Assembly: GCA_036252695.1 (NCBI GenBank) | Contig: GCA_036252695.1_4122.1 | Direction: 5' to 3' (one strand) | Length of the DNA: 64,000 bases | Origin: a phage | Shown here: piece by piece, positions 1 to 64,000 of the stretch | Numbering within the stretch: position 1 is the first letter of the stretch | Layout of the letters: each line of letters begins with the position of its first letter | Program-made: the position numbers and the translations under genes | The notes under the pieces: model-generated | What the model was told of the DNA's origin: nothing | The model's input: only the letters and a program-made list of their open reading frames with translations | Database searches by the model: none

Positions 1-8500: not shown

Positions 8501-9631
8501 TTAATTATTTTTATAATTAATTTCCACATAGTTACGCTGTGATCCAGTATATCCAGGAACATTACCAGTATTACCATTACCTGCACCAAACAGACGTTCC
8601 CCAACTGCAAAATATGTCCCATAGAAACATCCATCGAAAACAGGAACATTATTATAATCAGATATGTATCTATCCATAGAATCCATTCTTGTGAATGTTG
8701 TCAGAGTTACATTCGTACCTATACCATATGCACCATAAGGGTTAGTACCAGCAACATAATACCCAGTGGGTGTACATATTATTGGTGTATTTGACCCTGC
8801 CCTTGTGTTGATAAAACGAAATGTACCTTCAGGTACTGGTGCTTCTTTACTGAATAATGTTGTAGCTACTACTGGGTAATCAATACCATAACTATTACCA
8901 CTCAACCACGTTTTACCATCACTATCTTTGAATAATGAAGTAACTTGTGAGTGTCCGAACAGATCCAAATTGGTTACGTTTGGAAATTTACTAATTTGTG
9001 TATATACCAGAAGTGTGGTTGCAGTAGAACTACCAAGTTGTCCACGACCATTATCACCCGCACTGTACATGTACCCATCGGTCTTTAATATTATACTAGC
9101 GTTTCCTAAAATATCAAAATCAACAACATCCGTTTGTGTTAATGTAGCTATAGGATAACGAAAATTCACTGCCTCACCAGTACCAAATTGACAATTGGTG
9201 TTTACCCCACATCCATATAAGTTGCCGTTTTGCATTAATATAAACAAACCTGTTGTCATTTTAATTTTCTTAATATTAAGAATATCTATATCTTGGAATA
9301 TGTGTGTTACATTTACAAATGTGGTTGAGTTAACAGCACTTGAACCATAATAAGAACCGTCCCCGCTGCCAAAGAATTCATCGCCTTTTCTGTACATTGC
9401 ACATAGACTACCACCCCATACATCATCAACTCCAGTGTCAATTTGAATAACTGAAGTAACACTAGTTGTTGCACCAGTGCCAAGTTCACCACCTGAATTG
9501 AATCCAAAACCATACAAATCTCCACTTTCGGTGAGCACCAAAACACTGTTATTGGTTGTACATGAAATCTTTTTGATATTATTAGATGGTCTTTTATTTC
9601 CGTACTTAACCATTCTTGCAAAAGGTAACAT
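8501..9631 (-). CDS. Fam-P beta-propeller paralog (RCC1-like), N-term MLPFARMVKYGN
   Basis: 376-aa ORF with conserved N-terminus; GGELGTG / NCQFGTG / GRGQLG motifs. Confidence 0.85.
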   Translation of the reverse strand: MLPFARMVKYGNKRPSNNIKKISCTTNNSVLVLTESGDLYGFGFNSGGELGTGATTSVTSVIQIDTGVDDVWGGSLCAMYRKGDEFFGSGDGSYYGSSAVNSTTFVNVTHIFQDIDILNIKKIKMTTGLFILMQNGNLYGCGVNTNCQFGTGEAVNFRYPIATLTQTDVVDFDILGNASIILKTDGYMYSAGDNGRGQLGSSTATTLLVYTQISKFPNVTNLDLFGHSQVTSLFKDSDGKTWLSGNSYGIDYPVVATTLFSKEAPVPEGTFRFINTRAGSNTPIICTPTGYYVAGTNPYGAYGIGTNVTLTTFTRMDSMDRYISDYNNVPVFDGCFYGTYFAVGERLFGAGNGNTGNVPGYTGSQRNYVEINYKNN

Positions 9632-9710
9632 ATTTTCCTCCTTTATTCATTATACTATATTTAATACAAAAAGAAATGCCAGCATCAAGTACTGGCATAG
9701 TTTTATAGTA
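9632..9710 (-). promoter_or_regulatory. Fam-P intergenic promoter/terminator module
   Basis: Same conserved sequence as 8424..8500 with variant hairpin atgccag..actggcat. Confidence 0.6.
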
Positions 9711-10820
9711 TCATTTCGGCATTGTAATTGCAGACCATGAGTTCGTGGTAATAGAACCTGGCACATACAAAAAAGAACCACAAGCATAAATTTGATTATT
9801 ACCATCAAATACTATACTAAAATGTGCACATGTGTATAATGCTGATTTTTCTGGGTTGTAATTATCTAAAGTTAGTGTATTGGTGAATCTACTCAAACTA
9901 CCACCAGAACCATTTCTACCAAATTCACCAGTACTATATATCTTTCCTTCGGTTGTTGCGTACATATTAACACGTGAAGTTGTACTTGATTTTGATATTT
10001 TATGTATCTTACTATCAATAGTAGTGGAGTTAAATGCAAATGGATATACTAGTGTGTTCGTTGTAATACCGTTACCAAGTTGACCAACATACTGCCAACC
10101 TGCGTTGTATATATTGCTGGCTGAATAAGCAAGAGTACCAGTACTGTTACCACCAAACAGTTTAACACTGGTTAACCTACTTACTAGTGTAGTATACTGT
10201 CCTGAACTTACGCCAAGTGAACCATACTCACTACTCCCACAACCGAGAAGTTCACCATTTGATGTTAATATTAATGTGTTATTCTGTGTACCCAATATAT
10301 CAAGGACTGTATTAGCTCCGGTATTAATAACTGAAACAAAAGTACTCTGAGCCGTGGAATACCCACCACCGAGTGAATAGTTACCATTCATGCCTCTACC
10401 ATAAACAATCGAACCACTAGCATCAACGTAGTGCATTGTATCTGCACCAATTGATATCATTTTAATATTAGATATATGTGGAAATGAAGAAGTAACATTC
10501 AAACCACCCAACGGAATCATAGTATTTCCTGTGCCTAATTGTGTGGTAACTCCATGCATTATGAATTCTTCACCCTTGATATAAAGAATATTGTACGCCC
10601 CAGCCCATGCATCAGTAACACCTTCTGAAATTAATATCCAAGTATTTCTTGTTGCTGTATTTGTAACGTTTAACTGAAAATACGAATTAACCCCACAACC
10701 ATAAAGTGAGCCATCGCCATAGAGGACGTACAAATTATCAAGACCGCACAGTACTTTCTTTATCTTTGGAGCTTCAGGTGCAATATTCCCGTAATCAAAC
10801 ATTCTAACAAATGGTAACAT
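9711..10820 (-). CDS. Fam-P beta-propeller paralog (RCC1-like), N-term MLPFVRMFDYGN
   Basis: 369-aa ORF; immediately downstream of 10830..11720 with SD in the 9-nt gap (bicistronic pair). Confidence 0.85.
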   Translation of the reverse strand: MLPFVRMFDYGNIAPEAPKIKKVLCGLDNLYVLYGDGSLYGCGVNSYFQLNVTNTATRNTWILISEGVTDAWAGAYNILYIKGEEFIMHGVTTQLGTGNTMIPLGGLNVTSSFPHISNIKMISIGADTMHYVDASGSIVYGRGMNGNYSLGGGYSTAQSTFVSVINTGANTVLDILGTQNNTLILTSNGELLGCGSSEYGSLGVSSGQYTTLVSRLTSVKLFGGNSTGTLAYSASNIYNAGWQYVGQLGNGITTNTLVYPFAFNSTTIDSKIHKISKSSTTSRVNMYATTEGKIYSTGEFGRNGSGGSLSRFTNTLTLDNYNPEKSALYTCAHFSIVFDGNNQIYACGSFLYVPGSITTNSWSAITMPK

Positions 10821-10829
10821 AATTTCTCC

Positions 10830-11720
10830 TTAATATGTCTTATGAACTGCATTGCCCTTTGCGTTAATAGTTCCACCAAAAAATGTATACACCGTAGATG
10901 TTTTACCATCACTAATCACTTCTATTCCTATCGCAAATGATACCGAAGGAACACTCACAGTACTGATCATAACCCATGAATTAGTGTTAGTATCATAATA
11001 TCCAACATTACCACCCCTGAATAAATAAATCCTTTCATTAAAATAACACAAATACGGATTGGATGATCCTGTCGTTGATACCGGCACTGAACCAGCGTAC
11101 TTAGTAAAGATTTCAGTACTTACATTGTATATGTATAAGTCATTACCATAAACAATACTAATAGAATTTGTTTTTTCATTATACGCAACACATCCACAAT
11201 ACATTACCCAAGAATAACCACTCGGCATAGTCTTCGTAAGTATTACTTTCGTATCTAAGTCAATTATATAAAATTTATTTACATTACCACCAAATACATA
11301 CATCTTAGACCCAACTAAACATGATGCAATATTGTATACACTGCTAACCGTACTAGAACCCCATGAGTACCTCGTTCCGTCGGTTCCATATACACTCATT
11401 AATTCACTCGGTCCAGAACCACCAAATATATACATCCTACCATTATAGTACTCCATTGTTCCTGCGTTGTGCGTGGAATCTATGGTAACTAGTGTACTAA
11501 AATCATTCAGTACTGGATTATACCTGTAAATCATTAAACCATCAATATTTCCATCAGTGGTAGTACCTCGTGTACAGTATATGTAAGTTTGATCTGTACA
11601 CGTCAACGGATAACGCATAGGTGATGGTATTGTGCCAGTAGGTTCTAATAGTTCATATATCCCACTAAATCCATTATTGATTGTATTCCCATAACTCAAC
11701 ATCCTTCCAAATGGTAACAT
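10830..11720 (-). CDS. Fam-P paralog with Kelch-like propeller body, N-term MLPFGRMLSYGN
   Basis: 296-aa ORF; hydrophobic-GG blades (MYIFGGSG, MYVFGGNV, TFFGGT) instead of RCC1 motifs. Confidence 0.8.
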   Translation of the reverse strand: MLPFGRMLSYGNTINNGFSGIYELLEPTGTIPSPMRYPLTCTDQTYIYCTRGTTTDGNIDGLMIYRYNPVLNDFSTLVTIDSTHNAGTMEYYNGRMYIFGGSGPSELMSVYGTDGTRYSWGSSTVSSVYNIASCLVGSKMYVFGGNVNKFYIIDLDTKVILTKTMPSGYSWVMYCGCVAYNEKTNSISIVYGNDLYIYNVSTEIFTKYAGSVPVSTTGSSNPYLCYFNERIYLFRGGNVGYYDTNTNSWVMISTVSVPSVSFAIGIEVISDGKTSTVYTFFGGTINAKGNAVHKTY

Positions 11721-11793
11721 CTCTCTCTCCTAAAAAGAATTATAATGTATTTAATCAAAAAAGCCCAGCACTTATTCAGTACTGAGCAGATTA

Positions 11794-12741
11794 TTATGTG
11801 AACTTATACATAACAGTGCTTCTATCGTTCGCACCACCACCACCAAAAAATGAATACGCTTCACGTTTTCCAGCAATATAACCGTACCATGTGTAGTAGG
11901 CAGAAGAAGTGTTAGTTCTTATACGTGTCCATGTCCCATTAGGTTCACGTTTAGTGACAAATGTACCCAAAATATAATATAATGTTCCATCGACAATTAT
12001 GAATCCTGCACCAGACGAAGTAATAGGAGAAAAAGATGGAATTACTTGCGTGAACGCATTTGTTGACGGATCATAATTATACATTGTACTACCTATTACT
12101 AGATATACTAACCCTTCATAAAAAATAACACTAGGGGATTCAACGTTTAGTGTTGGGGTAGTTATTCCAGATCTAACAGTTCTCCATACTTTGGTAATAT
12201 AATTATATGCAACAATAACTTCCTTTACACTACTAGACTGACCACCAAAATAAAAAATTTCATTCCCAATACATACTCCTGCATGGTTATACCTCGCAGG
12301 TGGTCTTCCACTATCATTTGAAATAATTTCTATTGAATTAGTACCAACCTTGTGACGAAAGAATTGAGAAGATGCGTTATTGCTTGAGTTCGCCCCACCA
12401 AAACCATATATATATCCATCAGGTGTATAAACCAATGGGGTAGATCTTAAATTTCTCAAATTACTAGAAGGAATCTGATAAAACGTATTATCTGACGCAT
12501 TATAATAAAAGAAATCATTTAAGTAAGTAGATCCAGTTCCAGTTATACCTCCTCCAGTTCCAGTTATACCTCCATAAAAATATACATATGGAAACTCTTC
12601 TACATTTGTTGAACATGATGACGTATAATTCCTTCCGGGTGGATTATACCCTGTACTATTGAATGTTATCTGTTCTGATATTCCCAAAAATACGCTAGGA
12701 GCAATATTTCCATACTCCAACATCCTTACAAATGGTAACAT
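11794..12741 (-). CDS. Fam-P paralog with Kelch-like propeller body, N-term MLPFVRMLEYGN
   Basis: 315-aa ORF; YFYGG / YGFGG / FYFGG / SFFGG repeats. Confidence 0.8.
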   Translation of the reverse strand: MLPFVRMLEYGNIAPSVFLGISEQITFNSTGYNPPGRNYTSSCSTNVEEFPYVYFYGGITGTGGGITGTGSTYLNDFFYYNASDNTFYQIPSSNLRNLRSTPLVYTPDGYIYGFGGANSSNNASSQFFRHKVGTNSIEIISNDSGRPPARYNHAGVCIGNEIFYFGGQSSSVKEVIVAYNYITKVWRTVRSGITTPTLNVESPSVIFYEGLVYLVIGSTMYNYDPSTNAFTQVIPSFSPITSSGAGFIIVDGTLYYILGTFVTKREPNGTWTRIRTNTSSAYYTWYGYIAGKREAYSFFGGGGANDRSTVMYKFT

Positions 12742-12751
12742 ATCTCTCTCC

Positions 12752-13939
12752 TTAATACCACGGCATATTTGCCATTAATTTTAATGTACTGGTAACATAT
12801 GATCCATCAGGTAATGATTGACCATTTGAATTATATCCACCACATGCATATAATTTATAATCTTTTGTTAATATCATTGATGATCTAATATCTTTGGATA
12901 TTGTCAATACATCATCATATGTACCAATAATACTAATATTCATATCTATCCATGATCGTTCGAACGGTGTTATTGTACCCAACCCTAGTTGACCAAGATC
13001 ATTTATTCCACCATTTCTAATTCGTGATGAATATGAAGCAATTGGTGCTCCCACATAGCCCGTTGATAAACTACTAGGAGATTTCAATGTCGGGAGATCA
13101 ATTGTACCAGAAAGTACAGTATTCTTAACAGCTAACAACGTATACCCACTAGTAACACTATTATTACCAGCCTGACCCATATTATTCAGACCACACCAAT
13201 ATATATCACCATTTTCAAAAAACCACCAAGTCGTATTGTAATTAGTACTAATGTGTTTTACGTTACGTGCAGTTAATGTATGTGCAGCTACAATAGAATC
13301 ATTAGCAGTTCCAGTACCACTAGTACCATTTGTATTTTCTCCAACAAAATATGATTCGTTTCTGGAGTTAATATAATGCGTACCATATGTCGAACAATAC
13401 ATACTCTTTACATCAGTACCAAATTGTGGTACAAATTGTAAAGTATTAATTGCTCCAGTAACACCCGTACCACATTCAGCATAAGCATTGTTACCACAAC
13501 ACATAACTCGACCATCATTTAATAATACTCTAGTACTCGCACCTATATATACACTCTTAATATCATCACCAACTACACCTAAAGCGTCAAAGTACTCAGT
13601 TACATCTTTCCACCCATCGGTGTTAGATGCGGTAGTCGCTTGTGGGAACGCAATTCTACTACCACAGTAGTATATTTTGTTCGAAAGACTTACCATCAAT
13701 GTACCAAACACACCAGTCCAATATTTTTTACAATCAGTACTCAGTACCATAAATTCAGTAGGTACAATTAATAAACTAAGCTGTTTGTTACTGTTTAATC
13801 CGTACCCATATAATGTATTAGTGGGTTTATGCAAATATAGTGTATTGTAATATTGTTGCTGTAAAACTTCATCAAACTCTTCAGGTTCAGGTACAGGCTT
13901 AATATTCCCATAATCAAACATTCTTCCGAAAGGTAACAT
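12752..13939 (-). CDS. Fam-P beta-propeller paralog (RCC1-like), N-term MLPFGRMFDYGN
   Basis: 395-aa ORF; 10-nt coupled gap to downstream 11794..12741; RCC1-like motifs. Confidence 0.85.
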   Translation of the reverse strand: MLPFGRMFDYGNIKPVPEPEEFDEVLQQQYYNTLYLHKPTNTLYGYGLNSNKQLSLLIVPTEFMVLSTDCKKYWTGVFGTLMVSLSNKIYYCGSRIAFPQATTASNTDGWKDVTEYFDALGVVGDDIKSVYIGASTRVLLNDGRVMCCGNNAYAECGTGVTGAINTLQFVPQFGTDVKSMYCSTYGTHYINSRNESYFVGENTNGTSGTGTANDSIVAAHTLTARNVKHISTNYNTTWWFFENGDIYWCGLNNMGQAGNNSVTSGYTLLAVKNTVLSGTIDLPTLKSPSSLSTGYVGAPIASYSSRIRNGGINDLGQLGLGTITPFERSWIDMNISIIGTYDDVLTISKDIRSSMILTKDYKLYACGGYNSNGQSLPDGSYVTSTLKLMANMPWY

Positions 13940-14023
13940 AATTTTACTCCCCTTTATTCATTATACTATATTTAATATAAATAAGAAAAGCCAGTACAGA
14001 GTACATGCATTGTATTTCACATT

Positions 14024-15199
14024 TTATTCTGGTAAAATCATTTTCTTCATTTTAACTTGTTGTGTACCTGGACTCTGTTCCTGAAACATAGACCCGTTAC
14101 CACACCAGTACACCTCATTAGTCCCCACTAACGCGTATAACACACCAGAACCACCTTGAACTGAAAATGCATTAACATCTGGTGCAACATCCATATCCTC
14201 ATATTGTACCTGGTGGTAATAAGATCTTTCTGATGCAGTAGTAACAGGCCAACCAAGAGGAACACCACTACCACATGTATAAAGTTTACCATTCTGTGTC
14301 ATTGCCATTATAAAATAATTCAAACTGTGATTGTTCATCGACCCAGCATCTGGTATAATACCACTAATTGCGGGAGTGGCACTAAATGGACTCATGATAA
14401 TAGTAGTGTCGCCATACCCTATTCCTAAACAATAATCAGTGTTTTTTCCAGCCGTATATACATTAATATTATTTCTATTAGATGTAAGTACTGAAGTCGT
14501 TAATGTAGTACATGAAATACCAATAACTGTTCCCGATATATCAGTACTTACCGTAAATGTCGAAAGTTTAGAAGAACCTGACCCTAAGTTGTAACTTGCG
14601 TTATTCCCACATCTGTAGTATTGATTATTTTTAACATAATGGAAAGCATCCCCAGCCGTTGTTCCCGCAATTATAGTAACCCCAGTAGCAATCTGAATTG
14701 GCGTTGTTTTTCTACCAGTAACACCCAATGCACCTCCTGTATTACGCCCAATCCCATATAAGTCCCCATTACTTAACAAAATCAATAACGCACCATTTGA
14801 TACAGTAGTTTCAGTAGCAGCTATATCTACTACTGTAGTAAGTGCTGGTATTGTAGACAATAAAGATGTGATATTAGTCCATCCAGGAACTGGTGATGCA
14901 GATACACCGACATAACCCATTTGACCAGCTAAGTAAAATTCTCCGTCAGTCGTAAGTATAATTGTTGCTGCAAAGAAGCACCAAACATTAGAAACTTTAT
15001 ATGGACACTGTACCCACCCATTTTGCACATACGCAGTGCTATTATTTCCTAGCATATAGTTTGCACCATTTCCACGTAGATATAAGTTACCACTATCAAA
15101 TAACATACCCATATGTGATGGAGATGTACTTATCTTCATAACACCTGAAGGTGCTGGAACTCTGTTTCCGTACTTAACCATTCTTGCAAAAGGTAACAT
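14024..15199 (-). CDS. Fam-P beta-propeller paralog, N-term MLPFARMVKYGN
   Basis: Start at conserved MLPF Met (track ORF starts 6 codons earlier inside SD region). Confidence 0.85.
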   Translation of the reverse strand: MLPFARMVKYGNRVPAPSGVMKISTSPSHMGMLFDSGNLYLRGNGANYMLGNNSTAYVQNGWVQCPYKVSNVWCFFAATIILTTDGEFYLAGQMGYVGVSASPVPGWTNITSLLSTIPALTTVVDIAATETTVSNGALLILLSNGDLYGIGRNTGGALGVTGRKTTPIQIATGVTIIAGTTAGDAFHYVKNNQYYRCGNNASYNLGSGSSKLSTFTVSTDISGTVIGISCTTLTTSVLTSNRNNINVYTAGKNTDYCLGIGYGDTTIIMSPFSATPAISGIIPDAGSMNNHSLNYFIMAMTQNGKLYTCGSGVPLGWPVTTASERSYYHQVQYEDMDVAPDVNAFSVQGGSGVLYALVGTNEVYWCGNGSMFQEQSPGTQQVKMKKMILPE

Positions 15200-15270
15200 A
15201 TTTCCTCCTTTATTCATTATACTATATTTAATACAAAAAGAAAAGCCAGTATCAAGTACTGGCCTATATT

Positions 15271-16008
15271 TTAGACTGAATTGTTAGGATAATATCTCCC
15301 ACGTCCCCATATTATTCGCACAGCTCCACCACCAGCCGCCGTATAAGAAGAATTATCCCATATACTACCACCACCACCATACCTCTTACCAGCACCACCA
15401 CTACCAGCACCACCATTATATGAACCATCGTAGCTACCACCAATACCATTAGCACCTTGAACAATGATACCAGTACCACCACCCGTACCAATGAACGAGG
15501 TATTATAGAATGCACCACCACCACCGCCGCCGCCAGCACCATTTTCACCAGTGATTGCATTTCCGTTACCACCTTTACCAGTGTAGCCACCAGCACCACC
15601 ACCAATGACTGCACCACCACTTAAACCAGTGTTGCCACCATTACCACCACCATCATTAATAGCGTTAGCAGCTTTTCCACCTAGTCCACCAACCGTATAT
15701 GCACCAGTGAAGCTAACACATAGTTTTTCAGTTCCACGATATAAACCGTTTTCAACTGCTGTAGTAGTGTTGGGATGTGTAAGAGAAACACTTAAGTACT
15801 CACCACCAGAAACCGGAATATTATTACGCCACGATAAGCCGCCGCCAGCACCACGTTGACCACCCGGCGAAATAACACATACTGATATTTCGGTAACGCC
15901 AGCAGGAACTGTAAATTGTGTTGTTCCTATTGTCGTGATTAATTGTTCACCATGTGGCTTATATTCAATTTTATTCCCGTACTTAACCATTCTTGCAAAA
16001 GGTAACAT
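15271..16008 (-). CDS. Fam-P paralog with Gly-rich body, N-term MLPFARMVKYGN
   Basis: 245-aa ORF; same N-terminal tag and promoter module but body is low-complexity Gly-rich (GGGNGGNTG..GAGGGGGGG). Confidence 0.8.
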   Translation of the reverse strand: MLPFARMVKYGNKIEYKPHGEQLITTIGTTQFTVPAGVTEISVCVISPGGQRGAGGGLSWRNNIPVSGGEYLSVSLTHPNTTTAVENGLYRGTEKLCVSFTGAYTVGGLGGKAANAINDGGGNGGNTGLSGGAVIGGGAGGYTGKGGNGNAITGENGAGGGGGGGAFYNTSFIGTGGGTGIIVQGANGIGGSYDGSYNGGAGSGGAGKRYGGGGSIWDNSSYTAAGGGAVRIIWGRGRYYPNNSV

Positions 16009-16079
16009 AATTCCCTCCTTTATTCATTATACTATATTTAACCAAAAAGAAAAGCCAGTACTCTGTACTGGCTTTTACA

Positions 16080-17270
16080 TTACAATTGTCTAGGTGTATC
16101 CAGTACATATCTATTTGTACTAGGACCACCATCATCATACGTTCCGGTTGAATATATATTTTTCATATCCGCAGTTAGGAAAGTACGCAACGAACCGCGA
16201 TATATTTTTATTTTATCATACATAGAATATGTTATTTCTGACGGCAATGGACATGCAGTAAATTTACCAATGGTAGCATCATAACCAACACCCAATGTGC
16301 CAGCATAACTACTCGCATTTAAACCAGTTGCATATACACCTGCACTCGTAACTAGTATACTAGATTGTGCTGGGTATCCAGTATGAATTGAATACAAAGT
16401 ACCGGGTGGTAATGTAGCACTATTATTTCCTAAAACTCCATTAACAGTGCTAGATGTAGTTTTATTTCCCCATGCTCCATTATTAGCTAATCCACCAACT
16501 AGAAACTGACGTGCTCCTGTACTTGGATTCTCTACTAAAGCACTGACAGCACCAAATGAACAAACAGTATATTGTAATGTTTTTGTATATGTGGTACTTG
16601 GCTGATATAAAGTATATTCATTAAATGGTGTCCATGTGGTACTAGTACTTATGCCAGATGTACTACCACCAATATATAAATTATTTTGTTTATCAAACAA
16701 CATTACACAGTTATATGTTGACATTATTTGTGCAATATCAACATCTGGTGTTACCGCTTTAACAAATGAACCATCTGATATTTGATAAGTAGTTCCTGTA
16801 CCATCTGCGAATTGTCTAGCACTATTCCACCCTGTACTCCATATTGTATTATTATCCATTAAGAAAGTAAACCACGTAGTACCTGCATACATCTGTTTAA
16901 TTGAAGTACTTGAACTTTGTGTGTACAAATTTTCAATATATTGGTTATAACTTAAAAACGTAGTAGTACTAGTTGGTAAACCAATATGACTACCATATCC
17001 ACAATAAAAATAATTTAAGTCATTATCTTGTACTAACAAAGTTCCTTGTGTCATCCAGCAATCTTTGACATTTTCTCTAATTAATGTCCACGACCTTACT
17101 GCATTATTATTTCCTCTACCAAACTTCCCATAACTATTACTGCCTCGTGCGTATAGTTGACCGTCGGTATAAAGTACAACAACCTCAGTATCAGTTGGTA
17201 TTATTTTCTTAATTTGAAGAGGTTCAGGTGTGATATTCCCATAATCAAACATTCTAACAAAAGGTAACAT
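16080..17270 (-). CDS. Fam-P beta-propeller paralog, N-term MLPFVRMFDYGN
   Basis: 396-aa ORF with conserved start module. Confidence 0.85.
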   Translation of the reverse strand: MLPFVRMFDYGNITPEPLQIKKIIPTDTEVVVLYTDGQLYARGSNSYGKFGRGNNNAVRSWTLIRENVKDCWMTQGTLLVQDNDLNYFYCGYGSHIGLPTSTTTFLSYNQYIENLYTQSSSTSIKQMYAGTTWFTFLMDNNTIWSTGWNSARQFADGTGTTYQISDGSFVKAVTPDVDIAQIMSTYNCVMLFDKQNNLYIGGSTSGISTSTTWTPFNEYTLYQPSTTYTKTLQYTVCSFGAVSALVENPSTGARQFLVGGLANNGAWGNKTTSSTVNGVLGNNSATLPPGTLYSIHTGYPAQSSILVTSAGVYATGLNASSYAGTLGVGYDATIGKFTACPLPSEITYSMYDKIKIYRGSLRTFLTADMKNIYSTGTYDDGGPSTNRYVLDTPRQL

Positions 17271-17341
17271 AATTCCCTCCTTTATTCATTATACTATATT
17301 TAATACAAAAAGAAAAGCCAGTACAGAGTACTGGCGTAATG

Positions 17342-18484
17342 TCAATAAGTATCCCAAGGTAATGGTGTCTTCCTAAATCCATACCTGGTTGTGCTCGCAC
17401 CATCACCAGCAATGTATCTACCTATACCACATTGGTATAACTCAGTACTACTACATATAGCACCACCTATAGTACCACTACTCCACTGAATTATATTAGA
17501 ATATGTTATTGGTAAATCACTACATTTAGTATATACAGCAACGGTAGAAGCACCACTAATACCACCAAACATACTTCGGTTAGCACCAGTGTAATATATA
17601 CCATCTGGACTCATAAATGCAGAGGTGTAAGTTGTACTGCAATCCACTGGACTTCTTATTGTATTAAGATCGCCTGGGTATGTCCTGACACCAAAGGTGT
17701 ATACATTACCATCAGTTGTAATACCATTACCTAACTGCCCACTGCTTTGTCCACCACATGTAAGCAACAATGCAGAACCAGAAACAATTGCAGTAGCATT
17801 ATACGAAGTACCCATTGCAATAGAAGCACCAGACAATAGTTTTGGAGTAACAATAGCTGTTGTATTACCCTGGCCTAATTCACCATTGATATTTCGTCCC
17901 CATGCGTATATAGAAGTCGTATCCAATCGACATAGTACTGAACCATAACTAAACGTATATCGCATGTCAATTACCGCATTAGGCAAATTAACCTTAGTTG
18001 CAACACTAATAACACCACCAGTAACACCACTGTTTGCGTTCATGTTACGACCATATGCATATAAAGAACCATCTGAAGTTTTAATATGCATCATACCATC
18101 TGTACAATATAATGCATCGATGCTATCCACTGCAACCGGACCCATACTGGCAGTTATATCGGTCCACCCAAGAGTAGTAGTACTAGAAATTAAGTTATTT
18201 CCTGCGTATAGTATTCTATTATTATTAGTAACTACCACTGTATATCTAGCAGTAACTCCAATTAATCGAACATCAGTATATATCTTAGACCACGCACCTA
18301 GTGAATTGGTATTTGCATCCAAAAAACCCAACTGACCATCTGTATTGTATCCAATCCCCCATACATCACCTGCACTGTCCAATAATACTTCATGTGAAAA
18401 GCCGATCTTAAAATCTTTTATTGTAGGAACTACAGGAACTGGTGCAATATTCCCGTACTTAACCATTCTTGCAAAAGGTAACAT
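17342..18484 (-). CDS. Fam-P beta-propeller paralog (RCC1-like), N-term MLPFARMVKYGN
   Basis: 380-aa ORF; NTDGQLG / NGELGQG / SGQLGNG motifs. Confidence 0.85.
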   Translation of the reverse strand: MLPFARMVKYGNIAPVPVVPTIKDFKIGFSHEVLLDSAGDVWGIGYNTDGQLGFLDANTNSLGAWSKIYTDVRLIGVTARYTVVVTNNNRILYAGNNLISSTTTLGWTDITASMGPVAVDSIDALYCTDGMMHIKTSDGSLYAYGRNMNANSGVTGGVISVATKVNLPNAVIDMRYTFSYGSVLCRLDTTSIYAWGRNINGELGQGNTTAIVTPKLLSGASIAMGTSYNATAIVSGSALLLTCGGQSSGQLGNGITTDGNVYTFGVRTYPGDLNTIRSPVDCSTTYTSAFMSPDGIYYTGANRSMFGGISGASTVAVYTKCSDLPITYSNIIQWSSGTIGGAICSSTELYQCGIGRYIAGDGASTTRYGFRKTPLPWDTY

Positions 18485-18558
18485 AATTCCCTCCTTTATT
18501 CATTATACTATATTTAATACAAATAAGAAAGCCAGTACACAGTACTGGCTTTTTAATT

Positions 18559-19713
18559 TTAACTCGGTGTAACTATTTTTTTAAATAATCCTGTATTTCC
18601 GGCATTTTCTTCTTCATACGGAATTGTACCCATACCAGCAGTTCTACCACCATTCCCTGAACCATATAATTCACCGTTTTTTAACATGAATGTTATCATA
18701 TAACCATGTGTCATTTTATCATATGGAACTGGTTCAGTTATATTAGTACATGCACGCCATGTTTTAATAACATTAGAGTTCGTTATTCCATCTCCAGAAG
18801 CGTTTCCACGCCCAGCGAAATACCATATACCACCTGCTCTAACGTGTGCTTCAAAATTAGAACCACCTATGTAATCAATAGCAGTACTAGGAATACTAGA
18901 AGCTGGTATCTTTGTGATTGTTCTAAGACTGTTAATAGTGCCATCAGTGCCATCACCCAACTGTCCATCTATTTGTGAACCGAATACATATAGCCCATCA
19001 CTCTTTAATACGTAATTAGCACTATATGCATTTTCCGAATTTATCTGTAATACTCCAGTAGTAACAGTAGTCAATGTGGGAGTTGTACTAGTCGTACCAG
19101 TCGAACCAATACTAGATTTATTCCCACTGTACTTTAATGTTCCATCATTGTATAATACAAATGAAGCATTATTCGCGGTTACACCAATATCTTTAACATT
19201 AACTTCTGGTGTCAATGTCAGTACTGATACTCTTTGACCAACAGCCCCAGTAAAAACTTCACCGTTGTTATTGTCACCCATCTTATATAATTTATTATCT
19301 ATTGTTAATAATAATGTAACGCCGCTTCCTATAACTATTTTACTATATGTGTCATTCACATCATTAAAAATACCAAGTATTTCTGTCCATACACGATAAG
19401 TAGTATTAACACCACGATAGATTTGAGTACCAGTACTCCACCATGTGCCATCATTTTTACGTACTAATATTCCTTGTGTATCACCAGTAGTCCAAAATTC
19501 CTTTACATCAGTTAAACATAAAACCCACTCTTCAACTATAGTAGGAGAACTACTACCAGTACCTAATTGATAGTAAAAATTATGCCCTCTGCCATATAAC
19601 CTTCCGTCTTCTAATAAAATAAACACATTATTCTGTAAAACTTTTACCATCTTTATACCAACTGGCACAGGTGCTTCATTCCCATAATCAAACATTCTAA
19701 CAAAAGGTAACAT
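18559..19713 (-). CDS. Fam-P beta-propeller paralog, N-term MLPFVRMFDYGN
   Basis: Start at conserved MLPF Met; track extension is translated promoter region. Confidence 0.85.
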   Translation of the reverse strand: MLPFVRMFDYGNEAPVPVGIKMVKVLQNNVFILLEDGRLYGRGHNFYYQLGTGSSSPTIVEEWVLCLTDVKEFWTTGDTQGILVRKNDGTWWSTGTQIYRGVNTTYRVWTEILGIFNDVNDTYSKIVIGSGVTLLLTIDNKLYKMGDNNNGEVFTGAVGQRVSVLTLTPEVNVKDIGVTANNASFVLYNDGTLKYSGNKSSIGSTGTTSTTPTLTTVTTGVLQINSENAYSANYVLKSDGLYVFGSQIDGQLGDGTDGTINSLRTITKIPASSIPSTAIDYIGGSNFEAHVRAGGIWYFAGRGNASGDGITNSNVIKTWRACTNITEPVPYDKMTHGYMITFMLKNGELYGSGNGGRTAGMGTIPYEEENAGNTGLFKKIVTPS

Positions 19714-19788
19714 ATATTTTCCTCCTTTATTCATTATACTATATTTAACACAAAAAGAAAAGCCAGTATCAAGTACTGGCATATTAAC

Positions 19789-20937
19789 TTACTGCAAAAA
19801 TGACATATCGACTGCGGTATATTGGGCAGTGTACTGACCAGAACTTCCACCCATTACTAGATTCGAAAAACCAGTATAAAATAACTTACCTTCATCTGTT
19901 AGAATCAAAGTGCCGATGTTGTTCAGTACTAAACTGTAAGAACTATTAAAATTTGCATAGGACTGGGTATAATAGAACTGATTTGTAAGATTACCAACAC
20001 CCAATTGTCCTCCATTGTTAACCCCAGTTGCAAATATTGTAGTACCAAATCTGAGAATATGTGAAGCCATATTGCCGACGCAACAATGTACCTTCTGAAC
20101 ATCCGAATTCAATAAAGTAGCTGTTTTGTATTGTTTAAGTGTTGTACCAGTACCAAATTCATTACCATACGATGTACCATACTGTGTACCACAACCGTAC
20201 AATTTATTATTAGTTTTAATAAAAAACGTACTCTGATAACTTACATCTACATCTATAACATCTGGTGCTACTCTCACAACTCCAGAAGGCGAAGTTTGAT
20301 TATCTTTCCCTAACTGGTAGTAAGAGTTTGCACCACATCCCCATAATGTATTATCTTCTTTCAGGTATATATTACCAACTGCTTTTTTTACAGATGATAT
20401 GGTTTCAATCTTAACAAAGGTGTTATATGAATTTGTATTTGTACCATTACCAAAAGATGATCTGGATGATGTGTTATTTAATCCACAGCAATATAAAGTA
20501 CCATCTGTTGTTATCAAATTCACTTTAAGATCACTATAACTACTCATGTATTTTATATCAGAAACATTAATACCACTTGATGTTATCCACGTAGTACAGT
20601 CCGTCCATAACGTCTTTCTATCAGTTACACCAGTGAATGCCTTCGTGTTACCAGTGATAAAAACTTTTCCAGTACCGTCTTCTTCATATAATTGACAATC
20701 ACTACTGTTATTTTCCAAAAGAACTCTTTTAACATTCACCGCACTAAGAATAAATTTACTCGACGAACCACCTGTTCCAGTACCATGACTTACCGGTGAC
20801 GATGCATACAATTTTTTAGTGTGTGTATCATGAAAATACATAGCACTACCACCGGAATATATTTTATAACGTGTACTAGGAACAGGTGGAATAGGTGCTT
20901 CATTCCCATAATCAAACAATCTAACAAAAGGTAACAT
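19789..20937 (-). CDS. Fam-P beta-propeller paralog, N-term MLPFVRLFDYGN
   Basis: 382-aa ORF; close paralog of 26990..28138 (long identical stretches). Confidence 0.85.
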   Translation of the reverse strand: MLPFVRLFDYGNEAPIPPVPSTRYKIYSGGSAMYFHDTHTKKLYASSPVSHGTGTGGSSSKFILSAVNVKRVLLENNSSDCQLYEEDGTGKVFITGNTKAFTGVTDRKTLWTDCTTWITSSGINVSDIKYMSSYSDLKVNLITTDGTLYCCGLNNTSSRSSFGNGTNTNSYNTFVKIETISSVKKAVGNIYLKEDNTLWGCGANSYYQLGKDNQTSPSGVVRVAPDVIDVDVSYQSTFFIKTNNKLYGCGTQYGTSYGNEFGTGTTLKQYKTATLLNSDVQKVHCCVGNMASHILRFGTTIFATGVNNGGQLGVGNLTNQFYYTQSYANFNSSYSLVLNNIGTLILTDEGKLFYTGFSNLVMGGSSGQYTAQYTAVDMSFLQ

Positions 20938-21008
20938 AATTCCCTCCTTTATTCATTATACTATATTTAATACAATAAGAAAAGCCAGTACAGAGTACTG
21001 GCATTATG

Positions 21009-22118
21009 TTATTTTGGTAAATCAATTTTAGTAAAGACTGCAACATCCTCGCTTGCCCCTGGGATGGCGTAATAAGAACCAGTACTATATACATCTCCGT
21101 CTTTTGTTAATATTGAAGTTAAACCATCACTAAAAACAATGTCTTTAATCGAACTCAACGGAACTTTCAAATCCAAATTAACTGCTGTATTTTCCACACC
21201 TCTCTGGTCGCCACCTACTCCTAAACCACGAACCCCACCTACACCTTTCTGGTAGGATGGAGTTATTATCATCATAGCAGCAGAGCTAGAATTCATTGTA
21301 TTAGTCATGTATAAAGGAGCAATATTAGGTAGAGTCGCATCAGGAATACCCGTCATTAATTGTACAGTAGAACCATAGAAATTAGGGGCATATCCACAGG
21401 TATTATAACGCGTACCATTGTAATACATTATATTAGTACCACCTACCGTAGCATCAATAACCCCACTCGCTCTAGCCGCCCATGTATTAACCTGAACTCG
21501 GTTGTTTGTTCCATGTTGACCATTATCATTCCAGCCAGAACTATATAACCTATTATCAGTACTAATATATATGCTATCATTTCCCGTTGTCATTACTTTA
21601 CGTACGTTAGTAGCACATTGAGTTAATGTATAAATCGATGATGAACCAATACCTAATGCACCACGGTATCCATTATATCCTGCACCATATAGTACTGAAC
21701 TAGAACTAAGTACAAATATTACACCATTTGAACATACAATATTAGCAATTTCACTTACTGGTATTGCATTTGTGAACCAACTGGTTCTATCAACTAATGT
21801 AGTACTGTAAGAAGTAGTTGTAGAAGATGTGAACCAGTACGTTTGACCTGATGTCCATATCGTATTATCATTTTTAATAATAACAAGTGCACGATCACCC
21901 ACGAAAAAATTAGAAACATCTGCACTTACTAATATCCATGAAGATACCGTGTTGGTATTACCATTTCCAGATTCACCACCTTGATTTCTACCTATGTAAT
22001 ATAAATCATGTGAATCTGTCAATAAGAATTGACCCTGTGTAGAAGCACCAACTTTAATTATATTTTTAGGACCAGGTGCAACATTCCCATACTCCAACAT
22101 CCTTACAAAAGGTAACAT
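21009..22118 (-). CDS. Fam-P beta-propeller paralog, N-term MLPFVRMLEYGN
   Basis: 369-aa ORF with conserved N-terminus. Confidence 0.85.
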   Translation of the reverse strand: MLPFVRMLEYGNVAPGPKNIIKVGASTQGQFLLTDSHDLYYIGRNQGGESGNGNTNTVSSWILVSADVSNFFVGDRALVIIKNDNTIWTSGQTYWFTSSTTTSYSTTLVDRTSWFTNAIPVSEIANIVCSNGVIFVLSSSSVLYGAGYNGYRGALGIGSSSIYTLTQCATNVRKVMTTGNDSIYISTDNRLYSSGWNDNGQHGTNNRVQVNTWAARASGVIDATVGGTNIMYYNGTRYNTCGYAPNFYGSTVQLMTGIPDATLPNIAPLYMTNTMNSSSAAMMIITPSYQKGVGGVRGLGVGGDQRGVENTAVNLDLKVPLSSIKDIVFSDGLTSILTKDGDVYSTGSYYAIPGASEDVAVFTKIDLPK

Positions 22119-22128
22119 ATTTCTCTCC

Positions 22129-23259
22129 TTAATTTAATAATGCCCCTGGCAAATCCACTTTGACGAATTGTGCATATGCTGAGGAATTTTGATCAAAGTT
22201 TGGTCCCAATCCATAAAATGAGCTAATGCCGTCTTCATTTGTGTATATGATATAAACGTTCTTTACATCATTTCCGCATATAAATCGAATGTCTTTCGTT
22301 TGTGTTCCCGCTGGAACATTACGAAGGTTCACAACGCCATTACTTGCATTGTTATCAGCCGACGCAATTGGTAATTGATTTTGACCATATTGACCACGCA
22401 TATTTTTTGCATCTAAACCAAACACAGTATCTGATACTGCACCAACTTTCAAAAATGAACCAAAACTATTATTGAATGACTTTGGAAATGTACCACTATA
22501 AACACTTCTCCCATCTGATAATACCGCTGAACTGAATTTCCCGCTATTCGATATGGCAAATTCATTGTAAGGAAGTGTACCCATTTTGGTATATACAGAA
22601 TATGAATTAGTGGAAGTATTATCAATAATCTTATTACCATTATATCCAATACCATACTGGTATCCGTCTGCATCTTGAACTATACACAAAGGACCACTTG
22701 GGGTTTGTGTCAACGAAACAACACGTTCAACTTGTATATCACCAAATGTATTTCTTCGCCATGTTCTATCTATTATAGTACTAGTATTACCCAAAGATAA
22801 TGCCACACTATATAATAGATTGTTTTCAGTAAAAATGGCAACATAATATGCGTGGTTAATAACTTGCTTCATCCCAGCATCAATAACTTCCTGTGGAATA
22901 TGATCAGTAACATCCAACCAATCAAGGTTAGATGATGCAATATCTGGAGTACTGAATTTGTCAAATCTAGTTGAGCCACAAACTAGCACTCTATCATCAT
23001 TTGTCAAAGCCACTGTGCTAGTCTGCATATTAGAACTGAATGATTTAACATTACTAATGTTAGACTTGTACCAACCCTTATCAGCAGCACCCACCGTGAA
23101 TCCGGTTCCCATTGATCCACTTGTACTTGTACCATAAGCCCACATCTCACCACTATATGTTAGTGCCATACAGTGGCTTCCATTTGCTTGGAAATCCTTT
23201 ATACCAGTGGGAGCAACCACTGTATTCCCATAATCAAACATTCTAACAAAAGGTAACAT
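22129..23259 (-). CDS. Fam-P paralog, N-term MLPFVRMFDYGN
   Basis: Start at MLPF Met; 10-nt coupled gap to downstream 21009..22118. Confidence 0.8.
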   Translation of the reverse strand: MLPFVRMFDYGNTVVAPTGIKDFQANGSHCMALTYSGEMWAYGTSTSGSMGTGFTVGAADKGWYKSNISNVKSFSSNMQTSTVALTNDDRVLVCGSTRFDKFSTPDIASSNLDWLDVTDHIPQEVIDAGMKQVINHAYYVAIFTENNLLYSVALSLGNTSTIIDRTWRRNTFGDIQVERVVSLTQTPSGPLCIVQDADGYQYGIGYNGNKIIDNTSTNSYSVYTKMGTLPYNEFAISNSGKFSSAVLSDGRSVYSGTFPKSFNNSFGSFLKVGAVSDTVFGLDAKNMRGQYGQNQLPIASADNNASNGVVNLRNVPAGTQTKDIRFICGNDVKNVYIIYTNEDGISSFYGLGPNFDQNSSAYAQFVKVDLPGALLN

Positions 23260-23334
23260 AACTAAAATCTCCATATAATAATTATAATGTATTTACAAAA
23301 AAATACCAGTACGTATTTCAGTACTGGTATAATG

Positions 23335-24507
23335 TTATGGTAAAATAATAGCTTGTAACGAACTCATACCCAATGTTGGGACACTCGCCTGTGGTGCTGG
23401 TGAATTCACTTTTGGTGATGAAACCGCATAAGTCATTCCTGTACCCAAATCTGGATCAAAAACTACAGCACAATAATTCCCACTATATATAAGTCCATTC
23501 TTGTATCCTTGTGCACTTTGAATGCATTTCGTGAACGTACCAATATCTGTAGTGGCATTTATTAAGTTCCTCCCACGATAACCGCAGGTGTATATGAAAT
23601 TATCATCGCCTATGTACATACTAGAATCCCCAGAAGAACTACATAGATACGACATATAAGCACGCATGTTTTTAGGAGCAACTGACAATGTACCTGCATA
23701 GAATTTATTATTCGAACCCGTAATATCACCATCACCCAATGCACCAAAACTTCCCCAGCCAGTACCGTAATATCTCTTATCACTCAAAAATATAATACAG
23801 TTGTTATTACACATCTTGATTTGATATATCAATGAAGGATCAACCCCAGGGAATGATTCAGTGAATGTTAGAACAGCCGGATCAGTACTAGCATTGCATT
23901 GATGATATGTATTAGTACCAGCGGACAAGATTGTACCATTAGCTAACAGAATTCTCGCAGTGCCAGTACCAACAGTACAAGCAACTGCACTTCCTGTGTA
24001 TATTTGTCTGAAAGTAAAGAAACCAACAGTCTTACTCCCTTGTCCACTCCAACCAGTATTATCAACACCACACGCCCATACTGAACCATCTTCCATGATC
24101 ATCATTACACCAAAGCGTTCTATTGAAATATAAACAATCTTTTTAGTATCAACTGCACGAAATCTAGAAGTTATATCCGTCCAAACCTTTACACTTACCG
24201 AAGTCGCACTGGAAGTAGGATCTTCACCTGCTATCATTATCCTACCATTGTTAGTCAGATACATTGTCTGACTATAACCAGTACTACAAAACTTAACACT
24301 ATCAGTCTCTGGAACTTTTAACCACTCGTTGTAACGTGTTACGTTAGTGTTATTACCTAACTGATAATAGTTATTCATCCCAGATACATATAACACACCA
24401 TCCTTTATTAAACTATAAGTCGCACTATAGTCACTACAGGTATAACGTGTACCCACAGGTCGCTCAACGACGTTCCCATAATCAAACATTCTAACAAAAG
24501 GTAACAT
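23335..24507 (-). CDS. Fam-P paralog, N-term MLPFVRMFDYGN
   Basis: 390-aa ORF; variant upstream module. Confidence 0.8.
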   Translation of the reverse strand: MLPFVRMFDYGNVVERPVGTRYTCSDYSATYSLIKDGVLYVSGMNNYYQLGNNTNVTRYNEWLKVPETDSVKFCSTGYSQTMYLTNNGRIMIAGEDPTSSATSVSVKVWTDITSRFRAVDTKKIVYISIERFGVMMIMEDGSVWACGVDNTGWSGQGSKTVGFFTFRQIYTGSAVACTVGTGTARILLANGTILSAGTNTYHQCNASTDPAVLTFTESFPGVDPSLIYQIKMCNNNCIIFLSDKRYYGTGWGSFGALGDGDITGSNNKFYAGTLSVAPKNMRAYMSYLCSSSGDSSMYIGDDNFIYTCGYRGRNLINATTDIGTFTKCIQSAQGYKNGLIYSGNYCAVVFDPDLGTGMTYAVSSPKVNSPAPQASVPTLGMSSLQAIILP

Positions 24508-24516
24508 TATTTTCTC

Positions 24517-25710
24517 CTATGATTGCCATAACTGCGTTGGCATTAATGTTAATGTTTTAATAGCATAAGTACCATCTGGTAAGTTACCACCTGCACCATT
24601 ATATCCTCCACACGCATATAATTTATAATCTTTAGTTATAATTATTGTTCTGGACCAGTCTTTGGATGCCATAAGAACATTGTCATATCCACCCTGTATC
24701 GCACTTAAGGAAAACGCCCTCCACGAAGTAATTACTGTTGTATTTCCCGTCCCTTCTTGACCATATGTATTGACGCCTGCACTCCTGACATATGATGGGT
24801 ATTGAGCCATAGGTGCACCAATTGTTATGTTACCCATATTACTAGGACACAGGAAACCATTACTAATATTCACTATAACCTGTGAATTCTGAACTGTAGT
24901 TAATTGGTTTGTAGTTGAAGTAGTACCATTCCCAGCTTGTCCAGAATTGTTTCTACCACTCCAGTACACCCTACCGGCAGTGAACCACCAGGTAACATCA
25001 TAAGTAGCACTTATATAATCGACGTTGGTTCGTATTAATTTATTAGTAAAAACGTATGAGCTAGTCCCACCACCACTTTCACCAAAGTTATCCTTACCAC
25101 AAAACCATGCTTCTTTATTTGTTTTGAGATAGTGCGTACCCTGTAATGAACACGCCAATTGAGAAACTTCACCCATACCAGTAACAACTGTTAGTACTGG
25201 TATGGAATTTCGGTTACCTGTTCCACATTCGGCATTTGCATTTTTACCACAAACAACTACTCTTCCATCGTGTAGTAATATTCTAGTACTTTCCCCTATA
25301 TGTACACTCTTGATTAAATTAGCGTGTACATTTATTTTGTCAAATGCGGCAGTAACATCAGTCCATGTTCTAAAATAACCATTAACTGGAGTTGCATCTC
25401 CATAATCGGGGAATGCTACTGGATTCCCTGTGAAATATATTCTATTATCCAAGTCAATCATCAATGATCCATGAACGCCTAACCAAAAGGCTGCACAGTG
25501 CGTTGCCAGTACTGTAAAAGTTGAAACTGCCGATTGATTCCCTAGACCTAATTGGCTCAAGTTATTACCACCATAACCGTATAGTGTATTCGTGGGCTGA
25601 TGTAGATACATACAGTTTGTGTAATGTTGTTGTAGAACTTCAGAGAACTCCACTGGACTTGGCCCAGGTGCAATATTCCCATACTTAACCATTCGTGCAA
25701 AAGGTAACAT
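24517..25710 (-). CDS. Fam-P beta-propeller paralog (RCC1-like), N-term MLPFARMVKYGN
   Basis: Close paralog of 12752..13939; 9-nt coupled gap to 23335..24507. Confidence 0.85.
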   Translation of the reverse strand: MLPFARMVKYGNIAPGPSPVEFSEVLQQHYTNCMYLHQPTNTLYGYGGNNLSQLGLGNQSAVSTFTVLATHCAAFWLGVHGSLMIDLDNRIYFTGNPVAFPDYGDATPVNGYFRTWTDVTAAFDKINVHANLIKSVHIGESTRILLHDGRVVVCGKNANAECGTGNRNSIPVLTVVTGMGEVSQLACSLQGTHYLKTNKEAWFCGKDNFGESGGGTSSYVFTNKLIRTNVDYISATYDVTWWFTAGRVYWSGRNNSGQAGNGTTSTTNQLTTVQNSQVIVNISNGFLCPSNMGNITIGAPMAQYPSYVRSAGVNTYGQEGTGNTTVITSWRAFSLSAIQGGYDNVLMASKDWSRTIIITKDYKLYACGGYNGAGGNLPDGTYAIKTLTLMPTQLWQS

Positions 25711-25780
25711 ATTTCCTCCTTTATCCATTATACTATATTTAATACAAAAAGAAATGCCAGTATCAAGTACTGGCCTGTAT

Positions 25781-26917
25781 TTAAATTATTGTTGGTAATG
25801 GTAATGGTATAAATTCATCACTCGATGGCAAACCATATAACGTAGTTGCATTTCCAGAATAATACCATCCCGTTGAATCTTGCACTATAGATAGATAGGC
25901 TAACGATGCCGCCTTTGTTATATCATTAAACCCGTGTGGTACTTCTTTAAATGTAGATGAATATTCAACACCAGGGTCACCAGAAGATAGTGTAGTGTTA
26001 GTACCAGCATAATATAAAGTATTGCCATCTGTGCTTATAGCAAAAGAAAGAACAGAGTTATTCATATCACTCCACAAATCCCTAAACCTGCCTCTATATC
26101 CGGTTAATTCTGTATACGAATATACGTTTGTGGTATTTGAAGAAGAATTACCTAGTTGATAATTTCTATTTTGACCTGCTATAACATATCTAGTGCTACC
26201 ATTAGTATCATAATATAATATACCAGAGTTTAATGTTGACATACCAACTGCACATTCGGATGCAAATTCGGGAGCAGAGTACAAATTATAAGAAGTTAAA
26301 TTTGTGCTAGTACCCAATGCTCCAGTATTGCTTATACCACAGCGGTAGTAACCACCAGTAGTACTAGAATATATAGTACCAGGTAGAGAAGTGTAGAATT
26401 TTGAAACATTTGACGCAACTAATACAGCATTAACTTTGCTTGTTGAACCACCAAATGTTTGGTTATTATCATATCCTTTAGCATATAATCTATTATCATT
26501 TGTAAGTAATCCTACACAATAATAAGTCATTTTCATTTCACGTACTGTGCTTAGATTCACTGCACTAAATTGTGTCGTAACATCTTTCCATGTAACAACT
26601 TTAGAACTTGTCGAACCACCAGATTCAAACCATTCATCACCACAGTAGAAAATTTTATTATCTACAGTTAATACAACGCATACTAAATTACTAGCACAAG
26701 CAAACTTAACATCATCTCTAACTTTAGTCCACTCGGTTACATTCACTATAGTATCAGTTCCTATACCTAATTTGCCATACGCATTATTACCACGCACCCA
26801 TAATTCATTATCCTCGGTTATTAGTAATAATGAATTAGTACCTGCAACAATATCACGAACTTTTAGTTTTTCTGGTGCTACGTTCCCATAATTTAACATT
26901 CTAACAAAAGGTAACAT
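25781..26917 (-). CDS. Fam-P beta-propeller paralog, N-term MLPFVRMLNYGN
   Basis: Start at MLPF Met with aaggagg SD. Confidence 0.85.
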   Translation of the reverse strand: MLPFVRMLNYGNVAPEKLKVRDIVAGTNSLLLITEDNELWVRGNNAYGKLGIGTDTIVNVTEWTKVRDDVKFACASNLVCVVLTVDNKIFYCGDEWFESGGSTSSKVVTWKDVTTQFSAVNLSTVREMKMTYYCVGLLTNDNRLYAKGYDNNQTFGGSTSKVNAVLVASNVSKFYTSLPGTIYSSTTGGYYRCGISNTGALGTSTNLTSYNLYSAPEFASECAVGMSTLNSGILYYDTNGSTRYVIAGQNRNYQLGNSSSNTTNVYSYTELTGYRGRFRDLWSDMNNSVLSFAISTDGNTLYYAGTNTTLSSGDPGVEYSSTFKEVPHGFNDITKAASLAYLSIVQDSTGWYYSGNATTLYGLPSSDEFIPLPLPTII

Positions 26918-26989
26918 ATTCCCTCCTTTATTCATTATACTTTATTTAATACAAATAAGAATGCCTGTATCGAGTACTGGCATATTAAT

Positions 26990-28138
26990 TCATTGTATAA
27001 ATGACATATCTACTTCTGTATAATTAAGAACGTTCTGTCCAGAAATACCACCCATTACTACTATTGCAAGGCCACAATAATATAATTTTCCAGTATCCGT
27101 AAGTATAAGTGATCCAGATGGACTGCGTACCAAATCACACGAACTATTAAAAGAAGTATAAGAAGGAGTATAGGAGTACTGATTATTATTATTACCAACA
27201 CCTAATTGCCCAAACCCATTCGTTCCAGAAGCATATAGAACTTCATCTGCTTTGACAATATGTGATGCCATGTTACCAACACAAGTATATAGAGTATAAA
27301 CTCCTGAACTCAATAATGTCGGAGTTTTATATTGTATATCTGTAGATGTAGAAGTACCACCTGTACCAAATTCGTTCCCATATTGTGCACCGAACTGTTT
27401 ACCACAAGCGTACAAATTATTATCCGATTTGATAAAAAATGTACTCTGATAACTTACATTAAAATCTATAACATCCGAAGAAATCATCGTCACCCCAGTA
27501 ATAGAAGTTTGATTACCCGTGCCCAACTGATAGTAATAGTTAAAACCACAACCCCATAAAGTATTATCTTCTTTTAGGTATATGTTACCAACTGCCTTTT
27601 TAACCGAAGTTATAGTATCTATCCTTTTGAATGTGTTAAAAGAATTAATGTTTGTACCATCACCAAATGATGATAGGTTCGAGTTATTGTTCGCTCCACA
27701 ACAATACAATGTACCATCGTTTGTTATCAAATTTACCTTCATATCATAAAAACTACTCATGTACTTTATATCAGAAACATTAATACCACCTGATGTTATC
27801 CACGTGGTACAGTCCGTCCACAAAGTTTTTCTATCAGTTACACCAGTGAATGCCTTCGTGTTACCAGTGATAAAAACTTTTCCAGTACCTTTCTCTTCAT
27901 ACAATTGACAATCACTACTGTTATCTTCCAATAGAACTCGTTTAACATTCTCCGCACAAAGAATAAATTTACTCGATGCTACACCTGTACCAGTACCCCA
28001 ATTCGTCGCAGAAGATGCATACAACTTATCAGTATAAGTATCATGAAGATACATAGAATCACTGGAATATATTTTAAAACGCCCTTCTTTCTCAGGTATA
28101 ATATTCCCATAATCAAACATTCTAACAAAAGGTAACAT
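26990..28138 (-). CDS. Fam-P beta-propeller paralog, N-term MLPFVRMFDYGN
   Basis: First (most upstream) gene of the minus-strand array; paralog of 19789..20937. Confidence 0.85.
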   Translation of the reverse strand: MLPFVRMFDYGNIIPEKEGRFKIYSSDSMYLHDTYTDKLYASSATNWGTGTGVASSKFILCAENVKRVLLEDNSSDCQLYEEKGTGKVFITGNTKAFTGVTDRKTLWTDCTTWITSGGINVSDIKYMSSFYDMKVNLITNDGTLYCCGANNNSNLSSFGDGTNINSFNTFKRIDTITSVKKAVGNIYLKEDNTLWGCGFNYYYQLGTGNQTSITGVTMISSDVIDFNVSYQSTFFIKSDNNLYACGKQFGAQYGNEFGTGGTSTSTDIQYKTPTLLSSGVYTLYTCVGNMASHIVKADEVLYASGTNGFGQLGVGNNNNQYSYTPSYTSFNSSCDLVRSPSGSLILTDTGKLYYCGLAIVVMGGISGQNVLNYTEVDMSFIQ

Positions 28139-28186
28139 ATTCCCTCCTTTATTCATTATATCATATTTACCCCAAAAAGAAAACCC

Positions 28187-28215
28187 TTGACAACCTTCCA
28201 GTACTGTTGTACAAT
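28187..28215 (+). promoter_or_regulatory. sigma70-type promoter for the plus-strand small-gene array
   Basis: TTGACA (28187..28192), 17-nt spacer, TACAAT (28210..28215), then SD aaggag and ATG 28241. Confidence 0.6.
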
Positions 28216-28240
28216 AGAAGGAATATAAGGAGAACTACAC

Positions 28241-28468
28241 ATGACAAATACTCTTAAGTACTACCTCAATACTCTAAATGAACTAGAGTACGCGAAGTTT
28301 CTCGCGGATAGTTCGTGGCTAATTGAGCTAAAAACACATAACAGTACTGGATGTAACCTTATGCTGAACAATGCACTTGATACCCTTGTAGTGAGCATTT
28401 TACACAACAACATCTGCGGGGATAGAAACAAACAATTATCAAAAATCTTAGTACTGGTAGCTCTATGA
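28241..28468 (+). CDS. EYY-family A small protein
   Basis: 75-aa ORF with SD; first of tandem array. Confidence 0.55.
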   Translation: MTNTLKYYLNTLNELEYAKFLADSSWLIELKTHNSTGCNLMLNNALDTLVVSILHNNICGDRNKQLSKILVLVAL

Positions 28469-28677
28469 ACACTATGAACATTGAACAGTACTACATTGAT
28501 GCACTACCAACAAAAGGTCTACGAGAAAGCCTACTGTATACACAAAATAATTATATAAACCTCAAACATTGTCCTAAACTCTTGAACTCGTACAGGAATA
28601 ATAAAATAAGAAATGCTGTACAAGGGGTAGAAAGTATGCAATACTATTACATCCTAACCCTTTTAATCGAGCACTAA
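28465..28677 (+). CDS. EYY-family A small protein
   Basis: N-term MNTMNIEQYYIDALP; ATGA-coupled. Confidence 0.6.
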   Translation: MNTMNIEQYYIDALPTKGLRESLLYTQNNYINLKHCPKLLNSYRNNKIRNAVQGVESMQYYYILTLLIEH

Positions 28678-28678
28678 T

Positions 28679-28864
28679 ATGTATAAAGAATTCTACTGTA
28701 GTAAGCTGCACAAACAATACAGAGATTCATTTCCCAATGAACCTATGGATATGAATAGTCCCTTTTATAAATTTGACTTCAGACTGGAGACACGTTATGC
28801 AATAGAACATCAATTTCCTGAAACTAAGTACTTATCTATCATGAACCTCATCTTTAAGTTCTAA
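28679..28864 (+). CDS. EYY-family A small protein
   Basis: N-term MYKEFY; tandem. Confidence 0.55.
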   Translation: MYKEFYCSKLHKQYRDSFPNEPMDMNSPFYKFDFRLETRYAIEHQFPETKYLSIMNLIFKF

Positions 28865-28875
28865 AAGAGTACTAT

Positions 28876-29088
28876 ATGAAAACAATGAACATACACCAGT
28901 ACTACTTAGATATTCTCCCTAAAGATGTACAGTTCATCCTTAAACAAGAATACAGTACTTTAAAAAACCTTAAAAGAACCGCACCGAATGCATTAATCCT
29001 GCACCAAAAAAATGTAGTTGATAATATTCTACAAGGTGTACCAGGGACCGAGTACTTTAACATAATAAGGCTAATTACATTACCATGA
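28876..29088 (+). CDS. EYY-family A small protein
   Basis: N-term MKTMNIHQYYLDILP, paralog of 28465. Confidence 0.6.
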   Translation: MKTMNIHQYYLDILPKDVQFILKQEYSTLKNLKRTAPNALILHQKNVVDNILQGVPGTEYFNIIRLITLP

Positions 29089-29270
29089 ATCATATATTAT
29101 ACTATTACCAAAATCTATCCGACAGGGACAAGTACACCCACAACTCCAATGTATGGTACTACAAACGCGGTAGTATAAGAGACAAACAACATTACTTCTG
29201 TATTGCTATAAAAGAAGCACTAACAACTAAGTACACGTACAGAGCAGTACTGAAACTTATTGATATGTAA
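29085..29270 (+). CDS. EYY-family A small protein
   Basis: C-term YTYRAVLKLIDM; coupled. Confidence 0.55.
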   Translation: MNHILYYYQNLSDRDKYTHNSNVWYYKRGSIRDKQHYFCIAIKEALTTKYTYRAVLKLIDM

Positions 29271-29280
29271 AGAGAATACT

Positions 29281-29463
29281 ATGAGCATTGAATTGTACTT
29301 AAGTAAATTACAGCCTGGCGATAGATTCATCTACAATCAGTTCTGTATCAACTACAAGAACGGGAGCAACAAATATCGTCGAGGATACCTATATACAAGC
29401 ACAAGAGATGCACAAAACGAAAAGTACACATACAGAGAAGTACTTAAACTAATCTCTATTTGA
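29281..29463 (+). CDS. EYY-family A small protein
   Basis: Start set at internal Met with SD; C-term YTYREVLKLISI. Confidence 0.55.
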   Translation: MSIELYLSKLQPGDRFIYNQFCINYKNGSNKYRRGYLYTSTRDAQNEKYTYREVLKLISI

Positions 29464-29471
29464 GGTAATAT

Positions 29472-29657
29472 ATGAATACATTTGAGTACTATACAAATAA
29501 ACTATCTATGCCTGAAAGATCTCATCTCTATGTGTGGAGAAATGCGTATAAAAGCGGCAATAAACTTATACAAAGAAATTCCCTTACAGTGTGTACAAAT
29601 TTAATTAAAGCAGAGTACCGCACATATATTGAAGTACTGAAACTGATAGCAATCTAA
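29472..29657 (+). CDS. EYY-family A small protein
   Basis: N-term MNTFEYY; C-term YIEVLKLIAI. Confidence 0.6.
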   Translation: MNTFEYYTNKLSMPERSHLYVWRNAYKSGNKLIQRNSLTVCTNLIKAEYRTYIEVLKLIAI

Positions 29658-29665
29658 GGTACTCT

Positions 29666-29845
29666 ATGCAAGAATTCTATATCTATAAACTCCAGCACAA
29701 AGATAGATACAACTATAATAAATTCCAAAGGTACTACACAGTCGGGAACAAAAGAGATAAAAAACGTTATCTACTCTCGTGTACAGTAGAAGCACAAAAC
29801 GAAAAGTACACGTACAGAGAAGTACTTAAACTAATCTCAATCTAA
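29666..29845 (+). CDS. EYY-family A small protein (59 aa, below ORF-track cutoff)
   Basis: Hand-translated MQEFYIYKL...YTYREVLKLISI. Confidence 0.5.
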   Translation: MQEFYIYKLQHKDRYNYNKFQRYYTVGNKRDKKRYLLSCTVEAQNEKYTYREVLKLISI

Positions 29846-29852
29846 GGTAGAC

Positions 29853-30041
29853 ATGAACACTTTTGAGTACTACTTCAATAAACTAAACCACATAGAACAA
29901 AGTATGCACCACACATTTATTCAGAACCATCAATCATCTGCACCTGGAATTAAAAACATATCGATTGAGATTATAACTAACAATGTACTGTCATCTGAAC
30001 GTTATATGTATATTGATGTACTGAAACTCATCTCTATGTAA
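29853..30041 (+). CDS. EYY-family A small protein
   Basis: N-term MNTFEYYFNKL; C-term YIDVLKLISM. Confidence 0.6.
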   Translation: MNTFEYYFNKLNHIEQSMHHTFIQNHQSSAPGIKNISIEIITNNVLSSERYMYIDVLKLISM

Positions 30042-30049
30042 GGAATAAT

Positions 30050-30229
30050 ATGCAAGAATACTATATAGAACACATAAGCATTAAAGACCGTTTCATGTAC
30101 GACACCTTCGTGAAGTACTACAACTTGGCAACTAACAGTACTAAAAATATTAATCTCAATAGCTGCATTCATCACGCACTAACAAAAGATAATCCCTTCA
30201 GGGAAATCCTCGCACTAGCATCTGTATAA
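30050..30229 (+). CDS. EYY-family A small protein (59 aa, below ORF-track cutoff)
   Basis: Hand-translated MQEYYIEHISIKDRF... Confidence 0.45.
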   Translation: MQEYYIEHISIKDRFMYDTFVKYYNLATNSTKNINLNSCIHHALTKDNPFREILALASV

Positions 30230-30240
30230 AGGAAAACCAA

Positions 30241-30900
30241 ATGAAACTTAATGCACACAGCAAACAATACCTTAAGCACTTTAAGTACCTCAACAGTATT
30301 CAAGCAGAATCTATTACATCTGCATATACGTATCACCCAAATGTACTAAAGAAACGAAATAAAAAGAAAAAATCCAGAAATGTTCTCGTATCTAAGAACC
30401 TCAAATCGTACTTGAAGAAAAATAATATAGCTCTTGCTTTTATTAATATCTATAATACTGATTTAAAAGTATTGAGTACTAATACCAGCACAAAAGCACT
30501 AAAGAATGCATCTATCTATATACACATGGATAATATCCCGTGCACTATAATTCTATCTTTCGGGAATGTATACTTCTTCGGGAATTGTAATAGCACCCAT
30601 GATATCAGTACTGCACAATTCCAAATCGGAGATATGTACTGCATGGGTTCAGAAAAAATACACGATAACATGCACTTCTTCCAAAAGCAACGTACTAACG
30701 AAACTGATACAGTACTGCAATTCCTCAAAGAACTAGAACACAAAGAATTATCCGACGAAGAAGAATTCATGTACAGTACTGTAATCGATAATCCAGGACT
30801 CTATAAAAACGCGTACAAACTAACAAAACATGTACAGGAACTTATCAGTACTGATAAGAAATTTCATCACCTCATTACGTATATTACAAACTATGTATAA
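30241..30900 (+). CDS. Fam-F hypothetical protein (219 aa; EEEFMYSTVIDNPG motif)
   Basis: ORF with SD aaggaaaa; motif related to other Fam-F members. Confidence 0.6.
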   Translation: MKLNAHSKQYLKHFKYLNSIQAESITSAYTYHPNVLKKRNKKKKSRNVLVSKNLKSYLKKNNIALAFINIYNTDLKVLSTNTSTKALKNASIYIHMDNIPCTIILSFGNVYFFGNCNSTHDISTAQFQIGDMYCMGSEKIHDNMHFFQKQRTNETDTVLQFLKELEHKELSDEEEFMYSTVIDNPGLYKNAYKLTKHVQELISTDKKFHHLITYITNYV

Positions 30901-31078
30901 AGAATACTACATAGATAAACTCCCAATGCATCTACAATACCTTGTACCAACAGAACCATTGGGTATAGAAAAAGACTACGAAAAAGACTACTTCGTTAAG
31001 TGCACTAAATCCTCGATAGATATTGACGACTATAATCGAGTACTGTATCACATCATTTTACTAATATATAAGTACTAA
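30893..31078 (+). CDS. EYY-family B small protein
   Basis: Start at internal Met MYKEYYIDKLPMHLQ, overlapping previous stop; family N-term. Confidence 0.6.
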   Translation: MYKEYYIDKLPMHLQYLVPTEPLGIEKDYEKDYFVKCTKSSIDIDDYNRVLYHIILLIYKY

Positions 31079-31079
31079 T

Positions 31080-31259
31080 ATGCACAAACATAAAGAATTC
31101 TACTTGTCGTACCTTAATTCCGATATAGTAACATCCAATACCTTCAGTACTAAAATTATCTATAATGAATTAATGAAAGAATGTATTAAAGGTGCTATTA
31201 ACCCTAAAGATACGTATGACTTGTACTATGCAGTACTAACCCTTGTTTTCACGAAATAA
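31080..31259 (+). CDS. EYY-family B small protein (59 aa, below cutoff)
   Basis: Hand-translated MHKHKEFYLSYL... Confidence 0.5.
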   Translation: MHKHKEFYLSYLNSDIVTSNTFSTKIIYNELMKECIKGAINPKDTYDLYYAVLTLVFTK

Positions 31260-31267
31260 CACATAAT

Positions 31268-31456
31268 ATGAATAACCACAAAGAATACTACATAGATAAA
31301 CTCCCAATGTATCTACAGAGCCATATACCAAACGTTGCATTGGGAATAAAAGATGACGCAAAAACAATGTTCCAAGAATGTACTAAGTACACCCTAATGT
31401 TCGAGGATAGAACATATAAACTGTACTACATCCTCGCCCTAATATTCAAGTACTAA
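31268..31456 (+). CDS. EYY-family B small protein
   Basis: MNNHKEYYIDKLPMYLQ. Confidence 0.6.
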   Translation: MNNHKEYYIDKLPMYLQSHIPNVALGIKDDAKTMFQECTKYTLMFEDRTYKLYYILALIFKY

Positions 31457-31466
31457 AGAGAACAAT

Positions 31467-31649
31467 ATGCATAAAGAATACTACACACAATTTCTCCCCA
31501 GTATATTTGAACACTACGCCAGATATAAAGTCCCCCTGGATAACGATTTGGCAGTACTGGGATTCAATAACTGCATAGAACGAAGTATAGAAAATAGTAG
31601 TAGTTATGACCAGCTATATAACACTATCCTACTTATATTCAGGTACTAA
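31467..31649 (+). CDS. EYY-family B small protein
   Basis: MHKEYYTQFLP. Confidence 0.6.
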   Translation: MHKEYYTQFLPSIFEHYARYKVPLDNDLAVLGFNNCIERSIENSSSYDQLYNTILLIFRY

Positions 31650-31839
31650 TGTGTATAAAGAATACTACATAAAAGATTTACCACCGCACCTTCAAGGTAA
31701 TCTGTTAGAAGATGAACCTCGCGGTATAGAAATAAACTACGAAAAAGACTACTTTATTACGTGCACTAAATGCGTGATAAATTATTACAACTACAATCAA
31801 GTACTGTATCATACCCTGTACTTAGCATTAGTATTCTAA
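31650..31839 (+). CDS. EYY-family B small protein (probable GTG start)
   Basis: Family N-terminus VYKEYYIKDLPPHLQ begins at GTG right after previous stop; track ORF 31606 is an upstream extension. Confidence 0.45.
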
Positions 31840-31848
31840 GAGAACAAT

Positions 31849-32037
31849 ATGCACAAAGAATACTACACAAAATATTTCCCAATGTACCTCAGAACTAATC
31901 TATTAGATAAACCTCGCGGTATCAATGCACAAAACGATAAAGTGTACTTTACTATGTGCACTAAAGCATGTATACTAGATTTTGATAGCTACCATCGAGT
32001 ACTGTATCATGTACTGTACCTAGCTTTCGTGTACTAA
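31849..32037 (+). CDS. EYY-family B small protein
   Basis: MHKEYYTKYFPMYL. Confidence 0.6.
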   Translation: MHKEYYTKYFPMYLRTNLLDKPRGINAQNDKVYFTMCTKACILDFDSYHRVLYHVLYLAFVY

Positions 32038-32046
32038 GAGAACAAT

Positions 32047-32232
32047 ATGCATAAAGAATTCTACTTAAGCCATCTGGAACTAAACTCCCAAATGCTTATA
32101 CCACTAAAACCAATAGATATCAAGGATAAGAAAAATACCAAACAATTCCACTACCACACACTATGTGCTATCAACCCAGATTATAATACATATAAACTGT
32201 ACTACATTCTCGCCCTAATATATAGGTACTGA
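32047..32232 (+). CDS. EYY-family B small protein
   Basis: MHKEFYLSHL. Confidence 0.6.
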   Translation: MHKEFYLSHLELNSQMLIPLKPIDIKDKKNTKQFHYHTLCAINPDYNTYKLYYILALIYRY

Positions 32233-32233
32233 T

Positions 32234-32419
32234 ATGCATAGAGAATACTATATACAATTTGTTAAAGGGAACTACAAACACGCCGTCCCCGTAAACCCCT
32301 TAAATTCTAATGACCCAAGTACTATATTCTTGTTCCATGACGCAATACGTACAGTACTCAATACTAAAGATGAACAGGTGCAGTACGTATTCTTACTATT
32401 ACTTATATACAGACACTAA
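32234..32419 (+). CDS. EYY-family B small protein
   Basis: MHREYYIQFV. Confidence 0.6.
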   Translation: MHREYYIQFVKGNYKHAVPVNPLNSNDPSTIFLFHDAIRTVLNTKDEQVQYVFLLLLIYRH

Positions 32420-32424
32420 CTAAT

Positions 32425-32634
32425 ATGAATAAAGAACATAAAGAATTCTACTCCAAACACCTCAGCCCCTCAGAACAAATGTTTCTAAGGACTACAGCAC
32501 CTTTAAGTACTGATACATATTTCGGCAGAGTATGCTACAATAATTGTATTCAAATGACTTTAAACGCAAACGCCAATAATAACAGTACTAATATGTACTC
32601 CGGCATCATAGGTATACTATTTCTATATGAATAA
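32425..32634 (+). CDS. EYY-family B small protein
   Basis: MNKEHKEFYSKHL. Confidence 0.6.
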   Translation: MNKEHKEFYSKHLSPSEQMFLRTTAPLSTDTYFGRVCYNNCIQMTLNANANNNSTNMYSGIIGILFLYE

Positions 32635-32809
32635 AGAACATAAAGACTTCTACATAAGAAAACTAACATTCGTCCCCGTAAAAATATATAAAGAATGCGA
32701 CCCAAGATTATACCTATGGCACTTCAATGAGTGCATAAAAGATTCTATATACCCTAAGAACTATAAAGAACAATTGTGCTCAGTACTAACACTAGTACTA
32801 TCATATTAA
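32627..32809 (+). CDS. EYY-family B small protein
   Basis: MNKEHKDFYIRKL; 8-nt overlap. Confidence 0.6.
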   Translation: MNKEHKDFYIRKLTFVPVKIYKECDPRLYLWHFNECIKDSIYPKNYKEQLCSVLTLVLSY

Positions 32810-32822
32810 TAGAGATAATACT

Positions 32823-33014
32823 ATGCATAAAGACTATAAAGAGTACTATATAAGTAAACTAAAAGAAAACGAACAAGCATGGATTAACAATTTAATCCCC
32901 CTGGCAATGACTCAATACGAATTTAATATGTGTACAAAGATTGTTTTAACTAGTAATGATATCTCTAATACGTACTACTTCCTATTAAGAGTACTATATG
33001 GTACTTTGAAATAA
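32823..33014 (+). CDS. EYY-family B small protein
   Basis: MHKDYKEYYISKL. Confidence 0.6.
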   Translation: MHKDYKEYYISKLKENEQAWINNLIPLAMTQYEFNMCTKIVLTSNDISNTYYFLLRVLYGTLK

Positions 33015-33025
33015 TAAGGTATACT

Positions 33026-33232
33026 ATGCAGAACATAAAAAACTATAAAGAGTACTATATAAGTAAACTACCACCGACTGACCAAGCATGGATTAGATCT
33101 ATAATAGTACTGGCATTTAATAGATATGCATTTAACAGATGCACAGAGATTGCTATAGACCCTTGTCCTATTAAAGAGAAGGCACAGTACAATCAGTACT
33201 ACTATATGTTAATGCTTATATATAGGAAGTAA
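33026..33232 (+). CDS. EYY-family B small protein
   Basis: MQNIKNYKEYYISKLPP. Confidence 0.6.
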   Translation: MQNIKNYKEYYISKLPPTDQAWIRSIIVLAFNRYAFNRCTEIAIDPCPIKEKAQYNQYYYMLMLIYRK

Positions 33233-33239
33233 TTCAACA

Positions 33240-35200
33240 TATAGACAGGGGAAGCTCCGTAGGGAAAGCATTGGACAGGCTTTAACATATGTTATATATG
33301 TTAAAATTCAGCCTGCTCGACGTCTGAATTGTTAAAATTCAGCCTGGACAAATGCGATCACTAGGATTCTCCCCAGGCTAAACCCCGTAATCATATGTAG
33401 TCATAAGTAATCATATATAAACATTTATATTAGCACCGTAGAATCACAGAATGATTATATATGATTCAGTACTGATTAGTATAGACAAGATTGCTCAAGA
33501 TTGCTCAAGAATGCTAGGGAAGGATTCAGTACTGCCCCAAAAGTATTCAGTACTGAAGGTGTCGATATCCCACTAAGTAGGCAGAGGAAGTCTGCCGTAC
33601 TTTGTAGTTTCCAAGCTCCTTTTCCATTTTGCAAATTACATCAAATGTAATCAAAAGTAATCACGCAATGATTAGTACTGAATTATTACTTTCACCTTAA
33701 TTACAATTACCCTTTTACCAGTCGGGGTAAAATTCAATTACCCCTTGAGGCTCCAGCAAAAAGTTGGTTAGTACTCCATCCTAAATCTCGATCCTAAAAA
33801 TTTTGGAGTACCTATGAAATAAAAGTTGGATCTTCGAAAGTTGAAATTTACGTTGGGACGTTTATGATTTGTGGGATATAATGATGTTTGTAGTCGGGTA
33901 GTTCTCAAGAATATCAGTACTGAAAGATGAAAGAAAGTTATTGACTTTATGATTCAGTACTGTATAATGTTCTACATAGCTTCAAGGGGTGATGAGTTGC
34001 TGCGAACAATTCATTTACTCTACCTACTGTCGTGAGACAGTACAGAAAAGATAGTTCCTCCTATTGGTGGTACATCTTTTTGAACCTCATATGAAAATCG
34101 TAATAACAGTACTGATATTAACAGAATGGTATCAGTACTGATTTTAATCTAAAGCATTATGCCACCAGCACAAGCTGGTGGATTCCCTCTAACAGTATTC
34201 AGTACTACATGATAGTCTTCATCCTCCTAGGGTAACATAGTGAGGGCTATGATGGCAGTACTGAATACTCCCTTTCAAAAGATAGATCTATGGTATAGTA
34301 CTGACGGATTTTGGGTGTAGTTACCCTGGGTGGATTTTGGACGTAGATATGTCTAGCCCTCCAGAAGTCTGGAAGTAAAGATGGCTATCCATCTAGACGG
34401 CTAAACGGCTAGATTTCTGGATGGCTAGACGTTTGGACGGCTAAACGGCTAGATGGTTACACGTCTGGAAGTATAGACGGCTAAATCAAAATTTTATTTT
34501 GTTTTTTCCAATAGTTCCCCTACCGCGTGGGGATAGTTTCCCCGCAGTATCTGGAGTTAGATTTTTCTGAATCTGGAATCATTATCTTATAAACTGGGGG
34601 CAATGTCAACGGCCTGGACGGATATTTTTAAAAATTTTTTTCAGTACTGAATTTTGGGCGTAACTATGCACCCGGTGGGCTTGAGTCTTTCTCGACTTGA
34701 TGGAACTATTATACAGTACTGAAAAAAATAAAGCAATACCCTGGAAGCAAAAAAGTTTTAATTAATTTGCTTGCTATCCTGGGCCGGACTATGGTACTAT
34801 ATTTCAGTACTGAGAAAGTGCGTTTACCTGCTAGGGTGCGGGAGTGTATCCTTTTTTTATATCTTGAATTTTGGGCGTAATTCCGCACCCTCTGGGGTTT
34901 CCGCTTTCTCGCGTCTATGTAGTAATTATACGCTTTTTCAGGATCAAGTCAATACCTAAAAACAAAATAATTGAAAATAATTTAACGCGTTTAAACGGCC
35001 CGTAAAGCCCTGGAATGATTGGAATGGTGCAAATGTATAGCTTAGGTGTATTAATGCGTTAGAATGCGTCTGAGGCCGTTTTATGGGGTGTAGTAGTGAT
35101 TTGGTTGATTCAGTACTGAATGATAGTACTGAATAATAGTTCCCCTATATAGAAAGAAAACTATTTTAAAAGTACATGTAGAAAGTACTTGCAAACTATG
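33240..35200. repeat. ORF-free repeat-rich region (candidate origin, packaging site or regulatory hub)
   Basis: About 2 kb without a credible ORF; dense (T)CAGTACTGA palindromes (about 17 AGTACT by my read), short direct repeats (gattgctcaag x2, gttaaaattcagcct x2, gtaatca-type), and two ~60-bp related copies at ~34648..34715 and ~34865..34925. Confidence 0.6.
34380..34500. repeat. iteron-like direct repeats
   Basis: GACGGCTAAACGGCTAGAT at 34396..34414 and 34436..34454 plus partial copies (ggatggctagacg, gacggctaaatc) and TCTGGAAGTA twice. Confidence 0.6.
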
Positions 35201-35248
35201 TTTAAAGGCGTATAATGTTTTACATCGAGAGCGGGAACACTTCCCGCT
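35189..35248 (+). promoter_or_regulatory. early-type promoter (TTGCAA..TATAAT 35211..35216) plus 5' leader hairpin (35230..35248)
   Basis: aaagtacTTGCAAactatgtttaaaggcgTATAATgttttacatc then agcgggaa-cac-ttcccgct. Confidence 0.65.
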
Positions 35249-35271
35249 ACACTTTAAAAGAGATTAATACG

Positions 35272-35634
35272 ATGGCGACCCAAATCAATAAAATTATTGC
35301 TAACCTGGTCAACTTCCGTGAAGAGATGAAAGGTCTTCCGGCTGAAACGGTAAAAATTCACATTTCAGCTTATCGGGAACTTATTACAATGTTGCCGCTT
35401 AAGCGTGAACAATACGCCGCTACCGTGATGCTTGATGCGATGATCCATAAGATGATCGCCAGTGATTTAACGATGGTTTATCAGTATATGGGCGAAAATT
35501 TCGCGGTGTATAGTAAACCAGTACCAGGAATGGAAAGTACAGAAGTATTACACGGTTTAAATTTAAAACAAGATGCATGGGATAATATGCCTCGTTTCCT
35601 GGTATGGGCTGACAGTGGCAAAATTTACGAATAA
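35272..35634 (+). CDS. hypothetical early protein
   Basis: Start moved to Met downstream of promoter and leader hairpin (track ORF starts inside -10 box). Confidence 0.55.
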   Translation: MATQINKIIANLVNFREEMKGLPAETVKIHISAYRELITMLPLKREQYAATVMLDAMIHKMIASDLTMVYQYMGENFAVYSKPVPGMESTEVLHGLNLKQDAWDNMPRFLVWADSGKIYE

Positions 35635-35648
35635 GTTTAATAAAGTAC

Positions 35649-35707
35649 TTGCAAACTAAGTTTAAAAGCGTATAATGTTTTACATCAGGTGGGGAATAGT
35701 TCCCCAC
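35649..35707 (+). promoter_or_regulatory. early-type promoter plus leader hairpin
   Basis: TTGCAA 35649..35654, TATAAT 35671..35676, hairpin gtggggaa-tag-ttccccac 35689..35707. Confidence 0.65.
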
Positions 35708-35727
35708 TATATAAGAGGATTAAAAAA

Positions 35728-35967
35728 ATGGCTAAATCAAAAATGTTCTTAGGTCACAAAAACAAAACTCATTGGAATGTAAGCCTTTGGATTAATAACG
35801 ATGAGGCATTGTATCGGCTGGCCCAGGACTTTATTGCCGCCAATACTAATCGTAATGATGCGGCCCGTCATATGATGCTATTTTTAGAACAGACTGGGCA
35901 AGATAAAACTCCAGACGGCTTTAAGTATAGCACTACTGCGATCCGTGCGGCGATGGTTGGAATGTAA
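35728..35967 (+). CDS. hypothetical early protein (paralog of 37770..38009)
   Basis: SD aagagga; shares GHKNKTHWNVSLWINN...TPDGFKYSTTAIRAAMVGM with 37770 gene. Confidence 0.65.
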   Translation: MAKSKMFLGHKNKTHWNVSLWINNDEALYRLAQDFIAANTNRNDAARHMMLFLEQTGQDKTPDGFKYSTTAIRAAMVGM

Positions 35968-36055
35968 TAGAATAGAATTTATTTAAAGTACTATTGCACG
36001 GTGATAGTACTTTATAATAGTGTTTTATTCATACACCAACGATAAGGGCAACAGC

Positions 36056-36322
36056 ATGAATATTAAGTATTTTGCGACGCGTGAACAAGCTCGGATCGCC
36101 GCACGCCAGGACGGGGCAACGTTTAAAGATATGGGCGTACAATCGGAACGTGGTAAACGTTGGGCCATTGTAAAGCGTAGTACCGCCAGATCATTACAGT
36201 ACTGGTTAGCGGCCTTAAAAAGTCCCGATAGTGTATCGCGACGAGTGGTAGAAATAAAGCTCGACCGAAAGGGCAACCGCGTGACCGTGTACCGTACTAA
36301 AAAGATTGCAGTACTTGAATAA
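36056..36322 (+). CDS. hypothetical early protein (paralog of 49098..49493)
   Basis: Shares FATREQARIAAR..TFKDMG..RWA..RKGNRVTVY with 49098 gene. Confidence 0.6.
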   Translation: MNIKYFATREQARIAARQDGATFKDMGVQSERGKRWAIVKRSTARSLQYWLAALKSPDSVSRRVVEIKLDRKGNRVTVYRTKKIAVLE

Positions 36323-36329
36323 AAAGTAC

Positions 36330-36389
36330 TTGCAAACTATGTTTAATGGCGTATAATGTTTTACATCGAGAGCGGGAACACTTCCCGCC
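36330..36389 (+). promoter_or_regulatory. early-type promoter plus leader hairpin
   Basis: TTGCAA 36330..36335, TATAAT 36352..36357, hairpin agcgggaacacttcccgc 36371..36389. Confidence 0.65.
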
Positions 36390-36409
36390 TATAACCTGGA
36401 GTAATAAAA

Positions 36410-36640
36410 ATGACTAATATGTATATGACTGAAGTTAAAACTGTAAAAGATACTACCACGAATAAAACTACTTACTTACAGCGGATCTGCGGTGTATGGC
36501 AACGTATCAGCAAATCAAAGTACTATAAATTAACATCATATGCAAACCGTTCGGATTCATTCAGTACTGAAATAAAAGGTAATAAAGTACACCAATACGG
36601 CACTTATTATTATTATAGCCTGGACGCGATTGCAGTATAA
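36410..36640 (+). CDS. hypothetical early protein
   Basis: 76-aa ORF with SD ggag. Confidence 0.55.
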   Translation: MTNMYMTEVKTVKDTTTNKTTYLQRICGVWQRISKSKYYKLTSYANRSDSFSTEIKGNKVHQYGTYYYYSLDAIAV

Positions 36641-36887
36641 GCAGTTTACAAATCTTTACAATTGCCGGTATTGACTTATTTTGTCAGTACTGGCATAATG
36701 TATTCATTGGCAGATAAGCCGTAGCCCATAGGGTGCGGGAGTGTATCTATAGAAAAAGTAGTTTAGTATAGTTACAATTGTGCACCCGGTGGGTTAGCTG
36801 TTGTCATGGGGTATATTATGCCAGTACTTGATAATGCTGTCAATACTTTTTTAATATTCAGTACTGAAAACTATTTTTAAAAAGTAC

Positions 36888-36915
36888 TTGCAAACTATGT
36901 TTAAAGGCGTATAAT
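36888..36915 (+). promoter_or_regulatory. early-type promoter (upstream of structured element)
   Basis: TTGCAA 36888..36893, TATAAT 36910..36915. Confidence 0.6.
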
Positions 36916-36924
36916 GTTTTACAT

Positions 36925-37004
36925 CAGGACGGGGAACGAAATAAGTAACTTCCCGTTAAGTAGCCCAGGAGTAAGGCACACGAAAAACTCCCCTGATAAA
37001 ATAG
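36925..37004 (+). ncRNA. candidate structured RNA element / long leader (copy 1)
   Basis: ~80 nt between two tandem promoters; near-identical copy at 47900..47979 (3 substitutions) while flanks diverge; internal complementary arms (cgggga..tcccg; cagg..ctcccctg). Confidence 0.4.
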
Positions 37005-37005
37005 T

Positions 37006-37035
37006 TTGACAAATGTTTTTTTAAAAGCGTATAAT
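37006..37035 (+). promoter_or_regulatory. sigma70-type promoter
   Basis: TTGACA 37006..37011, 18-nt spacer, TATAAT 37030..37035. Confidence 0.6.
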
Positions 37036-37067
37036 ACTTACATCAACTACTGAATGAGGGTTACAAA

Positions 37068-37679
37068 ATGAAAACTATCACTACTACTACTTATGTTATG
37101 GATTTTTCTGAATTGAACGCAGAACAAAAAACGTCAGCTATCGAACTGGTTCGGGATCGTGAGCGTTCATGCGGTGATTATTTCTTTTCTGAGGGCGTAT
37201 ACGAATACTATAAAGAAACAATTTTGCCGGAGTATGGCATTGATGACGCTGATTTGCAATTCAGTGGTTTTTGGTCGCAAGGTGACGGTGCATCAATTAG
37301 TACTGACCACGTTGACGCAGTGAAGTTTTTACGTAAGGTAAGAGCATTAACTAAGTATCGCTCAATCCGGCACCTGCTGAATGAAGATGATTTGGCGATG
37401 AGTGTAAAGCGTTATCACTACCACTACTCGCATGAGAATACTGTAAGCGGGTACATTGAATCGGCTTACACTGATTTAACCGCAAAACAAGAAACGTTAG
37501 TTAATGAGCTTGAGGAACTACTCACTGACACTATTCGTGAATTGTCCCGCAAGTTGTACCGTGATTTAGAGAATGCATATGAGGATCAATTCACTACTGA
37601 AAACATTACGGCACTGATTGAGGGTAACGAATATCAATTCAATGTTATTGATGGCGTAGTAGAATCAATCGAATATTAA
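37068..37679 (+). CDS. hypothetical protein (203 aa)
   Basis: ORF with SD gaggg; E. coli-like codons. Confidence 0.7.
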   Translation: MKTITTTTYVMDFSELNAEQKTSAIELVRDRERSCGDYFFSEGVYEYYKETILPEYGIDDADLQFSGFWSQGDGASISTDHVDAVKFLRKVRALTKYRSIRHLLNEDDLAMSVKRYHYHYSHENTVSGYIESAYTDLTAKQETLVNELEELLTDTIRELSRKLYRDLENAYEDQFTTENITALIEGNEYQFNVIDGVVESIEY

Positions 37680-37769
37680 TTTAAAAAGTACTTGCAAACT
37701 AAGTTTAAAAGCGTATAATACTTTATATCGAGGCGGGGAGTGGTTCCCCGCTCAAACGAGGATTTAAAA

Positions 37770-38009
37770 ATGGCTAGTACTAAAACTTACAACGGACACA
37801 AAAACAAAACTCATTGGAATGTAAGCCTTTGGATTAATAACGGTGAGTCATTGTATCGGCTTGCTCAAAGTTGCATCGCACAAAGTAGAACTAAAGATAT
37901 TGCAGCGGAATGTATGTACCGCAGATTAAAAGCCAACGGTACTACTACAACGCCGGACGGCTTTAAGTATAGCACTACTGCGATCCGTGCTGCAATGGTT
38001 GGAATGTAA
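37770..38009 (+). CDS. hypothetical early protein (paralog of 35728..35967)
   Basis: Promoter TTGCAA/TATAAT (37714..37719) and hairpin 37734..37751 upstream. Confidence 0.65.
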   Translation: MASTKTYNGHKNKTHWNVSLWINNGESLYRLAQSCIAQSRTKDIAAECMYRRLKANGTTTTPDGFKYSTTAIRAAMVGM

Positions 38010-38067
38010 TATTCAGTACTGTAACAATGGCGGGGAATGGTTCCCGCCTTTATTGAGGGTTTATCTA

Positions 38068-38328
38068 ATGAGTAAAGTAATTAACTATACAGTACTAAGC
38101 AAGTCATTATCTATCAGTCATTGCACCGATGGTTATTGGCTATTTGATGAAACGCGTGGCATGAATTTAGCTATGCGTGCAAAAACTGCTGAGGCGGCGT
38201 ATATTCAAGCACTGGAATACTACCAGGAACGTTTAAAGGAAGTAGAAGAAGATTATAAAAGCCTCAAAGCGAAAGTAGATCATTTCGTCGGTCAATTCAT
38301 CGAGGAAGACGACGACAAACAATATTGA
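38068..38328 (+). CDS. hypothetical early protein
   Basis: Start after hairpin ggcggggaatggttcccgcc (38029..38048) and SD gaggg. Confidence 0.55.
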   Translation: MSKVINYTVLSKSLSISHCTDGYWLFDETRGMNLAMRAKTAEAAYIQALEYYQERLKEVEEDYKSLKAKVDHFVGQFIEEDDDKQY

Positions 38329-38336
38329 AAAAGTAC

Positions 38337-38396
38337 TTGCAATTAGTTTCAAGTACTGTATAATGGTTTACATCAAAGGGGGAAATGGTTCTCCCT
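38337..38396 (+). promoter_or_regulatory. early-type promoter plus leader hairpin
   Basis: TTGCAA 38337..38342, TATAAT 38359..38364, hairpin agggggaaatggttctccct 38377..38396. Confidence 0.6.
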
Positions 38397-38414
38397 GGTA
38401 ATGAGGAAAATAAA

Positions 38415-38636
38415 ATGGCTAATATCACTACTCTTTCCCAACTGGAAGCACTGGTTAAATCTATGCGGGAACATGCCGACAAAATCGGCGTACAAGATCC
38501 AGCCGTTTGCTTCTGCGACGAATTGAATGATGATACACTGGTAATAGCAGAAGTCCAGGACGTTTCTAACTATTCCTCGCGTTACACTGGCGGCGTAGCA
38601 AATAAAGGTGACTTCTGTTTATACCTTACAAAATAA
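38415..38636 (+). CDS. hypothetical early protein
   Basis: Start at Met after leader hairpin; SD gagga. Confidence 0.55.
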   Translation: MANITTLSQLEALVKSMREHADKIGVQDPAVCFCDELNDDTLVIAEVQDVSNYSSRYTGGVANKGDFCLYLTK

Positions 38637-38640
38637 CAAC

Positions 38641-38671
38641 GCGGGGAGATAATAACTCCCCGTTACTTTTT
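38641..38671 (+). terminator. intrinsic terminator
   Basis: cggggag-ataataa-ctccccg followed by T run. Confidence 0.55.
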
Positions 38672-38804
38672 CAGTACTGAATCATTTAATAGACGGATCT
38701 ATGCACCCGGTGGGTTAGTGACTGTTTCGTCTTGATGTAGTAATTATGCCAGTACTGGATGCACTTGTCAACAATTATTTTTCAAATACTTTTTATTAAA
38801 ATAC

Positions 38805-38858
38805 TTGCAATTAGTTTTTAAACGCGTATAATGTTTTGCATAGGGGGAGCGGTTCCCC
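38805..38858 (+). promoter_or_regulatory. early-type promoter plus leader hairpin
   Basis: TTGCAA 38805..38810, TATAAT 38827..38832, hairpin gggggagcggttcccc 38843..38858. Confidence 0.6.
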
Positions 38859-38879
38859 TGGTAACTAAGGAATAATAAA

Positions 38880-39137
38880 ATGCTTGAACAAATCAAATCA
38901 ACGTCTGCGAATGTAACGGGAACGGTAGCACACTTTACTAGTGATGAATCGCGGGGCGTTCCCTATTGTGCTGTACATGTAAACACTGAGGGTAACTACT
39001 GGTTTACGGTTTACGGATCATATTCATTTGGACGGCCAGGGCATCAAAAAATTCTGGATAAAGTACAACCAACGGGTAAAAATATCACTGCCGAAATGTT
39101 TTATAAAAATCATAAAGTACTTGATAATAGTTTTTAG
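38880..39137 (+). CDS. hypothetical early protein
   Basis: 85-aa ORF, SD aagga. Confidence 0.6.
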   Translation: MLEQIKSTSANVTGTVAHFTSDESRGVPYCAVHVNTEGNYWFTVYGSYSFGRPGHQKILDKVQPTGKNITAEMFYKNHKVLDNSF

Positions 39138-39199
39138 TACTGTATAATATTTTACATCGCAAGGGGGAGCGGTTCCCCCTGGTAACTAAGGATAATCAA

Positions 39200-39499
39200 A
39201 TGAAAATTGCAATCATCGCCCTGGCTTTATCTGTTTCCTCTTTCGCTGTTAATGCGTCATTAGATGTAAGTAGTGAAAAATTCATTCAGTGCACTGTTGC
39301 AATGACCGATGAAAGAACTGGCGAGATTGTATTAAAGGATTTAGAGATCCAGCCAGAAGCATTTAAAAACGGGCCGTTCCATGAAGAAGACGAAAAAGGT
39401 AGCACGACAATTTATTACGATGCAAGTACTAAACGCGGTTCGGTCACTGTTATGGATACTGAGAAAGTAACTCATACTGGCGTTATTAATTGCCGTTGA
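39200..39499 (+). CDS. small secreted/periplasmic protein (predicted signal peptide)
   Basis: N-term MKIAIIALALSVSSFAVNA-S fits signal peptidase I pattern; promoter and hairpin upstream. Confidence 0.6.
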   Translation: MKIAIIALALSVSSFAVNASLDVSSEKFIQCTVAMTDERTGEIVLKDLEIQPEAFKNGPFHEEDEKGSTTIYYDASTKRGSVTVMDTEKVTHTGVINCR

Positions 39500-39520
39500 T
39501 AGATACTACGGGGTAACATC

Positions 39521-39751
39521 ATGACTAAGCGAATTGTTTTACTTAACGAAAGCAGTACTACACAACTACTTAACGCCGTGCATTATGATATTGAAACGAG
39601 CGTTAATCTTATCAGTACTGTAGTACTATTGGACACTGGAAAGGTCGCCAATGATAAAGCGATTGCAGGTATATTAACGGATCTTGAGCCTGGTAGCAGT
39701 GCACCAATAACGTTAAATGGTAAAGTGTTTAATATTTTACTCACTGATTAA
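39521..39751 (+). CDS. hypothetical protein
   Basis: 76-aa ORF; followed by terminator. Confidence 0.5.
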   Translation: MTKRIVLLNESSTTQLLNAVHYDIETSVNLISTVVLLDTGKVANDKAIAGILTDLEPGSSAPITLNGKVFNILLTD

Positions 39752-39756
39752 GTACA

Positions 39757-39780
39757 TAGCCCACCTGGTGGGCTTTTTTG
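39757..39780 (+). terminator. intrinsic terminator
   Basis: agcccacc..ggtgggct stem then TTTTTT. Confidence 0.7.
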
Positions 39781-39984
39781 TTTTTGTAGTATCGTAGTAC
39801 TGAGATACTTTAAAAATAGTTTTAAAAAAGTAGTTGACATTACCACAAAAAGGCGTAGAATGTATTACATCAAGACGGGGAGCACTAAGTAGACCGCCAG
39901 TAAGTCGAACGAAAAACTGGACACGTCGAGAAAACTTTGATACACTAATAAACGTAAACTAAACTTTAATTGAGGATTTATAAA

Positions 39985-40467
39985 ATGGCTAATGTAAAAT
40001 CATTCATCAAAGCACTGGTAGCAAATGAAACTAACGTAGCGGCAGAGATCCTGGCTGAACTGGATAACGATACCATGAAAGCGGTACGCAATAATTTTAA
40101 CATCGCTTACAGTACTGCGAAAGAACTACAAGCAAATAAAGCGGCAGAAATTGAAGCGGCAAAGGCGGCCCGTGAAGCAGAACTACAAGCAACAATTGAA
40201 AGTATCCAGGCGGCAGTAGTTGGATTGGATCTGGAAGTAGTTACAGAGATGGCACAAAAAGCCCTGGCGGTTAAGTATGGGGAAGACAAGCCAGAAGTAA
40301 AAGCCAAAAAATGGATTCAGGAACGCGTAGCGGTAGTACTGGACAACGGGGAAGAATATCTGATTCCGGTGCGTGGTAACTGCATTGCGGTAGTACTGGA
40401 TGCGATTAACTCCAGTGGTATGACTCGCGAGGAATGGATCGAAGCTCATCGCAAAGTGGAAGCATAA
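39985..40467 (+). CDS. hypothetical protein (Ala/Glu-rich, predicted helical)
   Basis: Start MANVKSF after SD gagga; long structured leader from promoter at ~39836. Confidence 0.6.
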   Translation: MANVKSFIKALVANETNVAAEILAELDNDTMKAVRNNFNIAYSTAKELQANKAAEIEAAKAAREAELQATIESIQAAVVGLDLEVVTEMAQKALAVKYGEDKPEVKAKKWIQERVAVVLDNGEEYLIPVRGNCIAVVLDAINSSGMTREEWIEAHRKVEA

Positions 40468-40488
40468 CAATTAAAGTACTGAATCACT

Positions 40489-40515
40489 AGCCCACTGCAT
40501 AAGTGGGCTTTTTTG
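40489..40515 (+). terminator. intrinsic terminator
   Basis: gcccact-gcataa-gtgggc then TTTTTTG. Confidence 0.7.
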
Positions 40516-40751
40516 TGTTTATCGTTTACCAGGCCACCAGCACCGCCTAGAATCGATTCTAACGCATTAAACTGATTATCTGATGCATCGCCCTAGCTGG
40601 TGGCGTTAAGGTCGTTAGAATGCGATTGAGAGCGTTTAAAGTATTTTGCAAAAAGTAATAAAAAGTACTTGCACGATTAAGAGATTAGCGTATAATGTTT
40701 TACATCGAGAGGGGGAAACGGTTCTCCTTCCAAATCAAAGGAATTAAAACA

Positions 40752-40979
40752 ATGGCTATCGTAATCACTCGCGTAACTGGTACTACTGGCAATTCTTCTA
40801 CTGTTGCTGTAATTACTAATAAGAAAGGTGCGGAACTACATTTTGCAATGTATAACTGGTCAGTTGATGAGTTTGGTCAGTACGCTAGTGTAGAATACAT
40901 TGAAACCTATCAAGTGCCGTCGATTAGTTTAACTGATTTGGGCGTTGAGCGTATCCTTTGCCTGGATGAATTAAATTAA
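40752..40979 (+). CDS. hypothetical early protein
   Basis: Start MAIVITRV after promoter and hairpin gggggaaacggttctcc. Confidence 0.55.
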   Translation: MAIVITRVTGTTGNSSTVAVITNKKGAELHFAMYNWSVDEFGQYASVEYIETYQVPSISLTDLGVERILCLDELN

Positions 40980-41065
40980 AAAAGTACTTGCAAAGTAAAT
41001 CGAATAAAGTATAATACATTACATCAAGGGGAGAAATGGTTCTCCCTGATAATGAGGAAACTAAT

Positions 41066-41209
41066 ATGAAAACTTGTCAATGTGGTAAAAAATCTATTAC
41101 TGGTTTAAAGCGGGGCGTTGCTCTTTGTCAGTACCATTATAATTTACAAGTATGGGGTAAAGAATGGGCCGACCAGGTGGAAGCAGCAAAGAAAGCAAAA
41201 AGTAAGTAA
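41066..41209 (+). CDS. small Cys-containing protein (47 aa; CQCG..CQYH)
   Basis: Hand-translated ORF behind promoter and hairpin with SD gagga; below track cutoff. Confidence 0.4.
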   Translation: MKTCQCGKKSITGLKRGVALCQYHYNLQVWGKEWADQVEAAKKAKSK

Positions 41210-41228
41210 AAATATTATCACAGTACTA

Positions 41229-41257
41229 TTGACATAGTTTGATAGTACTGACATAAT
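41229..41257 (+). promoter_or_regulatory. class-2 promoter (AGTACT-flanked TTGACA..CATAAT)
   Basis: cagtactaTTGACAtagtttgatagtactgaCATAAT; same motif at ~41510, ~44590, ~52315. Confidence 0.55.
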
Positions 41258-41288
41258 AGATTTTATCAAGACAACTGAGGAAAATAAA

Positions 41289-41501
41289 ATGGCTATCATC
41301 ACTAAAATCAAAGTAAGTAAAACCCTGGTTAAACTTGAACAAGTGAAAGCAGGTTATAAAGTATCTTGGTGCGGTATGTATCGGATGTTCGCAGATATTG
41401 ATGAAGCAATCAATTATTACAGCGACACGGTTAAAAACTTTGTTCGTGCTGATGTGGTTATGGCAGTGGCAACGCACAAAGCAGCGAAAGAAAGTAAGTA
41501 A
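41289..41501 (+). CDS. hypothetical early protein (paralog of 44663..44842)
   Basis: MAIITKIKV..; similar N-term and length to 44663 gene. Confidence 0.55.
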   Translation: MAIITKIKVSKTLVKLEQVKAGYKVSWCGMYRMFADIDEAINYYSDTVKNFVRADVVMAVATHKAAKESK

Positions 41502-41590
41502 AAATATTATCACAGTACTATTGACATAGTTTGATAGTACTGGCATAATAGATTTTATCAAGACAACATATTAATTTAAGGAATACAAAA

Positions 41591-41914
41591 ATGGCTAAAA
41601 CTATCATTAACACCGTTTCCCTGGCTGCAATCCGTGCAATCAATGTTGACGGTAAACGTTGGACTGATTCATATGGCAATACTTATCATTCTTGTCATGT
41701 AAGCGTCGAACTGGATAACGGTTTGAATGATCTGGCGGTTGAATCATTTACTTATGGCTATGAAGATGCATATCAACAAACGGCGTTAGATCTATTAAAG
41801 GAATCAGTAGACGGGCTTAATACTGATGAAACCTCCCTTACTCGTTTGTGCAATGATCTTAATATCCCGTTGCATTGTACTGTACAGAATGTTAAACGCA
41901 AAAAAGATCTTTAA
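41591..41914 (+). CDS. hypothetical protein (paralog of 48675..48998)
   Basis: Shares RWTDSxGNTYHSCxVS and C-terminal VKRKKD with 48675 gene. Confidence 0.65.
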   Translation: MAKTIINTVSLAAIRAINVDGKRWTDSYGNTYHSCHVSVELDNGLNDLAVESFTYGYEDAYQQTALDLLKESVDGLNTDETSLTRLCNDLNIPLHCTVQNVKRKKDL

Positions 41915-41994
41915 TTAGCTTTACTTTATGCAGATACTTTGATATAGTGTCTGCATAGGGGAAAGAAATTAAATTAACTTAAGAGGAACGTATA

Positions 41995-42264
41995 ATGAAA
42001 AATATCAGTACTTTAATCGATGCAGGTACTCATGTTCGTCGGTCTATGGTTGCAACCAGTACTACAAAACAAGTAGCGAGCGGTTATCTTGTATTTGTGC
42101 ACGATGGTAAACTCCTGGAACGTTCAATCAATTTTGATGTTAAAAACAATTGCCGTTTTATTATCTTTAAGCGTGAACAATATAAAATTGATTTACCAGC
42201 GAAGCCCATAAGCGGGGCGTACAACGTGCAATCATTGTTTGAACGTCAACCATACACCTATTAA
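41995..42264 (+). CDS. hypothetical protein
   Basis: 89-aa ORF with SD gagga. Confidence 0.55.
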   Translation: MKNISTLIDAGTHVRRSMVATSTTKQVASGYLVFVHDGKLLERSINFDVKNNCRFIIFKREQYKIDLPAKPISGAYNVQSLFERQPYTY

Positions 42265-42315
42265 TCAAAACATCGTTAGCGGTCGATTTAGGCCGCTTGT
42301 ATTGGGGATTATACC

Positions 42316-42486
42316 ATGAACGTTAATCAAGTACTGAATGAGATCGAAAGCATCATTAAACCAATGAAACGCATTGATGCTATGTTAACACCGGAAGAAT
42401 GCCGCCTTTATGAGCGTTACAGTGTGGAACAAGCCCAGGAAATGGCCCGTATCCGTCCGGTTGCCAGTACTGATAAGGCGGCGTAA
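42316..42486 (+). CDS. hypothetical small protein (56 aa)
   Basis: Hand-translated; coupled to next gene (TAATATG). Confidence 0.35.
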   Translation: MNVNQVLNEIESIIKPMKRIDAMLTPEECRLYERYSVEQAQEMARIRPVASTDKAA

Positions 42487-42487
42487 T

Positions 42488-42697
42488 ATGCTTACTGTAC
42501 AGGATAAGATCGACATCTTAAAGGTTAATATGTATGTGATTGATGCCGTACCTGGTAAAGTATTTGCATACGATGATTCTAATCGCAGTCCGTTTTATTG
42601 CAGTCATGTAGTTGGATACGTGCCGTTGGCGTATGTTATAGAAAGAGTGGTTGATGCAGCATACAAACATTTTTTAGAAAATAATACTTGCAATTAG
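42488..42697 (+). CDS. hypothetical protein
   Basis: Start at internal Met MLTVQDK right after upstream stop. Confidence 0.45.
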   Translation: MLTVQDKIDILKVNMYVIDAVPGKVFAYDDSNRSPFYCSHVVGYVPLAYVIERVVDAAYKHFLENNTCN

Positions 42698-42767
42698 TTT
42701 TCAGTACTGTATAATGATTTACATCGAGAGCGGGAATAGTTCCCGCCTCACTTTTAAGGAATATGAA

Positions 42768-42914
42768 ATGAAAGCATCAAAAAAGAGTAATACTAAGAAA
42801 GCATGTTCACCTTTCGCTGGGGTATTCCCTTTACGTTTTGTTGATGAAGTAGTTTCCTACCCGCCGGGCCTTACTCCTGAGATGGTAGAAAGTTTGCGTA
42901 AATCTAAAAAATAG
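42768..42914 (+). CDS. hypothetical small basic protein (48 aa)
   Basis: Promoter, leader hairpin agcgggaatagttcccgc and SD aagga upstream. Confidence 0.45.
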   Translation: MKASKKSNTKKACSPFAGVFPLRFVDEVVSYPPGLTPEMVESLRKSKK

Positions 42915-42996
42915 TACTTGCAATTAGTTTTTAGTACTGTATAATAGTTTACATGAAGGGGAAAACGTTCCCCTTACACCTAACGAGGAAAGTATA

Positions 42997-43248
42997 ATGG
43001 AAACAATTTTAATCAAAGACACTGCTACTACTGTAACTTATGATAATGATTGCATTATCCCAGGGACTGAGTACGGCGAACGTGTACCCGTTCAAGTAGA
43101 GATTGATACCACATACATCGACAAGGCTGACCAGTGTATCACTATTGTAATTGGTGAATATCGTTTTCTACCAGAAGAGATCCAAAAATGGCAGAATATG
43201 ATTGACCGTGCGAAATTAGTCGCACAAAGTTTAAAATACAAAGTTTAA
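42997..43248 (+). CDS. hypothetical early protein
   Basis: Promoter, hairpin ggggaaaacgttcccc, SD gagga. Confidence 0.55.
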   Translation: METILIKDTATTVTYDNDCIIPGTEYGERVPVQVEIDTTYIDKADQCITIVIGEYRFLPEEIQKWQNMIDRAKLVAQSLKYKV

Positions 43249-43334
43249 AATAATACTTGCAATTAGTTTTTAAACGCGTATAATGTTTTACATGAAGGGG
43301 AGAAATGATTCTCCCCAATAACAGGAGAAACAAA

Positions 43335-43487
43335 ATGAAACAATACAACGCTCGGTTTGATGTTACTATCGGTAACGGCAAAGGTCAATTCTCTTTCAGT
43401 ACTCGCAAAAGTTATACAGAAAACTTCCTGCGTAATTGTGCACTGACCGCCGCACAAATTAAACATTACTTTCAGGCTAAAAAATGA
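43335..43487 (+). CDS. hypothetical small protein (50 aa)
   Basis: Promoter and hairpin ggggagaaatgattctcccc upstream; SD aggaga. Confidence 0.45.
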   Translation: MKQYNARFDVTIGNGKGQFSFSTRKSYTENFLRNCALTAAQIKHYFQAKK

Positions 43488-43573
43488 AATCATTAGCTTA
43501 TTACAGTTCGGCCCTGGTCGGTGCATTGATCGCGGCGTTGTTAGTAACCTATCTATTCTTTATGGTGATTTAA
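43484..43573 (+). CDS. putative 29-aa single-TM peptide
   Basis: Hand-translated MKSLAYYSSALVGALIAALLVTYLFFMVI; ATGA-coupled; speculative. Confidence 0.25.
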   Translation: MKSLAYYSSALVGALIAALLVTYLFFMVI

Positions 43574-43717
43574 ATGAATCCAACAGGTTTAAACTATAAA
43601 AGTTGTTCGGCGTTTACGAAAGCAAATAAAGCGAATGCACGTAAAGCGAAAGTAAAGGAGTACATCAAGCAAGGCATGACGCGAAAGGCGGCGATTCTAA
43701 AAGCTAAAAATAAATGA
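43574..43717 (+). CDS. putative small basic protein (47 aa)
   Basis: Hand-translated Lys-rich ORF directly after previous stop; speculative. Confidence 0.25.
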   Translation: MNPTGLNYKSCSAFTKANKANARKAKVKEYIKQGMTRKAAILKAKNK

Positions 43718-43860
43718 AAAAAGTGGTTGACTCCGGTCAGCCATTTTGCTATTATATATTCATTGAGAGATAGCTCACTAGCCCACAGGGTGCATAAGTG
43801 TATCTATTATATAAGTATTGAGTACTGAAAACTATTTTAAAAAAGTACTTGCAAACTATC
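43715..43860 (+). repeat. composite intergenic repeat unit (terminator with embedded TTGACT + TATTAT box + ~65-nt conserved segment)
   Basis: ggttgactccggtcagcc hairpin, gctattatata, then ..tagcccacagggtgcataagtgtatctat..cagtactgaaaactatttt; related copies near 47720, 51005, 52940; hairpin/-10 part also at 386..418 and 2014..2046. Confidence 0.55.
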
Positions 43861-43927
43861 TCAATAAGCGTATAATGTTTTACATCGAAAGGGGAAACGG
43901 TTTCCCCTGGTAATAAGGAAACAAATC

Positions 43928-44269
43928 ATGACTATCTCAATTGCTCAATCTAACTTTGAAAACGAAATCATCGCCCAGGCACTGCGTTTAAATGATGGTC
44001 GGGCCGAAATTAATTACGGTTTCAATTCAGGCGGTTGTGAAAAATATCAGTACTTTGTAACGGCTGATGGCGGTGTCCTGGGTATCAATACAGTTATTGT
44101 AAACATCCAAAAAATTAATTTCAATGATCCAGACGATAGCCAGTTTTACATCACTGGCGTAGACGTGAACTATGAGGATGACTCACTAACTGATGATCAC
44201 ACTGGCGAGCGGTTAGAAAGTGCATACGGTGAAGATGATTATCAGTCCGGTCCAGAAGATTTCGAATAA
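43928..44269 (+). CDS. hypothetical acidic protein
   Basis: 113-aa ORF behind promoter, hairpin ggggaaacggtttcccc and SD aagga. Confidence 0.6.
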   Translation: MTISIAQSNFENEIIAQALRLNDGRAEINYGFNSGGCEKYQYFVTADGGVLGINTVIVNIQKINFNDPDDSQFYITGVDVNYEDDSLTDDHTGERLESAYGEDDYQSGPEDFE

Positions 44270-44366
44270 TATAAAAAAAATAGTTTGACAATAGATTATA
44301 GTACTGTATAATAGTTTACATCAAGGGGAGAAAAACTTCTCCCCACTAACAGAGAGAGAAAACAAA

Positions 44367-44579
44367 ATGGCTAATATCCGGTCGAAATTAAAAAATGCAA
44401 AACAAGTTTTATTTTCAGATCATGAATACTTTAATAAAGATATTACAGGAGTTACAAGTATCAAGGAAGTAAAAGAAAAAACCGGCGTTTTGTGTGATGT
44501 GCGATTAGTTGGGACATTTGGGAATAACGTGCTATATCGCTGCGGTGATTACAATTTTACACTGACTATCATTAACTAA
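44367..44579 (+). CDS. hypothetical early protein
   Basis: Promoter TTGACA..TATAAT, hairpin ggggagaaaaacttctcccc, SD. Confidence 0.55.
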   Translation: MANIRSKLKNAKQVLFSDHEYFNKDITGVTSIKEVKEKTGVLCDVRLVGTFGNNVLYRCGDYNFTLTIIN

Positions 44580-44662
44580 AAATATTATCACAGTACTATT
44601 GACATAGTTTGATAGTACTGACATAATAACTTTTATCAACTACACTACTAAGGAATTAAAAA

Positions 44663-44842
44663 ATGGCTATCATCGCAAAAACTGAAATCGTTGGTCTGGA
44701 TTCTATCATCATGACGTTTGAAGATCAAAAAGGTATGTATGTAGTTTCCTATGGTGATTATGTTCGGGAGTATGAAACGGTAGACGAAGCCTTTGAAAGT
44801 TATATTCGCCAGGTGAATAAAGCATACGACGACTACCGCTAA
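44663..44842 (+). CDS. hypothetical early protein (59 aa; paralog of 41289..41501)
   Basis: Hand-translated MAIIAKTEIVG...; class-2 promoter upstream. Confidence 0.45.
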   Translation: MAIIAKTEIVGLDSIIMTFEDQKGMYVVSYGDYVREYETVDEAFESYIRQVNKAYDDYR

Positions 44843-44941
44843 AATATATTACCAGTACTATTAAATCTATTGACAACGTTTGATAGTACTGTATAATAAG
44901 TTTTATAAACAGTAGTTAACTTAACCTAAGAGAGAAATAAA

Positions 44942-45085
44942 ATGATCGCACTGGATTCATTCATCGACGCAGTACTGGCAAAAACTGGCGAGGATCTGAC
45001 CGCAGAACAATACGCGATGATCGAGCAATGTCAGCAAAACGGTAAATCGGTGAAAGATACTGTTAAGATTATCCGCAAGATGTAA
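44942..45085 (+). CDS. hypothetical small protein (47 aa)
   Basis: Hand-translated; promoter TTGACA..TATAAT upstream; hairpin terminator downstream. Confidence 0.4.
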   Translation: MIALDSFIDAVLAKTGEDLTAEQYAMIEQCQQNGKSVKDTVKIIRKM

Positions 45086-45091
45086 GATTAT

Positions 45092-45120
45092 AGCCCACTG
45101 GTTAACGCTGGTGGGCTTTA
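45092..45120 (+). terminator. probable intrinsic terminator
   Basis: agcccac..gtgggct stem with 12-nt loop; weak T tract. Confidence 0.45.
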
Positions 45121-45190
45121 ATCATTTACCCTATACAATGCCAGTACTAAACCGTTTATCTCGTTAGAATGCGTTACAGGACGTTTAACA

Positions 45191-45388
45191 ATGATTAGCA
45201 TGAAATCAGTACAAAAACAAATAGAAACATTATCAAAAATTAAACGTAAACAATACTCCTTAGAATATACAATCAATGGTAACTATCATCTAATGAAAGA
45301 AAATAATTTTATAGTCATTGATGAATCATTGCAAATTATTAGTATAGTACTGAAAGCATTAATCAATGACAGAAAAAAATTAAAATAA
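45191..45388 (+). CDS. hypothetical protein
   Basis: 65-aa ORF; AT-rich codons unlike neighbours. Confidence 0.4.
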   Translation: MISMKSVQKQIETLSKIKRKQYSLEYTINGNYHLMKENNFIVIDESLQIISIVLKALINDRKKLK

Positions 45389-45469
45389 TCTATTGACAAT
45401 ATCCTCCAGTACTGGCATAATACTTACATCAAGACGAGAACGTCACTAACCCATAGGGTGCACAAATGT

Positions 45470-45570
45470 AACTATATAATATCGATCAATAAATGATCAA
45501 AAAAGTACTGGATCAATTTAGCATAAGGAGTATAATTCTGATCAATTCTTGATCAAAGGCAATAAACGCA
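45470..45570. repeat. cluster of TGATCAA/TTGATCA motifs
   Basis: Five GATCAA-containing sites within ~90 bp in an intergenic region. Confidence 0.5.
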
Positions 45571-45717
45571 GTTGAATTTATATAGACAATACGAAGGCGT
45601 TACTATCCGTGGTAATGCTGGTGGATATGTAGTATCATGTGGTTTGAATAAGATTAGCACTAGTAGTATTATTGTAGCATTACAGTACTATAGTATTTTT
45701 ATAATGAGGTTAAAATA

Positions 45718-45975
45718 ATGGCTGTAGGATTTGCGAAGGACGGGGCCGAACAAGACGAGATTAACGCAGTGATTCAGGCCGCCGTAAACCACGCTAGAAA
45801 GCAAATTAACGCACAAATAGAATCACTGATACATTGCCTCGACTGTGGCGATAAAATCCCTGAGAATCGCCGCCAGGCTGTTAAGGGATGTAAGTACTGC
45901 ATAACTTGCCAGGAGGATCATGATAGTACTTTTAAAAGAGATCCGCGTAATTGTTGGCATAGATCTATGAGATAA
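45718..45975 (+). CDS. TraR/DksA-family C4 zinc-finger protein
   Basis: CLDCGDKIPENRRQAVKGCKYCITCQ gives the C-x2-C-x17-C-x2-C spacing with conserved IPxxRRQA core; SD aatgagg. Confidence 0.75.
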   Translation: MAVGFAKDGAEQDEINAVIQAAVNHARKQINAQIESLIHCLDCGDKIPENRRQAVKGCKYCITCQEDHDSTFKRDPRNCWHRSMR

Positions 45976-46038
45976 AAAGTATTGACAGTACTGAAAGATA
46001 GTGTATAATATTTTATATCTTAACTGAGGATAGTAATC

Positions 46039-46395
46039 ATGGGAATACAACATATCACGCGTACTACTGACAATGGTGAGATCACTGGCTATCAAGTACA
46101 GGGCAAAGTAGCACAATTGCAGTACTGGTTTGAAAAACGTGGAATCATTGCACCGGATCTTGATTATGACCGTGTAGCGTTTATTGATTCTCTTTATGTT
46201 GATCCTGATAGTCGGGGCAATGGTGAAGGTAACGAATTAATGAATGCCTTTATCGATGCCGCCGATGATTCAGATTGTATCATCTTAGAATGCGATACGG
46301 GAGAAGATAACGCCTTTAATCTTAAAGAATGGTACGAAGGTTTTGGATTCGAGGTACTGATCGATAGTGAATATCCTATCATGATTTTATCATAG
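46039..46395 (+). CDS. GNAT-family acetyltransferase-like protein
   Basis: LYVDPDSRGNGEGNELMNAFIDAA resembles GNAT acetyl-CoA-binding motif A; C-terminal YEGFGFE motif-B-like. Confidence 0.55.
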   Translation: MGIQHITRTTDNGEITGYQVQGKVAQLQYWFEKRGIIAPDLDYDRVAFIDSLYVDPDSRGNGEGNELMNAFIDAADDSDCIILECDTGEDNAFNLKEWYEGFGFEVLIDSEYPIMILS

Positions 46396-46467
46396 TACTT
46401 GCATTTAGTTTTCAGTACTGTTATAGTACTTACATCAAGGGGAAACGTCTTCCCCTACTAAGAGGAA

Positions 46468-46662
46468 ATGAAAATGGAAAACTTATCAAGTATTTTAGTA
46501 CAAGATGATTTCGGTAATCCTGGAAGTGCTATCATAGTTCGGGGCAATAAAGCAACGTTTGTTCTTGCTGGTGGGCCAGTACAGCGTAGCATTAAAAATA
46601 ATGCTGTTACCATTAATAATGTACGCTATCGCTTAGATAAAGAATTAATTAAAAATATGTAA
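46468..46662 (+). CDS. hypothetical early protein
   Basis: Promoter, hairpin ggggaaacgtcttcccc, SD gagga. Confidence 0.55.
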   Translation: MKMENLSSILVQDDFGNPGSAIIVRGNKATFVLAGGPVQRSIKNNAVTINNVRYRLDKELIKNM

Positions 46663-46687
46663 TATTAACTCAATAGGAAAACGATAA

Positions 46688-47011
46688 ATGTATATTCACA
46701 CTACTATCACAAAAGAAGTCCGTTGTCAATTCGAAAGTATCCCAGGTGTATGTTTCATTACAGGCACTTTCTCACCTGGTGACCGTGATAATCCAGTACT
46801 GTTACAATTACGCCATCCATCATGGGATAAAGCATTTGATCTACCGTTGAATGAATTCGCAACTACTGCTGAAAAGTACATTAAAAATATTCGCGAGAAT
46901 GATCGACTATTCATTAATGCTTTCAGTGATTCCGCGTTAAGCGAGATTCATGCGGTACTAGTTGCAATCATGGAATCAATGCAGAAAACTAAATTCAAAC
47001 AAGGTGAATAA
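46688..47011 (+). CDS. hypothetical protein
   Basis: 107-aa ORF with SD-like aggaaaa. Confidence 0.55.
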   Translation: MYIHTTITKEVRCQFESIPGVCFITGTFSPGDRDNPVLLQLRHPSWDKAFDLPLNEFATTAEKYIKNIRENDRLFINAFSDSALSEIHAVLVAIMESMQKTKFKQGE

Positions 47012-47095
47012 AAACTATTGACAATGCAATCCAGTACTGTATAATAAGTTACATGAAGGGGAGAAATGATTCTCCCCAGTACTGAGGAAAGAAAA

Positions 47096-47308
47096 ATGCA
47101 AGGTCAACTAATCGTTCGTAAATGGTCTGATACTAACGCTAAACCGTGGGATGTACAATACATCGCCCCCAATGGTGAATCCAGATATCAACCAGGTGTA
47201 ACGCATAGTACTGAGCAATTTGCCGCCGCTCACCGTGAACGACTGTTACAATCCATGCAGCAAGGCTTCGGTGAAAAATTCATTCAGGATCATTGGCTGA
47301 AAGATTAA
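47096..47308 (+). CDS. hypothetical early protein
   Basis: Promoter TTGACA..TATAAT, hairpin ggggagaaatgattctcccc, SD gagga. Confidence 0.55.
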   Translation: MQGQLIVRKWSDTNAKPWDVQYIAPNGESRYQPGVTHSTEQFAAAHRERLLQSMQQGFGEKFIQDHWLKD

Positions 47309-47394
47309 AAAGTACTTGCACAGTACTGAATAAAGTGTATAATGTTTTATATCGAGAGGGGAACTATTCCCCTCCTAACAAAAAGGAAAGTATA

Positions 47395-47568
47395 ATGATC
47401 CAAGTAGAATTATCAGTACTGAAAGATCTATTTTATCGGTTAGGTACTAATGGCGAGTATCCTAAAAGTGATACCGCAAAACTTTTTGTATCACTCGACT
47501 TATGGCAACGCGAACAATTAGTAATGTCGTGGCGTAAAGGTAAAGCAGATCGCGAGGTGAAAGCATGA
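47395..47568 (+). CDS. hypothetical small protein (57 aa)
   Basis: Start after promoter, hairpin gaggggaactattcccctc and SD aagga. Confidence 0.45.
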   Translation: MIQVELSVLKDLFYRLGTNGEYPKSDTAKLFVSLDLWQREQLVMSWRKGKADREVKA

Positions 47569-47714
47569 AAGAATTCTTATTCGAAGTAGTGTTTCAAGGT
47601 GTCGGTAGTAACCAACTGATTCGCTCAAGTGGTTATAATGTTAACCAGGCATGGAATAACATTAAACAAATGTACCCGAACGCTATCACATATCGCAACC
47701 CGAAAGAAGTTTAA
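47565..47714 (+). CDS. hypothetical small protein (49 aa)
   Basis: Hand-translated; ATGA-coupled. Confidence 0.35.
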   Translation: MKEFLFEVVFQGVGSNQLIRSSGYNVNQAWNNIKQMYPNAITYRNPKEV

Positions 47715-47899
47715 AAATAATTGAAAAAGGGATTGACTCCGGTCAATCCCTTTGCTATTATATACGCATAGAAACAAATTAGCCCACCGGGTGCATAAAT
47801 GTATCTATTGTTTGCTGGTGGCTAGTACTATCAAGTACTGAAAACTATTTTTAAAAAAGTACTTGCATTGTACTTAGAATCAAGTATAATGTTTTACAT

Positions 47900-47979
47900 C
47901 AGGACGGGGAACGAAATAAGTAACTTCCCGTTAAGTAGTCCAGGAGTAAGACATACGAAAAACTCCCCTGATAAAATAG
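47900..47979 (+). ncRNA. candidate structured RNA element / long leader (copy 2)
   Basis: Near-identical to 36925..37004; again sits between two tandem promoters. Confidence 0.4.
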
Positions 47980-48040
47980 TTTGACAATAGAAATTAAACG
48001 AGTATAATACTTACATCAACCACTGATAAGGAAACATAAA

Positions 48041-48316
48041 ATGCGGATTCTACTGACAGCTAACGAAATCGAACAAGTACTGACTACTAACCTGGAAGAC
48101 TGGAAACGTGAAGCAGATATCCAGTCGGTTCAATGGCTTAACGATAAGTTAACGCCGGATGACTTAAGCAAGATTGTAGATCCTCAATTCTACGAAGATA
48201 TCCACGACACCGCGTTAAGCGTCGAGGATGTACTAGATAAGCACTTTATTGATACAGATTTGCAGGTTTACGGTCGTAAAAACTTTATCACTATTCACGA
48301 CATTTACAATACTTAA
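48041..48316 (+). CDS. hypothetical protein
   Basis: 91-aa ORF with SD aagga behind second tandem promoter. Confidence 0.6.
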   Translation: MRILLTANEIEQVLTTNLEDWKREADIQSVQWLNDKLTPDDLSKIVDPQFYEDIHDTALSVEDVLDKHFIDTDLQVYGRKNFITIHDIYNT

Positions 48317-48319
48317 GTA

Positions 48320-48382
48320 TTGACAAAGTATCTTAGTACTGTATAATAGTTTACATCAAGTGAGGGGAAACGGTTCCCCTCC
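48320..48382 (+). promoter_or_regulatory. class-3 promoter plus leader hairpin
   Basis: TTGACA 48320..48325, TATAAT 48342..48347, hairpin gaggggaaacggttcccctc 48363..48382; near-identical copy ~48593..48650. Confidence 0.6.
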
Positions 48383-48404
48383 TAACAAAGAGAGAGAAAT
48401 AAAA

Positions 48405-48587
48405 ATGGCTAAGTGCACTATCTGCAAGAAAGAAATAGTATTAGTTCCAAGTGCCCGTGAACGTGCCGCTCGGTTTGGTGGCAAAGCGTCAGACTATACA
48501 AAAATGTTTACTGCCCATACAGCTTGCCAGGTAGCAAAACGTTCACAAGAAAGCGTAGAATTAATGCGTAAACTTTCCAAAAAATAA
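48405..48587 (+). CDS. small putative zinc-ribbon protein
   Basis: MAKCTICKKE...HTACQ (CxxC ... HxxC); SD gagaga. Confidence 0.5.
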   Translation: MAKCTICKKEIVLVPSARERAARFGGKASDYTKMFTAHTACQVAKRSQESVELMRKLSKK

Positions 48588-48674
48588 GTATTGACAAAGT
48601 ATCTTAGTACTGTATAATAGTTTACATCAAGTGAGGGGAATGGTTCCCCTCCTAACAAAAAGAGAGAAATTAAA

Positions 48675-48998
48675 ATGACTATGATCCTTACCCAGAAAGT
48701 AGAAATGAAAATTGTAACTTCCTTTGACATTAAAGTTAATCGGTGGACTGATAGCCACGGCAATACTTACCACTCATGCTACGTGTCTGCATTGATTGGT
48801 GACCGCTGGGAAGACCTGGGACATGAAACCTTTACTTACGGTTACGGTACACAAGGCGAATACACGGGCTTGGAGATCATTAAAGAAACCGTTATAGGTT
48901 TCAACCCGAAAGAAAAAGTTATTCACCGCATCGAGGAAGAGATCAACAAAGAAATTACAGTTCGTTACTACGATGTAAAACGTAAGAAAGACATGTAA
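48675..48998 (+). CDS. hypothetical protein (paralog of 41591..41914)
   Basis: Shares RWTDSHGNTYHSCYVS motif. Confidence 0.65.
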   Translation: MTMILTQKVEMKIVTSFDIKVNRWTDSHGNTYHSCYVSALIGDRWEDLGHETFTYGYGTQGEYTGLEIIKETVIGFNPKEKVIHRIEEEINKEITVRYYDVKRKKDM

Positions 48999-49097
48999 TA
49001 GAATCCATTTAAAGTACTATTTGACATTGCCCAGATAGTACTTTATAATAGACTCTAACTTGTAGTACTAATTAACTTAACTAATAGGATGTACACC

Positions 49098-49493
49098 ATG
49101 ATTACTAAATTCTTCGCTACCCGTGAACAAGCTCGCATCGTTGCCCGTGAAGAAGGTGAAACATTTAAAGACATGGGCAAAGATGCACCGAAAGGACAAC
49201 GCTGGGCGGTACAGTTCAAAGAGATCTCTGATATTGTGAATTCACCTGAACCAGTACTTACTGAAGCAGAACTGAAGAAAGCTCAAGAACTGGCTGAAGT
49301 ACTGAACGCTCAAGATGACTTCTTGAAAGGTTCTGATATTCAAGTACAAGTGAATAGTAATGCATGGACTCACGCGGATCACCTGGCAAACCTTAAGCGT
49401 CCAAGTGAACTGATTCGTAACCAGAAAGAGATTCGTCATGACCGTAAAGGAAACCGTGTAACAGTATACAGTAAACGCCGCCAGGTTATCTAA
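49098..49493 (+). CDS. hypothetical protein (paralog of 36056..36322)
   Basis: MITKFFATREQARIVAR..TFKDMG..RKGNRVTVY. Confidence 0.65.
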   Translation: MITKFFATREQARIVAREEGETFKDMGKDAPKGQRWAVQFKEISDIVNSPEPVLTEAELKKAQELAEVLNAQDDFLKGSDIQVQVNSNAWTHADHLANLKRPSELIRNQKEIRHDRKGNRVTVYSKRRQVI

Positions 49494-49555
49494 TAACTTT
49501 GCAGTACTAACAACACGGCGGGAACTATTCCCGCCTTTTTTATAGGATAAACAAA

Positions 49556-49810
49556 ATGATTAAGGTTCAACTATCAAACGATAATGTATTACGGGTACAC
49601 TATAAAGCCCCACAGAGAATCATCACAAAGGCCGTACAGCTTGCTAATGAGTTTATTAATGGTAGTCTATTGCCTAGGAAGTTAAGCAACGGGAAACTAC
49701 GTGTTATCGATGTAGACACTAACAATAGAATAGTGATCGAGAGTACTGGAAAAATTAATCTATATGAACACCAACAATACAATAAAAAAATAAAACTAAT
49801 ATCACGTTGA
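49556..49810 (+). CDS. hypothetical protein
   Basis: 84-aa ORF after hairpin ggcgggaactattcccgcc plus T run. Confidence 0.5.
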   Translation: MIKVQLSNDNVLRVHYKAPQRIITKAVQLANEFINGSLLPRKLSNGKLRVIDVDTNNRIVIESTGKINLYEHQQYNKKIKLISR

Positions 49811-49868
49811 CAGTACTCAAATGTTTTAGTATTATGTATCTATACCAACACAGAGAGAGAGAAACAAA

Positions 49869-50087
49869 ATGAAATTATCTAAAATCGAAAAGAAAACTAT
49901 TGATGAAGCAGTGAAGCACGGTTATACCTTTCGTAATGATTCACACTTCACTAGTTTTCAACAGGGAAACCGTACCATCAAAAAACTCATTGATAAAGGT
50001 TTACTCACTAAGGTTGATAACGGGAACGGTGTAGAATATCAACCGACAGAAGACGCATTATCACTAAAGAAATATTCTATTATCTAA
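49869..50087 (+). CDS. hypothetical protein
   Basis: 72-aa ORF with SD gagaga. Confidence 0.55.
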   Translation: MKLSKIEKKTIDEAVKHGYTFRNDSHFTSFQQGNRTIKKLIDKGLLTKVDNGNGVEYQPTEDALSLKKYSII

Positions 50088-50144
50088 TTGACAGTACTCA
50101 AATGTTTTAGTACTATGTACGCATACCAACACGGGGAAAACAAA

Positions 50145-50387
50145 ATGATTACTTTAGAAAAACGTATCAAAGAGACTACAACGCTGGTGGAACTGTTAAC
50201 CGTTCTTAAATGCCGGGTAACTCCATTCAGTACACCGGACTTTATCAACATGGTGGACGTTAACGGTCGATATCGTATTGCGGTCGAACAAGGTACGGCA
50301 AAAGTATTCAGTACTAAAAATACGCGTGAAGTATTCCACGCAGTTCAAGTAAAAAAAGTAGTTGCCATTGATAGTAAAGTACTGTAA
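50145..50387 (+). CDS. hypothetical protein
   Basis: Start MITLEKR after SD gggga; upstream ~35 nt nearly identical to the region before 49869. Confidence 0.5.
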   Translation: MITLEKRIKETTTLVELLTVLKCRVTPFSTPDFINMVDVNGRYRIAVEQGTAKVFSTKNTREVFHAVQVKKVVAIDSKVL

Positions 50388-50418
50388 TATAGTTTCATTA
50401 ACTCAAGGAGTCAACACA

Positions 50419-51003
50419 ATGCGTAACTATACTAAATTCATCCGTTCACTTCATGCAATGGAAACCAACAAAGAGATCCTTTCAGCTTGTCGGTTAGCTG
50501 GACTGGAGATCGTCGGTGCGGGTTCTTCCCGTATTGTATTCGCTTTAAATGATCGGTTAGTGATTAAGGTCGCGAATTGTGATGCGGGTGTAGAACAAAA
50601 TGAAACTGAATGTAAGGTATGGAATTTTTTAGATTATGACCGTCCGCACCTTAAACAGTACTTTGCTAAAGTGCATATGCATTTATGCGATCCTGATAAT
50701 CTGTTTATTGTTATGGATCGTTTGAGTACTGCAAGCAAAGGCAGTGTAAAGCATGTAAACGCGTGCAATGAGTTAAAGTACAATATTAAACGTAATACGG
50801 TAGAACGCCATCACCATTTCGCTGATGCTCTCAATCACGTTGATGATACATTATCCACACTAACGATAAGAGATATCAGAAAACAGAATATCGGCCAGGA
50901 TCGCAACGGCTTGATTAAAGTACTTGATTACGGTTTAACCCGCAATATCTGGAATCAGTACTATAAAAAACGTGATGTTAACGCGATAACTATAACACGA
51001 TAA
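50419..51003 (+). CDS. protein-kinase-like protein (putative Ser/Thr kinase)
   Basis: Gly-rich loop VGAGSSRIV, VAIK-like VIKVA, catalytic-loop-like IRDIRKQN, DFG-like VLDYG, in the canonical order; strong SD aaggag. Confidence 0.6.
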   Translation: MRNYTKFIRSLHAMETNKEILSACRLAGLEIVGAGSSRIVFALNDRLVIKVANCDAGVEQNETECKVWNFLDYDRPHLKQYFAKVHMHLCDPDNLFIVMDRLSTASKGSVKHVNACNELKYNIKRNTVERHHHFADALNHVDDTLSTLTIRDIRKQNIGQDRNGLIKVLDYGLTRNIWNQYYKKRDVNAITITR

Positions 51004-51227
51004 AAAAGATTAAAAAAGGGATTGACTCCAGTCAGTCCCTTTGCTATTATATATTCATTGAGAGATAACTCACTGACCCATAGGGTGCGGAAGTGTATCT
51101 ATTATATAAGTATTCAGTACTGAAAACTATTTTATAAAAAGTACTTGCAAACTATCTCAATGAGCGTATAATGTTTTATATCGAGAGGGGGAAATGGTTC
51201 TCCCTGGTACTAAAAGGAATCAAGACG

Positions 51228-51449
51228 ATGACTACTATGACATGCGTTCACGCTTCAAATCTTCTGAATGATGCAGCATTTAAAGCAGGTGAAGAATATC
51301 AATGCTATCGGGATGAAAATAAAAAAGTTTTCGTCGTTGATGCTAACGGTTTCCATATTGAATTACAATCCGGCTTCACTGGTGTTGATGGTAAATCAGT
51401 ATGGGGCGTACAGGATGATAACGGTACATATCATTTTAAACGTAATTAA
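51228..51449 (+). CDS. hypothetical early protein
   Basis: Promoter, hairpin gagggggaaatggttctccct, SD aagga. Confidence 0.55.
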   Translation: MTTMTCVHASNLLNDAAFKAGEEYQCYRDENKKVFVVDANGFHIELQSGFTGVDGKSVWGVQDDNGTYHFKRN

Positions 51450-51533
51450 GTATTGACAAAGTATATCAGTACTGTATAATAGTTTACATCAAGGGGAGAA
51501 TAGCTCTCCCCACCAATAAAAGGAAACAAAATT

Positions 51534-51806
51534 ATGTCCAGCTACTCCGCTACTATGATTATTAAAGATATGAACGGTAATCCTACTTCTGCTGGTGGAT
51601 CATTTGGTAACATTAATTTAGATGGGCGGTTATCAATTGAATCAGCCATCAATGCAGCGAAAGAAGTTTTTAAGAATGAATGTACTGTAAGCAAACTGGA
51701 TTATATGGGCTTCGCTATCGAGAAAACTAATCGTTTTGTGGACTACAAAAAACCACTGATGATTGATACTAACCTGAAAGCAAACGAAGTGGAATACTTA
51801 TTATGA
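51534..51806 (+). CDS. hypothetical early protein
   Basis: Class-3 promoter, hairpin ggggagaatagctctcccc, SD aagga. Confidence 0.6.
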   Translation: MSSYSATMIIKDMNGNPTSAGGSFGNINLDGRLSIESAINAAKEVFKNECTVSKLDYMGFAIEKTNRFVDYKKPLMIDTNLKANEVEYLL

Positions 51807-51994
51807 CAGTAGAAGAAGTTAAAAAAGTACTGGCAGTACTACGCTATCATAATCATTGTAAGGTGAAGAATGATCCTGATTATCTTGATTCATCGCTGGA
51901 AGAGGATACACTACAAGCAATAAGCCATATGCAAAAAATGCTTAAGCGTATGACCGAAAAGAACAGGCCGGACTATATCGGAAATAAAATTTAA
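51803..51994 (+). CDS. hypothetical protein
   Basis: ATGA-coupled 63-aa ORF. Confidence 0.5.
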   Translation: MTVEEVKKVLAVLRYHNHCKVKNDPDYLDSSLEEDTLQAISHMQKMLKRMTEKNRPDYIGNKI

Positions 51995-52077
51995 AAAGTA
52001 CTTGCATTGTAAGTAAAACAAAGTATAATGTTTTACATAGGGGGAGATATCCTCCCCCACTAATAAGGAGTACTAAA

Positions 52078-52302
52078 ATGGCTAACTTTGATGAACTGAT
52101 GCGGGAAGTAGCTACCCTGGCAGAAGAGAAGAAATCATTTGATTCTATCTATAACACCGCTTACAGTGATTCAGTACTGGCATGTACTCAGGATCAAAAA
52201 GATGAACTGATCGCCACCTATCATGAAGCATGGAAGTATTACCGCCAATGGGAGAAAGAAGAAAGCGAGTCTACCATCAACGGCATCAATAATCTAATCT
52301 AA
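52078..52302 (+). CDS. hypothetical early protein
   Basis: Promoter, hairpin gggggagatatcctccccc, SD aaggag. Confidence 0.6.
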   Translation: MANFDELMREVATLAEEKKSFDSIYNTAYSDSVLACTQDQKDELIATYHEAWKYYRQWEKEESESTINGINNLI

Positions 52303-52377
52303 AGTTTTATTTCAGTACTATTGACAATGCGTGATAGTACTGATGTAATAACTTTACTAACTACAAGGGGAAACATA

Positions 52378-52635
52378 ATGGAACAGTTCACACAATATCG
52401 GGTAAATCCTCAAGCTATGGCCTACGTAGAAGACCATAAAACATTACCAGTACAGACACCAATCAAAGGCCGTATCTATCGTGCTATGCAGTGGAATAAC
52501 GCCTATAATGGCTATAAAGCGGTAGCGGCTGCAATGTACTTAGGGGATGGCGAATGGTTTGATCCAAATAATCCTGGTGCACTAGATAGTACTGAACAAA
52601 TGACATGGGCCGACTATATCGAAGATATTTCATAA
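52378..52635 (+). CDS. hypothetical protein
   Basis: Start MEQFTQYR after class-2 promoter and SD ggggaaa. Confidence 0.55.
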   Translation: MEQFTQYRVNPQAMAYVEDHKTLPVQTPIKGRIYRAMQWNNAYNGYKAVAAAMYLGDGEWFDPNNPGALDSTEQMTWADYIEDIS

Positions 52636-52723
52636 AAACTATTTGACAGTACTACAAGATAATGTATAATGTTTTACATAGAGCGGGGGAATAGTTCTCC
52701 CGCACCTTTAGGAGTAAAACATT

Positions 52724-52924
52724 ATGTCAATCGCTAACGAATTGGTTGCAGTACTGAATGAAGCAAAAGCCAACTGCATCGATGTACAGATCAAAGAGCT
52801 TGGCAATGGCTTGATCGGCTGTACTTGTACAGTGCAAACGGCTACCGATTATCGGGAAGTGGAATCACTCGAATCACTGGTACGGTATATTAAAATCCTG
52901 GTAGAAGATTGGAGAATCATCTAA
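52724..52924 (+). CDS. hypothetical early protein
   Basis: Promoter, hairpin gcgggggaatagttctcccgc, SD aggag. Confidence 0.55.
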   Translation: MSIANELVAVLNEAKANCIDVQIKELGNGLIGCTCTVQTATDYREVESLESLVRYIKILVEDWRII

Positions 52925-53182
52925 CAAAAAAGAATAAAAAAAAGGGATTGACTCCGGTCAGTCCCTTTGCTATTATATACGCATAGACAAAAACTAGCCC
53001 ACAGGGTGCAGAGAAGTATCTATAAGATAGTTAATAACGGTGAGTAACTATCTGCTGGTGGATGTAATGCCAGTACTCAAAACTATTTCAAAAAAAGTAT
53101 TGACAAAGTATATCAGTACTGAGATAATGTATCTCGTAGGGCGGCAATAGTGCAGCCCACCTCCAAAAGAGCGAGATATAAA

Positions 53183-53398
53183 ATGGCGTTAACCAAACAA
53201 GAAATTATCGACCGTATCAAAGAGTCAACTGGCTGGTATGTTGGGGACCGTTTAATTGTTAAAGTTCTCGATTATTCAAATAATCCTCTTGCACCGGAAC
53301 CAGTGGCATACAAATTATCCTGGATATCTGCGTTTAGCGGTAAGCGTGAAAGATGTGTGTACTATCCGAACACAGTCGGGCTACAGTTCTGTAAATAA
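53183..53398 (+). CDS. hypothetical protein
   Basis: Start MALTKQE after class-3 promoter and hairpin gggcggcaatagtgcagccc. Confidence 0.5.
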   Translation: MALTKQEIIDRIKESTGWYVGDRLIVKVLDYSNNPLAPEPVAYKLSWISAFSGKRERCVYYPNTVGLQFCK

Positions 53399-53498
53399 AT
53401 TTTAATAGAAAAAGTATTGACAAAGTATATCAGTACTGCAATAATGTATCTCGTAGGGCGGCAATGGTGCGACGGCCCACAAAGTTAGGAGATTCACC

Positions 53499-53825
53499 AT
53501 GAGTACTTCAATCGCTATCGTTAAAGCTTTCATCCGTACCAATTTCGACCGCATTACTGTTGATGGTAATGATCGGGAAGTAGAATACTCTTTCATTGTT
53601 GCACAAACCGCAAACGGTGCACGCTATATCTTAAACGATAGTGAAGCTAACCACTACTTCTATAATAAAGGATTACACTACATCCCTAGCGAAGTAGTCT
53701 ACAGTAAGATGAATAAGCTGGTAGACAAGATTAACGCTAAAGGTACTATCGATTTACAGTACTGGACCGAAACCGATCCAGAATACGGATCACATCGTTA
53801 CCTGAATCCAGGAATTAAAATGTAA
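53499..53825 (+). CDS. hypothetical protein
   Basis: 108-aa ORF, SD aggaga, class-3 promoter upstream. Confidence 0.6.
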   Translation: MSTSIAIVKAFIRTNFDRITVDGNDREVEYSFIVAQTANGARYILNDSEANHYFYNKGLHYIPSEVVYSKMNKLVDKINAKGTIDLQYWTETDPEYGSHRYLNPGIKM

Positions 53826-53914
53826 AAAGTACTTGCATTGTACTTAGAATCAAGTATAATGTTTTACATAGAGAGGGGGAAATGGTTCTCCCTCCTAAAT
53901 TAAGGAGTTTTATC

Positions 53915-54316
53915 ATGACCTTCTCAATCACTTCCTTCGCTGACGTTTTAGTACTGGCTCGGACTTTTGGTAAAGATGCACTGGAGTACGCTGTAAGTAA
54001 TGGCACTCTCCAACCGGAACAATGCCGCATCATTGGAAACTGCAAACGTTGGGCGGTATCCAATACTATTGCACTAGAAAACTTCAACGATGGTAACAAT
54101 GAGTATTCAGTTGATGCAGTATTCGAAGCCGTTGATCTTGGCGGTATCTATAACACTAACCTAAATGATGTGCGTATCGTTCGCACGGGGTTCGGTGCTT
54201 ATGATGTATCTATCCGTGAAGCTATGAACACCGGATACATTAGTAAGGACTTACTTGCTCACATCATGCAGCTATGGACGGAACGTAACGAAGCACGCAC
54301 TATCTTAGGGCTGTAA
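53915..54316 (+). CDS. hypothetical protein (133 aa)
   Basis: Promoter, hairpin gagagggggaaatggttctccctc, SD aaggag. Confidence 0.65.
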   Translation: MTFSITSFADVLVLARTFGKDALEYAVSNGTLQPEQCRIIGNCKRWAVSNTIALENFNDGNNEYSVDAVFEAVDLGGIYNTNLNDVRIVRTGFGAYDVSIREAMNTGYISKDLLAHIMQLWTERNEARTILGL

Positions 54317-54384
54317 GCATTACACATCACCAAACATCATAGGCCGCTCTCTAGCGGCCTTAACTATATCAGGAGGGCATACAT

Positions 54385-54594
54385 ATGTTCTATACAGTAT
54401 ACAGCGTTCTAGGTACTATTGCTGGCGTACATGATAACGTCAGTGATGCTATGCGTACAGTACTGCAACAGGTTCCACTAAAGCCTAAGACTGTTAAGCA
54501 GATGACAGCACGACTAACCAGGGCGACGGATGGCGTGGAAGTATGGCAGGACTACGGGGATACACAGATAATCGTTAGCGTAACGAAGGATTAA
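54385..54594 (+). CDS. hypothetical protein
   Basis: 69-aa ORF with SD aggagg; preceded by hairpin ggccgctctctagcggcc. Confidence 0.55.
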   Translation: MFYTVYSVLGTIAGVHDNVSDAMRTVLQQVPLKPKTVKQMTARLTRATDGVEVWQDYGDTQIIVSVTKD

Positions 54595-54785
54595 TGCGTA
54601 AAGGGATCTAGTACTGATTCAGAAAAAAGTCAAGGCGTTTTTAAAATAATGCGTTAAAAAAATGCATAGGTAATCCCTTGACTTTTTTAAAATAAAAGGG
54701 ATTGGACTATGGCAAAATGCGTAGGGGGCTAAAGGGCGGGTAACCTTAGCGACTTCGATAAAGGGGTATTACGAATAAAATGTTA

Positions 54786-54813
54786 TTGACTTTTTATACA
54801 ATTCATATATTAT
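54786..54813 (+). promoter_or_regulatory. promoter of the Fam-L array
   Basis: TTGACT 54786..54791, ~16-nt spacer, TATTAT; follows intergenic repeats aaagggat / atcccttgac. Confidence 0.5.
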
Positions 54814-54843
54814 ATGATTGATATTATTTTCAAGGGAGTCCCT

Positions 54844-55041
54844 ATGCGTATTTTAACTCAAGCAGAACACCACGAAAGACTTATCAATAACATGGCTATG
54901 ATAATGTATAAGTCACATGACCGTGGTATTGCCTATAAGCGTGAATTAATTATGGCACTATTCATTGGGACTAACTATCAGGAAAGGTATGTCAAGGATT
55001 GGATTTGGTATTTAATTGAAGATGTAACGAGTAAACTATGA
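54844..55041 (+). CDS. Fam-L (LGTNYQ) small protein
   Basis: Start at Met after SD aggga; FIGTNYQERYV motif. Confidence 0.6.
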   Translation: MRILTQAEHHERLINNMAMIMYKSHDRGIAYKRELIMALFIGTNYQERYVKDWIWYLIEDVTSKL

Positions 55042-55238
55042 AAATGCGTAAATTAACCGAAAAAGAATATCAAGCACTGTTACGTAAAAACTTCACAAAG
55101 ATTTATAATACAGACTCACACGTAGAACGAATGGAGTTATACCTTTTGATTACATTGGGAACTAACTATCAGGATGCATGGGTAACGAAATATGTGGATA
55201 CATTGAAAAATGAAATTTTGTCCACGAGGAAACAATGA
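55038..55238 (+). CDS. Fam-L small protein
   Basis: ATGA-coupled; LGTNYQDAWV. Confidence 0.65.
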   Translation: MKMRKLTEKEYQALLRKNFTKIYNTDSHVERMELYLLITLGTNYQDAWVTKYVDTLKNEILSTRKQ

Positions 55239-55444
55239 AAACTATAACACGAACCCAATCATACGGTCTTATCTTGAAATACATGGACTTAATGGTGGAT
55301 ATCAGCAAAGACCTTCCTAAAACTGAAATTGAAGTTGCAAGAGCAGAGATCCGTATGTTGGCTGTACTGAACACAAACCATCAGGAAGAGTATGTTCAAG
55401 ATTGGATTCGATTTTTAATAGAAGATATTAAGAGTAAACTATGA
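55235..55444 (+). CDS. Fam-L small protein
   Basis: coupled; LNTNHQEEYV. Confidence 0.65.
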   Translation: MKTITRTQSYGLILKYMDLMVDISKDLPKTEIEVARAEIRMLAVLNTNHQEEYVQDWIRFLIEDIKSKL

Positions 55445-55653
55445 TTATATTAACACCTGAAGAATATAAGAAACGTTTTAAATCTGTCCAGGCTGAAATA
55501 TTACTTATATACCTTTCAAATGCAGATCTTAACTTATCAAGGGTAATGGAGAAGGATTTACTTATGGGTGCATTTTTGGATACAGACTTTCAGGAGTATT
55601 ATGTAGGAGAATACTTTATTGCACTTCAGAACCACATTAAGAGTAAACTATGA
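55441..55653 (+). CDS. Fam-L small protein
   Basis: coupled; FLDTDFQEYYV. Confidence 0.65.
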   Translation: MIILTPEEYKKRFKSVQAEILLIYLSNADLNLSRVMEKDLLMGAFLDTDFQEYYVGEYFIALQNHIKSKL

Positions 55654-55865
55654 TTATTCTAGAAAAATCATATCAATATACTGAACGCATCGCTGCCAGA
55701 CAACTTGAAATCCTCATAATATACGAAGAGACTTCTGATTTAAACTTAGCCGAGGTATTGGAAAATGAAATACTTTTGGGTGCATTCTTGGGAACAGACT
55801 ATCAGGAGTATTATGAGGAAAAGTATTTGTCATCTCTTGAGAAATACGTCAGGAGCAAACTATGA
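55650..55865 (+). CDS. Fam-L small protein
   Basis: coupled; FLGTDYQEYY. Confidence 0.65.
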   Translation: MIILEKSYQYTERIAARQLEILIIYEETSDLNLAEVLENEILLGAFLGTDYQEYYEEKYLSSLEKYVRSKL

Positions 55866-56089
55866 AACATTTAAGTAATATAGAGAAGAATAAAATTATC
55901 ATTGCTGTAATAAACAAATATTTTACACTTCCACAAAAAGAATGTTTATCTATAAGGGAACACAGGATAAACACCACCGAGATTCGCATGTTGGCTGTAC
56001 TGGGGACTAACTTCCAAGAAGGCTATGTTCATGAGCACATCGTTGCACTCACTAATTACATAATGGACAAATGTAATGAACATCATTAA
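55862..56089 (+). CDS. Fam-L small protein
   Basis: coupled; LGTNFQEGYV. Confidence 0.65.
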   Translation: MKHLSNIEKNKIIIAVINKYFTLPQKECLSIREHRINTTEIRMLAVLGTNFQEGYVHEHIVALTNYIMDKCNEHH

Positions 56090-56300
56090 TAACTTTGAAT
56101 ACGAGGCCCGTGCTAAGAGTGCCAGAAAAAAAGAGAACACCATTTACTTCACTATGATGTACTTACAATGGACTGAAATTGAAGAAAAGGTTGCTGAAGT
56201 ATGGATGTTGGAATTCATGGGGACGCAGTATCAGAATAGGTTTGCGGGTGAGTATATCAATGTTCTTATGAAACAAATAGAAAGAAAGGAAAAGAACTAA
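56076..56300 (+). CDS. Fam-L small protein
   Basis: overlapping start; MGTQYQNRF. Confidence 0.6.
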   Translation: MNIINNFEYEARAKSARKKENTIYFTMMYLQWTEIEEKVAEVWMLEFMGTQYQNRFAGEYINVLMKQIERKEKN

Positions 56301-56458
56301 TGGTTTTCATTAACATATCTGACCAACTCGATACTAAACTAAAAGTCGAGCAGAGTGAGGGATGGATGCTGTACTTTCTTGGAACTTCTCATCAGAATTT
56401 TTATGTCCATGAACACATAGTTGCACTCACAAATCTAATAAGGGATAAATGTAAATGA
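56300..56458 (+). CDS. Fam-L small protein (52 aa, below cutoff)
   Basis: Hand-translated MVFINISDQ..FLGTSHQNFYV; TAATG-coupled. Confidence 0.5.
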   Translation: MVFINISDQLDTKLKVEQSEGWMLYFLGTSHQNFYVHEHIVALTNLIRDKCK

Positions 56459-56712
56459 AACACTTGACGAACGATGAATATTCACTTAGAATTCGAAAGC
56501 TCACCCCAGAAGCAAGACTAATCTACGATGACGGTGAACTTTCATGGAACGAGATGAAAGTTAAAGTTCATGAGCTATGGTTGCTGTACTTTGTGGGAAC
56601 CCAATATCAAGAGAAATATTGTACCGATTATCTTGAACAACTAATGGATCTTATACAGATAAAACTAAATGAACGAATTGTGGAAAAATATGAAGACTTT
56701 ATCAAGCACTGA
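56455..56712 (+). CDS. Fam-L small protein
   Basis: coupled; VGTQYQEKY. Confidence 0.65.
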   Translation: MKHLTNDEYSLRIRKLTPEARLIYDDGELSWNEMKVKVHELWLLYFVGTQYQEKYCTDYLEQLMDLIQIKLNERIVEKYEDFIKH

Positions 56713-56941
56713 GTATCAGACTGCCCTCTTCTCTCTTCTTAACACCCTTAGAAAAAACTATGCATTACATGGTGCACCTGAATTGGATGTTATCAACGGT
56801 GATGTTTATCTTATGAAATTCATTGGAACAAACTATCAAGAACTGTTCACTCAACGATATATCTCTGCACTGAGAAACGAAATATCAGATAAAACCCGCC
56901 AAGCCCAAAGAGAATGGAAGAGACAATGCAACAAAGACTAA
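56690..56941 (+). CDS. Fam-L small protein
   Basis: Start at family-like MKTLSSTEYQ (alternative 56669); IGTNYQELF. Confidence 0.55.
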   Translation: MKTLSSTEYQTALFSLLNTLRKNYALHGAPELDVINGDVYLMKFIGTNYQELFTQRYISALRNEISDKTRQAQREWKRQCNKD

Positions 56942-57177
56942 ATCACAAAATGTATTTTAAACTATTACAGAATCTAGGACAAAAACACTATGATACAGTA
57001 TCTGAAATATTACCCTATGATATCATGCGTTTAATTCATAGTGAGGCAGAGATGCTTGTACTGATGACAGGCACTGATAAAACAGCAATTACCAAATCTA
57101 TAGATATGTTCATCGATGCACACTGCCAACACATTAGAACCGAGATATGGAGACGTGAGAATGAAAATCCTGACTGA
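56926..57177 (+). CDS. Fam-L-like small protein (divergent, MTGTDKT)
   Basis: Start uncertain (56914, 56926 or 56950). Confidence 0.5.
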   Translation: MQQRLNHKMYFKLLQNLGQKHYDTVSEILPYDIMRLIHSEAEMLVLMTGTDKTAITKSIDMFIDAHCQHIRTEIWRRENENPD

Positions 57178-57376
57178 GCATGAGTATTACAATAGGTTAA
57201 GAACTATACAAGGAAAAGTCTCGTGGACTTTTTTAGATAATTCTATTGCAGAAGCGGACCGATGTGTTATAATAGCTGAAATGAAGCTATTACTCTTCAT
57301 TGGGACAAACTATCAAAGTATCTACATAGACGCATGGTTAAGCAGCTTACGTCTGAAGTCGGTGAGTTTAAAATGA
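57161..57376 (+). CDS. Fam-L small protein
   Basis: Start at MKILTEHEYYNRL with SD ggaga; IGTNYQSIY. Confidence 0.6.
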   Translation: MKILTEHEYYNRLRTIQGKVSWTFLDNSIAEADRCVIIAEMKLLLFIGTNYQSIYIDAWLSSLRLKSVSLK

Positions 57377-57591
57377 GAAAATTAATAGGTTTCGAATATG
57401 TTAAGCTTCTACAAACCTGTGGAATCAGAAGGAGAATGATTCAAAAGGATAAAAGAATTGCCGAAGAACGAAAGTATATAATGATAACTGAACTTTATGT
57501 CTTAACACTCTTAGGCACAAACTATCAACACACTTATGTAGACCTATGGATCGATGCACTACAGAAAGAGGTTAAAAGTAAATGCAAATGA
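57373..57591 (+). CDS. Fam-L small protein
   Basis: ATGA-coupled; LGTNYQHTYV. Confidence 0.65.
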   Translation: MRKLIGFEYVKLLQTCGIRRRMIQKDKRIAEERKYIMITELYVLTLLGTNYQHTYVDLWIDALQKEVKSKCK

Positions 57592-57800
57592 TTAATTTAA
57601 GTAAAGACGAATTTTATGTTATACTGGCGAAAACTTATCCAGCACGTAAGGCCGTTTATGATAGTCACATTATTGAACCCTCAAAGAAGTTGATTTTAGT
57701 AAATGAGATAAAGATGCTTTCAGTCTTAGGAACAAACTATCAAGAGAATGCTGTACTGTTGTTAATTGATGCCCTCAAGAGAGAGATACAAAGTAAATGA
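57582..57800 (+). CDS. Fam-L small protein
   Basis: MQMINLSKDEF; LGTNYQENAV. Confidence 0.65.
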   Translation: MQMINLSKDEFYVILAKTYPARKAVYDSHIIEPSKKLILVNEIKMLSVLGTNYQENAVLLLIDALKREIQSK

Positions 57801-58021
57801 TTAATTTAACTTACCATGAATATCAAAAACGTTTAAATGCATCCAGAGATATAAGGATTCAAATATTCAATAACAAAAGATTGAAGCCTGATATCAGGAA
57901 AATCAAAATCATAGAAGCAGAGTTGTGCAACTTTCTAGGGACGAACTATCAGGCAGGTAAGGTAAAAAACTATCTTAAAGAACTCATGAATAGTATTGAA
58001 AATAAATGTAAGGGTAATTAA
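57797..58021 (+). CDS. Fam-L small protein
   Basis: coupled; LGTNYQAGKV. Confidence 0.65.
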   Translation: MINLTYHEYQKRLNASRDIRIQIFNNKRLKPDIRKIKIIEAELCNFLGTNYQAGKVKNYLKELMNSIENKCKGN

Positions 58022-58022
58022 C

Positions 58023-58289
58023 ATGAAAATGATCAATTTAAGTAAAGATGAATATAACGAGCGACGTGCAAAAATCTCAACTAAACGCACCGAAATCTAT
58101 TACAGCGAAGAAATCAAACACGACAAGAAGATGATTATGATACGTGAGTTGATAATGGGTGCTATGCTAGGAACTAACTATCAAGAACAAGAGGTACAAC
58201 TCGTATTAAATGAATTACTAATGGAAATCAGAGGTAAGCTGTACTTTCATCAAATGACCCGCCCACTAAGGTGTACTAGGAATGATTAA
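58023..58289 (+). CDS. Fam-L small protein
   Basis: Start at MKMINLSKDEY just after previous stop; LGTNYQEQEV. Confidence 0.6.
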   Translation: MKMINLSKDEYNERRAKISTKRTEIYYSEEIKHDKKMIMIRELIMGAMLGTNYQEQEVQLVLNELLMEIRGKLYFHQMTRPLRCTRND

Positions 58290-58497
58290 CATCACATTAC
58301 AAGAAAGGTTCATACGCATCAACTATGCAATTTCCAAATTAGATGCTACAATAGGATTTCAAAGTCTACCATACAAAACCAGATTGTTATTAGAGTGTGA
58401 AGCTAAGTTGGGTGTACTGTTAGGGACGCAACACCAACAACGATATGTGGAAATCTGGATTGACCTTTTAACCCAAAATATATATGAGAGAATGTAA
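58282..58497 (+). CDS. Fam-L small protein
   Basis: LGTQHQQRYV. Confidence 0.65.
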   Translation: MINITLQERFIRINYAISKLDATIGFQSLPYKTRLLLECEAKLGVLLGTQHQQRYVEIWIDLLTQNIYERM

Positions 58498-58728
58498 ATG
58501 CAAAATGAAATGATATACATAACGAATGAAGAATTTCAAGAGAAGATGTTAAAAACAAAAAACATTAATCTTAAGTTCGTTCCAAATCAATCAATATATG
58601 AAGTATCTGCAAATGTATTGTTTCAGAAGTTACCATACGTTCTTGGAACTGATAAACAAGAATTTATGGTTCAAAATATGATTGAACATCTTATGATGAG
58701 TATTAAGGAAAAAGTAAATGCAAAATGA
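58498..58728 (+). CDS. Fam-L small protein
   Basis: MQNEMIYITNEEF; LGTDKQEFMV. Confidence 0.65.
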   Translation: MQNEMIYITNEEFQEKMLKTKNINLKFVPNQSIYEVSANVLFQKLPYVLGTDKQEFMVQNMIEHLMMSIKEKVNAK

Positions 58729-58963
58729 AATGATATACTTAACATATAATGAATACGTCGAGAGATTAGTTAGTGCCAAGAGATATACAAATCAACTTCC
58801 TCACAACCCAAACCAAACCCCAGAGGAAAAGAATGCGGAAGCTCTATTCCAAGCACTACCATACCTTCTTGGAACTGATAGGCAGGAGTATCACGTTGAA
58901 CGTATAATTAAATCTCTTAAAATCACTATTAAGGAAAAGATACATGAAACACTTGACAGATGA
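58718..58963 (+). CDS. Fam-L small protein
   Basis: MQNEMIYLTYNEY (start identical to previous paralog); LGTDRQEYHV. Confidence 0.65.
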   Translation: MQNEMIYLTYNEYVERLVSAKRYTNQLPHNPNQTPEEKNAEALFQALPYLLGTDRQEYHVERIIKSLKITIKEKIHETLDR

Positions 58964-59174
58964 TGAACATGGGCTTATAGTAATGGATGTAATCAACATC
59001 GAATACAAAAAGTTGATACGCTATCGTTGTTATGAAGATAAGCAACTAGTTCTAGCAGAACAGAAGTTGTTTCGACTCTTAAACACAAACTACCAAGCAC
59101 AATACGAAGAATCGTATATGTACCTTTTGGCGAGGAAAGCAAAAAGAGATTATGAAAATTTTAAGCAAAGGTGA
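58944..59174 (+). CDS. Fam-L small protein
   Basis: LNTNYQAQY. Confidence 0.6.
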   Translation: MKHLTDDEHGLIVMDVINIEYKKLIRYRCYEDKQLVLAEQKLFRLLNTNYQAQYEESYMYLLARKAKRDYENFKQR

Positions 59175-59373
59175 TTCAGTAATATTACTTATAGAGAGTT
59201 CAAGTAAATTCTTAAACATAACACTGTCTGATATAGATGAAGATGATAAAGAAGTACTGAGAGCAGATTTAAGAGTACTGTTACATCTCGGAACAAACCT
59301 ACAAGAAGAATATGTAGAGTACTACATTGATGAACTTAAAGAATCAGTACTGAGAAGATGCAAATGCGAATGA
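59152..59373 (+). CDS. Fam-L small protein
   Basis: LGTNLQEEYV. Confidence 0.6.
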   Translation: MKILSKGDSVILLIESSSKFLNITLSDIDEDDKEVLRADLRVLLHLGTNLQEEYVEYYIDELKESVLRRCKCE

Positions 59374-59585
59374 TTACCGACGAAGAATACCTAACAATTA
59401 TAAATGGATTGTTTTTGAAGTTGTTTGTTATTAACACATCAGATATACCAGATATGGATAAAATTATTAAGAGAAATGAAATCTATGTTCAAGCTACACT
59501 AGGGACTAACTATCAAGAATGCAATATTAATGATTATATTAATACACTTAAACGAGCGATTGAACTAAAATGCCAAAACCACTAG
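59358..59585 (+). CDS. Fam-L small protein
   Basis: LGTNYQECNI. Confidence 0.65.
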   Translation: MQMRMITDEEYLTIINGLFLKLFVINTSDIPDMDKIIKRNEIYVQATLGTNYQECNINDYINTLKRAIELKCQNH

Positions 59586-59785
59586 GAACAGCAGAATACA
59601 TTGAACTCATGGGATTACACTTCTCATCCTTTCAGAAACTTATGCGAGAATCAAAGAATGATTTAGAATATACCATCAGAGGTTCAGAATTAAGAATGCT
59701 TCTCACCCTAGACACAGATTCCCAAGAGAGATTTGTCAATGAGCATATTAGAGCACTTTTAATGGAAATTCAAAGTAAACTATGA
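59570..59785 (+). CDS. Fam-L small protein
   Basis: LDTDSQERFV. Confidence 0.6.
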   Translation: MPKPLGTAEYIELMGLHFSSFQKLMRESKNDLEYTIRGSELRMLLTLDTDSQERFVNEHIRALLMEIQSKL

Positions 59786-59997
59786 AGATAATATCAAATC
59801 AAGAGTACTTGGCACTATTCAGGAAGAATAATCACAAATATATGGCACTTGATTCAAGAACTGATATAAGTGAACTTGAAAAAAATCTTTTGCGTTCAGA
59901 GATGATAGTACTGACACTCTTAGGAACACAGCATCAAGAAAGAACTGTTAATTCACACATAGAAATACTTAAGAAGCTTATACAGGAAAAGTTATGA
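59782..59997 (+). CDS. Fam-L small protein
   Basis: LGTQHQERTV. Confidence 0.65.
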   Translation: MKIISNQEYLALFRKNNHKYMALDSRTDISELEKNLLRSEMIVLTLLGTQHQERTVNSHIEILKKLIQEKL

Positions 59998-60215
59998 GAA
60001 TCATAACACAACAAGATATGTTTAAGTTCACAAGGGATTATGCATCTGAATTTGATGCTATATTATCAAAAAGTTACAACAACCCTTATACAGAAGATGT
60101 ACACTACAATGAATTATGGGTGTATATACTTTTAGGTACAGATCATCAAGAGCAAGCCGTACAGAGGTATTTGAGTGCTTTAAGTACTGCTACTGCTAAT
60201 GGAGTATGTGTTTAA
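59994..60215 (+). CDS. Fam-L small protein
   Basis: LGTDHQEQAV. Confidence 0.65.
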   Translation: MRIITQQDMFKFTRDYASEFDAILSKSYNNPYTEDVHYNELWVYILLGTDHQEQAVQRYLSALSTATANGVCV

Positions 60216-60216
60216 T

Positions 60217-60459
60217 ATGAAAGTACTGACAGAATTAGAAATGTATCATAGATTTAATAAGTACTATCATTTACTTAAACCTATACAGAGGATTAAGTGT
60301 CCCTTTGTAGTGAAACAGGTATTAATTTATGAGCATAAGTTATTTGTATCATTAGGTACGAATGAACAAGATTATTATTTGAAGTTGTACTTAATTACTT
60401 TAATTGAATTGATTAATTCCAAAACTCAGAAAGCGAAGAAATATAAAAATGAAAACTAA
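60217..60459 (+). CDS. Fam-L small protein
   Basis: Start at MKVLTELEMY after previous stop; LGTNEQDYYL. Confidence 0.6.
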   Translation: MKVLTELEMYHRFNKYYHLLKPIQRIKCPFVVKQVLIYEHKLFVSLGTNEQDYYLKLYLITLIELINSKTQKAKKYKNEN

Positions 60460-60790
60460 AATTCAACTCAGGGTATACATATCGTATGAAAATATATACG
60501 TTAAAAGTAGTCTATGTAAAGATGTAATGGACTACAAAGGTAAACCATTCACAGTTACTTACAGTTTAACAGGAGGTTTATATATCTCTTTTGCTAATTA
60601 CGAAAATAATATGTACGAACACATTGACATTGAAGATTTAAGTACTTTATCACCAGAGGAATACTTCCAGGAATCATTAGTATGGGATTTAGAGTTCCCT
60701 ATGCCATTAGTACATAAGATGATAGTACTAATGAAAGAATCTAAACAGGAGCCTAATGGTGATTATGAAGAACACATTATTGAGTATTAA
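60449..60790 (+). CDS. Fam-F hypothetical protein (PEEYFQESLVWD motif)
   Basis: 113-aa ORF overlapping previous gene end. Confidence 0.55.
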   Translation: MKTKIQLRVYISYENIYVKSSLCKDVMDYKGKPFTVTYSLTGGLYISFANYENNMYEHIDIEDLSTLSPEEYFQESLVWDLEFPMPLVHKMIVLMKESKQEPNGDYEEHIIEY

Positions 60791-60880
60791 GAGTTCTGAT
60801 AGTACTGAGAGTACAAATGTTCTTGACAGTACTTTTCATTACTGATATAGTGCACCAACGTTAATCATAGGGTACAGATT

Positions 60881-61126
60881 ATGTTGAATTTTTTAAATTT
60901 CCTTATCGTCTTGTGTATTGTTCTTGGGATTGCACCATTTGTATTGTATTTCATGGATTCAGATGAAATGCAGAAGATGAATTGCACAAGGACAGGACAG
61001 AGTAGAGTAGAGACGATTCTTATGCCTGTTACGGTTATTGTTAACAACATGCCAATTACGAACATGGTCCCTACCCTAACGACAACGTACCAGTACTCTT
61101 GTACAGACGGAGTGAGGTGGAGATAA
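60881..61126 (+). CDS. hypothetical protein with N-terminal TM segment
   Basis: TTGACA..TATAGT promoter-like upstream; weak SD. Confidence 0.4.
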   Translation: MLNFLNFLIVLCIVLGIAPFVLYFMDSDEMQKMNCTRTGQSRVETILMPVTVIVNNMPITNMVPTLTTTYQYSCTDGVRWR

Positions 61127-61449
61127 TGCGTAAATTCAATTGTATTGTACGTAAGAATTCATGTTACATTGTAGTAGCTGATTTTAATACGGGTTCTGGG
61201 TTGAAGATATTTGAGTACAGAAAATGTAATAATTCTTTTCATTGGAAATTAGGTGCAAGAAAAACAAATACAATTTCAGTACCGAATTTATGTTCTATCT
61301 CTGAAGAAGAAGAGTTTCAGTACATGTTAGTACACGATGATTCTTTAGGTTTTACATTAGAAGATATGAAGAAAGTGCAACAGCAGATGATTGCACATTG
61401 TCATCTTCCAAAGAATTTTGTTCAACACGTATGTGAATTCCACATATAA
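61126..61449 (+). CDS. Fam-F hypothetical protein (EEEFQYMLVHDD motif)
   Basis: Start at MRKFNCIV (TAATG-coupled); track ORF 61099 is an extension. Confidence 0.55.
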   Translation: MRKFNCIVRKNSCYIVVADFNTGSGLKIFEYRKCNNSFHWKLGARKTNTISVPNLCSISEEEEFQYMLVHDDSLGFTLEDMKKVQQQMIAHCHLPKNFVQHVCEFHI

Positions 61450-61557
61450 GAGAAGAATATGAAATTTAATATTCACAGAATGAAGATCAATGTTGACACT
61501 CCATTTGAATAGTGTTAACATGTTTACCTATTCAATTTTAAGATAAGGTACAATGAT

Positions 61558-62367
61558 ATGAAATTTTTAACAGAATCTGAAGCAACCAATTTGATTATGA
61601 AAAAATTTAGTTCTGGTGATTTAAAGAAATCAGCATCTTACAAAGGTTCAGTTGCCTTGAGTTTATATCTTGGTACAAATTATCAGGAAGCAGCACAAGA
61701 GCAATATATTAATGCATTAAAGGAAGAGATTCGAGAAAAAATTAAAATTAATAAAGATTGCAGTACTGATTTTTCAATTGAAAAGTTATTGAATATGTTT
61801 GTCAATACAACAGAGACACCAAGAAAAGAAGATGTTGGTTTAGGTCATGTAAGTGATTTTATGTACGCAGCATATGAATCTTTAGTACAGACTGGGATTG
61901 CTAAATCTGTAATTGAAGTGCATCGTAAATTTGAAGAAGGTGATGAAATTAGACAATTAGTTAAAGATAAAGAAAATAAGATTGGTCGTTTATTTGTTAT
62001 TAAGGACAATGATAGTTCTTCATATATTTTGATTAATACAGATAAGACATTCAATTATTACAAGGATTTACATTATTATATGATTACCAATTACGGAATA
62101 TCCTATTTAAGAAGTAATTGGGAAGTTGAATATGTATTTTATTTTAACAAACATTCGCATGGTTCAACAAGAACAAAAGATTTATATGAGCAAGCATTAA
62201 TGATTGCTACGCCTAATGAAAATGGCATTTTCAGTAAAGATTACGATAAGGTATTGGAACGTTTAAAACACAGAGCTTCGTGCGGGACAATGCCGTGTGA
62301 TTATAGTATTACACAATACAATAAAAATTATCATTGTGGTGTTTTTAAGGAACAATATAAATCATGA
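61558..62367 (+). CDS. Fam-L domain fused to ~200-aa C-terminal extension
   Basis: N-terminal 70 aa carry LGTNYQEAAQEQYINALKEEI; long unique C-terminal part. Confidence 0.7.
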   Translation: MKFLTESEATNLIMKKFSSGDLKKSASYKGSVALSLYLGTNYQEAAQEQYINALKEEIREKIKINKDCSTDFSIEKLLNMFVNTTETPRKEDVGLGHVSDFMYAAYESLVQTGIAKSVIEVHRKFEEGDEIRQLVKDKENKIGRLFVIKDNDSSSYILINTDKTFNYYKDLHYYMITNYGISYLRSNWEVEYVFYFNKHSHGSTRTKDLYEQALMIATPNENGIFSKDYDKVLERLKHRASCGTMPCDYSITQYNKNYHCGVFKEQYKS

Positions 62368-62684
62368 AATTTAATATAGCAAAAACATCTAATGTATGTA
62401 TATTTGGTTATGCTGATGAGTTAGGTGATCTTGACATTCTATTGTACAAAAAGGATGGTGTTATGCATTTCAAGTACCAGGATGAAGAGGCAGACAATTA
62501 TCCTTTACCTAATTTAGTACAAATGCAGGAAGATGAATTATTCCAGTACAGCTTAGTATATGACATTGATATTTGCACGATGCCAGTACTAATTAATATT
62601 CAAAAAGTGATGCTCGATGTGTTTGATAGGCTAATACAAGGCACACAAGGAAGAACCATATATGTCAATGTACAAGACAATTAA
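62364..62684 (+). CDS. Fam-F hypothetical protein (EDELFQYSLVYD motif)
   Basis: ATGA-coupled 106-aa ORF. Confidence 0.6.
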   Translation: MKFNIAKTSNVCIFGYADELGDLDILLYKKDGVMHFKYQDEEADNYPLPNLVQMQEDELFQYSLVYDIDICTMPVLINIQKVMLDVFDRLIQGTQGRTIYVNVQDN

Positions 62685-62877
62685 TCAAGAATGGAAGACC
62701 CAAAAGTACAGGGAATTCAGTACTAGTTTAACAAAAGATGCATTGAATTTAAAAAGAACAGAGTTTGATATGTTTATTTTTCTTGGAACACGTTCACAGG
62801 AACAATACATTCATTATTATATAAGTTCATTGCGAACGGAGATCGTATGCAAAACACAGGGTATTATAAAAAAGTAA
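62662..62877 (+). CDS. Fam-L-like small protein (LGTRSQEQYI)
   Basis: Divergent family member; start may be 62668. Confidence 0.5.
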   Translation: MSMYKTINQEWKTQKYREFSTSLTKDALNLKRTEFDMFIFLGTRSQEQYIHYYISSLRTEIVCKTQGIIKK

Positions 62878-63113
62878 ACCAATATTTGTACGCTACAAAG
62901 TACAGGGATTTTTGTTTAAAGGGTGGTGATGAAGATTTTTCTTTGCGATTATCAGAATTTAATCTGTTATTTTATCTTGGTACATCGGAACAAGAAGAAA
63001 TGGCACAGAAATTTATCAAGCACCTTGAACAAAAAATTCATATGCAAATTTTGATGCTTAAGGTACATAATGAGATAAACAAATATGAACCCAACAATAG
63101 TACAGGATCTTAA
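62847..63113 (+). CDS. Fam-L-like small protein (LGTSEQEEMA)
   Basis: Divergent family member; start uncertain. Confidence 0.5.
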   Translation: MQNTGYYKKVNQYLYATKYRDFCLKGGDEDFSLRLSEFNLLFYLGTSEQEEMAQKFIKHLEQKIHMQILMLKVHNEINKYEPNNSTGS

Positions 63114-63471
63114 ACAAGTAATATTCCTTTTGAATACAAGAAGTGAAATGTATACAGAGTTTAAAGAGATTAATGCATTTTATCAGAATTTTGTAATTCA
63201 AGAGTTCAGTGATTTAATTACAGATGCATTATTTGAATTATCGGAAAAATACAAAGGATCAGAGTTCAGTGTTAAGAATGTTATTCGTCCAATTACAAGG
63301 AAAATTATATTATCACATTTTACATTTGACAATAAAGATTTATTCAGTCATAATCCAAGTACAGCTTTATATTTTATTCCTGATTCAGACAAAAATCATC
63401 CTATTCATTACGGATGGATTTTGTCGTACATAGTACAAGGAAAGGAGTATCCTATTAAATGGAACGATTAG
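63085..63471 (+). CDS. hypothetical protein (128 aa)
   Basis: ORF in series with the array. Confidence 0.5.
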   Translation: MNPTIVQDLKQVIFLLNTRSEMYTEFKEINAFYQNFVIQEFSDLITDALFELSEKYKGSEFSVKNVIRPITRKIILSHFTFDNKDLFSHNPSTALYFIPDSDKNHPIHYGWILSYIVQGKEYPIKWND

Positions 63472-63619
63472 GGCGATTAGATTATTACACAATTAATACA
63501 AATTATTTGTTGCGTAATATAAAATCCGATTACAAAATATGGATAAAGAACAGAGATAGTATGTGTTATGAATTTTATTTAGATTATGCCATCAAACGCT
63601 TTTTAAGAGAAGAACATTA

Positions 63620-63811
63620 ATGCACACACCGCACAAAGAGCACAAAAATACAAAAACGATAAATGTTTTAAATGATTCTTTATTGGTGAGTATAAATTTA
63701 TATTATAAAATTCATTTAAATGGTGGTATTGAAAATTTTAGTTATTATTTGAGTACAATATCGCAAGAGCATTTAATATACCAAGATCATTTATTGCACC
63801 CGAATCCATAA
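63620..63811 (+). CDS. hypothetical small protein
   Basis: 63-aa ORF; weak signals. Confidence 0.35.
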   Translation: MHTPHKEHKNTKTINVLNDSLLVSINLYYKIHLNGGIENFSYYLSTISQEHLIYQDHLLHPNP

Positions 63812-63819
63812 GGCGAATT

Positions 63820-64000
63820 ATGAATGAGATAGAATTATTAGCACACAAGATTAGTACAATAATGCTTATCCTAAATAACAACCATCCTATATCGCAGATA
63901 GATGGAATCCTGAGTCAGAGGACAGGTGGTAGTTTATATTTGACATTAACAGAGGTTATCGCAAGGAATTACATTGATATTGAAATCGAGAACAGTGATG
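63820..64000 (+). CDS. hypothetical protein, N-terminal fragment (continues beyond window)
   Basis: Open frame from ATG 63820 to window end; SD-like aaggcg. Confidence 0.35.
   Translation, partial: MNEIELLAHKISTIMLILNNNHPISQIDGILSQRTGGSLYLTLTEVIARNYIDIEIENSD

What the first reader, a model, noticed from the sequence alone, without database searches (positions are those of the whole stretch)
33240..35200. 2-kb ORF-free repeat-rich region with iteron-like direct repeats
The only long non-coding stretch in the window separates the EYY arrays from the early gene block. It has tandem ACGGCTAAACGGCTAGAT iterons (34396..34414, 34436..34454, partial copies), other short direct repeats, two ~60-bp related elements (34648..34715, 34865..34925) and many CAGTACTG palindromes. 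Candidate replication origin, packaging (pac) region or genome-end/terminal-repeat boundary; it could also hold small non-coding RNAs.
Basis: partly seen in the sequence, partly recalled or inferred. Interest (0 to 1): 0.65.

Follow-up and report, generated by a model that had tools for sequence, protein, structure and literature searches.

The report
Phage genome end with MetJ-box array
The 2-kb gene-free stretch contains the left physical end of a giant E. coli phage genome followed by its non-coding leader, and the "iterons" in it are a run of 13-15 binding boxes for the host methionine repressor MetJ, three to four times longer than the E. coli MetJ operators scored the same way here.

Summary

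The window is an Asteriusvirus (PBECO4/G17-like) jumbo coliphage. Published termini of near-identical phages (G17, fEgEco12, vB_Ec-M-J) place the left genome end at window 33576. The ~21.2-kb direct terminal repeat runs to 54746. The region is therefore the last 343 bp of unique DNA plus a 1.7-kb non-coding leader that is conserved across several jumbo-phage genera.

The "iterons" are not 18-bp replication iterons. They form a head-to-tail array of 8-bp units at 34347-34482. The majority consensus is AGACGTCT, the MetJ "metbox". Thirteen consecutive boxes pass a published MetJ matrix (97 bits; E. coli metB/J and metF operators score 4 boxes, 25-31 bits). Similar arrays lie close to terminal-repeat boundaries, where those are annotated, in T5-like Vibrio, Aeromonas and Providencia phages and in podoviruses. 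I found no report of this.

The two "60-bp elements" are leftward early-class promoters followed by a covarying hairpin and no gene. The leader also holds a double-Chi hairpin and a rightward promoter for a short non-coding RNA.

The origin reading is untested. MetJ binding and its purpose are inferred, not shown.

The parts
33233..35271 (.). ORF-free interval: 343 bp of unique right-end DNA plus a 1.7-kb non-coding leader of the terminal repeat
   Evidence: largest ORF-free gap. (first early gene starts at ATG 35272). (internal ORFs have no family match).
33299..33346 (+). TGTTAAAATTCAGCCTG x2 (33299-33315, 33330-33346), part of a hairpin after the last EYY ORF. Only one copy is present in fEgEco12.
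33387..33429 (+). 10-bp GTAATCA-type repeats left of the terminus. A second set at 33640-33663 lies right of it. Inverted TGATTA copies are at 33452, 33473 and 33669.
   Evidence: 4 of the 10 forward GTAATCA copies in the window lie within 270 bp around the terminus. Copy number varies: 3 copies in vB_Ec-M-J.
33576..54746 (+). Direct terminal repeat (21,171 bp in this window), single collapsed copy
   Evidence: Left boundary. Right boundary ...GGGCGGGTAACCT. DTR sizes reported as 20,668-21,525 bp in relatives.
33576..33601 (+). Left physical end of the packaged genome (first base 33576) with a terminal hairpin (GGCAGA-GGAAG-TCTGCC, 33580-33596) and GAAGTC at nt 12-17
   Evidence: three Asteriusvirus records start here. 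(fold, z -2.25). (GAAGTC at the same offset from the reported termini of CBB, XbC2 and BF).
33771..33811 (+). Module A: 8-bp stem GTACTCCA/TGGAGTAC with two ATCCTAAA in the loop. Conserved near the left end in other genera.
   Evidence: Munch/Kae01 86-128 at 93%; XbC2 54-120 at 82%; GAP32.
33941..33968 (+). Promoter P1, TTGACT-16-TATAAT (11/12), with CAGTACTG directly before the -10
33975..34081 (+). Predicted P1 transcript: three hairpins, the last (34046-34081) terminator-like. No credible ORF.
   Evidence: z -2.7. (only 20-28-aa ORFs). The 8-nt indel in fEgEco12 is seen.
34107..34140 (+). 14-bp hairpin made of two CAGTACTG copies, followed by ATTTTAAT; terminator-like
   Evidence: z -6.3 for 34090-34195.
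34162..34181 (.). Hairpin CCACCAGC-ACAA-GCTGGTGG: two Chi octamers in opposite orientation, 586 bp from the left end
   Evidence: The same structure is in Munch/Kae01 at 484-503. It is annotated as a terminator in G17.
34306..34349 (+). Two copies of GRATTTTGGRYGTAR. Two more lie inside the E and D modules at 34649 and 34866.
   Evidence: family D3. (also beside the array in GAP32 and BF).
34347..34482 (.). Array of 17 in-phase 8-bp units. 15 pass the MetJ box threshold, and 13 are consecutive (34379-34482, 97 bits).
34483..34509 (.). AT-rich tract (about 86% A+T over 34483-34510) next to the array
34506..34545 (.). Conserved box TTCCAATAGTTCCCCTACCGCG plus G/C hairpins. The same block follows the array in XbC2, GAP32, BF and Yen9-04.
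   Evidence: (z -3.5 on the minus strand).
34581..34609 (-). Leftward promoter TTGACA-17-GATAAT (11/12), firing towards the array
34649..34736 (-). Module E (first '60-bp element'): leftward promoter TTGCTT-17-TATAAT (34708-34736) plus an orphan 5' leader with hairpin GTC-GAGAAA-GAC
   Evidence: R1 61.6 bits.
34771..34858 (+). Weak rightward promoter candidate (TTGCTA-18-TACTAT) and a short RNA ending at terminator 34833-34858, convergent with module D
   Evidence: terminator. (a clear promoter at the homologous place in Muenster). (plus-strand partners in six other phages)..
34866..34952 (-). Module D (second '60-bp element'): leftward promoter TTGACT-16-TATAAT (34925-34952) plus an orphan 5' leader with hairpin CGC-GAGAAA-GCG
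   Evidence: 96% identical to Salmonella phage Munch; R1 81.6 bits.
35189..35271 (+). First early-gene promoter (aaAGTACTTGCAA-16-TATAAT-gttttACAT), 5' hairpin at 35229-35250, and ribosome-binding site before ATG 35272

Best explanation
The stretch holds the left physical end of an Asteriusvirus jumbo-phage genome and the non-coding leader behind it.

**Layout.** Packaged DNA begins at 33576, which is the first base of a ~21-kb direct terminal repeat ending at 54746. The 343 bp to its left are the end of the unique sequence.

**Contents of the 1.7-kb leader, left to right:**
1. A terminal hairpin and GTAATCA repeats flanking the cut site. These are candidate terminase recognition sequences.
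2. A strong rightward sigma-70 promoter making a structured RNA of roughly 105 to 210 nt with no gene, ending at strong hairpins.
3. A hairpin built from two opposed Chi sites.
4. A block of 13-15 tandem 8-bp MetJ operator boxes (the 'iterons'), followed by an AT-rich tract.
5. Three leftward early-class promoters with orphan 5'-leader hairpins (the two '60-bp elements' plus one more).
6. The first of about 45 stereotyped early promoters of the repeat.

**Mechanism I commit to (inferred).** This is cis-acting DNA on which host proteins act: RNA polymerase at the promoters, RecBCD at Chi, and MetJ with its cofactor S-adenosylmethionine on the box array.
- The array most likely works as a decoy that soaks up MetJ as phage DNA multiplies, derepressing host methionine/SAM synthesis.
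- It could alternatively, or additionally, act as a SAM-dependent roadblock or insulator between the genome end and the early genes.
- It is an accessory element. It is not the origin, and it is not the packaging signal.

**Shown versus inferred.** The terminus position (by identity with mapped relatives), the box array and its match to MetJ specificity, the promoters, the Chi sites and the covarying hairpin are shown. MetJ binding, RNA expression and every consequence are inferred.
For: **Identity and terminus**
- 42 phage records match at 90-98%, all PBECO4/G17-like.
- DTRs of ~20-21 kb are published for G17, fEgEco12 and Sharanji.
- Three records start or end exactly at the sequence of window 33576.
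- The right boundary is identical in fEgEco12 and G17.
- GAAGTC lies at the same offset from the reported termini in three other jumbo-phage records (CBB, XbC2, BF; two further genera).

**MetJ array**
- With the published MetJ matrix (PMC3228920), the only site in 64 kb is 34379-34482: 13 boxes, 97 bits.
- Simulated 64-kb sequences give at most 3 boxes.
- The same method finds the real metJ/metB and metF operators (4 boxes each, 31 and 25 bits) and nothing else in 6.3 kb of E. coli.
- The 17 in-phase units include 15 distinct sequences. Their majority consensus is AGACGTCT, and their base frequencies correlate r=0.93 with natural metboxes. Other registers give r<=0.02.
- Arbitrary octamer repeats with the same variability reach that r in 6 of 200,000 trials.
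- Heterogeneous arrays of 9-34 boxes occur in Mimas- and Eneladusvirus jumbo phages, in T5-like Vibrio, Aeromonas and Providencia phages and in the podovirus PGT2; the podovirus KPV811 has a 4-box run. Where termini or repeat boundaries are annotated (CBB, PGT2, PR1, KPV811 and the Asteriusvirus records) they lie within about 1 kb of one.
- 95 of 96 matching records are phages whose hosts belong to the orders that have MetJ.
- No phage record encodes a MetJ homologue.
- T5, Muenster and Munch/Kae01 lack the array, so it is accessory.

**Promoters and RNAs:**. The hairpin covaries (3 pairs; 0 of 500 shuffles reach the score) across 11 copies from at least five phage lineages, and the module recurs.

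**Chi:** 13 copies against 0.74 expected. The double-Chi hairpin is conserved in Munch/Kae01.
Against: - No read data exist for this isolate, so the terminus rests on identity with relatives.
- MetJ binding was not tested.
- More than half of the boxes carry G instead of the preferred T at position 6 (AGACGGCT).
- The array overlaps no recognisable promoter, unlike natural MetJ operators.
- The array is a tandem repeat, so its boxes are not independent. A loose box pattern also picks up plain octamer microsatellites in unrelated viruses and bacteria.
- One carrier, XbC2, is labelled a Xanthomonas phage, and that host order has no MetJ.
- The host distribution is confounded by the host ranges of the phage families involved.
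- Nearness to terminal-repeat boundaries in three phage families would also fit an end-related role.
- A single incoming genome would bind only about 15-30 MetJ dimers, so titration can matter only after replication.
Confidence: 0.7

Rival explanations
1. Replication origin. Either a classical iteron origin (initiator protein bound to direct repeats next to an AT-rich unwinding element), or a T4 oriF/oriG-type origin in which a transcript from one of the gene-less promoters forms an R-loop in the AT-rich tract and primes DNA synthesis.
For: - An AT-rich tract at 34483-34509 lies next to the repeat array, and there is a second at 34622-34641.
- Several strong promoters have no gene behind them.
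- GC skew changes sign at about 33.0-33.6 kb.
- The leader is conserved across genera.
- Rak2-like phages have a T4-type replisome (PMC5259590).
Against: - The repeat unit is 8 bp and matches a host repressor operator.
- There is no DnaA box in the region.
- No initiator-like gene lies beside it; the neighbouring genes are small PHROGs of unknown function.
- The skew change coincides with the genome end, where gene content also changes from the EYY ORF arrays to the early genes.
- The same arrays in T5-like phages lie in the terminal repeat, whereas T5 origins map near the middle of the genome.
- Related phages (Muenster, Munch/Kae01 and, among the T5-like phages, T5 itself) lack the array.
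Confidence: 0.2
2. Packaging (pac/cos-like) region. The repeats, including the 8-bp array, are binding sites for the phage small terminase or for a host factor recruited by it (as IHF is at lambda cosB), and they direct the cut at 33575/33576.
For: - The cut site lies inside the region.
- GTAATCA repeats and a hairpin flank it on both sides.
- The terminus-proximal GAAGTC is conserved across genera.
- The 8-bp arrays lie within about 1 kb of a terminal-repeat boundary in the jumbo, T5-like (PR1) and podovirus records where boundaries are annotated.
Against: - The array is 771 bp from the cut.
- It is missing from related phages with the same kind of long terminal repeat: T5 among the T5-like phages, Muenster and Munch/Kae01 among the jumbo phages.
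- No motif is shared between the left (33576) and right (54746) boundaries beyond generic AGTACTG words.
- The three phage families have unrelated terminases (my own knowledge).
- This rival is more likely for the 33387-33663 repeats than for the array.
Confidence: 0.25
3. The 8-bp array is bound by a phage-encoded protein (for example a ribbon-helix-helix protein with MetJ-like spacing) rather than by host MetJ. The likeness to metboxes is convergence.
For: - Systematic departures from the optimum are seen: G at position 6 here, A at position 4 in Vibrio phage Pontus.
- There is no met gene or promoter under the array.
- XbC2 is labelled as infecting a host order that has no MetJ.
Against: - Three unrelated phage families would each need such a protein.
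- No MetJ homologue is found in 50,697 phage records.
- Base preferences match MetJ including the secondary choices (G1, C3, T4, G6), with r=0.93.
- Per-box scores equal those of real operators.
Confidence: 0.12
4. The array is a neutral octamer microsatellite and the rest of the region is spacer DNA without function.
For: - Array length varies in 8-bp steps among close relatives.
- Octamer microsatellites that satisfy a loose box pattern are common in unrelated genomes.
Against: - 15 of the 17 units are different sequences yet keep the metbox consensus. In the microsatellites retrieved as controls, the commonest unit makes up a median of 90% of the array.
- The array and its flanks are kept in three jumbo-phage genera whose surrounding DNA has diverged beyond BLAST detection.
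- The random-relabelling test gives 6 of 200,000.
Confidence: 0.04

Closest known systems
E. coli MetJ operators (metF, metB/metJ, metA, metE and others): tandem 8-bp metboxes, consensus AGACGTCT
   Same: - Exact 8-bp head-to-tail spacing.
- The same consensus.
- The same position-specific base preferences (r=0.93).
- Per-box scores like those of real operators (about 7.5 bits per box here, 6.2-7.8 in metF and metB/J).
   Different: - 13-15 boxes here, and up to 28-34 in other phages. The metB/J and metF operators score 4 boxes each with the same method; natural operators are usually described as having 2-5 (my own knowledge).
- No promoter or met gene lies under the array.
- It sits in phage DNA next to a genome end.
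- G is frequent at position 6.
Large untranslated repeat region of the phage T5 left terminal repeat (the 'injection stop signal' region), where Davison proposed host DnaA boxes (bioRxiv 10.1101/866236)
   Same: - A ~1-2 kb ORF-free, repeat- and palindrome-rich region inside a long terminal repeat of a virulent phage, conserved among relatives.
- It is proposed to bind a host DNA-binding protein.
- In T5-like Vibrio, Aeromonas and Providencia phages, the metbox array sits in what appears to be this region: next to DRD-like repeats in Pontus, and about 770 bp from the inner repeat boundary in PR1.
   Different: - T5 itself has no metbox array, and this window has no DnaA box in the region.
- In the T5-like phage PR1, and for the homologous untranslated region of T5, the region is at the inner end of the repeat. 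Here it is at the outer (left) end.
- Two-step DNA transfer is not known for Asteriusvirus.
Left end of phage T7: terminal repeat, arrays of short repeats (SRL), and strong E. coli promoters A1-A3 ahead of the first gene (my own knowledge)
   Same: - A non-coding leader at the genome end with short direct repeats of unknown role.
- It is followed by strong host-polymerase promoters reading inward.
- The ends are exact, with a direct terminal repeat.
   Different: - The T7 repeat is 160 bp, not 21 kb.
- T7's short repeats are not metboxes.
- T7 has no leftward promoters or Chi pair there.
Iteron origins (plasmids P1, R6K, pSC101; lambda ori)
   Same: Direct repeats beside an AT-rich tract.
   Different: - The unit is 8 bp, not 17-22 bp, and the spacing is not helical-phase.
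- There is no initiator gene beside it.
- There are no DnaA boxes.
Titration (decoy) loci for DNA-binding proteins, such as datA for DnaA (my own knowledge)
   Same: A cluster of high-affinity sites for a regulator, not tied to a promoter, whose copy number rises with replication.
   Different: It would be phage-borne and aimed at a metabolic repressor. No experimental support exists.

Membership tests
Physical genome end / direct-terminal-repeat boundary | Sequence identical to an experimentally mapped terminus of a close relative | tested here: met
   fEgEco12 position 1, the G17 last base and vB_Ec-M-J position 1 all equal window 33576. Mapping methods are described in PMC13070987 and PMC6563267.
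Physical genome end / direct-terminal-repeat boundary | Doubled read depth across the repeat and read-start pile-ups at the ends in this isolate | not testable with these tools
   No reads are available. The window holds one collapsed copy of the repeat.
Physical genome end / direct-terminal-repeat boundary | Second boundary at the expected distance | tested here: met
   The right boundary ...GGGCGGGTAACCT is at 54746, 21,171 bp away. It is identical to the G17 and fEgEco12 ends.
MetJ operator (metbox array) | Two or more adjacent 8-bp boxes, each >= 1/4 and together >= 1x the consensus score of the published matrix | tested here: met
   13 adjacent boxes, 97 bits against the 12.58 required. 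The method recovers the metB/J and metF operators.
MetJ operator (metbox array) | Base preferences at each of the 8 positions like natural metboxes | tested here: met
   r=0.93 in register and <=0.02 out of register. The null test gives 6 of 200,000.
MetJ operator (metbox array) | Overlaps the promoter of a methionine/SAM gene | tested here: not met
   There is no promoter-like site within 34347-34482 and no gene.
MetJ operator (metbox array) | Host encodes MetJ | tested here: met
   E. coli has metJ. 95 of 96 array-bearing phage records have hosts in MetJ-containing orders. The exception is XbC2.
MetJ operator (metbox array) | SAM-dependent binding by MetJ | not testable with these tools
   Needs EMSA, footprinting or ChIP.
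Iteron-type replication origin | Direct repeats of about 17-22 bp | tested here: not met
   The base period is 8 bp.
Iteron-type replication origin | Adjacent initiator gene | tested here: not met
   There is no ORF with a family match inside the region. The flanking genes are small PHROGs of unknown function.
Iteron-type replication origin | DnaA boxes and an AT-rich unwinding element | tested here: inconclusive
   No TTWTNCACA in the region. An AT-rich tract is present.
Small non-coding RNA genes | Promoter, no ORF, terminator or defined 3' end | tested here: inconclusive
   P1 has all three. The leftward modules have promoters and no conserved ORF, but no clear terminator.
Small non-coding RNA genes | Structure supported by covariation | tested here: met
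   Hairpin 1 of the D/E module: 3 pairs, each with 2-4 pair types; 0 of 500 shuffles reach the score. Hairpin 2 is mostly invariant.
Small non-coding RNA genes | Membership of a described RNA family | tested here: not met
   No Rfam match.
Chi site (RecBCD regulator) | Exact GCTGGTGG, oriented to meet RecBCD entering from the nearby end | tested here: met
   CCACCAGC on the top strand at 34162, 586 bp from the left end. The orientation rule comes from my own knowledge.

The most novel reading that the evidence does not exclude
Virulent phages of at least three unrelated families (Rak2-like jumbo myoviruses, T5-like siphoviruses of Vibrio, Aeromonas and Providencia, and phiKT/PGT2-like podoviruses, with a short 4-box run in the Drulisvirus KPV811) have each placed a giant array of host MetJ operator boxes next to a terminal-repeat boundary. 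They would use the MetJ-SAM complex as a working part of the phage life cycle, not merely as a decoy. One possibility is a SAM-sensing gate or roadblock that controls transcription or DNA transactions at the incoming genome end. Another is an architectural host factor for end processing, comparable to IHF at lambda cos.
Probability: 0.15. Interest if true: 0.9.

Novelty: new variant of a known kind. Interest (0 to 1): 0.72.

Why it matters
Long terminal repeats in these jumbo phages are already published, so the genome-end reading alone is ordinary.

What is new is the content of the leader. It holds an array of MetJ operator boxes three to four times longer than the E. coli metB/J and metF operators scored the same way (seven to eight times in some other phages), and such arrays recur close to terminal-repeat boundaries in phages of several families.

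I found no mention of this in the paper library.

If MetJ binds, this would be a previously undescribed way for lytic phages to tap or sense host methionine/SAM metabolism. That pathway already matters for restriction, BREX and phage SAM lyases.

It would also give a concrete, testable candidate for the unexplained repeat regions in T5-like terminal repeats.

The tests are simple: gel shift, infection of a metJ-null host, and deletion of the array.

Tried and rejected
**RNA and protein searches that found nothing useful**
- tRNA and Rfam searches: nothing.
- Coding potential of internal ORFs. They are preserved in 95-100% identical relatives, which is uninformative. Several carry stops, and none has a Pfam or PHROG match.
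- A phage-encoded MetJ. tblastn of E. coli MetJ against 50,697 phage records returned only bacterial contamination.

**Motif searches that failed**
- A shared motif at the left and right repeat boundaries: none beyond AGTACTG words.
- DnaA boxes, as in T5: none in the region.
- T5 'DRD' repeats as metboxes: rejected. DRD is TGTGCAAATCCGACA, and the T5 repeat has no array.

**Collection scans**
- A degenerate 5-box pattern was scanned over IMG/VR and over bacterial genomes.
- IMG/VR returned real arrays in T5-like-sized contigs, but also many perfect octamer microsatellites.
- It therefore could not test taxonomic restriction. It served only as a control showing that box counts alone are not proof.

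**Unresolved points**
- Strand of the D/E hairpin from G-U pairs: one case favours each strand. The minus strand was chosen from promoter context.
- Minimum-energy folding of the E transcript as a whole gave no signal (z 0.14).
Full report
**What the window is**

The region matches 42 phage records at 90-98% identity. All are PBECO4/121Q/G17-like jumbo coliphages, genus Asteriusvirus, with genomes of 350-385 kb. Several records hold the region twice, which fits a terminal repeat.

Published work gives these phages direct terminal repeats of about 20-21 kb:
- G17, from read coverage (PMC6563267).
- fEgEco12, 20,993 bp, by PhageTerm and confirmed by restriction digests (PMC13070987).
- Sharanji, 20,668 bp, by PhageTerm (PMC11895373).
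- vB_Ec-M-J, annotated at 21,525 bp.

**Observation check**

- The last small 'EYY' ORF ends at 33232.
- The next listed ORF starts at 35215, but that ATG lies inside the -10 box of its own promoter. The PHROG match is full-length from ATG 35272, giving 120 aa.
- The non-coding stretch is therefore 33233-35271. It is the largest ORF-free gap in the window.
- The identical 19-mers at 34396 and 34436, the two 80-nt related elements (34635-34714 and 34852-34931, 71% identical) and the 12 CAGTACTG copies are all present.
- CAGTACTG occurs 62 times in the window against 1 expected.
- No tRNA and no meaningful Rfam match were found.

**The genome end lies inside the region**

- fEgEco12 begins AGTAGGCAGAGGAAGTCTGCC.
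- The reverse complement of the last bases of G17 is the same sequence, and so is the start of vB_Ec-M-J.
- In the window this sequence starts at 33576.
- The other boundary...GGGCGGGTAACCT, is the last sequence of fEgEco12 and the first of G17 in reverse complement. It lies at window 54746.
- The window therefore holds one collapsed copy of a 21,171-bp repeat with unique DNA on both sides.
- Reported left termini of the more distant jumbo phages CBB, XbC2 and BF carry GAAGTC at the same offset, nt 12-17, as here. The ends are therefore likely homologous across genera.
- Relatives also have 1.2-1.7 kb at their left ends with no or almost no annotated ORFs.
- I could not test read coverage for this isolate.

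**Anatomy of the region, left to right**

*Before the cut*
- A hairpin with a duplicated TGTTAAAATTCAGCCTG.
- 10-bp repeats containing GTAATCA.
- Three CAAGATTGCT repeats.
- Three CAGTACTG copies.

*At the cut*
- A hairpin at 33580-33596.
- A second set of GTAATCA repeats at 33640-33663. Their copy number varies between isolates.

*Inside the leader*
- Module A (33771-33811) is an 8-bp stem with two ATCCTAAA in its loop. It is 82-93% identical to elements 54-130 nt from the left ends of Munch, Kae01 and XbC2.
- Promoter P1 (33941-33968, TTGACT-16-TATAAT) faces right. The predicted RNA folds into three hairpins, the last terminator-like (z -2.7). It has no credible ORF.
- Two very stable hairpins follow (z -6.3). 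One is built from two CAGTACTG copies. The other, 34162-34181, reads CCACCAGC-ACAA-GCTGGTGG, which is two Chi octamers in opposite orientation.
- Chi occurs 13 times in the window against 0.74 expected. All nine top-strand copies lie in the terminal repeat.
- The double-Chi hairpin is conserved in Munch and Kae01 at 484-503.
- By the usual orientation rule (my own knowledge), the copy at 34162 is correctly oriented for RecBCD entering at the left end.

**The 'iterons' are MetJ boxes**

Alignment with distant phages showed that the repeat is a head-to-tail array of exactly 8-bp units. TRF agrees, reporting periods of 8, 16, 32 and 40. From 34347 the units read:

ATATGTCT AGCCCTCC AGAAGTCT GGAAGTAA AGATGGCT ATCCATCT AGACGGCT AAACGGCT AGATTTCT GGATGGCT AGACGTTT GGACGGCT AAACGGCT AGATGGTT ACACGTCT GGAAGTAT AGACGGCT

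This is the architecture of the operator of the E. coli methionine repressor MetJ: tandem 8-bp 'metboxes' with consensus AGACGTCT.

*Scoring with a published matrix*
- I used the published weight matrix and thresholds of Augustus and Spicer (PMC3228920).
- The only site in the 64-kb window is 34379-34482: 13 adjacent boxes totalling 97 bits, against the 12.58 bits needed to call a site.
- Only 1.4% of window positions pass the single-box threshold.
- 100 simulated 64-kb sequences never gave more than 3 boxes.
- The same script finds the real metJ/metB operator (4 boxes, 31.2 bits) and the metF operator (4 boxes, 24.9 bits), and nothing else, in 6.3 kb of E. coli K-12.

*Controlling for the fact that it is a tandem repeat*
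- Boxes in a tandem repeat are not independent, so I looked for a control.
- A loose 5-box pattern scanned over IMG/VR and over bacterial genomes also returned plain octamer microsatellites, such as AAACATTT xN, in unrelated organisms. In those, the commonest unit makes up a median of 90% of the array.
- The phage array differs. Fifteen of its 17 units are distinct sequences, their majority consensus is exactly AGACGTCT, and their position-by-position base frequencies correlate r=0.93 with 832 natural half-boxes. The secondary preferences (G1, C3, T4, G6) are matched too.
- Shifted registers give r of 0.02 or less.
- Arbitrary octamer repeats with the same variability, allowed their best register, reach r>=0.928 in 6 of 200,000 trials.

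*Distribution of the arrays*

| Phage | Group | Boxes (bits) | Position |
|---|---|---|---|
| fEgEco12 | Asteriusvirus | 15 (108.7) | 795-914 from left end |
| CBB | Mimasvirus | 4+7 | 709-804 from its left end |
| XbC2 | Mimasvirus | 4+8 | 672-775 from record start |
| GAP32 | Mimasvirus | 4+7 | 3490-3585 in the record |
| Serratia BF | Eneladusvirus | 4+4+3 | 697-800 from record start |
| Yersinia Yen9-04 | Eneladusvirus | 9 | 29-100 from record start |
| Vibrio Pontus | T5-like | 15 | next to T5 'DRD'-like repeats |
| Aeromonas AhSzq-1 | T5-like | 28 (221) | ORF-free gap near the A1/A2 genes |
| Providencia PR1 | T5-like | 9 | about 770 bp inside the inner boundary of its 10,461-bp repeat |
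| IMG/VR contig, 119,931 bp | T5-like size | 34 | not placed |
| E. coli PGT2 | podovirus | 9 | nt 38-109 of the genome |
| Klebsiella KPV811 | podovirus | 4 | 66-97 nt from its right end |

- Pooled over ten arrays, the consensus is AGACGTCT and r=0.93.
- A BLAST with the Aeromonas array found 96 phage records. All hosts are Enterobacterales, Vibrio or Aeromonas, except XbC2, which is labelled a Xanthomonas phage.
- MetJ exists only in Enterobacterales, Pasteurellales, Vibrionales, Aeromonadales and Alteromonadales. This agreement is suggestive but confounded by the host ranges of the phage families.
- No phage record encodes a MetJ homologue.
- T5 itself, Muenster and Munch/Kae01 have no array, so it is an accessory element.
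- Among Asteriusvirus isolates, array length changes in 8-bp steps.

**The two '60-bp elements'**

- On the minus strand each element starts with a near-consensus sigma-70 promoter: 34952-34925 (TTGACT-16-TATAAT) and 34736-34708.
- The promoter is followed by TACAT, a short hairpin with loop GAGAAA, a second small hairpin, and UACGCCCAAAAUUC.
- Thirteen copies from at least five phage lineages align from the -35 box onward.
- In an 11-sequence alignment, the three core pairs of the first hairpin are paired in 91-100% of sequences with 2-4 different pair types each. None of 500 shuffles reaches the covariation score, and slid controls are far lower. The second hairpin is mostly invariant.
- A covariance model finds the two window copies (81.6 and 61.6 bits) and the copies in relatives. 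In six other phages it also finds a plus-strand partner immediately adjacent, which gives convergent promoter pairs around an inverted repeat CCCACAGGGTGCGG..CCGCACCCTGTGGG.
- The same model gives weaker hits in front of ordinary early genes in the repeat.
- These elements are therefore early promoter-plus-leader modules with no gene behind them, pointing towards the genome end.
- A third leftward promoter (34609-34581) fires towards the MetJ array.

**CAGTACTG**

- About 45 stereotyped early promoters fill the repeat, of the form aaAGTACTTGCAA-N16-TATAAT-gttttACAT.
- AGTACT sits either just before the -35 or, as CAGTACTG, just before the -10.
- This explains part of the enrichment. Many copies lie outside promoters, including in coding DNA of the left part of the window.
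- The function of the palindrome is unresolved.

**How it most likely works**

*Shown*
- The end position, by identity with mapped relatives.
- The promoters, the Chi sites and the box array with its fit to MetJ specificity.
- The covarying hairpin.
- Conservation across genera.

*Inferred*
- The leader is cis-acting DNA at the genome end on which host proteins act.
- I rate MetJ binding at roughly 0.7-0.75.
- As to purpose, the simplest reading is a decoy. Each genome copy offers 13-15 boxes per repeat, so replication would soak up MetJ and derepress methionine and SAM synthesis.
- A SAM-dependent roadblock between the end-proximal part and the early genes is an alternative.
- The absence of the array from related phages (T5 among the T5-like phages; Muenster and Munch/Kae01 among the jumbo phages) argues against it being the origin or the core packaging signal.
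- Its repeated placement close to a terminal-repeat boundary, wherever boundaries are annotated, keeps an end-related role open.
- The GTAATCA repeats and the hairpin around 33576 are the better candidates for terminase recognition.
- A T4-type R-loop origin (orphan promoter plus AT-rich tract) cannot be excluded. The GC-skew sign change at 33.0-33.6 kb coincides with the genome end, where gene content also changes, so it does not decide the matter.

**Literature**

- Searches linking MetJ or metboxes with phages or terminal repeats found nothing relevant.
- Davison's analysis of the T5 untranslated repeat region proposes DnaA boxes and does not mention MetJ.
- The CBB and fEgEco12 papers do not describe the leader.
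- The library lacks most subscription-journal papers, so prior description cannot be ruled out.

**Verdict**

- The iteron/origin reading is not supported.
- The unexpected result is the MetJ-box array.

Noticed in passing
window 34162-53061 (whole terminal repeat): Chi (GCTGGTGG) occurs 13 times in the window against 0.74 expected. All 9 top-strand copies lie inside the terminal repeat, oriented to be read by RecBCD entering from the right genome end. Bottom-strand copies in the repeat are at 34162 and 40534.
   Followed up: partly
window, whole; for example 35182-35187, 36685-36692, 47032-47039: AGTACT occurs 265 times, and CAGTACTG 62 times against 1 expected. It is built into the stereotyped early promoters, just before the -35 or just before the -10. 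It is also frequent in coding DNA outside the repeat. The binding partner is unknown.
   Followed up: partly
window 35215-35634: Public records annotate the first early gene as 139 aa starting at an ATG inside its own -10 box (TATAATG). The PHROG match and the ribosome-binding site support ATG 35272 (120 aa).
   Followed up: yes
window 35189-53860, plus strand: About 45 near-identical sigma-70 promoters (aaAGTACTTGCAA-N16-TATAAT-gttttACAT) precede the early genes. The first two are each followed by a 5' hairpin before a small early gene, and the D/E covariance model gives weaker hits in front of several others. This is a very dense, uniform early transcription block inside the repeat.
   Followed up: partly
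window 8386-8495, 9595-9696, 15165-15271, 17235-17335, 18441-18549, 20902-21006: Repeats of about 100 nt (88-95% identical) lie after each of the minus-strand RCC1-like paralogous genes, around their terminators.
   Followed up: no
window 28100-33232: An array of paralogous ~60-aa ORFs (the 'EYY' ORFs) lies on the plus strand. The two tested, at 32823-33232, match phrog_11711 (unknown function). The stretch has negative GC skew although it is coded on the plus strand.
   Followed up: no
L007 (Xanthomonas phage XbC2) 672-775: A phage labelled as infecting Xanthomonas, an order without MetJ, carries a 4+8 metbox array like its Mimasvirus relatives CBB and GAP32. Either the host label or the MetJ reading needs checking.
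   Followed up: no
L012 (Vibrio phage Pontus) 3000-3200; L019 (T5) 9672-9870: In Pontus the metbox array abuts repeats of GTGCAAATCCGACA, the same sequence as the T5 'DRD' repeats of the untranslated region of its terminal repeat. T5 has the DRD repeats but no metbox array.
   Followed up: partly
L014, L010, L009, L018, L007, L005: In other genera the leftward promoter-leader module has a plus-strand partner immediately next to it. This forms convergent promoter pairs around an inverted repeat CCCACAGGGTGCGG..CCGCACCCTGTGGG, and some pairs lie deeper in the terminal repeat.
   Followed up: partly
window 54660-54746: Just inside the right boundary of the terminal repeat there is an 8-bp-stem hairpin, AATCCCTT...AAGGGATT. 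No motif is shared with the left boundary.
   Followed up: no
L021-L058 and L060-L139 (collection scans): Perfect octamer microsatellites (for example AAACATTT or GGATGGCT repeated 6-15 times) are common in giant-virus contigs and Bacteroidota genomes. Several sit at contig ends.
   Followed up: no

What the first reader, a model, noticed from the sequence alone, without database searches (positions are those of the whole stretch)
35272..54594. Compositional mosaic: early block is GC-richer with host-like codons; flanking arrays are AT-rich
By eye the 35-54.6 kb genes use CTG, CGT, CCG and GGC frequently, whereas the Fam-P, EYY and Fam-L arrays use AAT/ATA/TTA-rich codons. The boundaries coincide with the repeat region (33.2-35.2 kb) and with the repeat-bearing intergenic stretch at 54.6-54.8 kb, suggesting modules of different history or expression class.
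Basis: seen in the sequence. Interest (0 to 1): 0.45.

Follow-up and report, generated by a model that had tools for sequence, protein, structure and literature searches.

The report
GC-richer block is the phage terminal repeat
The GC-richer block is real and is the roughly 21-kb direct terminal repeat of a 121Q-like E. coli jumbo phage, a known feature carrying about 55 small genes, each with its own host-type promoter; its distinct composition goes with gene sharing with unrelated coliphages, which the flanks lack.

Summary
Window 35272-54594 has 38.3% GC, against 33.2% and 33.3% for the flanking small-gene arrays. CTG, CCG, CGT, CGC, GGC and ATC make up 10.1% of its codons, against 2.2-5.0% elsewhere. 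GC changepoints fall at 33244 and 54767.

These bracket window 33576-54746, which aligns end to end with the direct terminal repeat (DTR) of Asteriusvirus phages. [quoted passage not shown]

The DTR is 66% coding. It holds 43 near-consensus sigma-70 promoters, 11 of them perfect, against none perfect elsewhere in the window. About 24 of 40 leaders carry a GC-rich 5' stem-loop.

In fEgEco12 the DTR has the highest GC3 of the genome (0.366 against a median of 0.27). It does not share the avoidance of GATC, TCGA, CCGG and CGCG seen elsewhere.

"Host-like" is overstated:
- CGG is also enriched.
- GC3 stays far below E. coli (0.50-0.57).
- The DTR has no match in E. coli genomes.

The DTR matches 220 phage records, the flanks 37 and 36. 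The excess is rV5-like and phAPEC8-like coliphages, whose small-gene regions have similar codon usage.

Verdict: a known feature, probably an early host-takeover module, with a separate evolutionary history. Interest is moderate.

The parts
33576..54746 (+). Direct terminal repeat (DTR), 21,171 bp, present here as one collapsed copy. This is the GC-rich compositional domain.
   Evidence: The records of fEgEco12 and vB_Ec-M-J both begin at window 33576 (AGTAGGCAGAGG...). The DTR end motif GGGCGGGTAACCT|TAGCG lies at 54734-54746 and is identical in fEgEco12. The two copies in vB_Ec-M-J are 100% identical. The fEgEco12 DTR of 20,993 bp was confirmed by PhageTerm and restriction digests (PMC13070987). 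GC changepoints bracket it.
33576..35214 (.). Non-coding left end of the DTR, 38.1% GC. It holds many CAGTACTG palindromes, iteron-like GGCTA(G/A)ACG repeats at about 34380-34480, an orphan promoter at about 33940-33973, and two inverted copies of an 80-nt element at 34635-34714 and 34852-34931.
   Evidence: Sequence read directly. Repeat family D14. No CDS is annotated here in relatives. Function (packaging, replication or terminus) is inferred only.
35215..54594 (+). About 53-55 small ORFs (median 79 aa), all on the + strand, separated by gaps of 60-430 bp.
   Evidence: ORF calls agree with the annotation of fEgEco12 and vB_Ec-M-J. Of 30 proteins scanned, 28 match PHROGs; the only functional labels are DksA-like zinc finger, acetyltransferase and a weak DNA-ligase match, and the rest are of unknown function. 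Coding GC is 39.6%.
35630..35725 (+). Reference copy of the repeated intergenic cassette. Its order is A-tract, -35 (TTGCAA or TTGACA), N16-17 spacer, (T/C)GTATAAT, TTTTACAT, a GC-rich 5'-leader stem-loop of 7-9 bp, a Shine-Dalgarno site, then ATG. More than 30 copies occur across the DTR.
   Evidence: Repeat families D1-D10. Folding of 40 leaders found about 24 with a 5'-proximal hairpin of -11 to -16 kcal/mol, 15 of them with z<-2. The stems differ in sequence but keep pairing.
44285..52670 (+). Run of perfect 12/12 sigma-70 promoters (TTGACA-N16/17-TATAAT) at 44285, 44870, 45982, 47018, 47981, 48320, 48591, 49021, 51453 and 52643. One more lies at 37006.
   Evidence: There are 11 perfect matches on the + strand of the DTR and none elsewhere in the window on either strand. 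Those assigned to a gene lie 21-58 nt upstream of its start codon.
45718..45975 (+). DksA/TraR C4 zinc-finger protein, a candidate binder of the RNA polymerase secondary channel.
   Evidence: Pfam PF01258, E=1e-11. PHROG 54.
46039..46395 (+). GNAT acetyltransferase, shared at 91% nucleotide identity with the phAPEC8-like Shigella phage SF1-1.
   Evidence: Pfam PF00583, E=4e-9. BLAST of L014 against the window.
50419..51003 (+). Protein-kinase-like protein. The match is weak and below the Pfam threshold.
   Evidence: Pfam Pkinase E=0.003, 17.5 bits against a cut-off of 31.7. Relatives annotate it as a Ser/Thr kinase.
54595..54813 (+). Right boundary stretch. It holds a long hairpin AAAAAGTCAAGG...CCTTGACTTTTT at about 54623-54688, the DTR end at 54746, and a TTGACT-N16-TATTAT promoter at 54786-54813 that heads the Fam-L array.
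   Evidence: Sequence. Promoter scan. Changepoint at 54767.
28241..33232 (+). EYY array of 22 tightly packed paralogs of about 61 aa. It is the right-end unique DNA that precedes the right DTR copy. GC is 33.2% but GC3 is 0.37.
54814..60790 (+). Fam-L array of 26 overlapping paralogs of about 73 aa, the first unique DNA after the left DTR copy. GC is 33.3% and rare codons make up 10.8%.

Best explanation
The GC-richer block is the roughly 21.2-kb direct terminal repeat (window 33576-54746) of an Asteriusvirus (121Q/PBECO4-like) E. coli jumbo phage. The window carries one collapsed copy, flanked by the right-end unique DNA (EYY array) and the left-end unique DNA (Fam-L array).

What it does (inferred). 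It is the phage's immediate-early, host-takeover-type module. It holds about 55 small genes. About 40 have a sigma-70-type promoter (at least 9 of 12) within 120 nt upstream, often with an A-tract and a GC-rich 5' leader stem-loop. These would be read by unmodified host RNA polymerase as soon as the DNA enters.

Why its composition differs (inferred). The module has its own evolutionary history. Its gene cassettes are exchanged with the small-gene regions of unrelated large virulent coliphages (rV5-like, phAPEC8-like, Justusliebigvirus), which are GC-richer. The DTR therefore sits between the Asteriusvirus bulk and that shared pool. It has more GCC, GGC, CGN, CCG, CTG and ATC, and less AGA, ATA, CTA and ACA. 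It shows none of the bulk genome's counter-selection of GATC, TCGA, CCGG and CGCG. It still obeys the family-wide ban on GCGC. Selection for translation by the naive host tRNA pool may add to this.

Shown: the DTR identity and boundaries, the promoter and cassette architecture, the compositional statistics, and the cross-lineage nucleotide sharing. Inferred: early timing, the direction and rate of gene flux, and flux as the cause of the composition.

Sub-confidences: DTR identity about 0.97; early sigma-70-driven module about 0.85; gene flux as the main cause of the composition about 0.5.
For: DTR identity.
- Both termini map to conserved junction sequences.
- The DTR is annotated in vB_Ec-M-J (1-21525, two identical copies).
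- It was confirmed experimentally in fEgEco12.
- GC changepoints bracket it.

Early module.
- The DTR + strand has 43 promoters at 10 or more of 12 (2.0 per kb), against 0.2-1.25 per kb elsewhere. Eleven are perfect, against none elsewhere.
- Cassette repeats and 5' hairpins.
- Only 66% of the DTR is coding, against 93% or more in the arrays.
- It encodes a DksA/TraR protein, a GNAT and a kinase-like protein.
- PA5oct DTR genes are early by RNA-seq. RpoD promoters were predicted in and near the CBB terminal repeat.

Distinct composition.
- The DTR has the highest GC3 of the fEgEco12 genome (MWU p=1e-12).
- It has the largest tetranucleotide distance of all 21-kb chunks, 0.325.
- Against a synonymous-shuffle null, the rest of the genome avoids GATC (0.52), TCGA (0.65), CCGG (0.50) and CGCG (0.46). 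The DTR does not (1.09, 1.01, 0.78, 1.03).

Separate history.
- 220 matching phage records against 37 and 36 for the flanks.
- One 9-kb SF1-1 locus holds homologs of at least six DTR genes at 66-91% identity, in a different order.
- DTR codon usage correlates as well with those loci (r=0.77 and 0.64) as with its own genome (0.77). Diagnostic codons match them, for example CGG at 1.02 against 0.62 and 1.03 in those loci and 0.02 in the bulk.
- The per-amino-acid GC3 shift correlates at r=0.83 with the shift between the pool and the bulk.
- Genes behind sigma-70 promoters outside the DTR keep bulk GC3, 0.29.
- The distant relative fENko-Kae01 shows the same direction.
Against: - No transcript data exist for any Asteriusvirus, so 'early' rests on promoter consensus and on a distant relative.
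- DTR genes with detected cross-genus homologs are no GC-richer than those without (GC3 0.348 against 0.347, p=0.70). That classification was incomplete.
- The uniform shift, and its recurrence in fENko-Kae01 with largely different genes, also fits a regional or selective cause.
- The resemblance to other phages' small-gene regions could reflect a shared selective regime rather than shared ancestry.
- The direction of transfer is unknown.
- The control for expression class used only the first gene behind unverified predicted promoters.
Confidence: 0.6

Rival explanations
1. Expression class alone. DTR genes are translated first, before phage tRNAs and other modifications are available, so selection has tuned their codons to the naive host tRNA pool. 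Horizontal exchange is incidental.
For: - Rare E. coli codons fall to 1.9% of DTR codons, against 6.4-10.8% elsewhere. CTG, CCG, CGY, GGC and ATC rise.
- The RSCU correlation with E. coli is 0.40-0.47, against 0.18 or less elsewhere.
- Among G/C-ending codons the shift tracks E. coli usage (r=0.55, p=0.002).
- Phage tRNAs include Thr-UGU (two copies) and a CAU-anticodon tRNA. ACA and ATA are depleted in the DTR.
- The same trend appears in fENko-Kae01.
- The shift is uniform across DTR genes.
Against: - CGG is rare in E. coli, yet it rises 50-fold.
- There is no shift in Asp, Glu, Phe, Lys, Asn or Val, where E. coli also has preferences.
- In a joint regression host usage is marginal (t=1.8) and G/C-ending dominates (t=5.7).
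- CAI against highly expressed E. coli genes is no higher than in the late structural genes (0.39-0.41 against 0.40-0.44).
- Genes behind sigma-70 promoters outside the DTR are not shifted.
- Codon selection does not explain the loss of GATC, TCGA and CGCG avoidance measured against a synonymous-shuffle null.
Confidence: 0.22
2. Position effect of terminal redundancy. The two DTR copies recombine in every cycle, and GC-biased gene conversion or repair raises GC throughout the repeat, coding or not.
For: - The non-coding left 1.6 kb of the DTR is also 38.1% GC, and DTR intergenic DNA is 34.8-35.6% against 28-34% elsewhere.
- G/C-ending is the best single predictor of the codon shift.
- The domain edges coincide with the DTR ends within tens to hundreds of bases.
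- The effect recurs in fENko-Kae01.
Against: - Six amino-acid families show no rise in GC3 at all. A uniform W-to-S bias would not give that.
- Much of the non-coding GC comes from functional-looking GC-rich hairpins.
- The family-specific pattern mirrors that of other phages' small-gene regions (r=0.83).
- The idea does not explain the nucleotide sharing with unrelated phages.
Confidence: 0.08
3. The block is a recently acquired piece of host (E. coli) or prophage DNA, hence 'host-like'.
For: Only the relative shift toward E. coli codon usage.
Against: - There is no megablast match in 5,426 complete E. coli genomes.
- GC is 38% against 51-53% in E. coli, and GC3 is 0.36 against 0.50-0.57.
- GCGC is absent here although it is over-represented in E. 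coli.
- The block is conserved as the DTR across Asteriusvirus.
Confidence: 0.01

Closest known systems
Direct terminal repeats of Asteriusvirus and RaK2-like jumbo phages (fEgEco12 20,993 bp; vB_Ec-M-J 21,525 bp; fENko-Kae01 19,736 bp; CBB 22,456 bp; PA5oct about 39 kb)
   Same: The left and right junction sequences are the same as in fEgEco12 and vB_Ec-M-J. The gene order matches (small spaced genes, DksA-like, GNAT, kinase-like protein near the right end). The neighbours match too: an RCC1-like array and small genes before, a tight paralog array after.
   Different: The best relative covers only 80% of this DTR at 93.9% identity, with gene-level presence and absence differences. The papers I read did not mention the compositional distinctness, the lack of palindrome avoidance, or the sharing with unrelated coliphages.
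Phage T5 pre-early (first-step-transfer) region in its roughly 10-kb terminal repeat (from my own knowledge of the T5 literature)
   Same: Genes carried in a long DTR, read by host RNA polymerase from strong sigma-70 promoters, and presumed to act first in host takeover.
   Different: Nothing here is the size of T5 A1 (556 aa), and the 30 proteins scanned hit no family carrying a T5 pre-early annotation. Two-step injection and an injection stop signal are untested. In T5 the first-entering DNA is the part that lacks certain restriction sites; here the DTR is the part that does not avoid sites.
Bacillus phage SPO1 host-takeover module in its 13-kb terminal redundancy (from my own knowledge)
   Same: A cluster of about two dozen or more very small genes within the terminal redundancy, each with strong early promoters and ribosome-binding sites. 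It has an unusually high non-coding fraction.
   Different: The host is different and no sequence relationship was tested. This module is about twice as large, and its cassettes include a conserved 5' leader hairpin.
Small-gene (putative early or accessory) regions of rV5-like (Vequintavirus) and phAPEC8-like coliphages
   Same: They share genes at 66-96% nucleotide identity and have the same spaced small-ORF layout. Part of the promoter cassette is shared. Codon usage is similar.
   Different: Those regions are GC-richer (39.4% and 42.4%) and contain GCGC freely (46 and 16 sites in 9 kb). Whether they lie in terminal repeats was not checked.

Membership tests
Asteriusvirus / RaK2-like direct terminal repeat | The left boundary coincides with the mapped physical left terminus of related virion DNA. 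| tested here: met
   fEgEco12 (termini confirmed by PhageTerm and restriction digests) and vB_Ec-M-J both start at window 33576, with an identical sequence AGTAGGCAGAGGAAGTCTGCC.
Asteriusvirus / RaK2-like direct terminal repeat | The right boundary coincides with the end of the repeat in relatives. | tested here: met
   GGGCGGGTAACCT|TAGCGACTTCG lies at window 54746/54747 and is the same junction as at fEgEco12 position 20993/20994. In vB_Ec-M-J (21525/21526) the same junction carries one extra T.
Asteriusvirus / RaK2-like direct terminal repeat | The segment is present twice per virion chromosome (double read depth, two identical copies). | not testable with these tools
   The window holds a single collapsed copy and no reads are available. 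In vB_Ec-M-J the two deposited copies are 100% identical.
Immediate-early / host-takeover module carried in a terminal redundancy (T5 pre-early, SPO1 type) | Dense strong host-type (sigma-70) promoters on the coding strand, one per gene or small gene group. | tested here: met
   43 sites at 10 or more of 12, 11 of them perfect, against none perfect elsewhere. 30 of 56 DTR ORFs have a site at 10 or more of 12 within 120 nt upstream, and 40 of 55 at 9 or more.
Immediate-early / host-takeover module carried in a terminal redundancy (T5 pre-early, SPO1 type) | Transcribed first after infection by unmodified host RNA polymerase. | not testable with these tools
   Only indirect support: PA5oct DTR genes are early by RNA-seq.
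Immediate-early / host-takeover module carried in a terminal redundancy (T5 pre-early, SPO1 type) | Homologs of the characterised T5 (A1, A2, dmp) or SPO1 (gp37-60) takeover proteins. | tested here: not met
   30 DTR proteins were scanned against PHROGs and 10 against Pfam. The only functional labels were DksA/TraR, GNAT acetyltransferase, a weak kinase-like match and a weak PHROG DNA-ligase match; everything else was of unknown function. No ORF approaches the size of A1. This is an analogy, not family membership.
Immediate-early / host-takeover module carried in a terminal redundancy (T5 pre-early, SPO1 type) | Two-step DNA entry with an injection stop signal (T5). | not testable with these tools
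   Repeats and hairpins exist at both DTR edges, but their function is unknown.
Horizontally exchanged compositional island | Composition and oligonucleotide signature atypical for the resident genome. | tested here: met
   Highest GC3 and the largest tetranucleotide distance of all 21-kb chunks. It lacks the genome's palindrome avoidance.
Horizontally exchanged compositional island | Close nucleotide homologs in unrelated lineages that the flanking DNA lacks. | tested here: met
   220 matching records against 37 and 36 for the flanks. The extra records are rV5-like, phAPEC8-like and Justusliebigvirus phages.
Horizontally exchanged compositional island | Mobility machinery (integrase or transposase, att sites). 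| tested here: not met
   No such family appeared among the 30 proteins scanned, and the window has no tRNA genes. Any exchange is presumably by homologous or illegitimate recombination between co-infecting phages (inference).

The most novel reading that the evidence does not exclude
Position in the virion chromosome, not gene age, may exempt the terminal repeat from the counter-selection of GATC, TCGA, CCGG and CGCG that shapes the other 330 kb. Because the DTR is present twice, a break inside one copy could be rescued by recombination with the other. Alternatively, the DTR may act before host nucleases or MutH-type systems engage. Terminal redundancy would then serve as a 'safe harbour' where newly captured, unameliorated genes can persist. 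The absolute, family-wide absence of GCGC (Asteriusvirus, fENko-Kae01 and RaK2, DTR included) would mark a different and much stronger constraint, for example a phage-encoded or universally met GCGC-specific nuclease.
Probability: 0.12. Interest if true: 0.7.

Novelty: new member of a known kind. Interest (0 to 1): 0.4.

Why it matters
It replaces a vague 'compositional mosaic' with a concrete genome feature. The physical ends of this phage chromosome can be read from composition and junction motifs, even in a collapsed assembly.

It defines a set of about 40 promoter-leader-gene cassettes that are prime candidates for host-takeover and anti-defence functions in a poorly understood jumbo-phage genus.

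It suggests that terminal repeats of large virulent coliphages are the place where genes are traded between otherwise unrelated lineages. That matters for annotation, for phage-therapy safety assessment and for engineering.

The contrast in restriction-type site avoidance between the DTR and the rest, and the total lack of GCGC, give testable handles on which nucleases these phages evolve against.

Tried and rejected
- tRNA scan of the window found no genes, so no local tRNA explanation exists. The six tRNAs of fEgEco12 lie at 291-295 kb. Their anticodons (Thr-UGU, CAU) fit the ACA and ATA depletion in the DTR, but this is too thin to carry the argument.
- Rfam scan of 33.0-55.2 kb gave only one sub-threshold hit (bglG-cis-reg, 30 bits against a gathering score of 80). 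I treated it as chance.
- Pfam and PHROG scans of 30 DTR proteins gave almost no functional labels.
- Host origin was rejected: no E. coli match.
- The idea that the block is simply the GC-richest part of the genome was rejected. The structural region at 133-160 kb of fEgEco12 is as GC-rich, but through GC1 and GC2.
- Uniform GC pressure was rejected as the sole cause, because six codon families do not shift.
- I tested whether DTR genes with known cross-genus homologs are GC-richer than the rest. They are not. The classification was incomplete, so this is inconclusive.
- A literature search for GCGC avoidance in these phages found nothing relevant.

Full report
**What the window is.** A megablast of the flagged block against GenBank phages hits 219 records. 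The best are E. coli jumbo phages of the 121Q/PBECO4 group (Asteriusvirus, 348-386 kb), led by fEgEco12 at 79% coverage and 93.7% identity. The window has no tRNA genes. Its layout is:
- a run of 18 minus-strand paralogs of about 380 aa (Fam-P, annotated in relatives as RCC1-like 'regulator of chromosome condensation')
- a tight array of genes of about 61 aa (EYY)
- about 2 kb of non-coding repeats
- the flagged block of spaced small genes
- a second tight array (Fam-L)

**Checking the observation.**

| Region | Coordinates | GC |
|---|---|---|
| Flagged block | 35272-54594 | 38.3% |
| EYY array | 28241-33232 | 33.2% |
| Fam-L array | 54814-60790 | 33.3% |
| Fam-P array | 7287-28156 | 35.9% |
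| Repeat region | 33233-35214 | 38.1% |
| Whole window | 1-64000 | 35.7% |

Likelihood changepoints for GC fall at 33244 (support 33017-34240) and 54767 (support 54548-55011). Both exceed every one of 500 shuffles of 300-bp blocks.

At codon level the block's RSCU values are CTG 1.42, CCG 1.21, CGT 2.72, CGC 1.20, GGC 1.09 and ATC 1.40. The other blocks are much lower for most of these. ATA (0.27), AGA (0.61) and AGG (0.13) are depleted.

Per gene, the six 'preferred' codons make up 10.1% of codons against 2.2-5.0% elsewhere. Six rare codons make up 1.9% against 6.4-10.8%. P values run from 1e-5 to 1e-9 against each block. Tetranucleotide signatures separate the block from all others (delta* 0.36-0.43, against 0.175 between its own halves).

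Four caveats apply:
- The GC-rich domain begins at about 33.2-33.6 kb, not at 35.27 kb.
- GC3 alone does not separate the block from EYY (0.356 against 0.370) or Fam-L (0.322). The arrays are AT-rich mostly through GC1 and GC2, because they are rich in Leu, Tyr, Asn, Lys and Ile and poor in Ala and Gly.
- TTA is higher than in the block only in Fam-P.
- AAT hardly differs.

**What it is.** The record of vB_Ec-M-J annotates 'Direct Terminal Repeats' at 1-21525. This ends exactly between the homolog of the last gene of the block and the first gene of the tight array. The same record carries a second, 100% identical copy at its right end, preceded by the RCC1-like array and the small-gene array, as in the window.

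Both fEgEco12 and vB_Ec-M-J start at window 33576 (AGTAGGCAGAGGAAGTCTGCC). The repeat ends at GGGCGGGTAACCT|TAGCG, which is window 54746/54747, and fEgEco12 has the identical junction. The fEgEco12 paper reports a DTR of 20,993 bp from PhageTerm, confirmed by restriction digests. It states that the few mapped relatives all have repeats of about 20 kb (PMC13070987).

The compositional domain is therefore the DTR, window 33576-54746 (21,171 bp), present here as a single collapsed copy.

**Anatomy.** The DTR is only 66% coding, against 93% or more in the arrays.
- *Promoters.* On its + strand there are 43 sigma-70-type promoters with at least 10 of 12 consensus positions. Eleven are perfect TTGACA-N16/17-TATAAT. 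The remaining 43 kb of the window has none perfect on either strand. Those assigned to a gene sit 21-58 nt upstream of its start codon.
- *Cassette.* Repeat analysis shows that the intergenic regions are copies of one cassette: A-tract, AGTACTTGCAA or TATTGACA, N16, (T/C)GTATAAT, TTTTACAT, a GC-rich stem-loop, a Shine-Dalgarno site, then ATG.
- *Leaders.* Folding of 40 predicted leaders gives a 5'-proximal hairpin of 7-9 bp (-11 to -16 kcal/mol) in about 24 of them. The stems differ in sequence but stay paired. A second promoter class (TTGACA-N17-CATAAT) lacks the hairpin.
- *Proteins.* The only recognisable ones are a DksA/TraR zinc finger, a GNAT acetyltransferase and a weak kinase-like protein. 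One protein also has a weak PHROG DNA-ligase match. Nearly all the rest fall in PHROGs of unknown function, and two of the 30 have no match.

In the related Pseudomonas jumbo phage PA5oct, most genes in the 39-kb DTR are highly transcribed early by RNA-seq (PMC7318152). For phage CBB, RpoD-type promoters with UP elements were predicted in and next to the terminal repeat and interpreted as early host-takeover genes (PMC5259590). I infer that this DTR is an immediate-early module. No transcript data exist for an Asteriusvirus.

**Whole-genome context.** I assembled fEgEco12 from 50-kb fetches. Its unique genome is 35.6% GC, the DTR is 38.5% and the rest 35.5%. Among 21-kb windows only the tail-fibre and structural region at 133-160 kb is GC-richer, at 39.5%. 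That region owes its GC to GC1 and GC2, and its GC3 is 0.19-0.26. The DTR has the highest GC3 in the genome, 0.366 against a median of 0.275 (MWU p=1e-12).

**Is it 'host-like'?** Only relatively.
- The correlation of DTR RSCU with E. coli genes is 0.37-0.47. For the rest of the phage it is 0.06-0.24.
- CAI against ribosomal-protein genes is no higher than in the late genes.
- The shift is family-specific. It is large in Ala, Gly, Arg, Pro, Ile, Ser, Thr and Cys, and nil in Asp, Glu, Phe, Lys, Asn and Val.
- The shift includes CGG, whose RSCU goes from 0.02 to 1.02 although it is rare in E. coli.
- In a joint regression G/C-ending dominates (t=5.7) over host usage (t=1.8).
- The DTR has no match in 5,426 E. 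coli genomes.

**A deeper difference: oligonucleotide avoidance.** The null keeps each protein sequence and each gene's codon usage fixed and shuffles synonymous codons. Against it, the rest of the genome strongly avoids four palindromes and the DTR does not.

| Site | Rest of genome, obs/exp (z) | DTR, obs/exp |
|---|---|---|
| GATC | 0.52 (-23) | 1.09 |
| TCGA | 0.65 (-19) | 1.01 |
| CCGG | 0.50 (-8) | 0.78 |
| CGCG | 0.46 (-7.5) | 1.03 |

The window shows the same pattern in raw counts. GCGC is absent everywhere, including the DTR. It has 0 sites in the 64-kb window against about 64 expected from base composition. It has 0 in the called genes of fEgEco12 against about 203 expected under the synonymous-shuffle null.

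**History.** The DTR matches 220 phage records. An equal-length left flank matches 37 and the right flank 36, all of them jumbo relatives. The extra 180 or so records are unrelated coliphages of 135-152 kb (Vequintavirus/rV5-like, Phapecoctavirus/phAPEC8-like, Justusliebigvirus) at 77-96% nucleotide identity.

One 9-kb locus of Shigella phage SF1-1 holds homologs of at least six DTR genes, in a different order, plus part of the promoter cassette. These lie in a region with the same spaced small-gene layout. A Vequintavirus locus is similar. The two loci are 39.4% and 42.4% GC. They do not avoid GATC, and they contain GCGC freely.

DTR codon usage correlates with these loci (r=0.77 and 0.64) as well as with its own genome (0.77), and the diagnostic codons match them. 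Across amino-acid families, the DTR-minus-bulk GC3 shift correlates at r=0.83 with the pool-minus-bulk shift.

By contrast, genes directly behind strong sigma-70-type promoters elsewhere in fEgEco12 have bulk-like GC3, 0.29. The distant relative fENko-Kae01 (DTR 19,736 bp) shows the same direction more weakly:
- GC 37.3% against 34.0%
- CTG RSCU 1.10 against 0.16
- AGA RSCU 0.57 against 1.76
- promoters at 11 or more of 12: 23 against 6

**Interpretation.** The best-supported account has three parts. The block is the DTR. It is the phage's early, cassette-built host-takeover module. It is compositionally distinct mainly because it exchanges gene cassettes with a pool shared among large virulent coliphages, so it has not acquired the Asteriusvirus bulk signature apart from the strict GCGC ban.

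Translational selection for the naive host tRNA pool may contribute. Rare codons are depleted, and ACA and ATA are low while the phage encodes Thr-UGU and CAU tRNAs. It cannot explain CGG, the unshifted families, or the palindrome result.

GC-biased conversion in the recombining repeat fits the GC-rich non-coding left end, but not the family-specific pattern.

One weak point remains. DTR genes with and without detected foreign homologs have the same GC3, so a regional or selective cause is not excluded.

**Comparison with known systems.** This is a member of the known DTR class of Asteriusvirus and RaK2-like phages, and the junction-level tests are met. It works like the T5 pre-early region and the SPO1 host-takeover module, in that small genes with strong host-type promoters lie inside a terminal redundancy. 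It is not a homolog of either, because no characterised takeover proteins were found. The papers I read do not describe the compositional separation, the missing palindrome avoidance, or the cross-genus sharing. I therefore rate it as a new member of a known kind, with some new descriptive detail and moderate interest.

Noticed in passing
whole window 1-64000; also fEgEco12 (L001, L006-L012), fENko-Kae01 L013:1-50000 and RaK2 L016:1-35001: The tetranucleotide GCGC never occurs. The window has 0 sites against about 64 expected. The called genes of fEgEco12 have 0 against about 203 expected under synonymous shuffling. fENko-Kae01 has 0 in 50 kb and RaK2 has 0 in 35 kb. Homologous genes in rV5-like and phAPEC8-like phages contain GCGC freely. 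A literature search found no mention of this. It suggests a very strong GCGC-specific nuclease constraint across the family.
   Followed up: partly
window-wide, densest in 33400-54746: AGTACT and the 8-mer palindrome CAGTACTG are heavily over-represented. AGTACT occurs 133 times in the DTR against 6.8 expected, and 115 against 11.2 to its left. CAGTACTG occurs 38 times against 0.2 expected. In the DTR it often sits in the promoter spacer (AGTACTGTATAAT) or just upstream of the -35 element (AGTACTTGCAA). The motif is also enriched in fENko-Kae01 and RaK2. It may be a binding site for a phage regulator.
   Followed up: partly
43718-43802, 47724-47808, 51013-51097, 52939-53023 (+); inverted copies at 34635-34714, 34852-34931, 38670-38749: A repeated non-coding element of 80-200 nt. 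It has a 12-bp hairpin that embeds a TTGACT -35 box (AAAGGGATTGACTCCGGTCAATCCCTTT), a TATTAT -10 box, and a conserved GCCCACCGGGTGC core. Copies in the left part of the DTR are in the opposite orientation. These are candidate small-RNA genes; PA5oct has ncRNAs in its DTR. Rfam found nothing.
   Followed up: no
34380-34480: Iteron-like run of GGCTAGACG / GGCTAAACG / TCTGGA units in the non-coding left end of the DTR. It could be an origin, a packaging site or a protein-binding array.
   Followed up: no
38385, 41036, 47066 (gene starts): The first ATG of these ORFs lies in the loop of the conserved 5' leader hairpin (GGGGAGAAATGGTTCTCCCC). For 38385 the fEgEco12 annotation uses the same start. 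A downstream ATG preceded by a Shine-Dalgarno site (in frame at 38415 for the first gene) is the more likely start.
   Followed up: partly
7287-28156 (- strand): Eighteen tandem paralogs of 245-407 aa (Fam-P), annotated in relatives as RCC1-like 'regulator of chromosome condensation' or DNA condensation proteins. GC2 is very high (0.46) and GC3 very low (0.23).
   Followed up: no
28241-33232: The EYY array has a codon usage of its own. GC3 is 0.37, as high as the DTR. It prefers TTC, TAC and CAC, yet AGA (RSCU 3.2), CTA, GTA and GCA are also strongly used. Tyr makes up 10% of residues.
   Followed up: no
hits H35 and others: Nine records named 'Campylobacter phage' match DTR genes at about 87% nucleotide identity. 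The one listed (A150, 146 kb) is in the size range of the rV5-like and phAPEC8-like coliphages that dominate the other hits, so the host label may be wrong.
   Followed up: no

What the first reader, a model, noticed from the sequence alone, without database searches (positions are those of the whole stretch)
36925..37004. Near-identical ~80-nt structured element between tandem promoters, present twice (second copy 47900..47979)
Both copies sit between an upstream early promoter and a second TTGACA/TATAAT promoter and differ by only 3 substitutions, while the flanking promoters and downstream genes diverge. A related long leader precedes gene 39985 (~39850..39960, shared agacgggga / cgaaaaact). 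Conservation above flanks implies function, such as an sRNA, riboregulator or protein-binding leader.
Basis: seen in the sequence. Interest (0 to 1): 0.6.

Follow-up and report, generated by a model that had tools for sequence, protein, structure and literature searches.

The report
Conserved early-leader pseudoknot RNA in phages
The repeated 80-base element is a real, strongly conserved, knotted RNA fold made at the very start of early phage transcripts by the host's RNA polymerase; the same fold sits unannotated between the A1 and A2 promoters of the model phage T7 and hundreds of its relatives, and its job is still unknown.

Summary
Copies at 36923-36997 and 47898-47972 differ by 3 bases, and 39869-39941 shares the core. 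A covariance model finds no other copy in the window.

It is not a local oddity. The window comes from an Asteriusvirus-like E. coli jumbo phage. The same core, (U/C)AAGUA-GNC-[S2]-GN'C-xx-A(C/U/A)GAA..-[S2'], also occurs:
- in a few Vequintavirinae and Stephanstirmvirinae,
- in other roughly 350-kb Salmonella, Klebsiella and Erwinia phages,
- in 50-kb Vibrio podophages,
- in at least 486 T7-like genomes, T7 itself at 551-590 between promoters A1 and A2.

Covariation supports an H-type pseudoknot (S1, S2) closed by a third helix, which in the window pairs the first transcribed bases with the element's 3' end. All three A/B substitutions fall on S1 pairs: one compensatory pair, plus one change from A.C to A-U.

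The motif has no Rfam match. It is absent from E. coli genomes and plasmids, and effectively absent from 185,579 bacterial and archaeal species genomes.

It is not a terminated sRNA, an ORF, a tRNA or a gene-specific riboswitch. My best guess, which is inference only, is a put-like nascent RNA acting on host RNA polymerase. The rivals are a stable decoy RNA and a 5' stabiliser.

The parts
36888..36915 (+). Promoter 1 of copy A (TTGCAA-16-TATAAT, A/T-rich UP-like region upstream); inferred start A36923
   Evidence: start inferred from the annotated A1 promoter of phage 13a, which ends at the A of ATCGAG 7 nt after the -10
36923..36997 (+). Copy A, whole RNA domain (75 nt)
36923..36928 (+). P0 5' strand AUCAGG (first transcribed bases); pairs with 36992-36997 CCUGAU
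   Evidence: MFE fold; an equivalent closing helix covaries across classes
36929..36956 (+). Hairpin Pa: ACGGGGAA / UUCCCGU with loop CGAAAUAAGUAAC (36937-36949)
   Evidence: stem variants ACGGGG/CCCCGU, ACGGGGA/UCCCCGU and UCCCUGU in other phages
36957..36965 (+). Conserved UAAGUA (36957-36962), then S1 5' strand GCC (36963-36965)
36968..36972 (+). S2 5' strand GGAGU; pairs with 36987-36991 ACUCC
36975..36986 (+). S1 3' strand GGC (36975-36977), then conserved A-rich loop 3 ACACGAAAA (36978-36986)
36987..36997 (+). S2 3' strand ACUCC (36987-36991), directly followed by P0 3' strand CCUGAU (36992-36997)
37006..37035 (+). Promoter 2 of copy A (TTGACA-18-TATAAT); gene 37068-37679 (phrog_5162, unknown function) follows
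47863..47890 (+). Promoter 1 of copy B (TTGCAT-16-TATAAT); inferred start A47898
47898..47972 (+). Copy B, whole RNA domain. P0 47898-903/47967-972; Pa 47904-931; UAAGUA 47932-937; S1 GUC 47938-940 / GAC 47950-952; S2 47943-947/47962-966
47981..48008 (+). Promoter 2 of copy B (TTGACA-16-TATAAT); gene 48041-48316 (phrog_14947, unknown function) follows
39834..39861 (+). Promoter of the third, hairpin-less copy (TTGACA-16-TAGAAT), just after terminator 39758-39774; inferred start A39869
39869..39941 (+). Third copy. Outer helix AUCAA 39869-873 / UUGAU 39937-941; P0 GACG 39874-877 / CGUC 39924-927; UAAGUA 39886-891; S1 GAC 39892-894 / GUC 39904-906; S2 CCAGU 39897-901 / ACUGG 39916-920; then gene 39985-40467 and terminator 40489-40509

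Best explanation
SHOWN: the element is one member of a widespread, phage-restricted family of compact RNA folds. The fold is encoded in the first about 75 nt of transcripts started by host sigma70 RNA polymerase at the upstream member of tandem early promoters.

The fold is an H-type pseudoknot:
- S1 is GNC/GN'C, probably extended by GUA/UAC.
- Loop 1 is 1-2 nt and S2 is 5-7 bp.
- Loop 3 is A-rich, ..A(C/U/A)GAAAA.
- The 3' strand of S2 runs straight into a closing helix, P0.

In the window copies P0 pairs the first transcribed bases (AUCAGG) with CCUGAU, and a leader hairpin sits in between. In T7-like phages the 5' strand of P0 is the loop of an upstream hairpin, giving a double pseudoknot, and its 3' strand is usually the -35 of promoter A2.

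INFERRED (most likely mechanism): the RNA acts on its own account, not on the gene behind it. Like the put RNAs of phage HK022, it would fold as it leaves the polymerase and bind the elongating host RNA polymerase that made it. That would make promoter-1 polymerases resistant to pausing and termination, while polymerases from promoter 2 and the many ordinary promoters stop at the local terminators. The consensus promoter just downstream may also act as a sigma70-dependent pause that gives the knot time to fold.
For: Structure:
- In 40 distinct sequences from all classes, 95.9% of cells are paired against 76.2% in shuffles. The covariation score is 0.471 against 0.113 (0 of 500 shuffles reach it), and slid controls reach at most 0.081.
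- The middle pair of S1 is AU 23, UA 10, CG 6, GC 1. All five S2 pairs show double changes. S1 was not part of the search model.
- In a MAFFT alignment of 30 T7-class sequences, P0 is 99.3% paired, with double changes at all five pairs.
- P0 variants across classes are GUCAA/UUGAC, GAUUAG/CUAAUC, GUCGGU/ACCGAC, GUCAUC/GAUGAC, AUCAGG/CCUGAU, CGGC/GCCG, GUCAG/CUGAC, GACGG/CCGUC and GUUGAG/CUCAAC.
- The three A/B differences are one compensatory pair plus one A.C to A-U change.

Distribution:
- 45 records hold the full element and 486 T7-like records hold the core, one copy each and never annotated.
- 64 of 80 T7-like loci chosen only by RNA polymerase homology have it upstream of gene 1.
- It is also in Vibrio podophages.
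- It is absent from E. coli genomes and plasmids, and from bacterial species genomes apart from one phage fragment and one chance hit.

Arguments for a put-like mechanism:
- The context and size match putL: about 73 nt, first paired base A3 of the transcript, just downstream of an early sigma70 promoter, two similar copies per genome, a minor-groove triplex, no protein cofactor, activity independent of the RNA tether, and sigma-dependent pausing proposed to aid folding (PMC9378689).
- The only thing these unrelated phages obviously share is use of the host polymerase for early genes.
- The downstream genes vary.
- There is no expression platform.
- Each window copy heads a unit that is followed by an intrinsic terminator at 39758, 40489 or 49517.
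Against: - There are no transcript, binding or termination data; the mechanism rests on analogy.
- The element lies upstream of promoter 2 (and of A2 and A3 in T7), so most early transcripts lack it. Known cis antitermination signals, such as boxA in T7-like leaders, lie downstream of all promoters.
- The fold differs from put, and the model finds nothing in HK022.
- The third copy heads a one-gene unit that ends in a strong terminator only 0.6 kb away.
- From memory: decades of in vitro work on T7 DNA report efficient termination at TE and Rho-sensitive early transcription, which argues against strong antitermination from A1.
Confidence: 0.35

Rival explanations
1. Stand-alone early RNA acting in trans. 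Promoter 1 plus the knot is in effect an RNA gene inserted in front of an ordinary promoter. After processing or 3' trimming back to helix P0, a nuclease-resistant RNA of about 75 nt with both ends paired accumulates. It would sequester or recruit a conserved host factor, such as ribosomal protein S1 or the 30S subunit, RNase E or the degradosome, Hfq, or a widespread defence nuclease.
For: - It explains why the element sits upstream of promoter 2/A2/A3.
- The first transcribed base is paired to the element's 3' end, as in stable RNAs.
- It is independent of the downstream genes.
- It is sporadic in Vequintavirinae and Stephanstirmvirinae at about 90% identity, like a mobile accessory cassette.
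- It is restricted to virulent phages.
- From established T7 biology (from memory): RNase III cuts at R0.3 and releases the A1 leader from the mRNAs.
- Precedent (from memory): the pseudo-ToxI decoy RNA of a Vequintavirinae phage.
Against: - There is no terminator or recognisable processing site after the element.
- No partner is known.
- Near-universal presence in T7-like phages of many host genera, including Vibrio and Aeromonas, argues against a strain-specific defence target.
- The conserved unpaired bases could be purely architectural (UAA/GAN-like).
Confidence: 0.2
2. 5' stabiliser. By burying the triphosphate end in helix P0, stacked on a very stable pseudoknot, the element blocks RppH and 5'-end-dependent RNase E entry or scanning. 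Promoter-1 transcripts would then live longer than those from promoter 2.
For: - The 5' end is paired in the window, K11-like, L172, L041 and Hallingskeid classes.
- The element occupies exactly the position of the simple G+C-rich hairpin that follows the roughly 40 ordinary promoters of this region, and its hairpin Pa resembles that hairpin.
- From memory: 5' stem-loops are established stabilisers (ompA).
Against: - A simple hairpin would be enough, so this does not explain the invariant unpaired bases or a covarying three-helix knot.
- Only 3 of about 45 promoters in the window, and only A1 in T7, carry it.
- In T7 the leader is cut away from the mRNAs by RNase III (from memory), so it cannot stabilise them in cis.
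Confidence: 0.15
3. Ligand-sensing aptamer (riboswitch-like). The fold, an H-type pseudoknot with an A-rich third loop, resembles preQ1-I and SAM-II aptamers and could sense a host metabolite or an immune signalling nucleotide.
For: Topology and size. Conserved unpaired bases cluster around the S1/S2 junction.
Against: - No Rfam family matches, even at E<=10.
- Loop 2 varies from 0 to 4 nt.
- There is no terminator or SD-sequestering platform.
- The downstream genes are unrelated.
- It is absent from bacteria.
Confidence: 0.05
4. DNA-level or non-functional explanations. These are: a relic of recombination between promoter cassettes, an UP or operator site for promoter 2, or a 31-codon ORF starting at the ATG inside TATAATG.
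For: - All three A/B substitutions are synonymous third positions in that ORF.
- The promoters are recombination-prone repeats.
- A 10-nt inverted repeat brackets the element.
Against: - The ORF start lies upstream of the inferred transcription start and has no SD.
- The frame is broken by a stop in phage outra, by a 2-nt deletion in 121Q-type copies, and by a stop in the third copy.
- Compensatory changes, G.U pairs and variable spacing to promoter 2 (0-40 nt) show selection on RNA pairing, not on a duplex DNA site.
Confidence: 0.03

Closest known systems
HK022 put RNAs (putL/putR), nascent-RNA processive antiterminators
   Same: Phage-encoded and about 70-75 nt. They start within the first bases of an early sigma70 transcript, occur as two similar copies per genome, contain an A-minor/triplex-type element, need no phage protein, and do not depend on which gene follows (PMC9378689).
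   Different: put is two stem-loops in a V shape; this is an H-type pseudoknot closed by a third helix. There is no sequence or profile similarity. put occurs in temperate lambdoid phages, whereas this element is in virulent phages and is absent from E. coli genomes. It lies upstream of a second promoter. Activity on RNA polymerase is untested.
preQ1-I riboswitch and other compact H-type pseudoknots with an A-rich third loop (SAM-II, luteovirus frameshift knots)
   Same: A knot of 34-40 nt, loop 1 of 1-2 nt, and an A-rich strand placed to lie in the minor groove of stem 1.
   Different: There is no Rfam match and no conserved ligand-pairing base (loop 2 is 0-4 nt). It is not linked to queuosine genes, not in a coding frame, and has no expression platform.
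T4 gene 32 leader pseudoknot (autogenous translational operator)
   Same: A 5'-proximal H-type pseudoknot in a phage mRNA leader.
   Different: That element is tied to one gene and its product. Here the downstream genes differ and have no known function, and another promoter intervenes.
Type III antitoxin RNAs (ToxI) and phage pseudo-ToxI decoys
   Same: A small pseudoknot RNA with a GAAA-containing single strand. There is a phage-encoded precedent in a Vequintavirinae phage (from memory).
   Different: There is no tandem repeat array, since copies are single and kilobases apart. There is no ToxN-like gene nearby and no Rfam hit.
EAR (eps-associated RNA) of Bacillales
   Same: A pseudoknotted RNA proposed to confer processive antitermination without a dedicated protein (from memory).
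   Different: EAR is about 120 nt, lies inside an operon of Gram-positive bacteria, and shows no match in the Rfam scans.

Membership tests
HK022 put RNA | Lies just downstream of a phage early sigma70 promoter, beginning within the first bases of the transcript | tested here: met
   Promoters at 36888-36915, 47863-47890 and 39834-39861. The element starts at the inferred +1. The start is inferred from the annotated A1 of phage 13a, not measured.
HK022 put RNA | Two long stem-loops (V shape) with a triplex in stem I (PMC9378689) | tested here: not met
   Covariation supports crossing helices S1/S2 plus the closing helix P0, which is a pseudoknot.
HK022 put RNA | Sequence or profile similarity to putL/putR | tested here: not met
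   Model R1 run over the whole HK022 genome with filters off: best hit 11.5 bits, and not in the early region. Rfam holds no put model to test the reverse direction.
HK022 put RNA | Binds the beta' zinc-binding domain and suppresses pausing and termination | not testable with these tools
   Needs biochemistry or genetics.
preQ1-I riboswitch (RF00522) | Match to the family covariance model | tested here: not met
   No family reaches the gathering score in the window. No preQ1 hit at E<=10 around copy A or T7 490-640.
preQ1-I riboswitch (RF00522) | Conserved ligand-pairing C at the end of loop 2, and control of queuosine genes through SD sequestration | tested here: not met
   Loop 2 is UAA, AUAA, CUAA or G, or is absent. 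The downstream proteins have no known function and differ between copies.
Type III antitoxin (ToxI-like) / pseudo-ToxI | Tandem direct repeats of a 34-45-nt unit | tested here: not met
   There are three isolated copies 3-8 kb apart and no further match in the window.
Type III antitoxin (ToxI-like) / pseudo-ToxI | Adjacent ToxN/AbiQ-type endoribonuclease gene (for a genuine TA locus) | tested here: not met
   The downstream ORFs have no such Pfam or PHROG assignment.
T4 gene 32 operator | Sits in the leader of the ssDNA-binding protein gene it regulates | tested here: not met
   The downstream genes are phrog_5162, phrog_27871 and phrog_14947. Other phages have different genes there.
tRNA / tmRNA | Cloverleaf or tmRNA detected by ARAGORN | tested here: not met
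   0 genes in the window.
Small protein gene | Reading frame kept among homologues | tested here: not met
   Stop codons or frameshifts appear in outra, the 121Q-type copies and the third copy.

The most novel reading that the evidence does not exclude
A previously unrecognised class of phage RNA, present even in T7, that reprogrammes or neutralises a core host machine during the first seconds of infection without any phage protein. The target could be the transcribing RNA polymerase, the ribosome/S1 or the degradosome. The tandem-promoter layout of early regions (A1-knot-A2) would then exist to make and fold this RNA.
Probability: 0.3. Interest if true: 0.85.

Novelty: new variant of a known kind. 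Interest (0 to 1): 0.7.

Why it matters
T7 and its early promoters A1-A3 are among the best-studied objects in molecular biology, and A1 templates are standard in transcription biochemistry. A covarying double pseudoknot in the A1 leader appears in no annotation I saw, has no Rfam family, and turned up in none of the papers I could search. It is conserved in hundreds of T7-like genomes and shared with jumbo myoviruses, rV5-like phages and Vibrio podophages.

That points to an overlooked step of host take-over that depends only on host components. If it acts on RNA polymerase, it would be a second, structurally distinct example of put-type RNA control, and it would explain why early regions use tandem promoters. 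If it is a decoy, it would be an RNA-based host-control or anti-defence device. Either way the question is directly testable in T7 with existing genetics and in vitro systems, and the motif is a useful marker for annotating early regions.

Tried and rejected
- **tRNA/tmRNA:** none found.
- **Rfam:** nothing at gathering score for the window. Only noise at E<=10 for copy A and for T7 490-640.
- **31-aa ORF from the ATG in TATAATG:** it looked tempting because all 3 substitutions are synonymous, but the frame is broken in homologues.
- **boxA near the window copies:** only chance-level matches.
- **First IMG/VR pattern:** it had one N too many and found nothing. An exact 25-mer also found nothing. 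The corrected gapped pattern worked, but about half of its hits were chance matches in coding DNA, which I removed by context and pairing.
- **Homology to the host rrnB P1-P2 spacer:** only a short similarity in the initial transcribed sequence, no BLAST match and no model hit.
- **Prophage or plasmid origin:** no matches.
- **Membership in the put family:** no similarity.
- **Literature searches** for a description of the T7 A1-A2 element, by sequence strings and by keywords: nothing relevant. Older subscription papers could not be searched.
- **Automated search for the closing helix without a distance limit:** it picked up A/T-rich promoter repeats upstream of the start site. I redid it with limits.

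Full report
**1. The observation**

They differ at three positions only: 36964/47939 C/T, 36976/47951 G/A and 36979/47954 C/T. The spacers of the promoters on either side and the genes behind them diverge.

- Each copy sits between a sigma70-type promoter (36888-36915; 47863-47890) and a perfect TTGACA/TATAAT promoter (37006-37035; 47981-48008).
- The third leader (39869-39941) shares a 33-nt core. The pattern occurs three times in the window and never in 100 shuffles.
- A covariance model built later and run with filters off finds exactly these three sites, at 55-61 bits. Everything else scores 11.5 bits or less.

**2. Setting**

The window is 92-95% identical to Asteriusvirus-type E. coli jumbo phages such as PBECO4, 121Q and G17.

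- From about 33.9 to 54 kb the + strand carries dozens of near-consensus promoters. Each is followed by ACAUCGAGAG.., a short G+C-rich hairpin, an SD and a small ORF.
- In several complete genomes this region lies a few kb from the left end, inside the annotated direct terminal repeat.
- Work on the related phage CBB reads such RpoD-like promoters with UP elements as the early, host-take-over region (PMC5259590).
- The element occupies the place of the ordinary leader hairpin at only 3 of about 45 promoters.

**3. It is not local**

The full 80-mer is present at 88-100% identity in 45 phage records.

- All Asteriusvirus records have it, with 2-4 places each.
- Unexpectedly, so do seven roughly 140-146-kb Vequintavirinae/Stephanstirmvirinae phages (outra, muut, A73, W70, A7_1, A5-4, EmilieFrey). 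In each of the three I read (outra, A73, muut) the layout is promoter 1, element, promoter 2, but different genes follow.
- The core of the third copy led to T7-like phages. In phiA1122 and 13a it lies between the annotated host-polymerase promoters A1 and A2. In T7 itself it is TAAGTAGACAGCCTGATAAGTCGCACGAAAAACAGG at 551-585, running into the A2 -35 TTGACA.
- A 66-nt T7 query finds 486 phage records, one place each. Their hosts are Escherichia, Klebsiella, Salmonella, Yersinia, Enterobacter, Citrobacter, Shigella, Serratia, Aeromonas and others. Apart from A2 promoter/-35 marks in a few records, no feature for the element itself is annotated under the match in any row listed.
- Pattern scans added metagenomic T7-like contigs, roughly 350-366-kb Salmonella, Klebsiella and Erwinia phages, and a divergent form in 50-kb Vibrio podophages.
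- Among 80 T7-like loci chosen only by RNA polymerase homology, 64 have the knot upstream of gene 1. Most of the rest have too little upstream sequence.
- The same pattern is essentially absent from 185,579 bacterial and archaeal species genomes: one phage fragment in a MAG and one chance hit that fails the pairing test. BLAST finds nothing in 5,426 complete E. coli genomes or 72,556 plasmids.

**4. Anatomy**

Reading the variants side by side gives a consistent fold:
- conserved (U/C)AAGUA;
- stem S1, GNC with GN'C;
- loop 1, usually A;
- stem S2, 5-7 bp;
- loop 2, 0-4 nt;
- xx-A(C/U/A)GAAA.. as loop 3;
- the S2 3' strand, followed after 0-1 nt (3 in the hairpin-less third copy) by the 3' strand of a closing helix, P0.

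S1 and S2 cross, which makes an H-type pseudoknot. The counts are as follows.

- On 40 distinct sequences aligned by the model (which contained S2 and P0 but not S1), 95.9% of cells pair against 76.2% in shuffles. Covariation is 0.471 against 0.113 (0 of 500 shuffles reach it), and slid controls reach at most 0.081.
- The middle S1 pair takes all four Watson-Crick forms (AU 23, UA 10, CG 6, GC 1) with no mismatch. The third S1 pair changes C-G to U-A once. Every S2 pair shows double changes.
- An earlier count on 21 hand-picked cores gave the same picture. Those cores had been pre-filtered for pairing, so I give it less weight.
- A proposed extension of S1 (GUA with UAC) hardly varies and is neither supported nor contradicted.
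- G.U pairs, for example 11 at the outer S2 pair, fit the + strand RNA and not its complement.

The closing helix P0 is the most variable in sequence and the best supported.

- In a plain MAFFT alignment of 30 T7-class sequences it is 99.3% paired, with double changes at all five pairs.
- In T7-like phages its 5' strand is the loop of a covarying hairpin (CCGG-GGUCAA-CCGG and variants). The whole is therefore a double pseudoknot.
- Its 3' strand is usually UUGAC, the -35 of A2. Where P0 has another sequence (ACCGAC, GAUGAC, CUAAUC, UUAGC, GUAAC) the next promoter is displaced downstream. Pairing is therefore the constraint, not the promoter.
- In the window copies, K11-like phages, L172, L041, LTH01 and Hallingskeid, the 5' strand of P0 lies at or within a few bases of the first transcribed base.

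For copy A the parts are:

| Part | Coordinates |
|---|---|
| P0 | 36923-28 / 36992-97 |
| Hairpin Pa | 36929-56 |
| UAAGUA | 36957-62 |
| S1 | 36963-65 / 36975-77 |
| S2 | 36968-72 / 36987-91 |

The minimum-energy fold recovers P0, Pa and S2. The start site is inferred from the annotated A1 of phage 13a, where +1 is the A of ATCGAG, 7 nt after the -10. No transcript data were available.

The three differences between copies A and B all fall on S1 positions: C:G becomes U:A at its middle pair, and A.C becomes A-U at one pair of its proposed extension.

**5. What it is not**

- It is not a tRNA or tmRNA.
- It belongs to no Rfam family, at gathering score or at E<=10.
- It is not a conserved ORF. 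The 31-codon frame that makes all three substitutions synonymous starts inside the -10 hexamer and is broken in outra, in 121Q-type copies and in the third copy.
- It is not a terminated sRNA. Nothing terminator-like lies between the element and promoter 2.
- It is not a gene-specific regulator. The genes behind it differ and have no known function.
- It is not a host element copied by phages.
- It is not a sequence relative of HK022 put.

**6. How it may work (inference)**

The facts to explain are these:
- a rigid, closed fold with invariant unpaired bases;
- a position at the extreme 5' end of transcripts made by host polymerase;
- one to three copies per genome;
- placement upstream of a second promoter;
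- indifference to the downstream gene;
- sharing among phages that have little in common except early use of the host polymerase of gamma-proteobacteria.

The closest functional precedent is put RNA. It is about 73 nt, paired from the third base of the transcript, lies just behind an early promoter and occurs in two similar copies. It contains a minor-groove triplex and binds the beta' zinc-binding domain. It suppresses pausing and termination without any protein and without needing the RNA tether, and sigma-dependent pausing is proposed to help it fold (PMC9378689).

I therefore rank a put-like action on the transcribing polymerase first, at about 0.35. Under this reading:
- the consensus promoter just downstream could double as a sigma70-dependent pause;
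- the layout would give two classes of polymerase, processive ones from promoter 1 and terminable ones from promoter 2 and the ordinary promoters;
- each window copy indeed heads a unit bounded by intrinsic terminators at 39758, 40489 and 49517.

Against it:
- the fold is different;
- cis signals such as boxA lie downstream of all promoters in T7-like leaders;
- the third copy heads a one-gene unit;
- from memory, T7 early transcription terminates normally at TE in vitro.

The rivals are ranked as follows.
- **Stand-alone stable RNA acting in trans (about 0.2).** This explains the position upstream of promoter 2, the paired ends and the sporadic, cassette-like spread to rV5-like phages. It lacks a defined 3' end and a partner.
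- **5' stabiliser (about 0.15).** This fits the buried 5' end. It does not explain the sequence conservation, the rarity among promoters, or T7, where RNase III severs the leader from the mRNAs (from memory).
- **Ligand sensor (about 0.05).**

**7. A structural note**

The conserved UAA before GUA and the GAA(A) after UAC face each other across the end of S1. From memory, that is the arrangement of the UAA/GAN internal-loop module. The hairpin loop of the window class (ACGAAAUAAGUAAC) carries the same two signatures joined head to tail. So the 'invariant' bases may be architectural rather than a protein-recognition site. This is unresolved.

**8. Verdict**

The element is a new RNA family of a known general kind. 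Its presence, unannotated, in T7 makes it worth experimental follow-up.

Noticed in passing
window 43720-43757, 47726-47763, 51015-51052, 52941-52978; 36722-36753 and 36780-36800; 47780-47810: A perfect 12-bp hairpin, AAAGGGATTGACTCCGGTCAATCCCTTT plus GCTATTATAT, also reads as a TTGACT-17-TATTAT promoter. It marks unit boundaries. About 30 nt later comes a conserved TAGCCCACCGGGTGCA..TGTATCTAT motif. Upstream of copy A that motif occurs twice in inverted orientation, behind convergent promoter-like sites. The same motif is in Salmonella phage Munch (L006, about 3185-3215).
   Followed up: no
window 6400-28200, minus strand: An array of about 18 paralogous genes of about 1.2 kb. They share conserved 5' ends (complement of ..AAAGGTAACAT) and a conserved upstream box, CCTTTATTCATTATACTATATTTAATACAAA (families D1, D2, D6, D12).
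   Followed up: no
window 35170-54000, + strand: About 45 near-consensus sigma70 promoters share the initial transcribed sequence ACAUCGAGAG(G/C)GGG plus a G+C-rich hairpin. This closely resembles the start of the T7 A1 transcript (AUCGAGAGGGACACGG), which suggests a common A1-type promoter-leader module spread among unrelated coliphages.
   Followed up: partly
L187 (E. coli rrnB P1-P2, 210-310) versus T7-like A1 leaders (e.g. L011 480-530, L026): The first about 20 nt of rrnB P1 RNA (CUGACACGGAACAACGGC) resemble the A1 initial transcribed region of T7-like phages (GACACGG(A/C)AACAAC(G/C)G). Both systems use tandem promoters followed by boxA. There is no BLAST match and no pseudoknot in the rrnB spacer.
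   Followed up: partly
window 36868-36877 / 36998-37007 (and the same pair around copy B): A 10-nt inverted repeat, AAACTATTTT / AAAATAGTTT, brackets the element. One arm is in the UP region of promoter 1 and the other is just before the -35 of promoter 2. It could be chance in A/T-rich DNA or a trace of how the cassette moves.
   Followed up: no
window 36937-36949 and 47912-47924: The hairpin loop CGAAAUAAGUAAC repeats, joined and in swapped order, the two conserved single-stranded signatures of the pseudoknot (UAAGUA and ACGAA). The loop varies in parallel in other phages (AUGAAAUAAGUAAC, ACCAAACAAGUAAC).
   Followed up: partly
L001 389-447 and L003 664-722 (phages outra and muut): A weak second match to the model (15.6 bits, E 0.69) lies inside an annotated ORF: TAAATTAGCC..TAAGGCATACGAAGAA. 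It may be a decayed copy or chance.
   Followed up: no
window 30880-32270: Seven copies of a 43-nt repeat containing AAAGAATACTACA, spaced about 190 nt apart (family D19). This suggests a tandem set of very small units or genes just before the early region.
   Followed up: no
L188 (Escherichia phage CMSTMSU, record flagged unverified): Its copy has lost CAG on the 5' side of S2 and one C on the 3' side. Pairing is kept in a 4-bp S2. This is either a natural compensated deletion or sequencing error.
   Followed up: no
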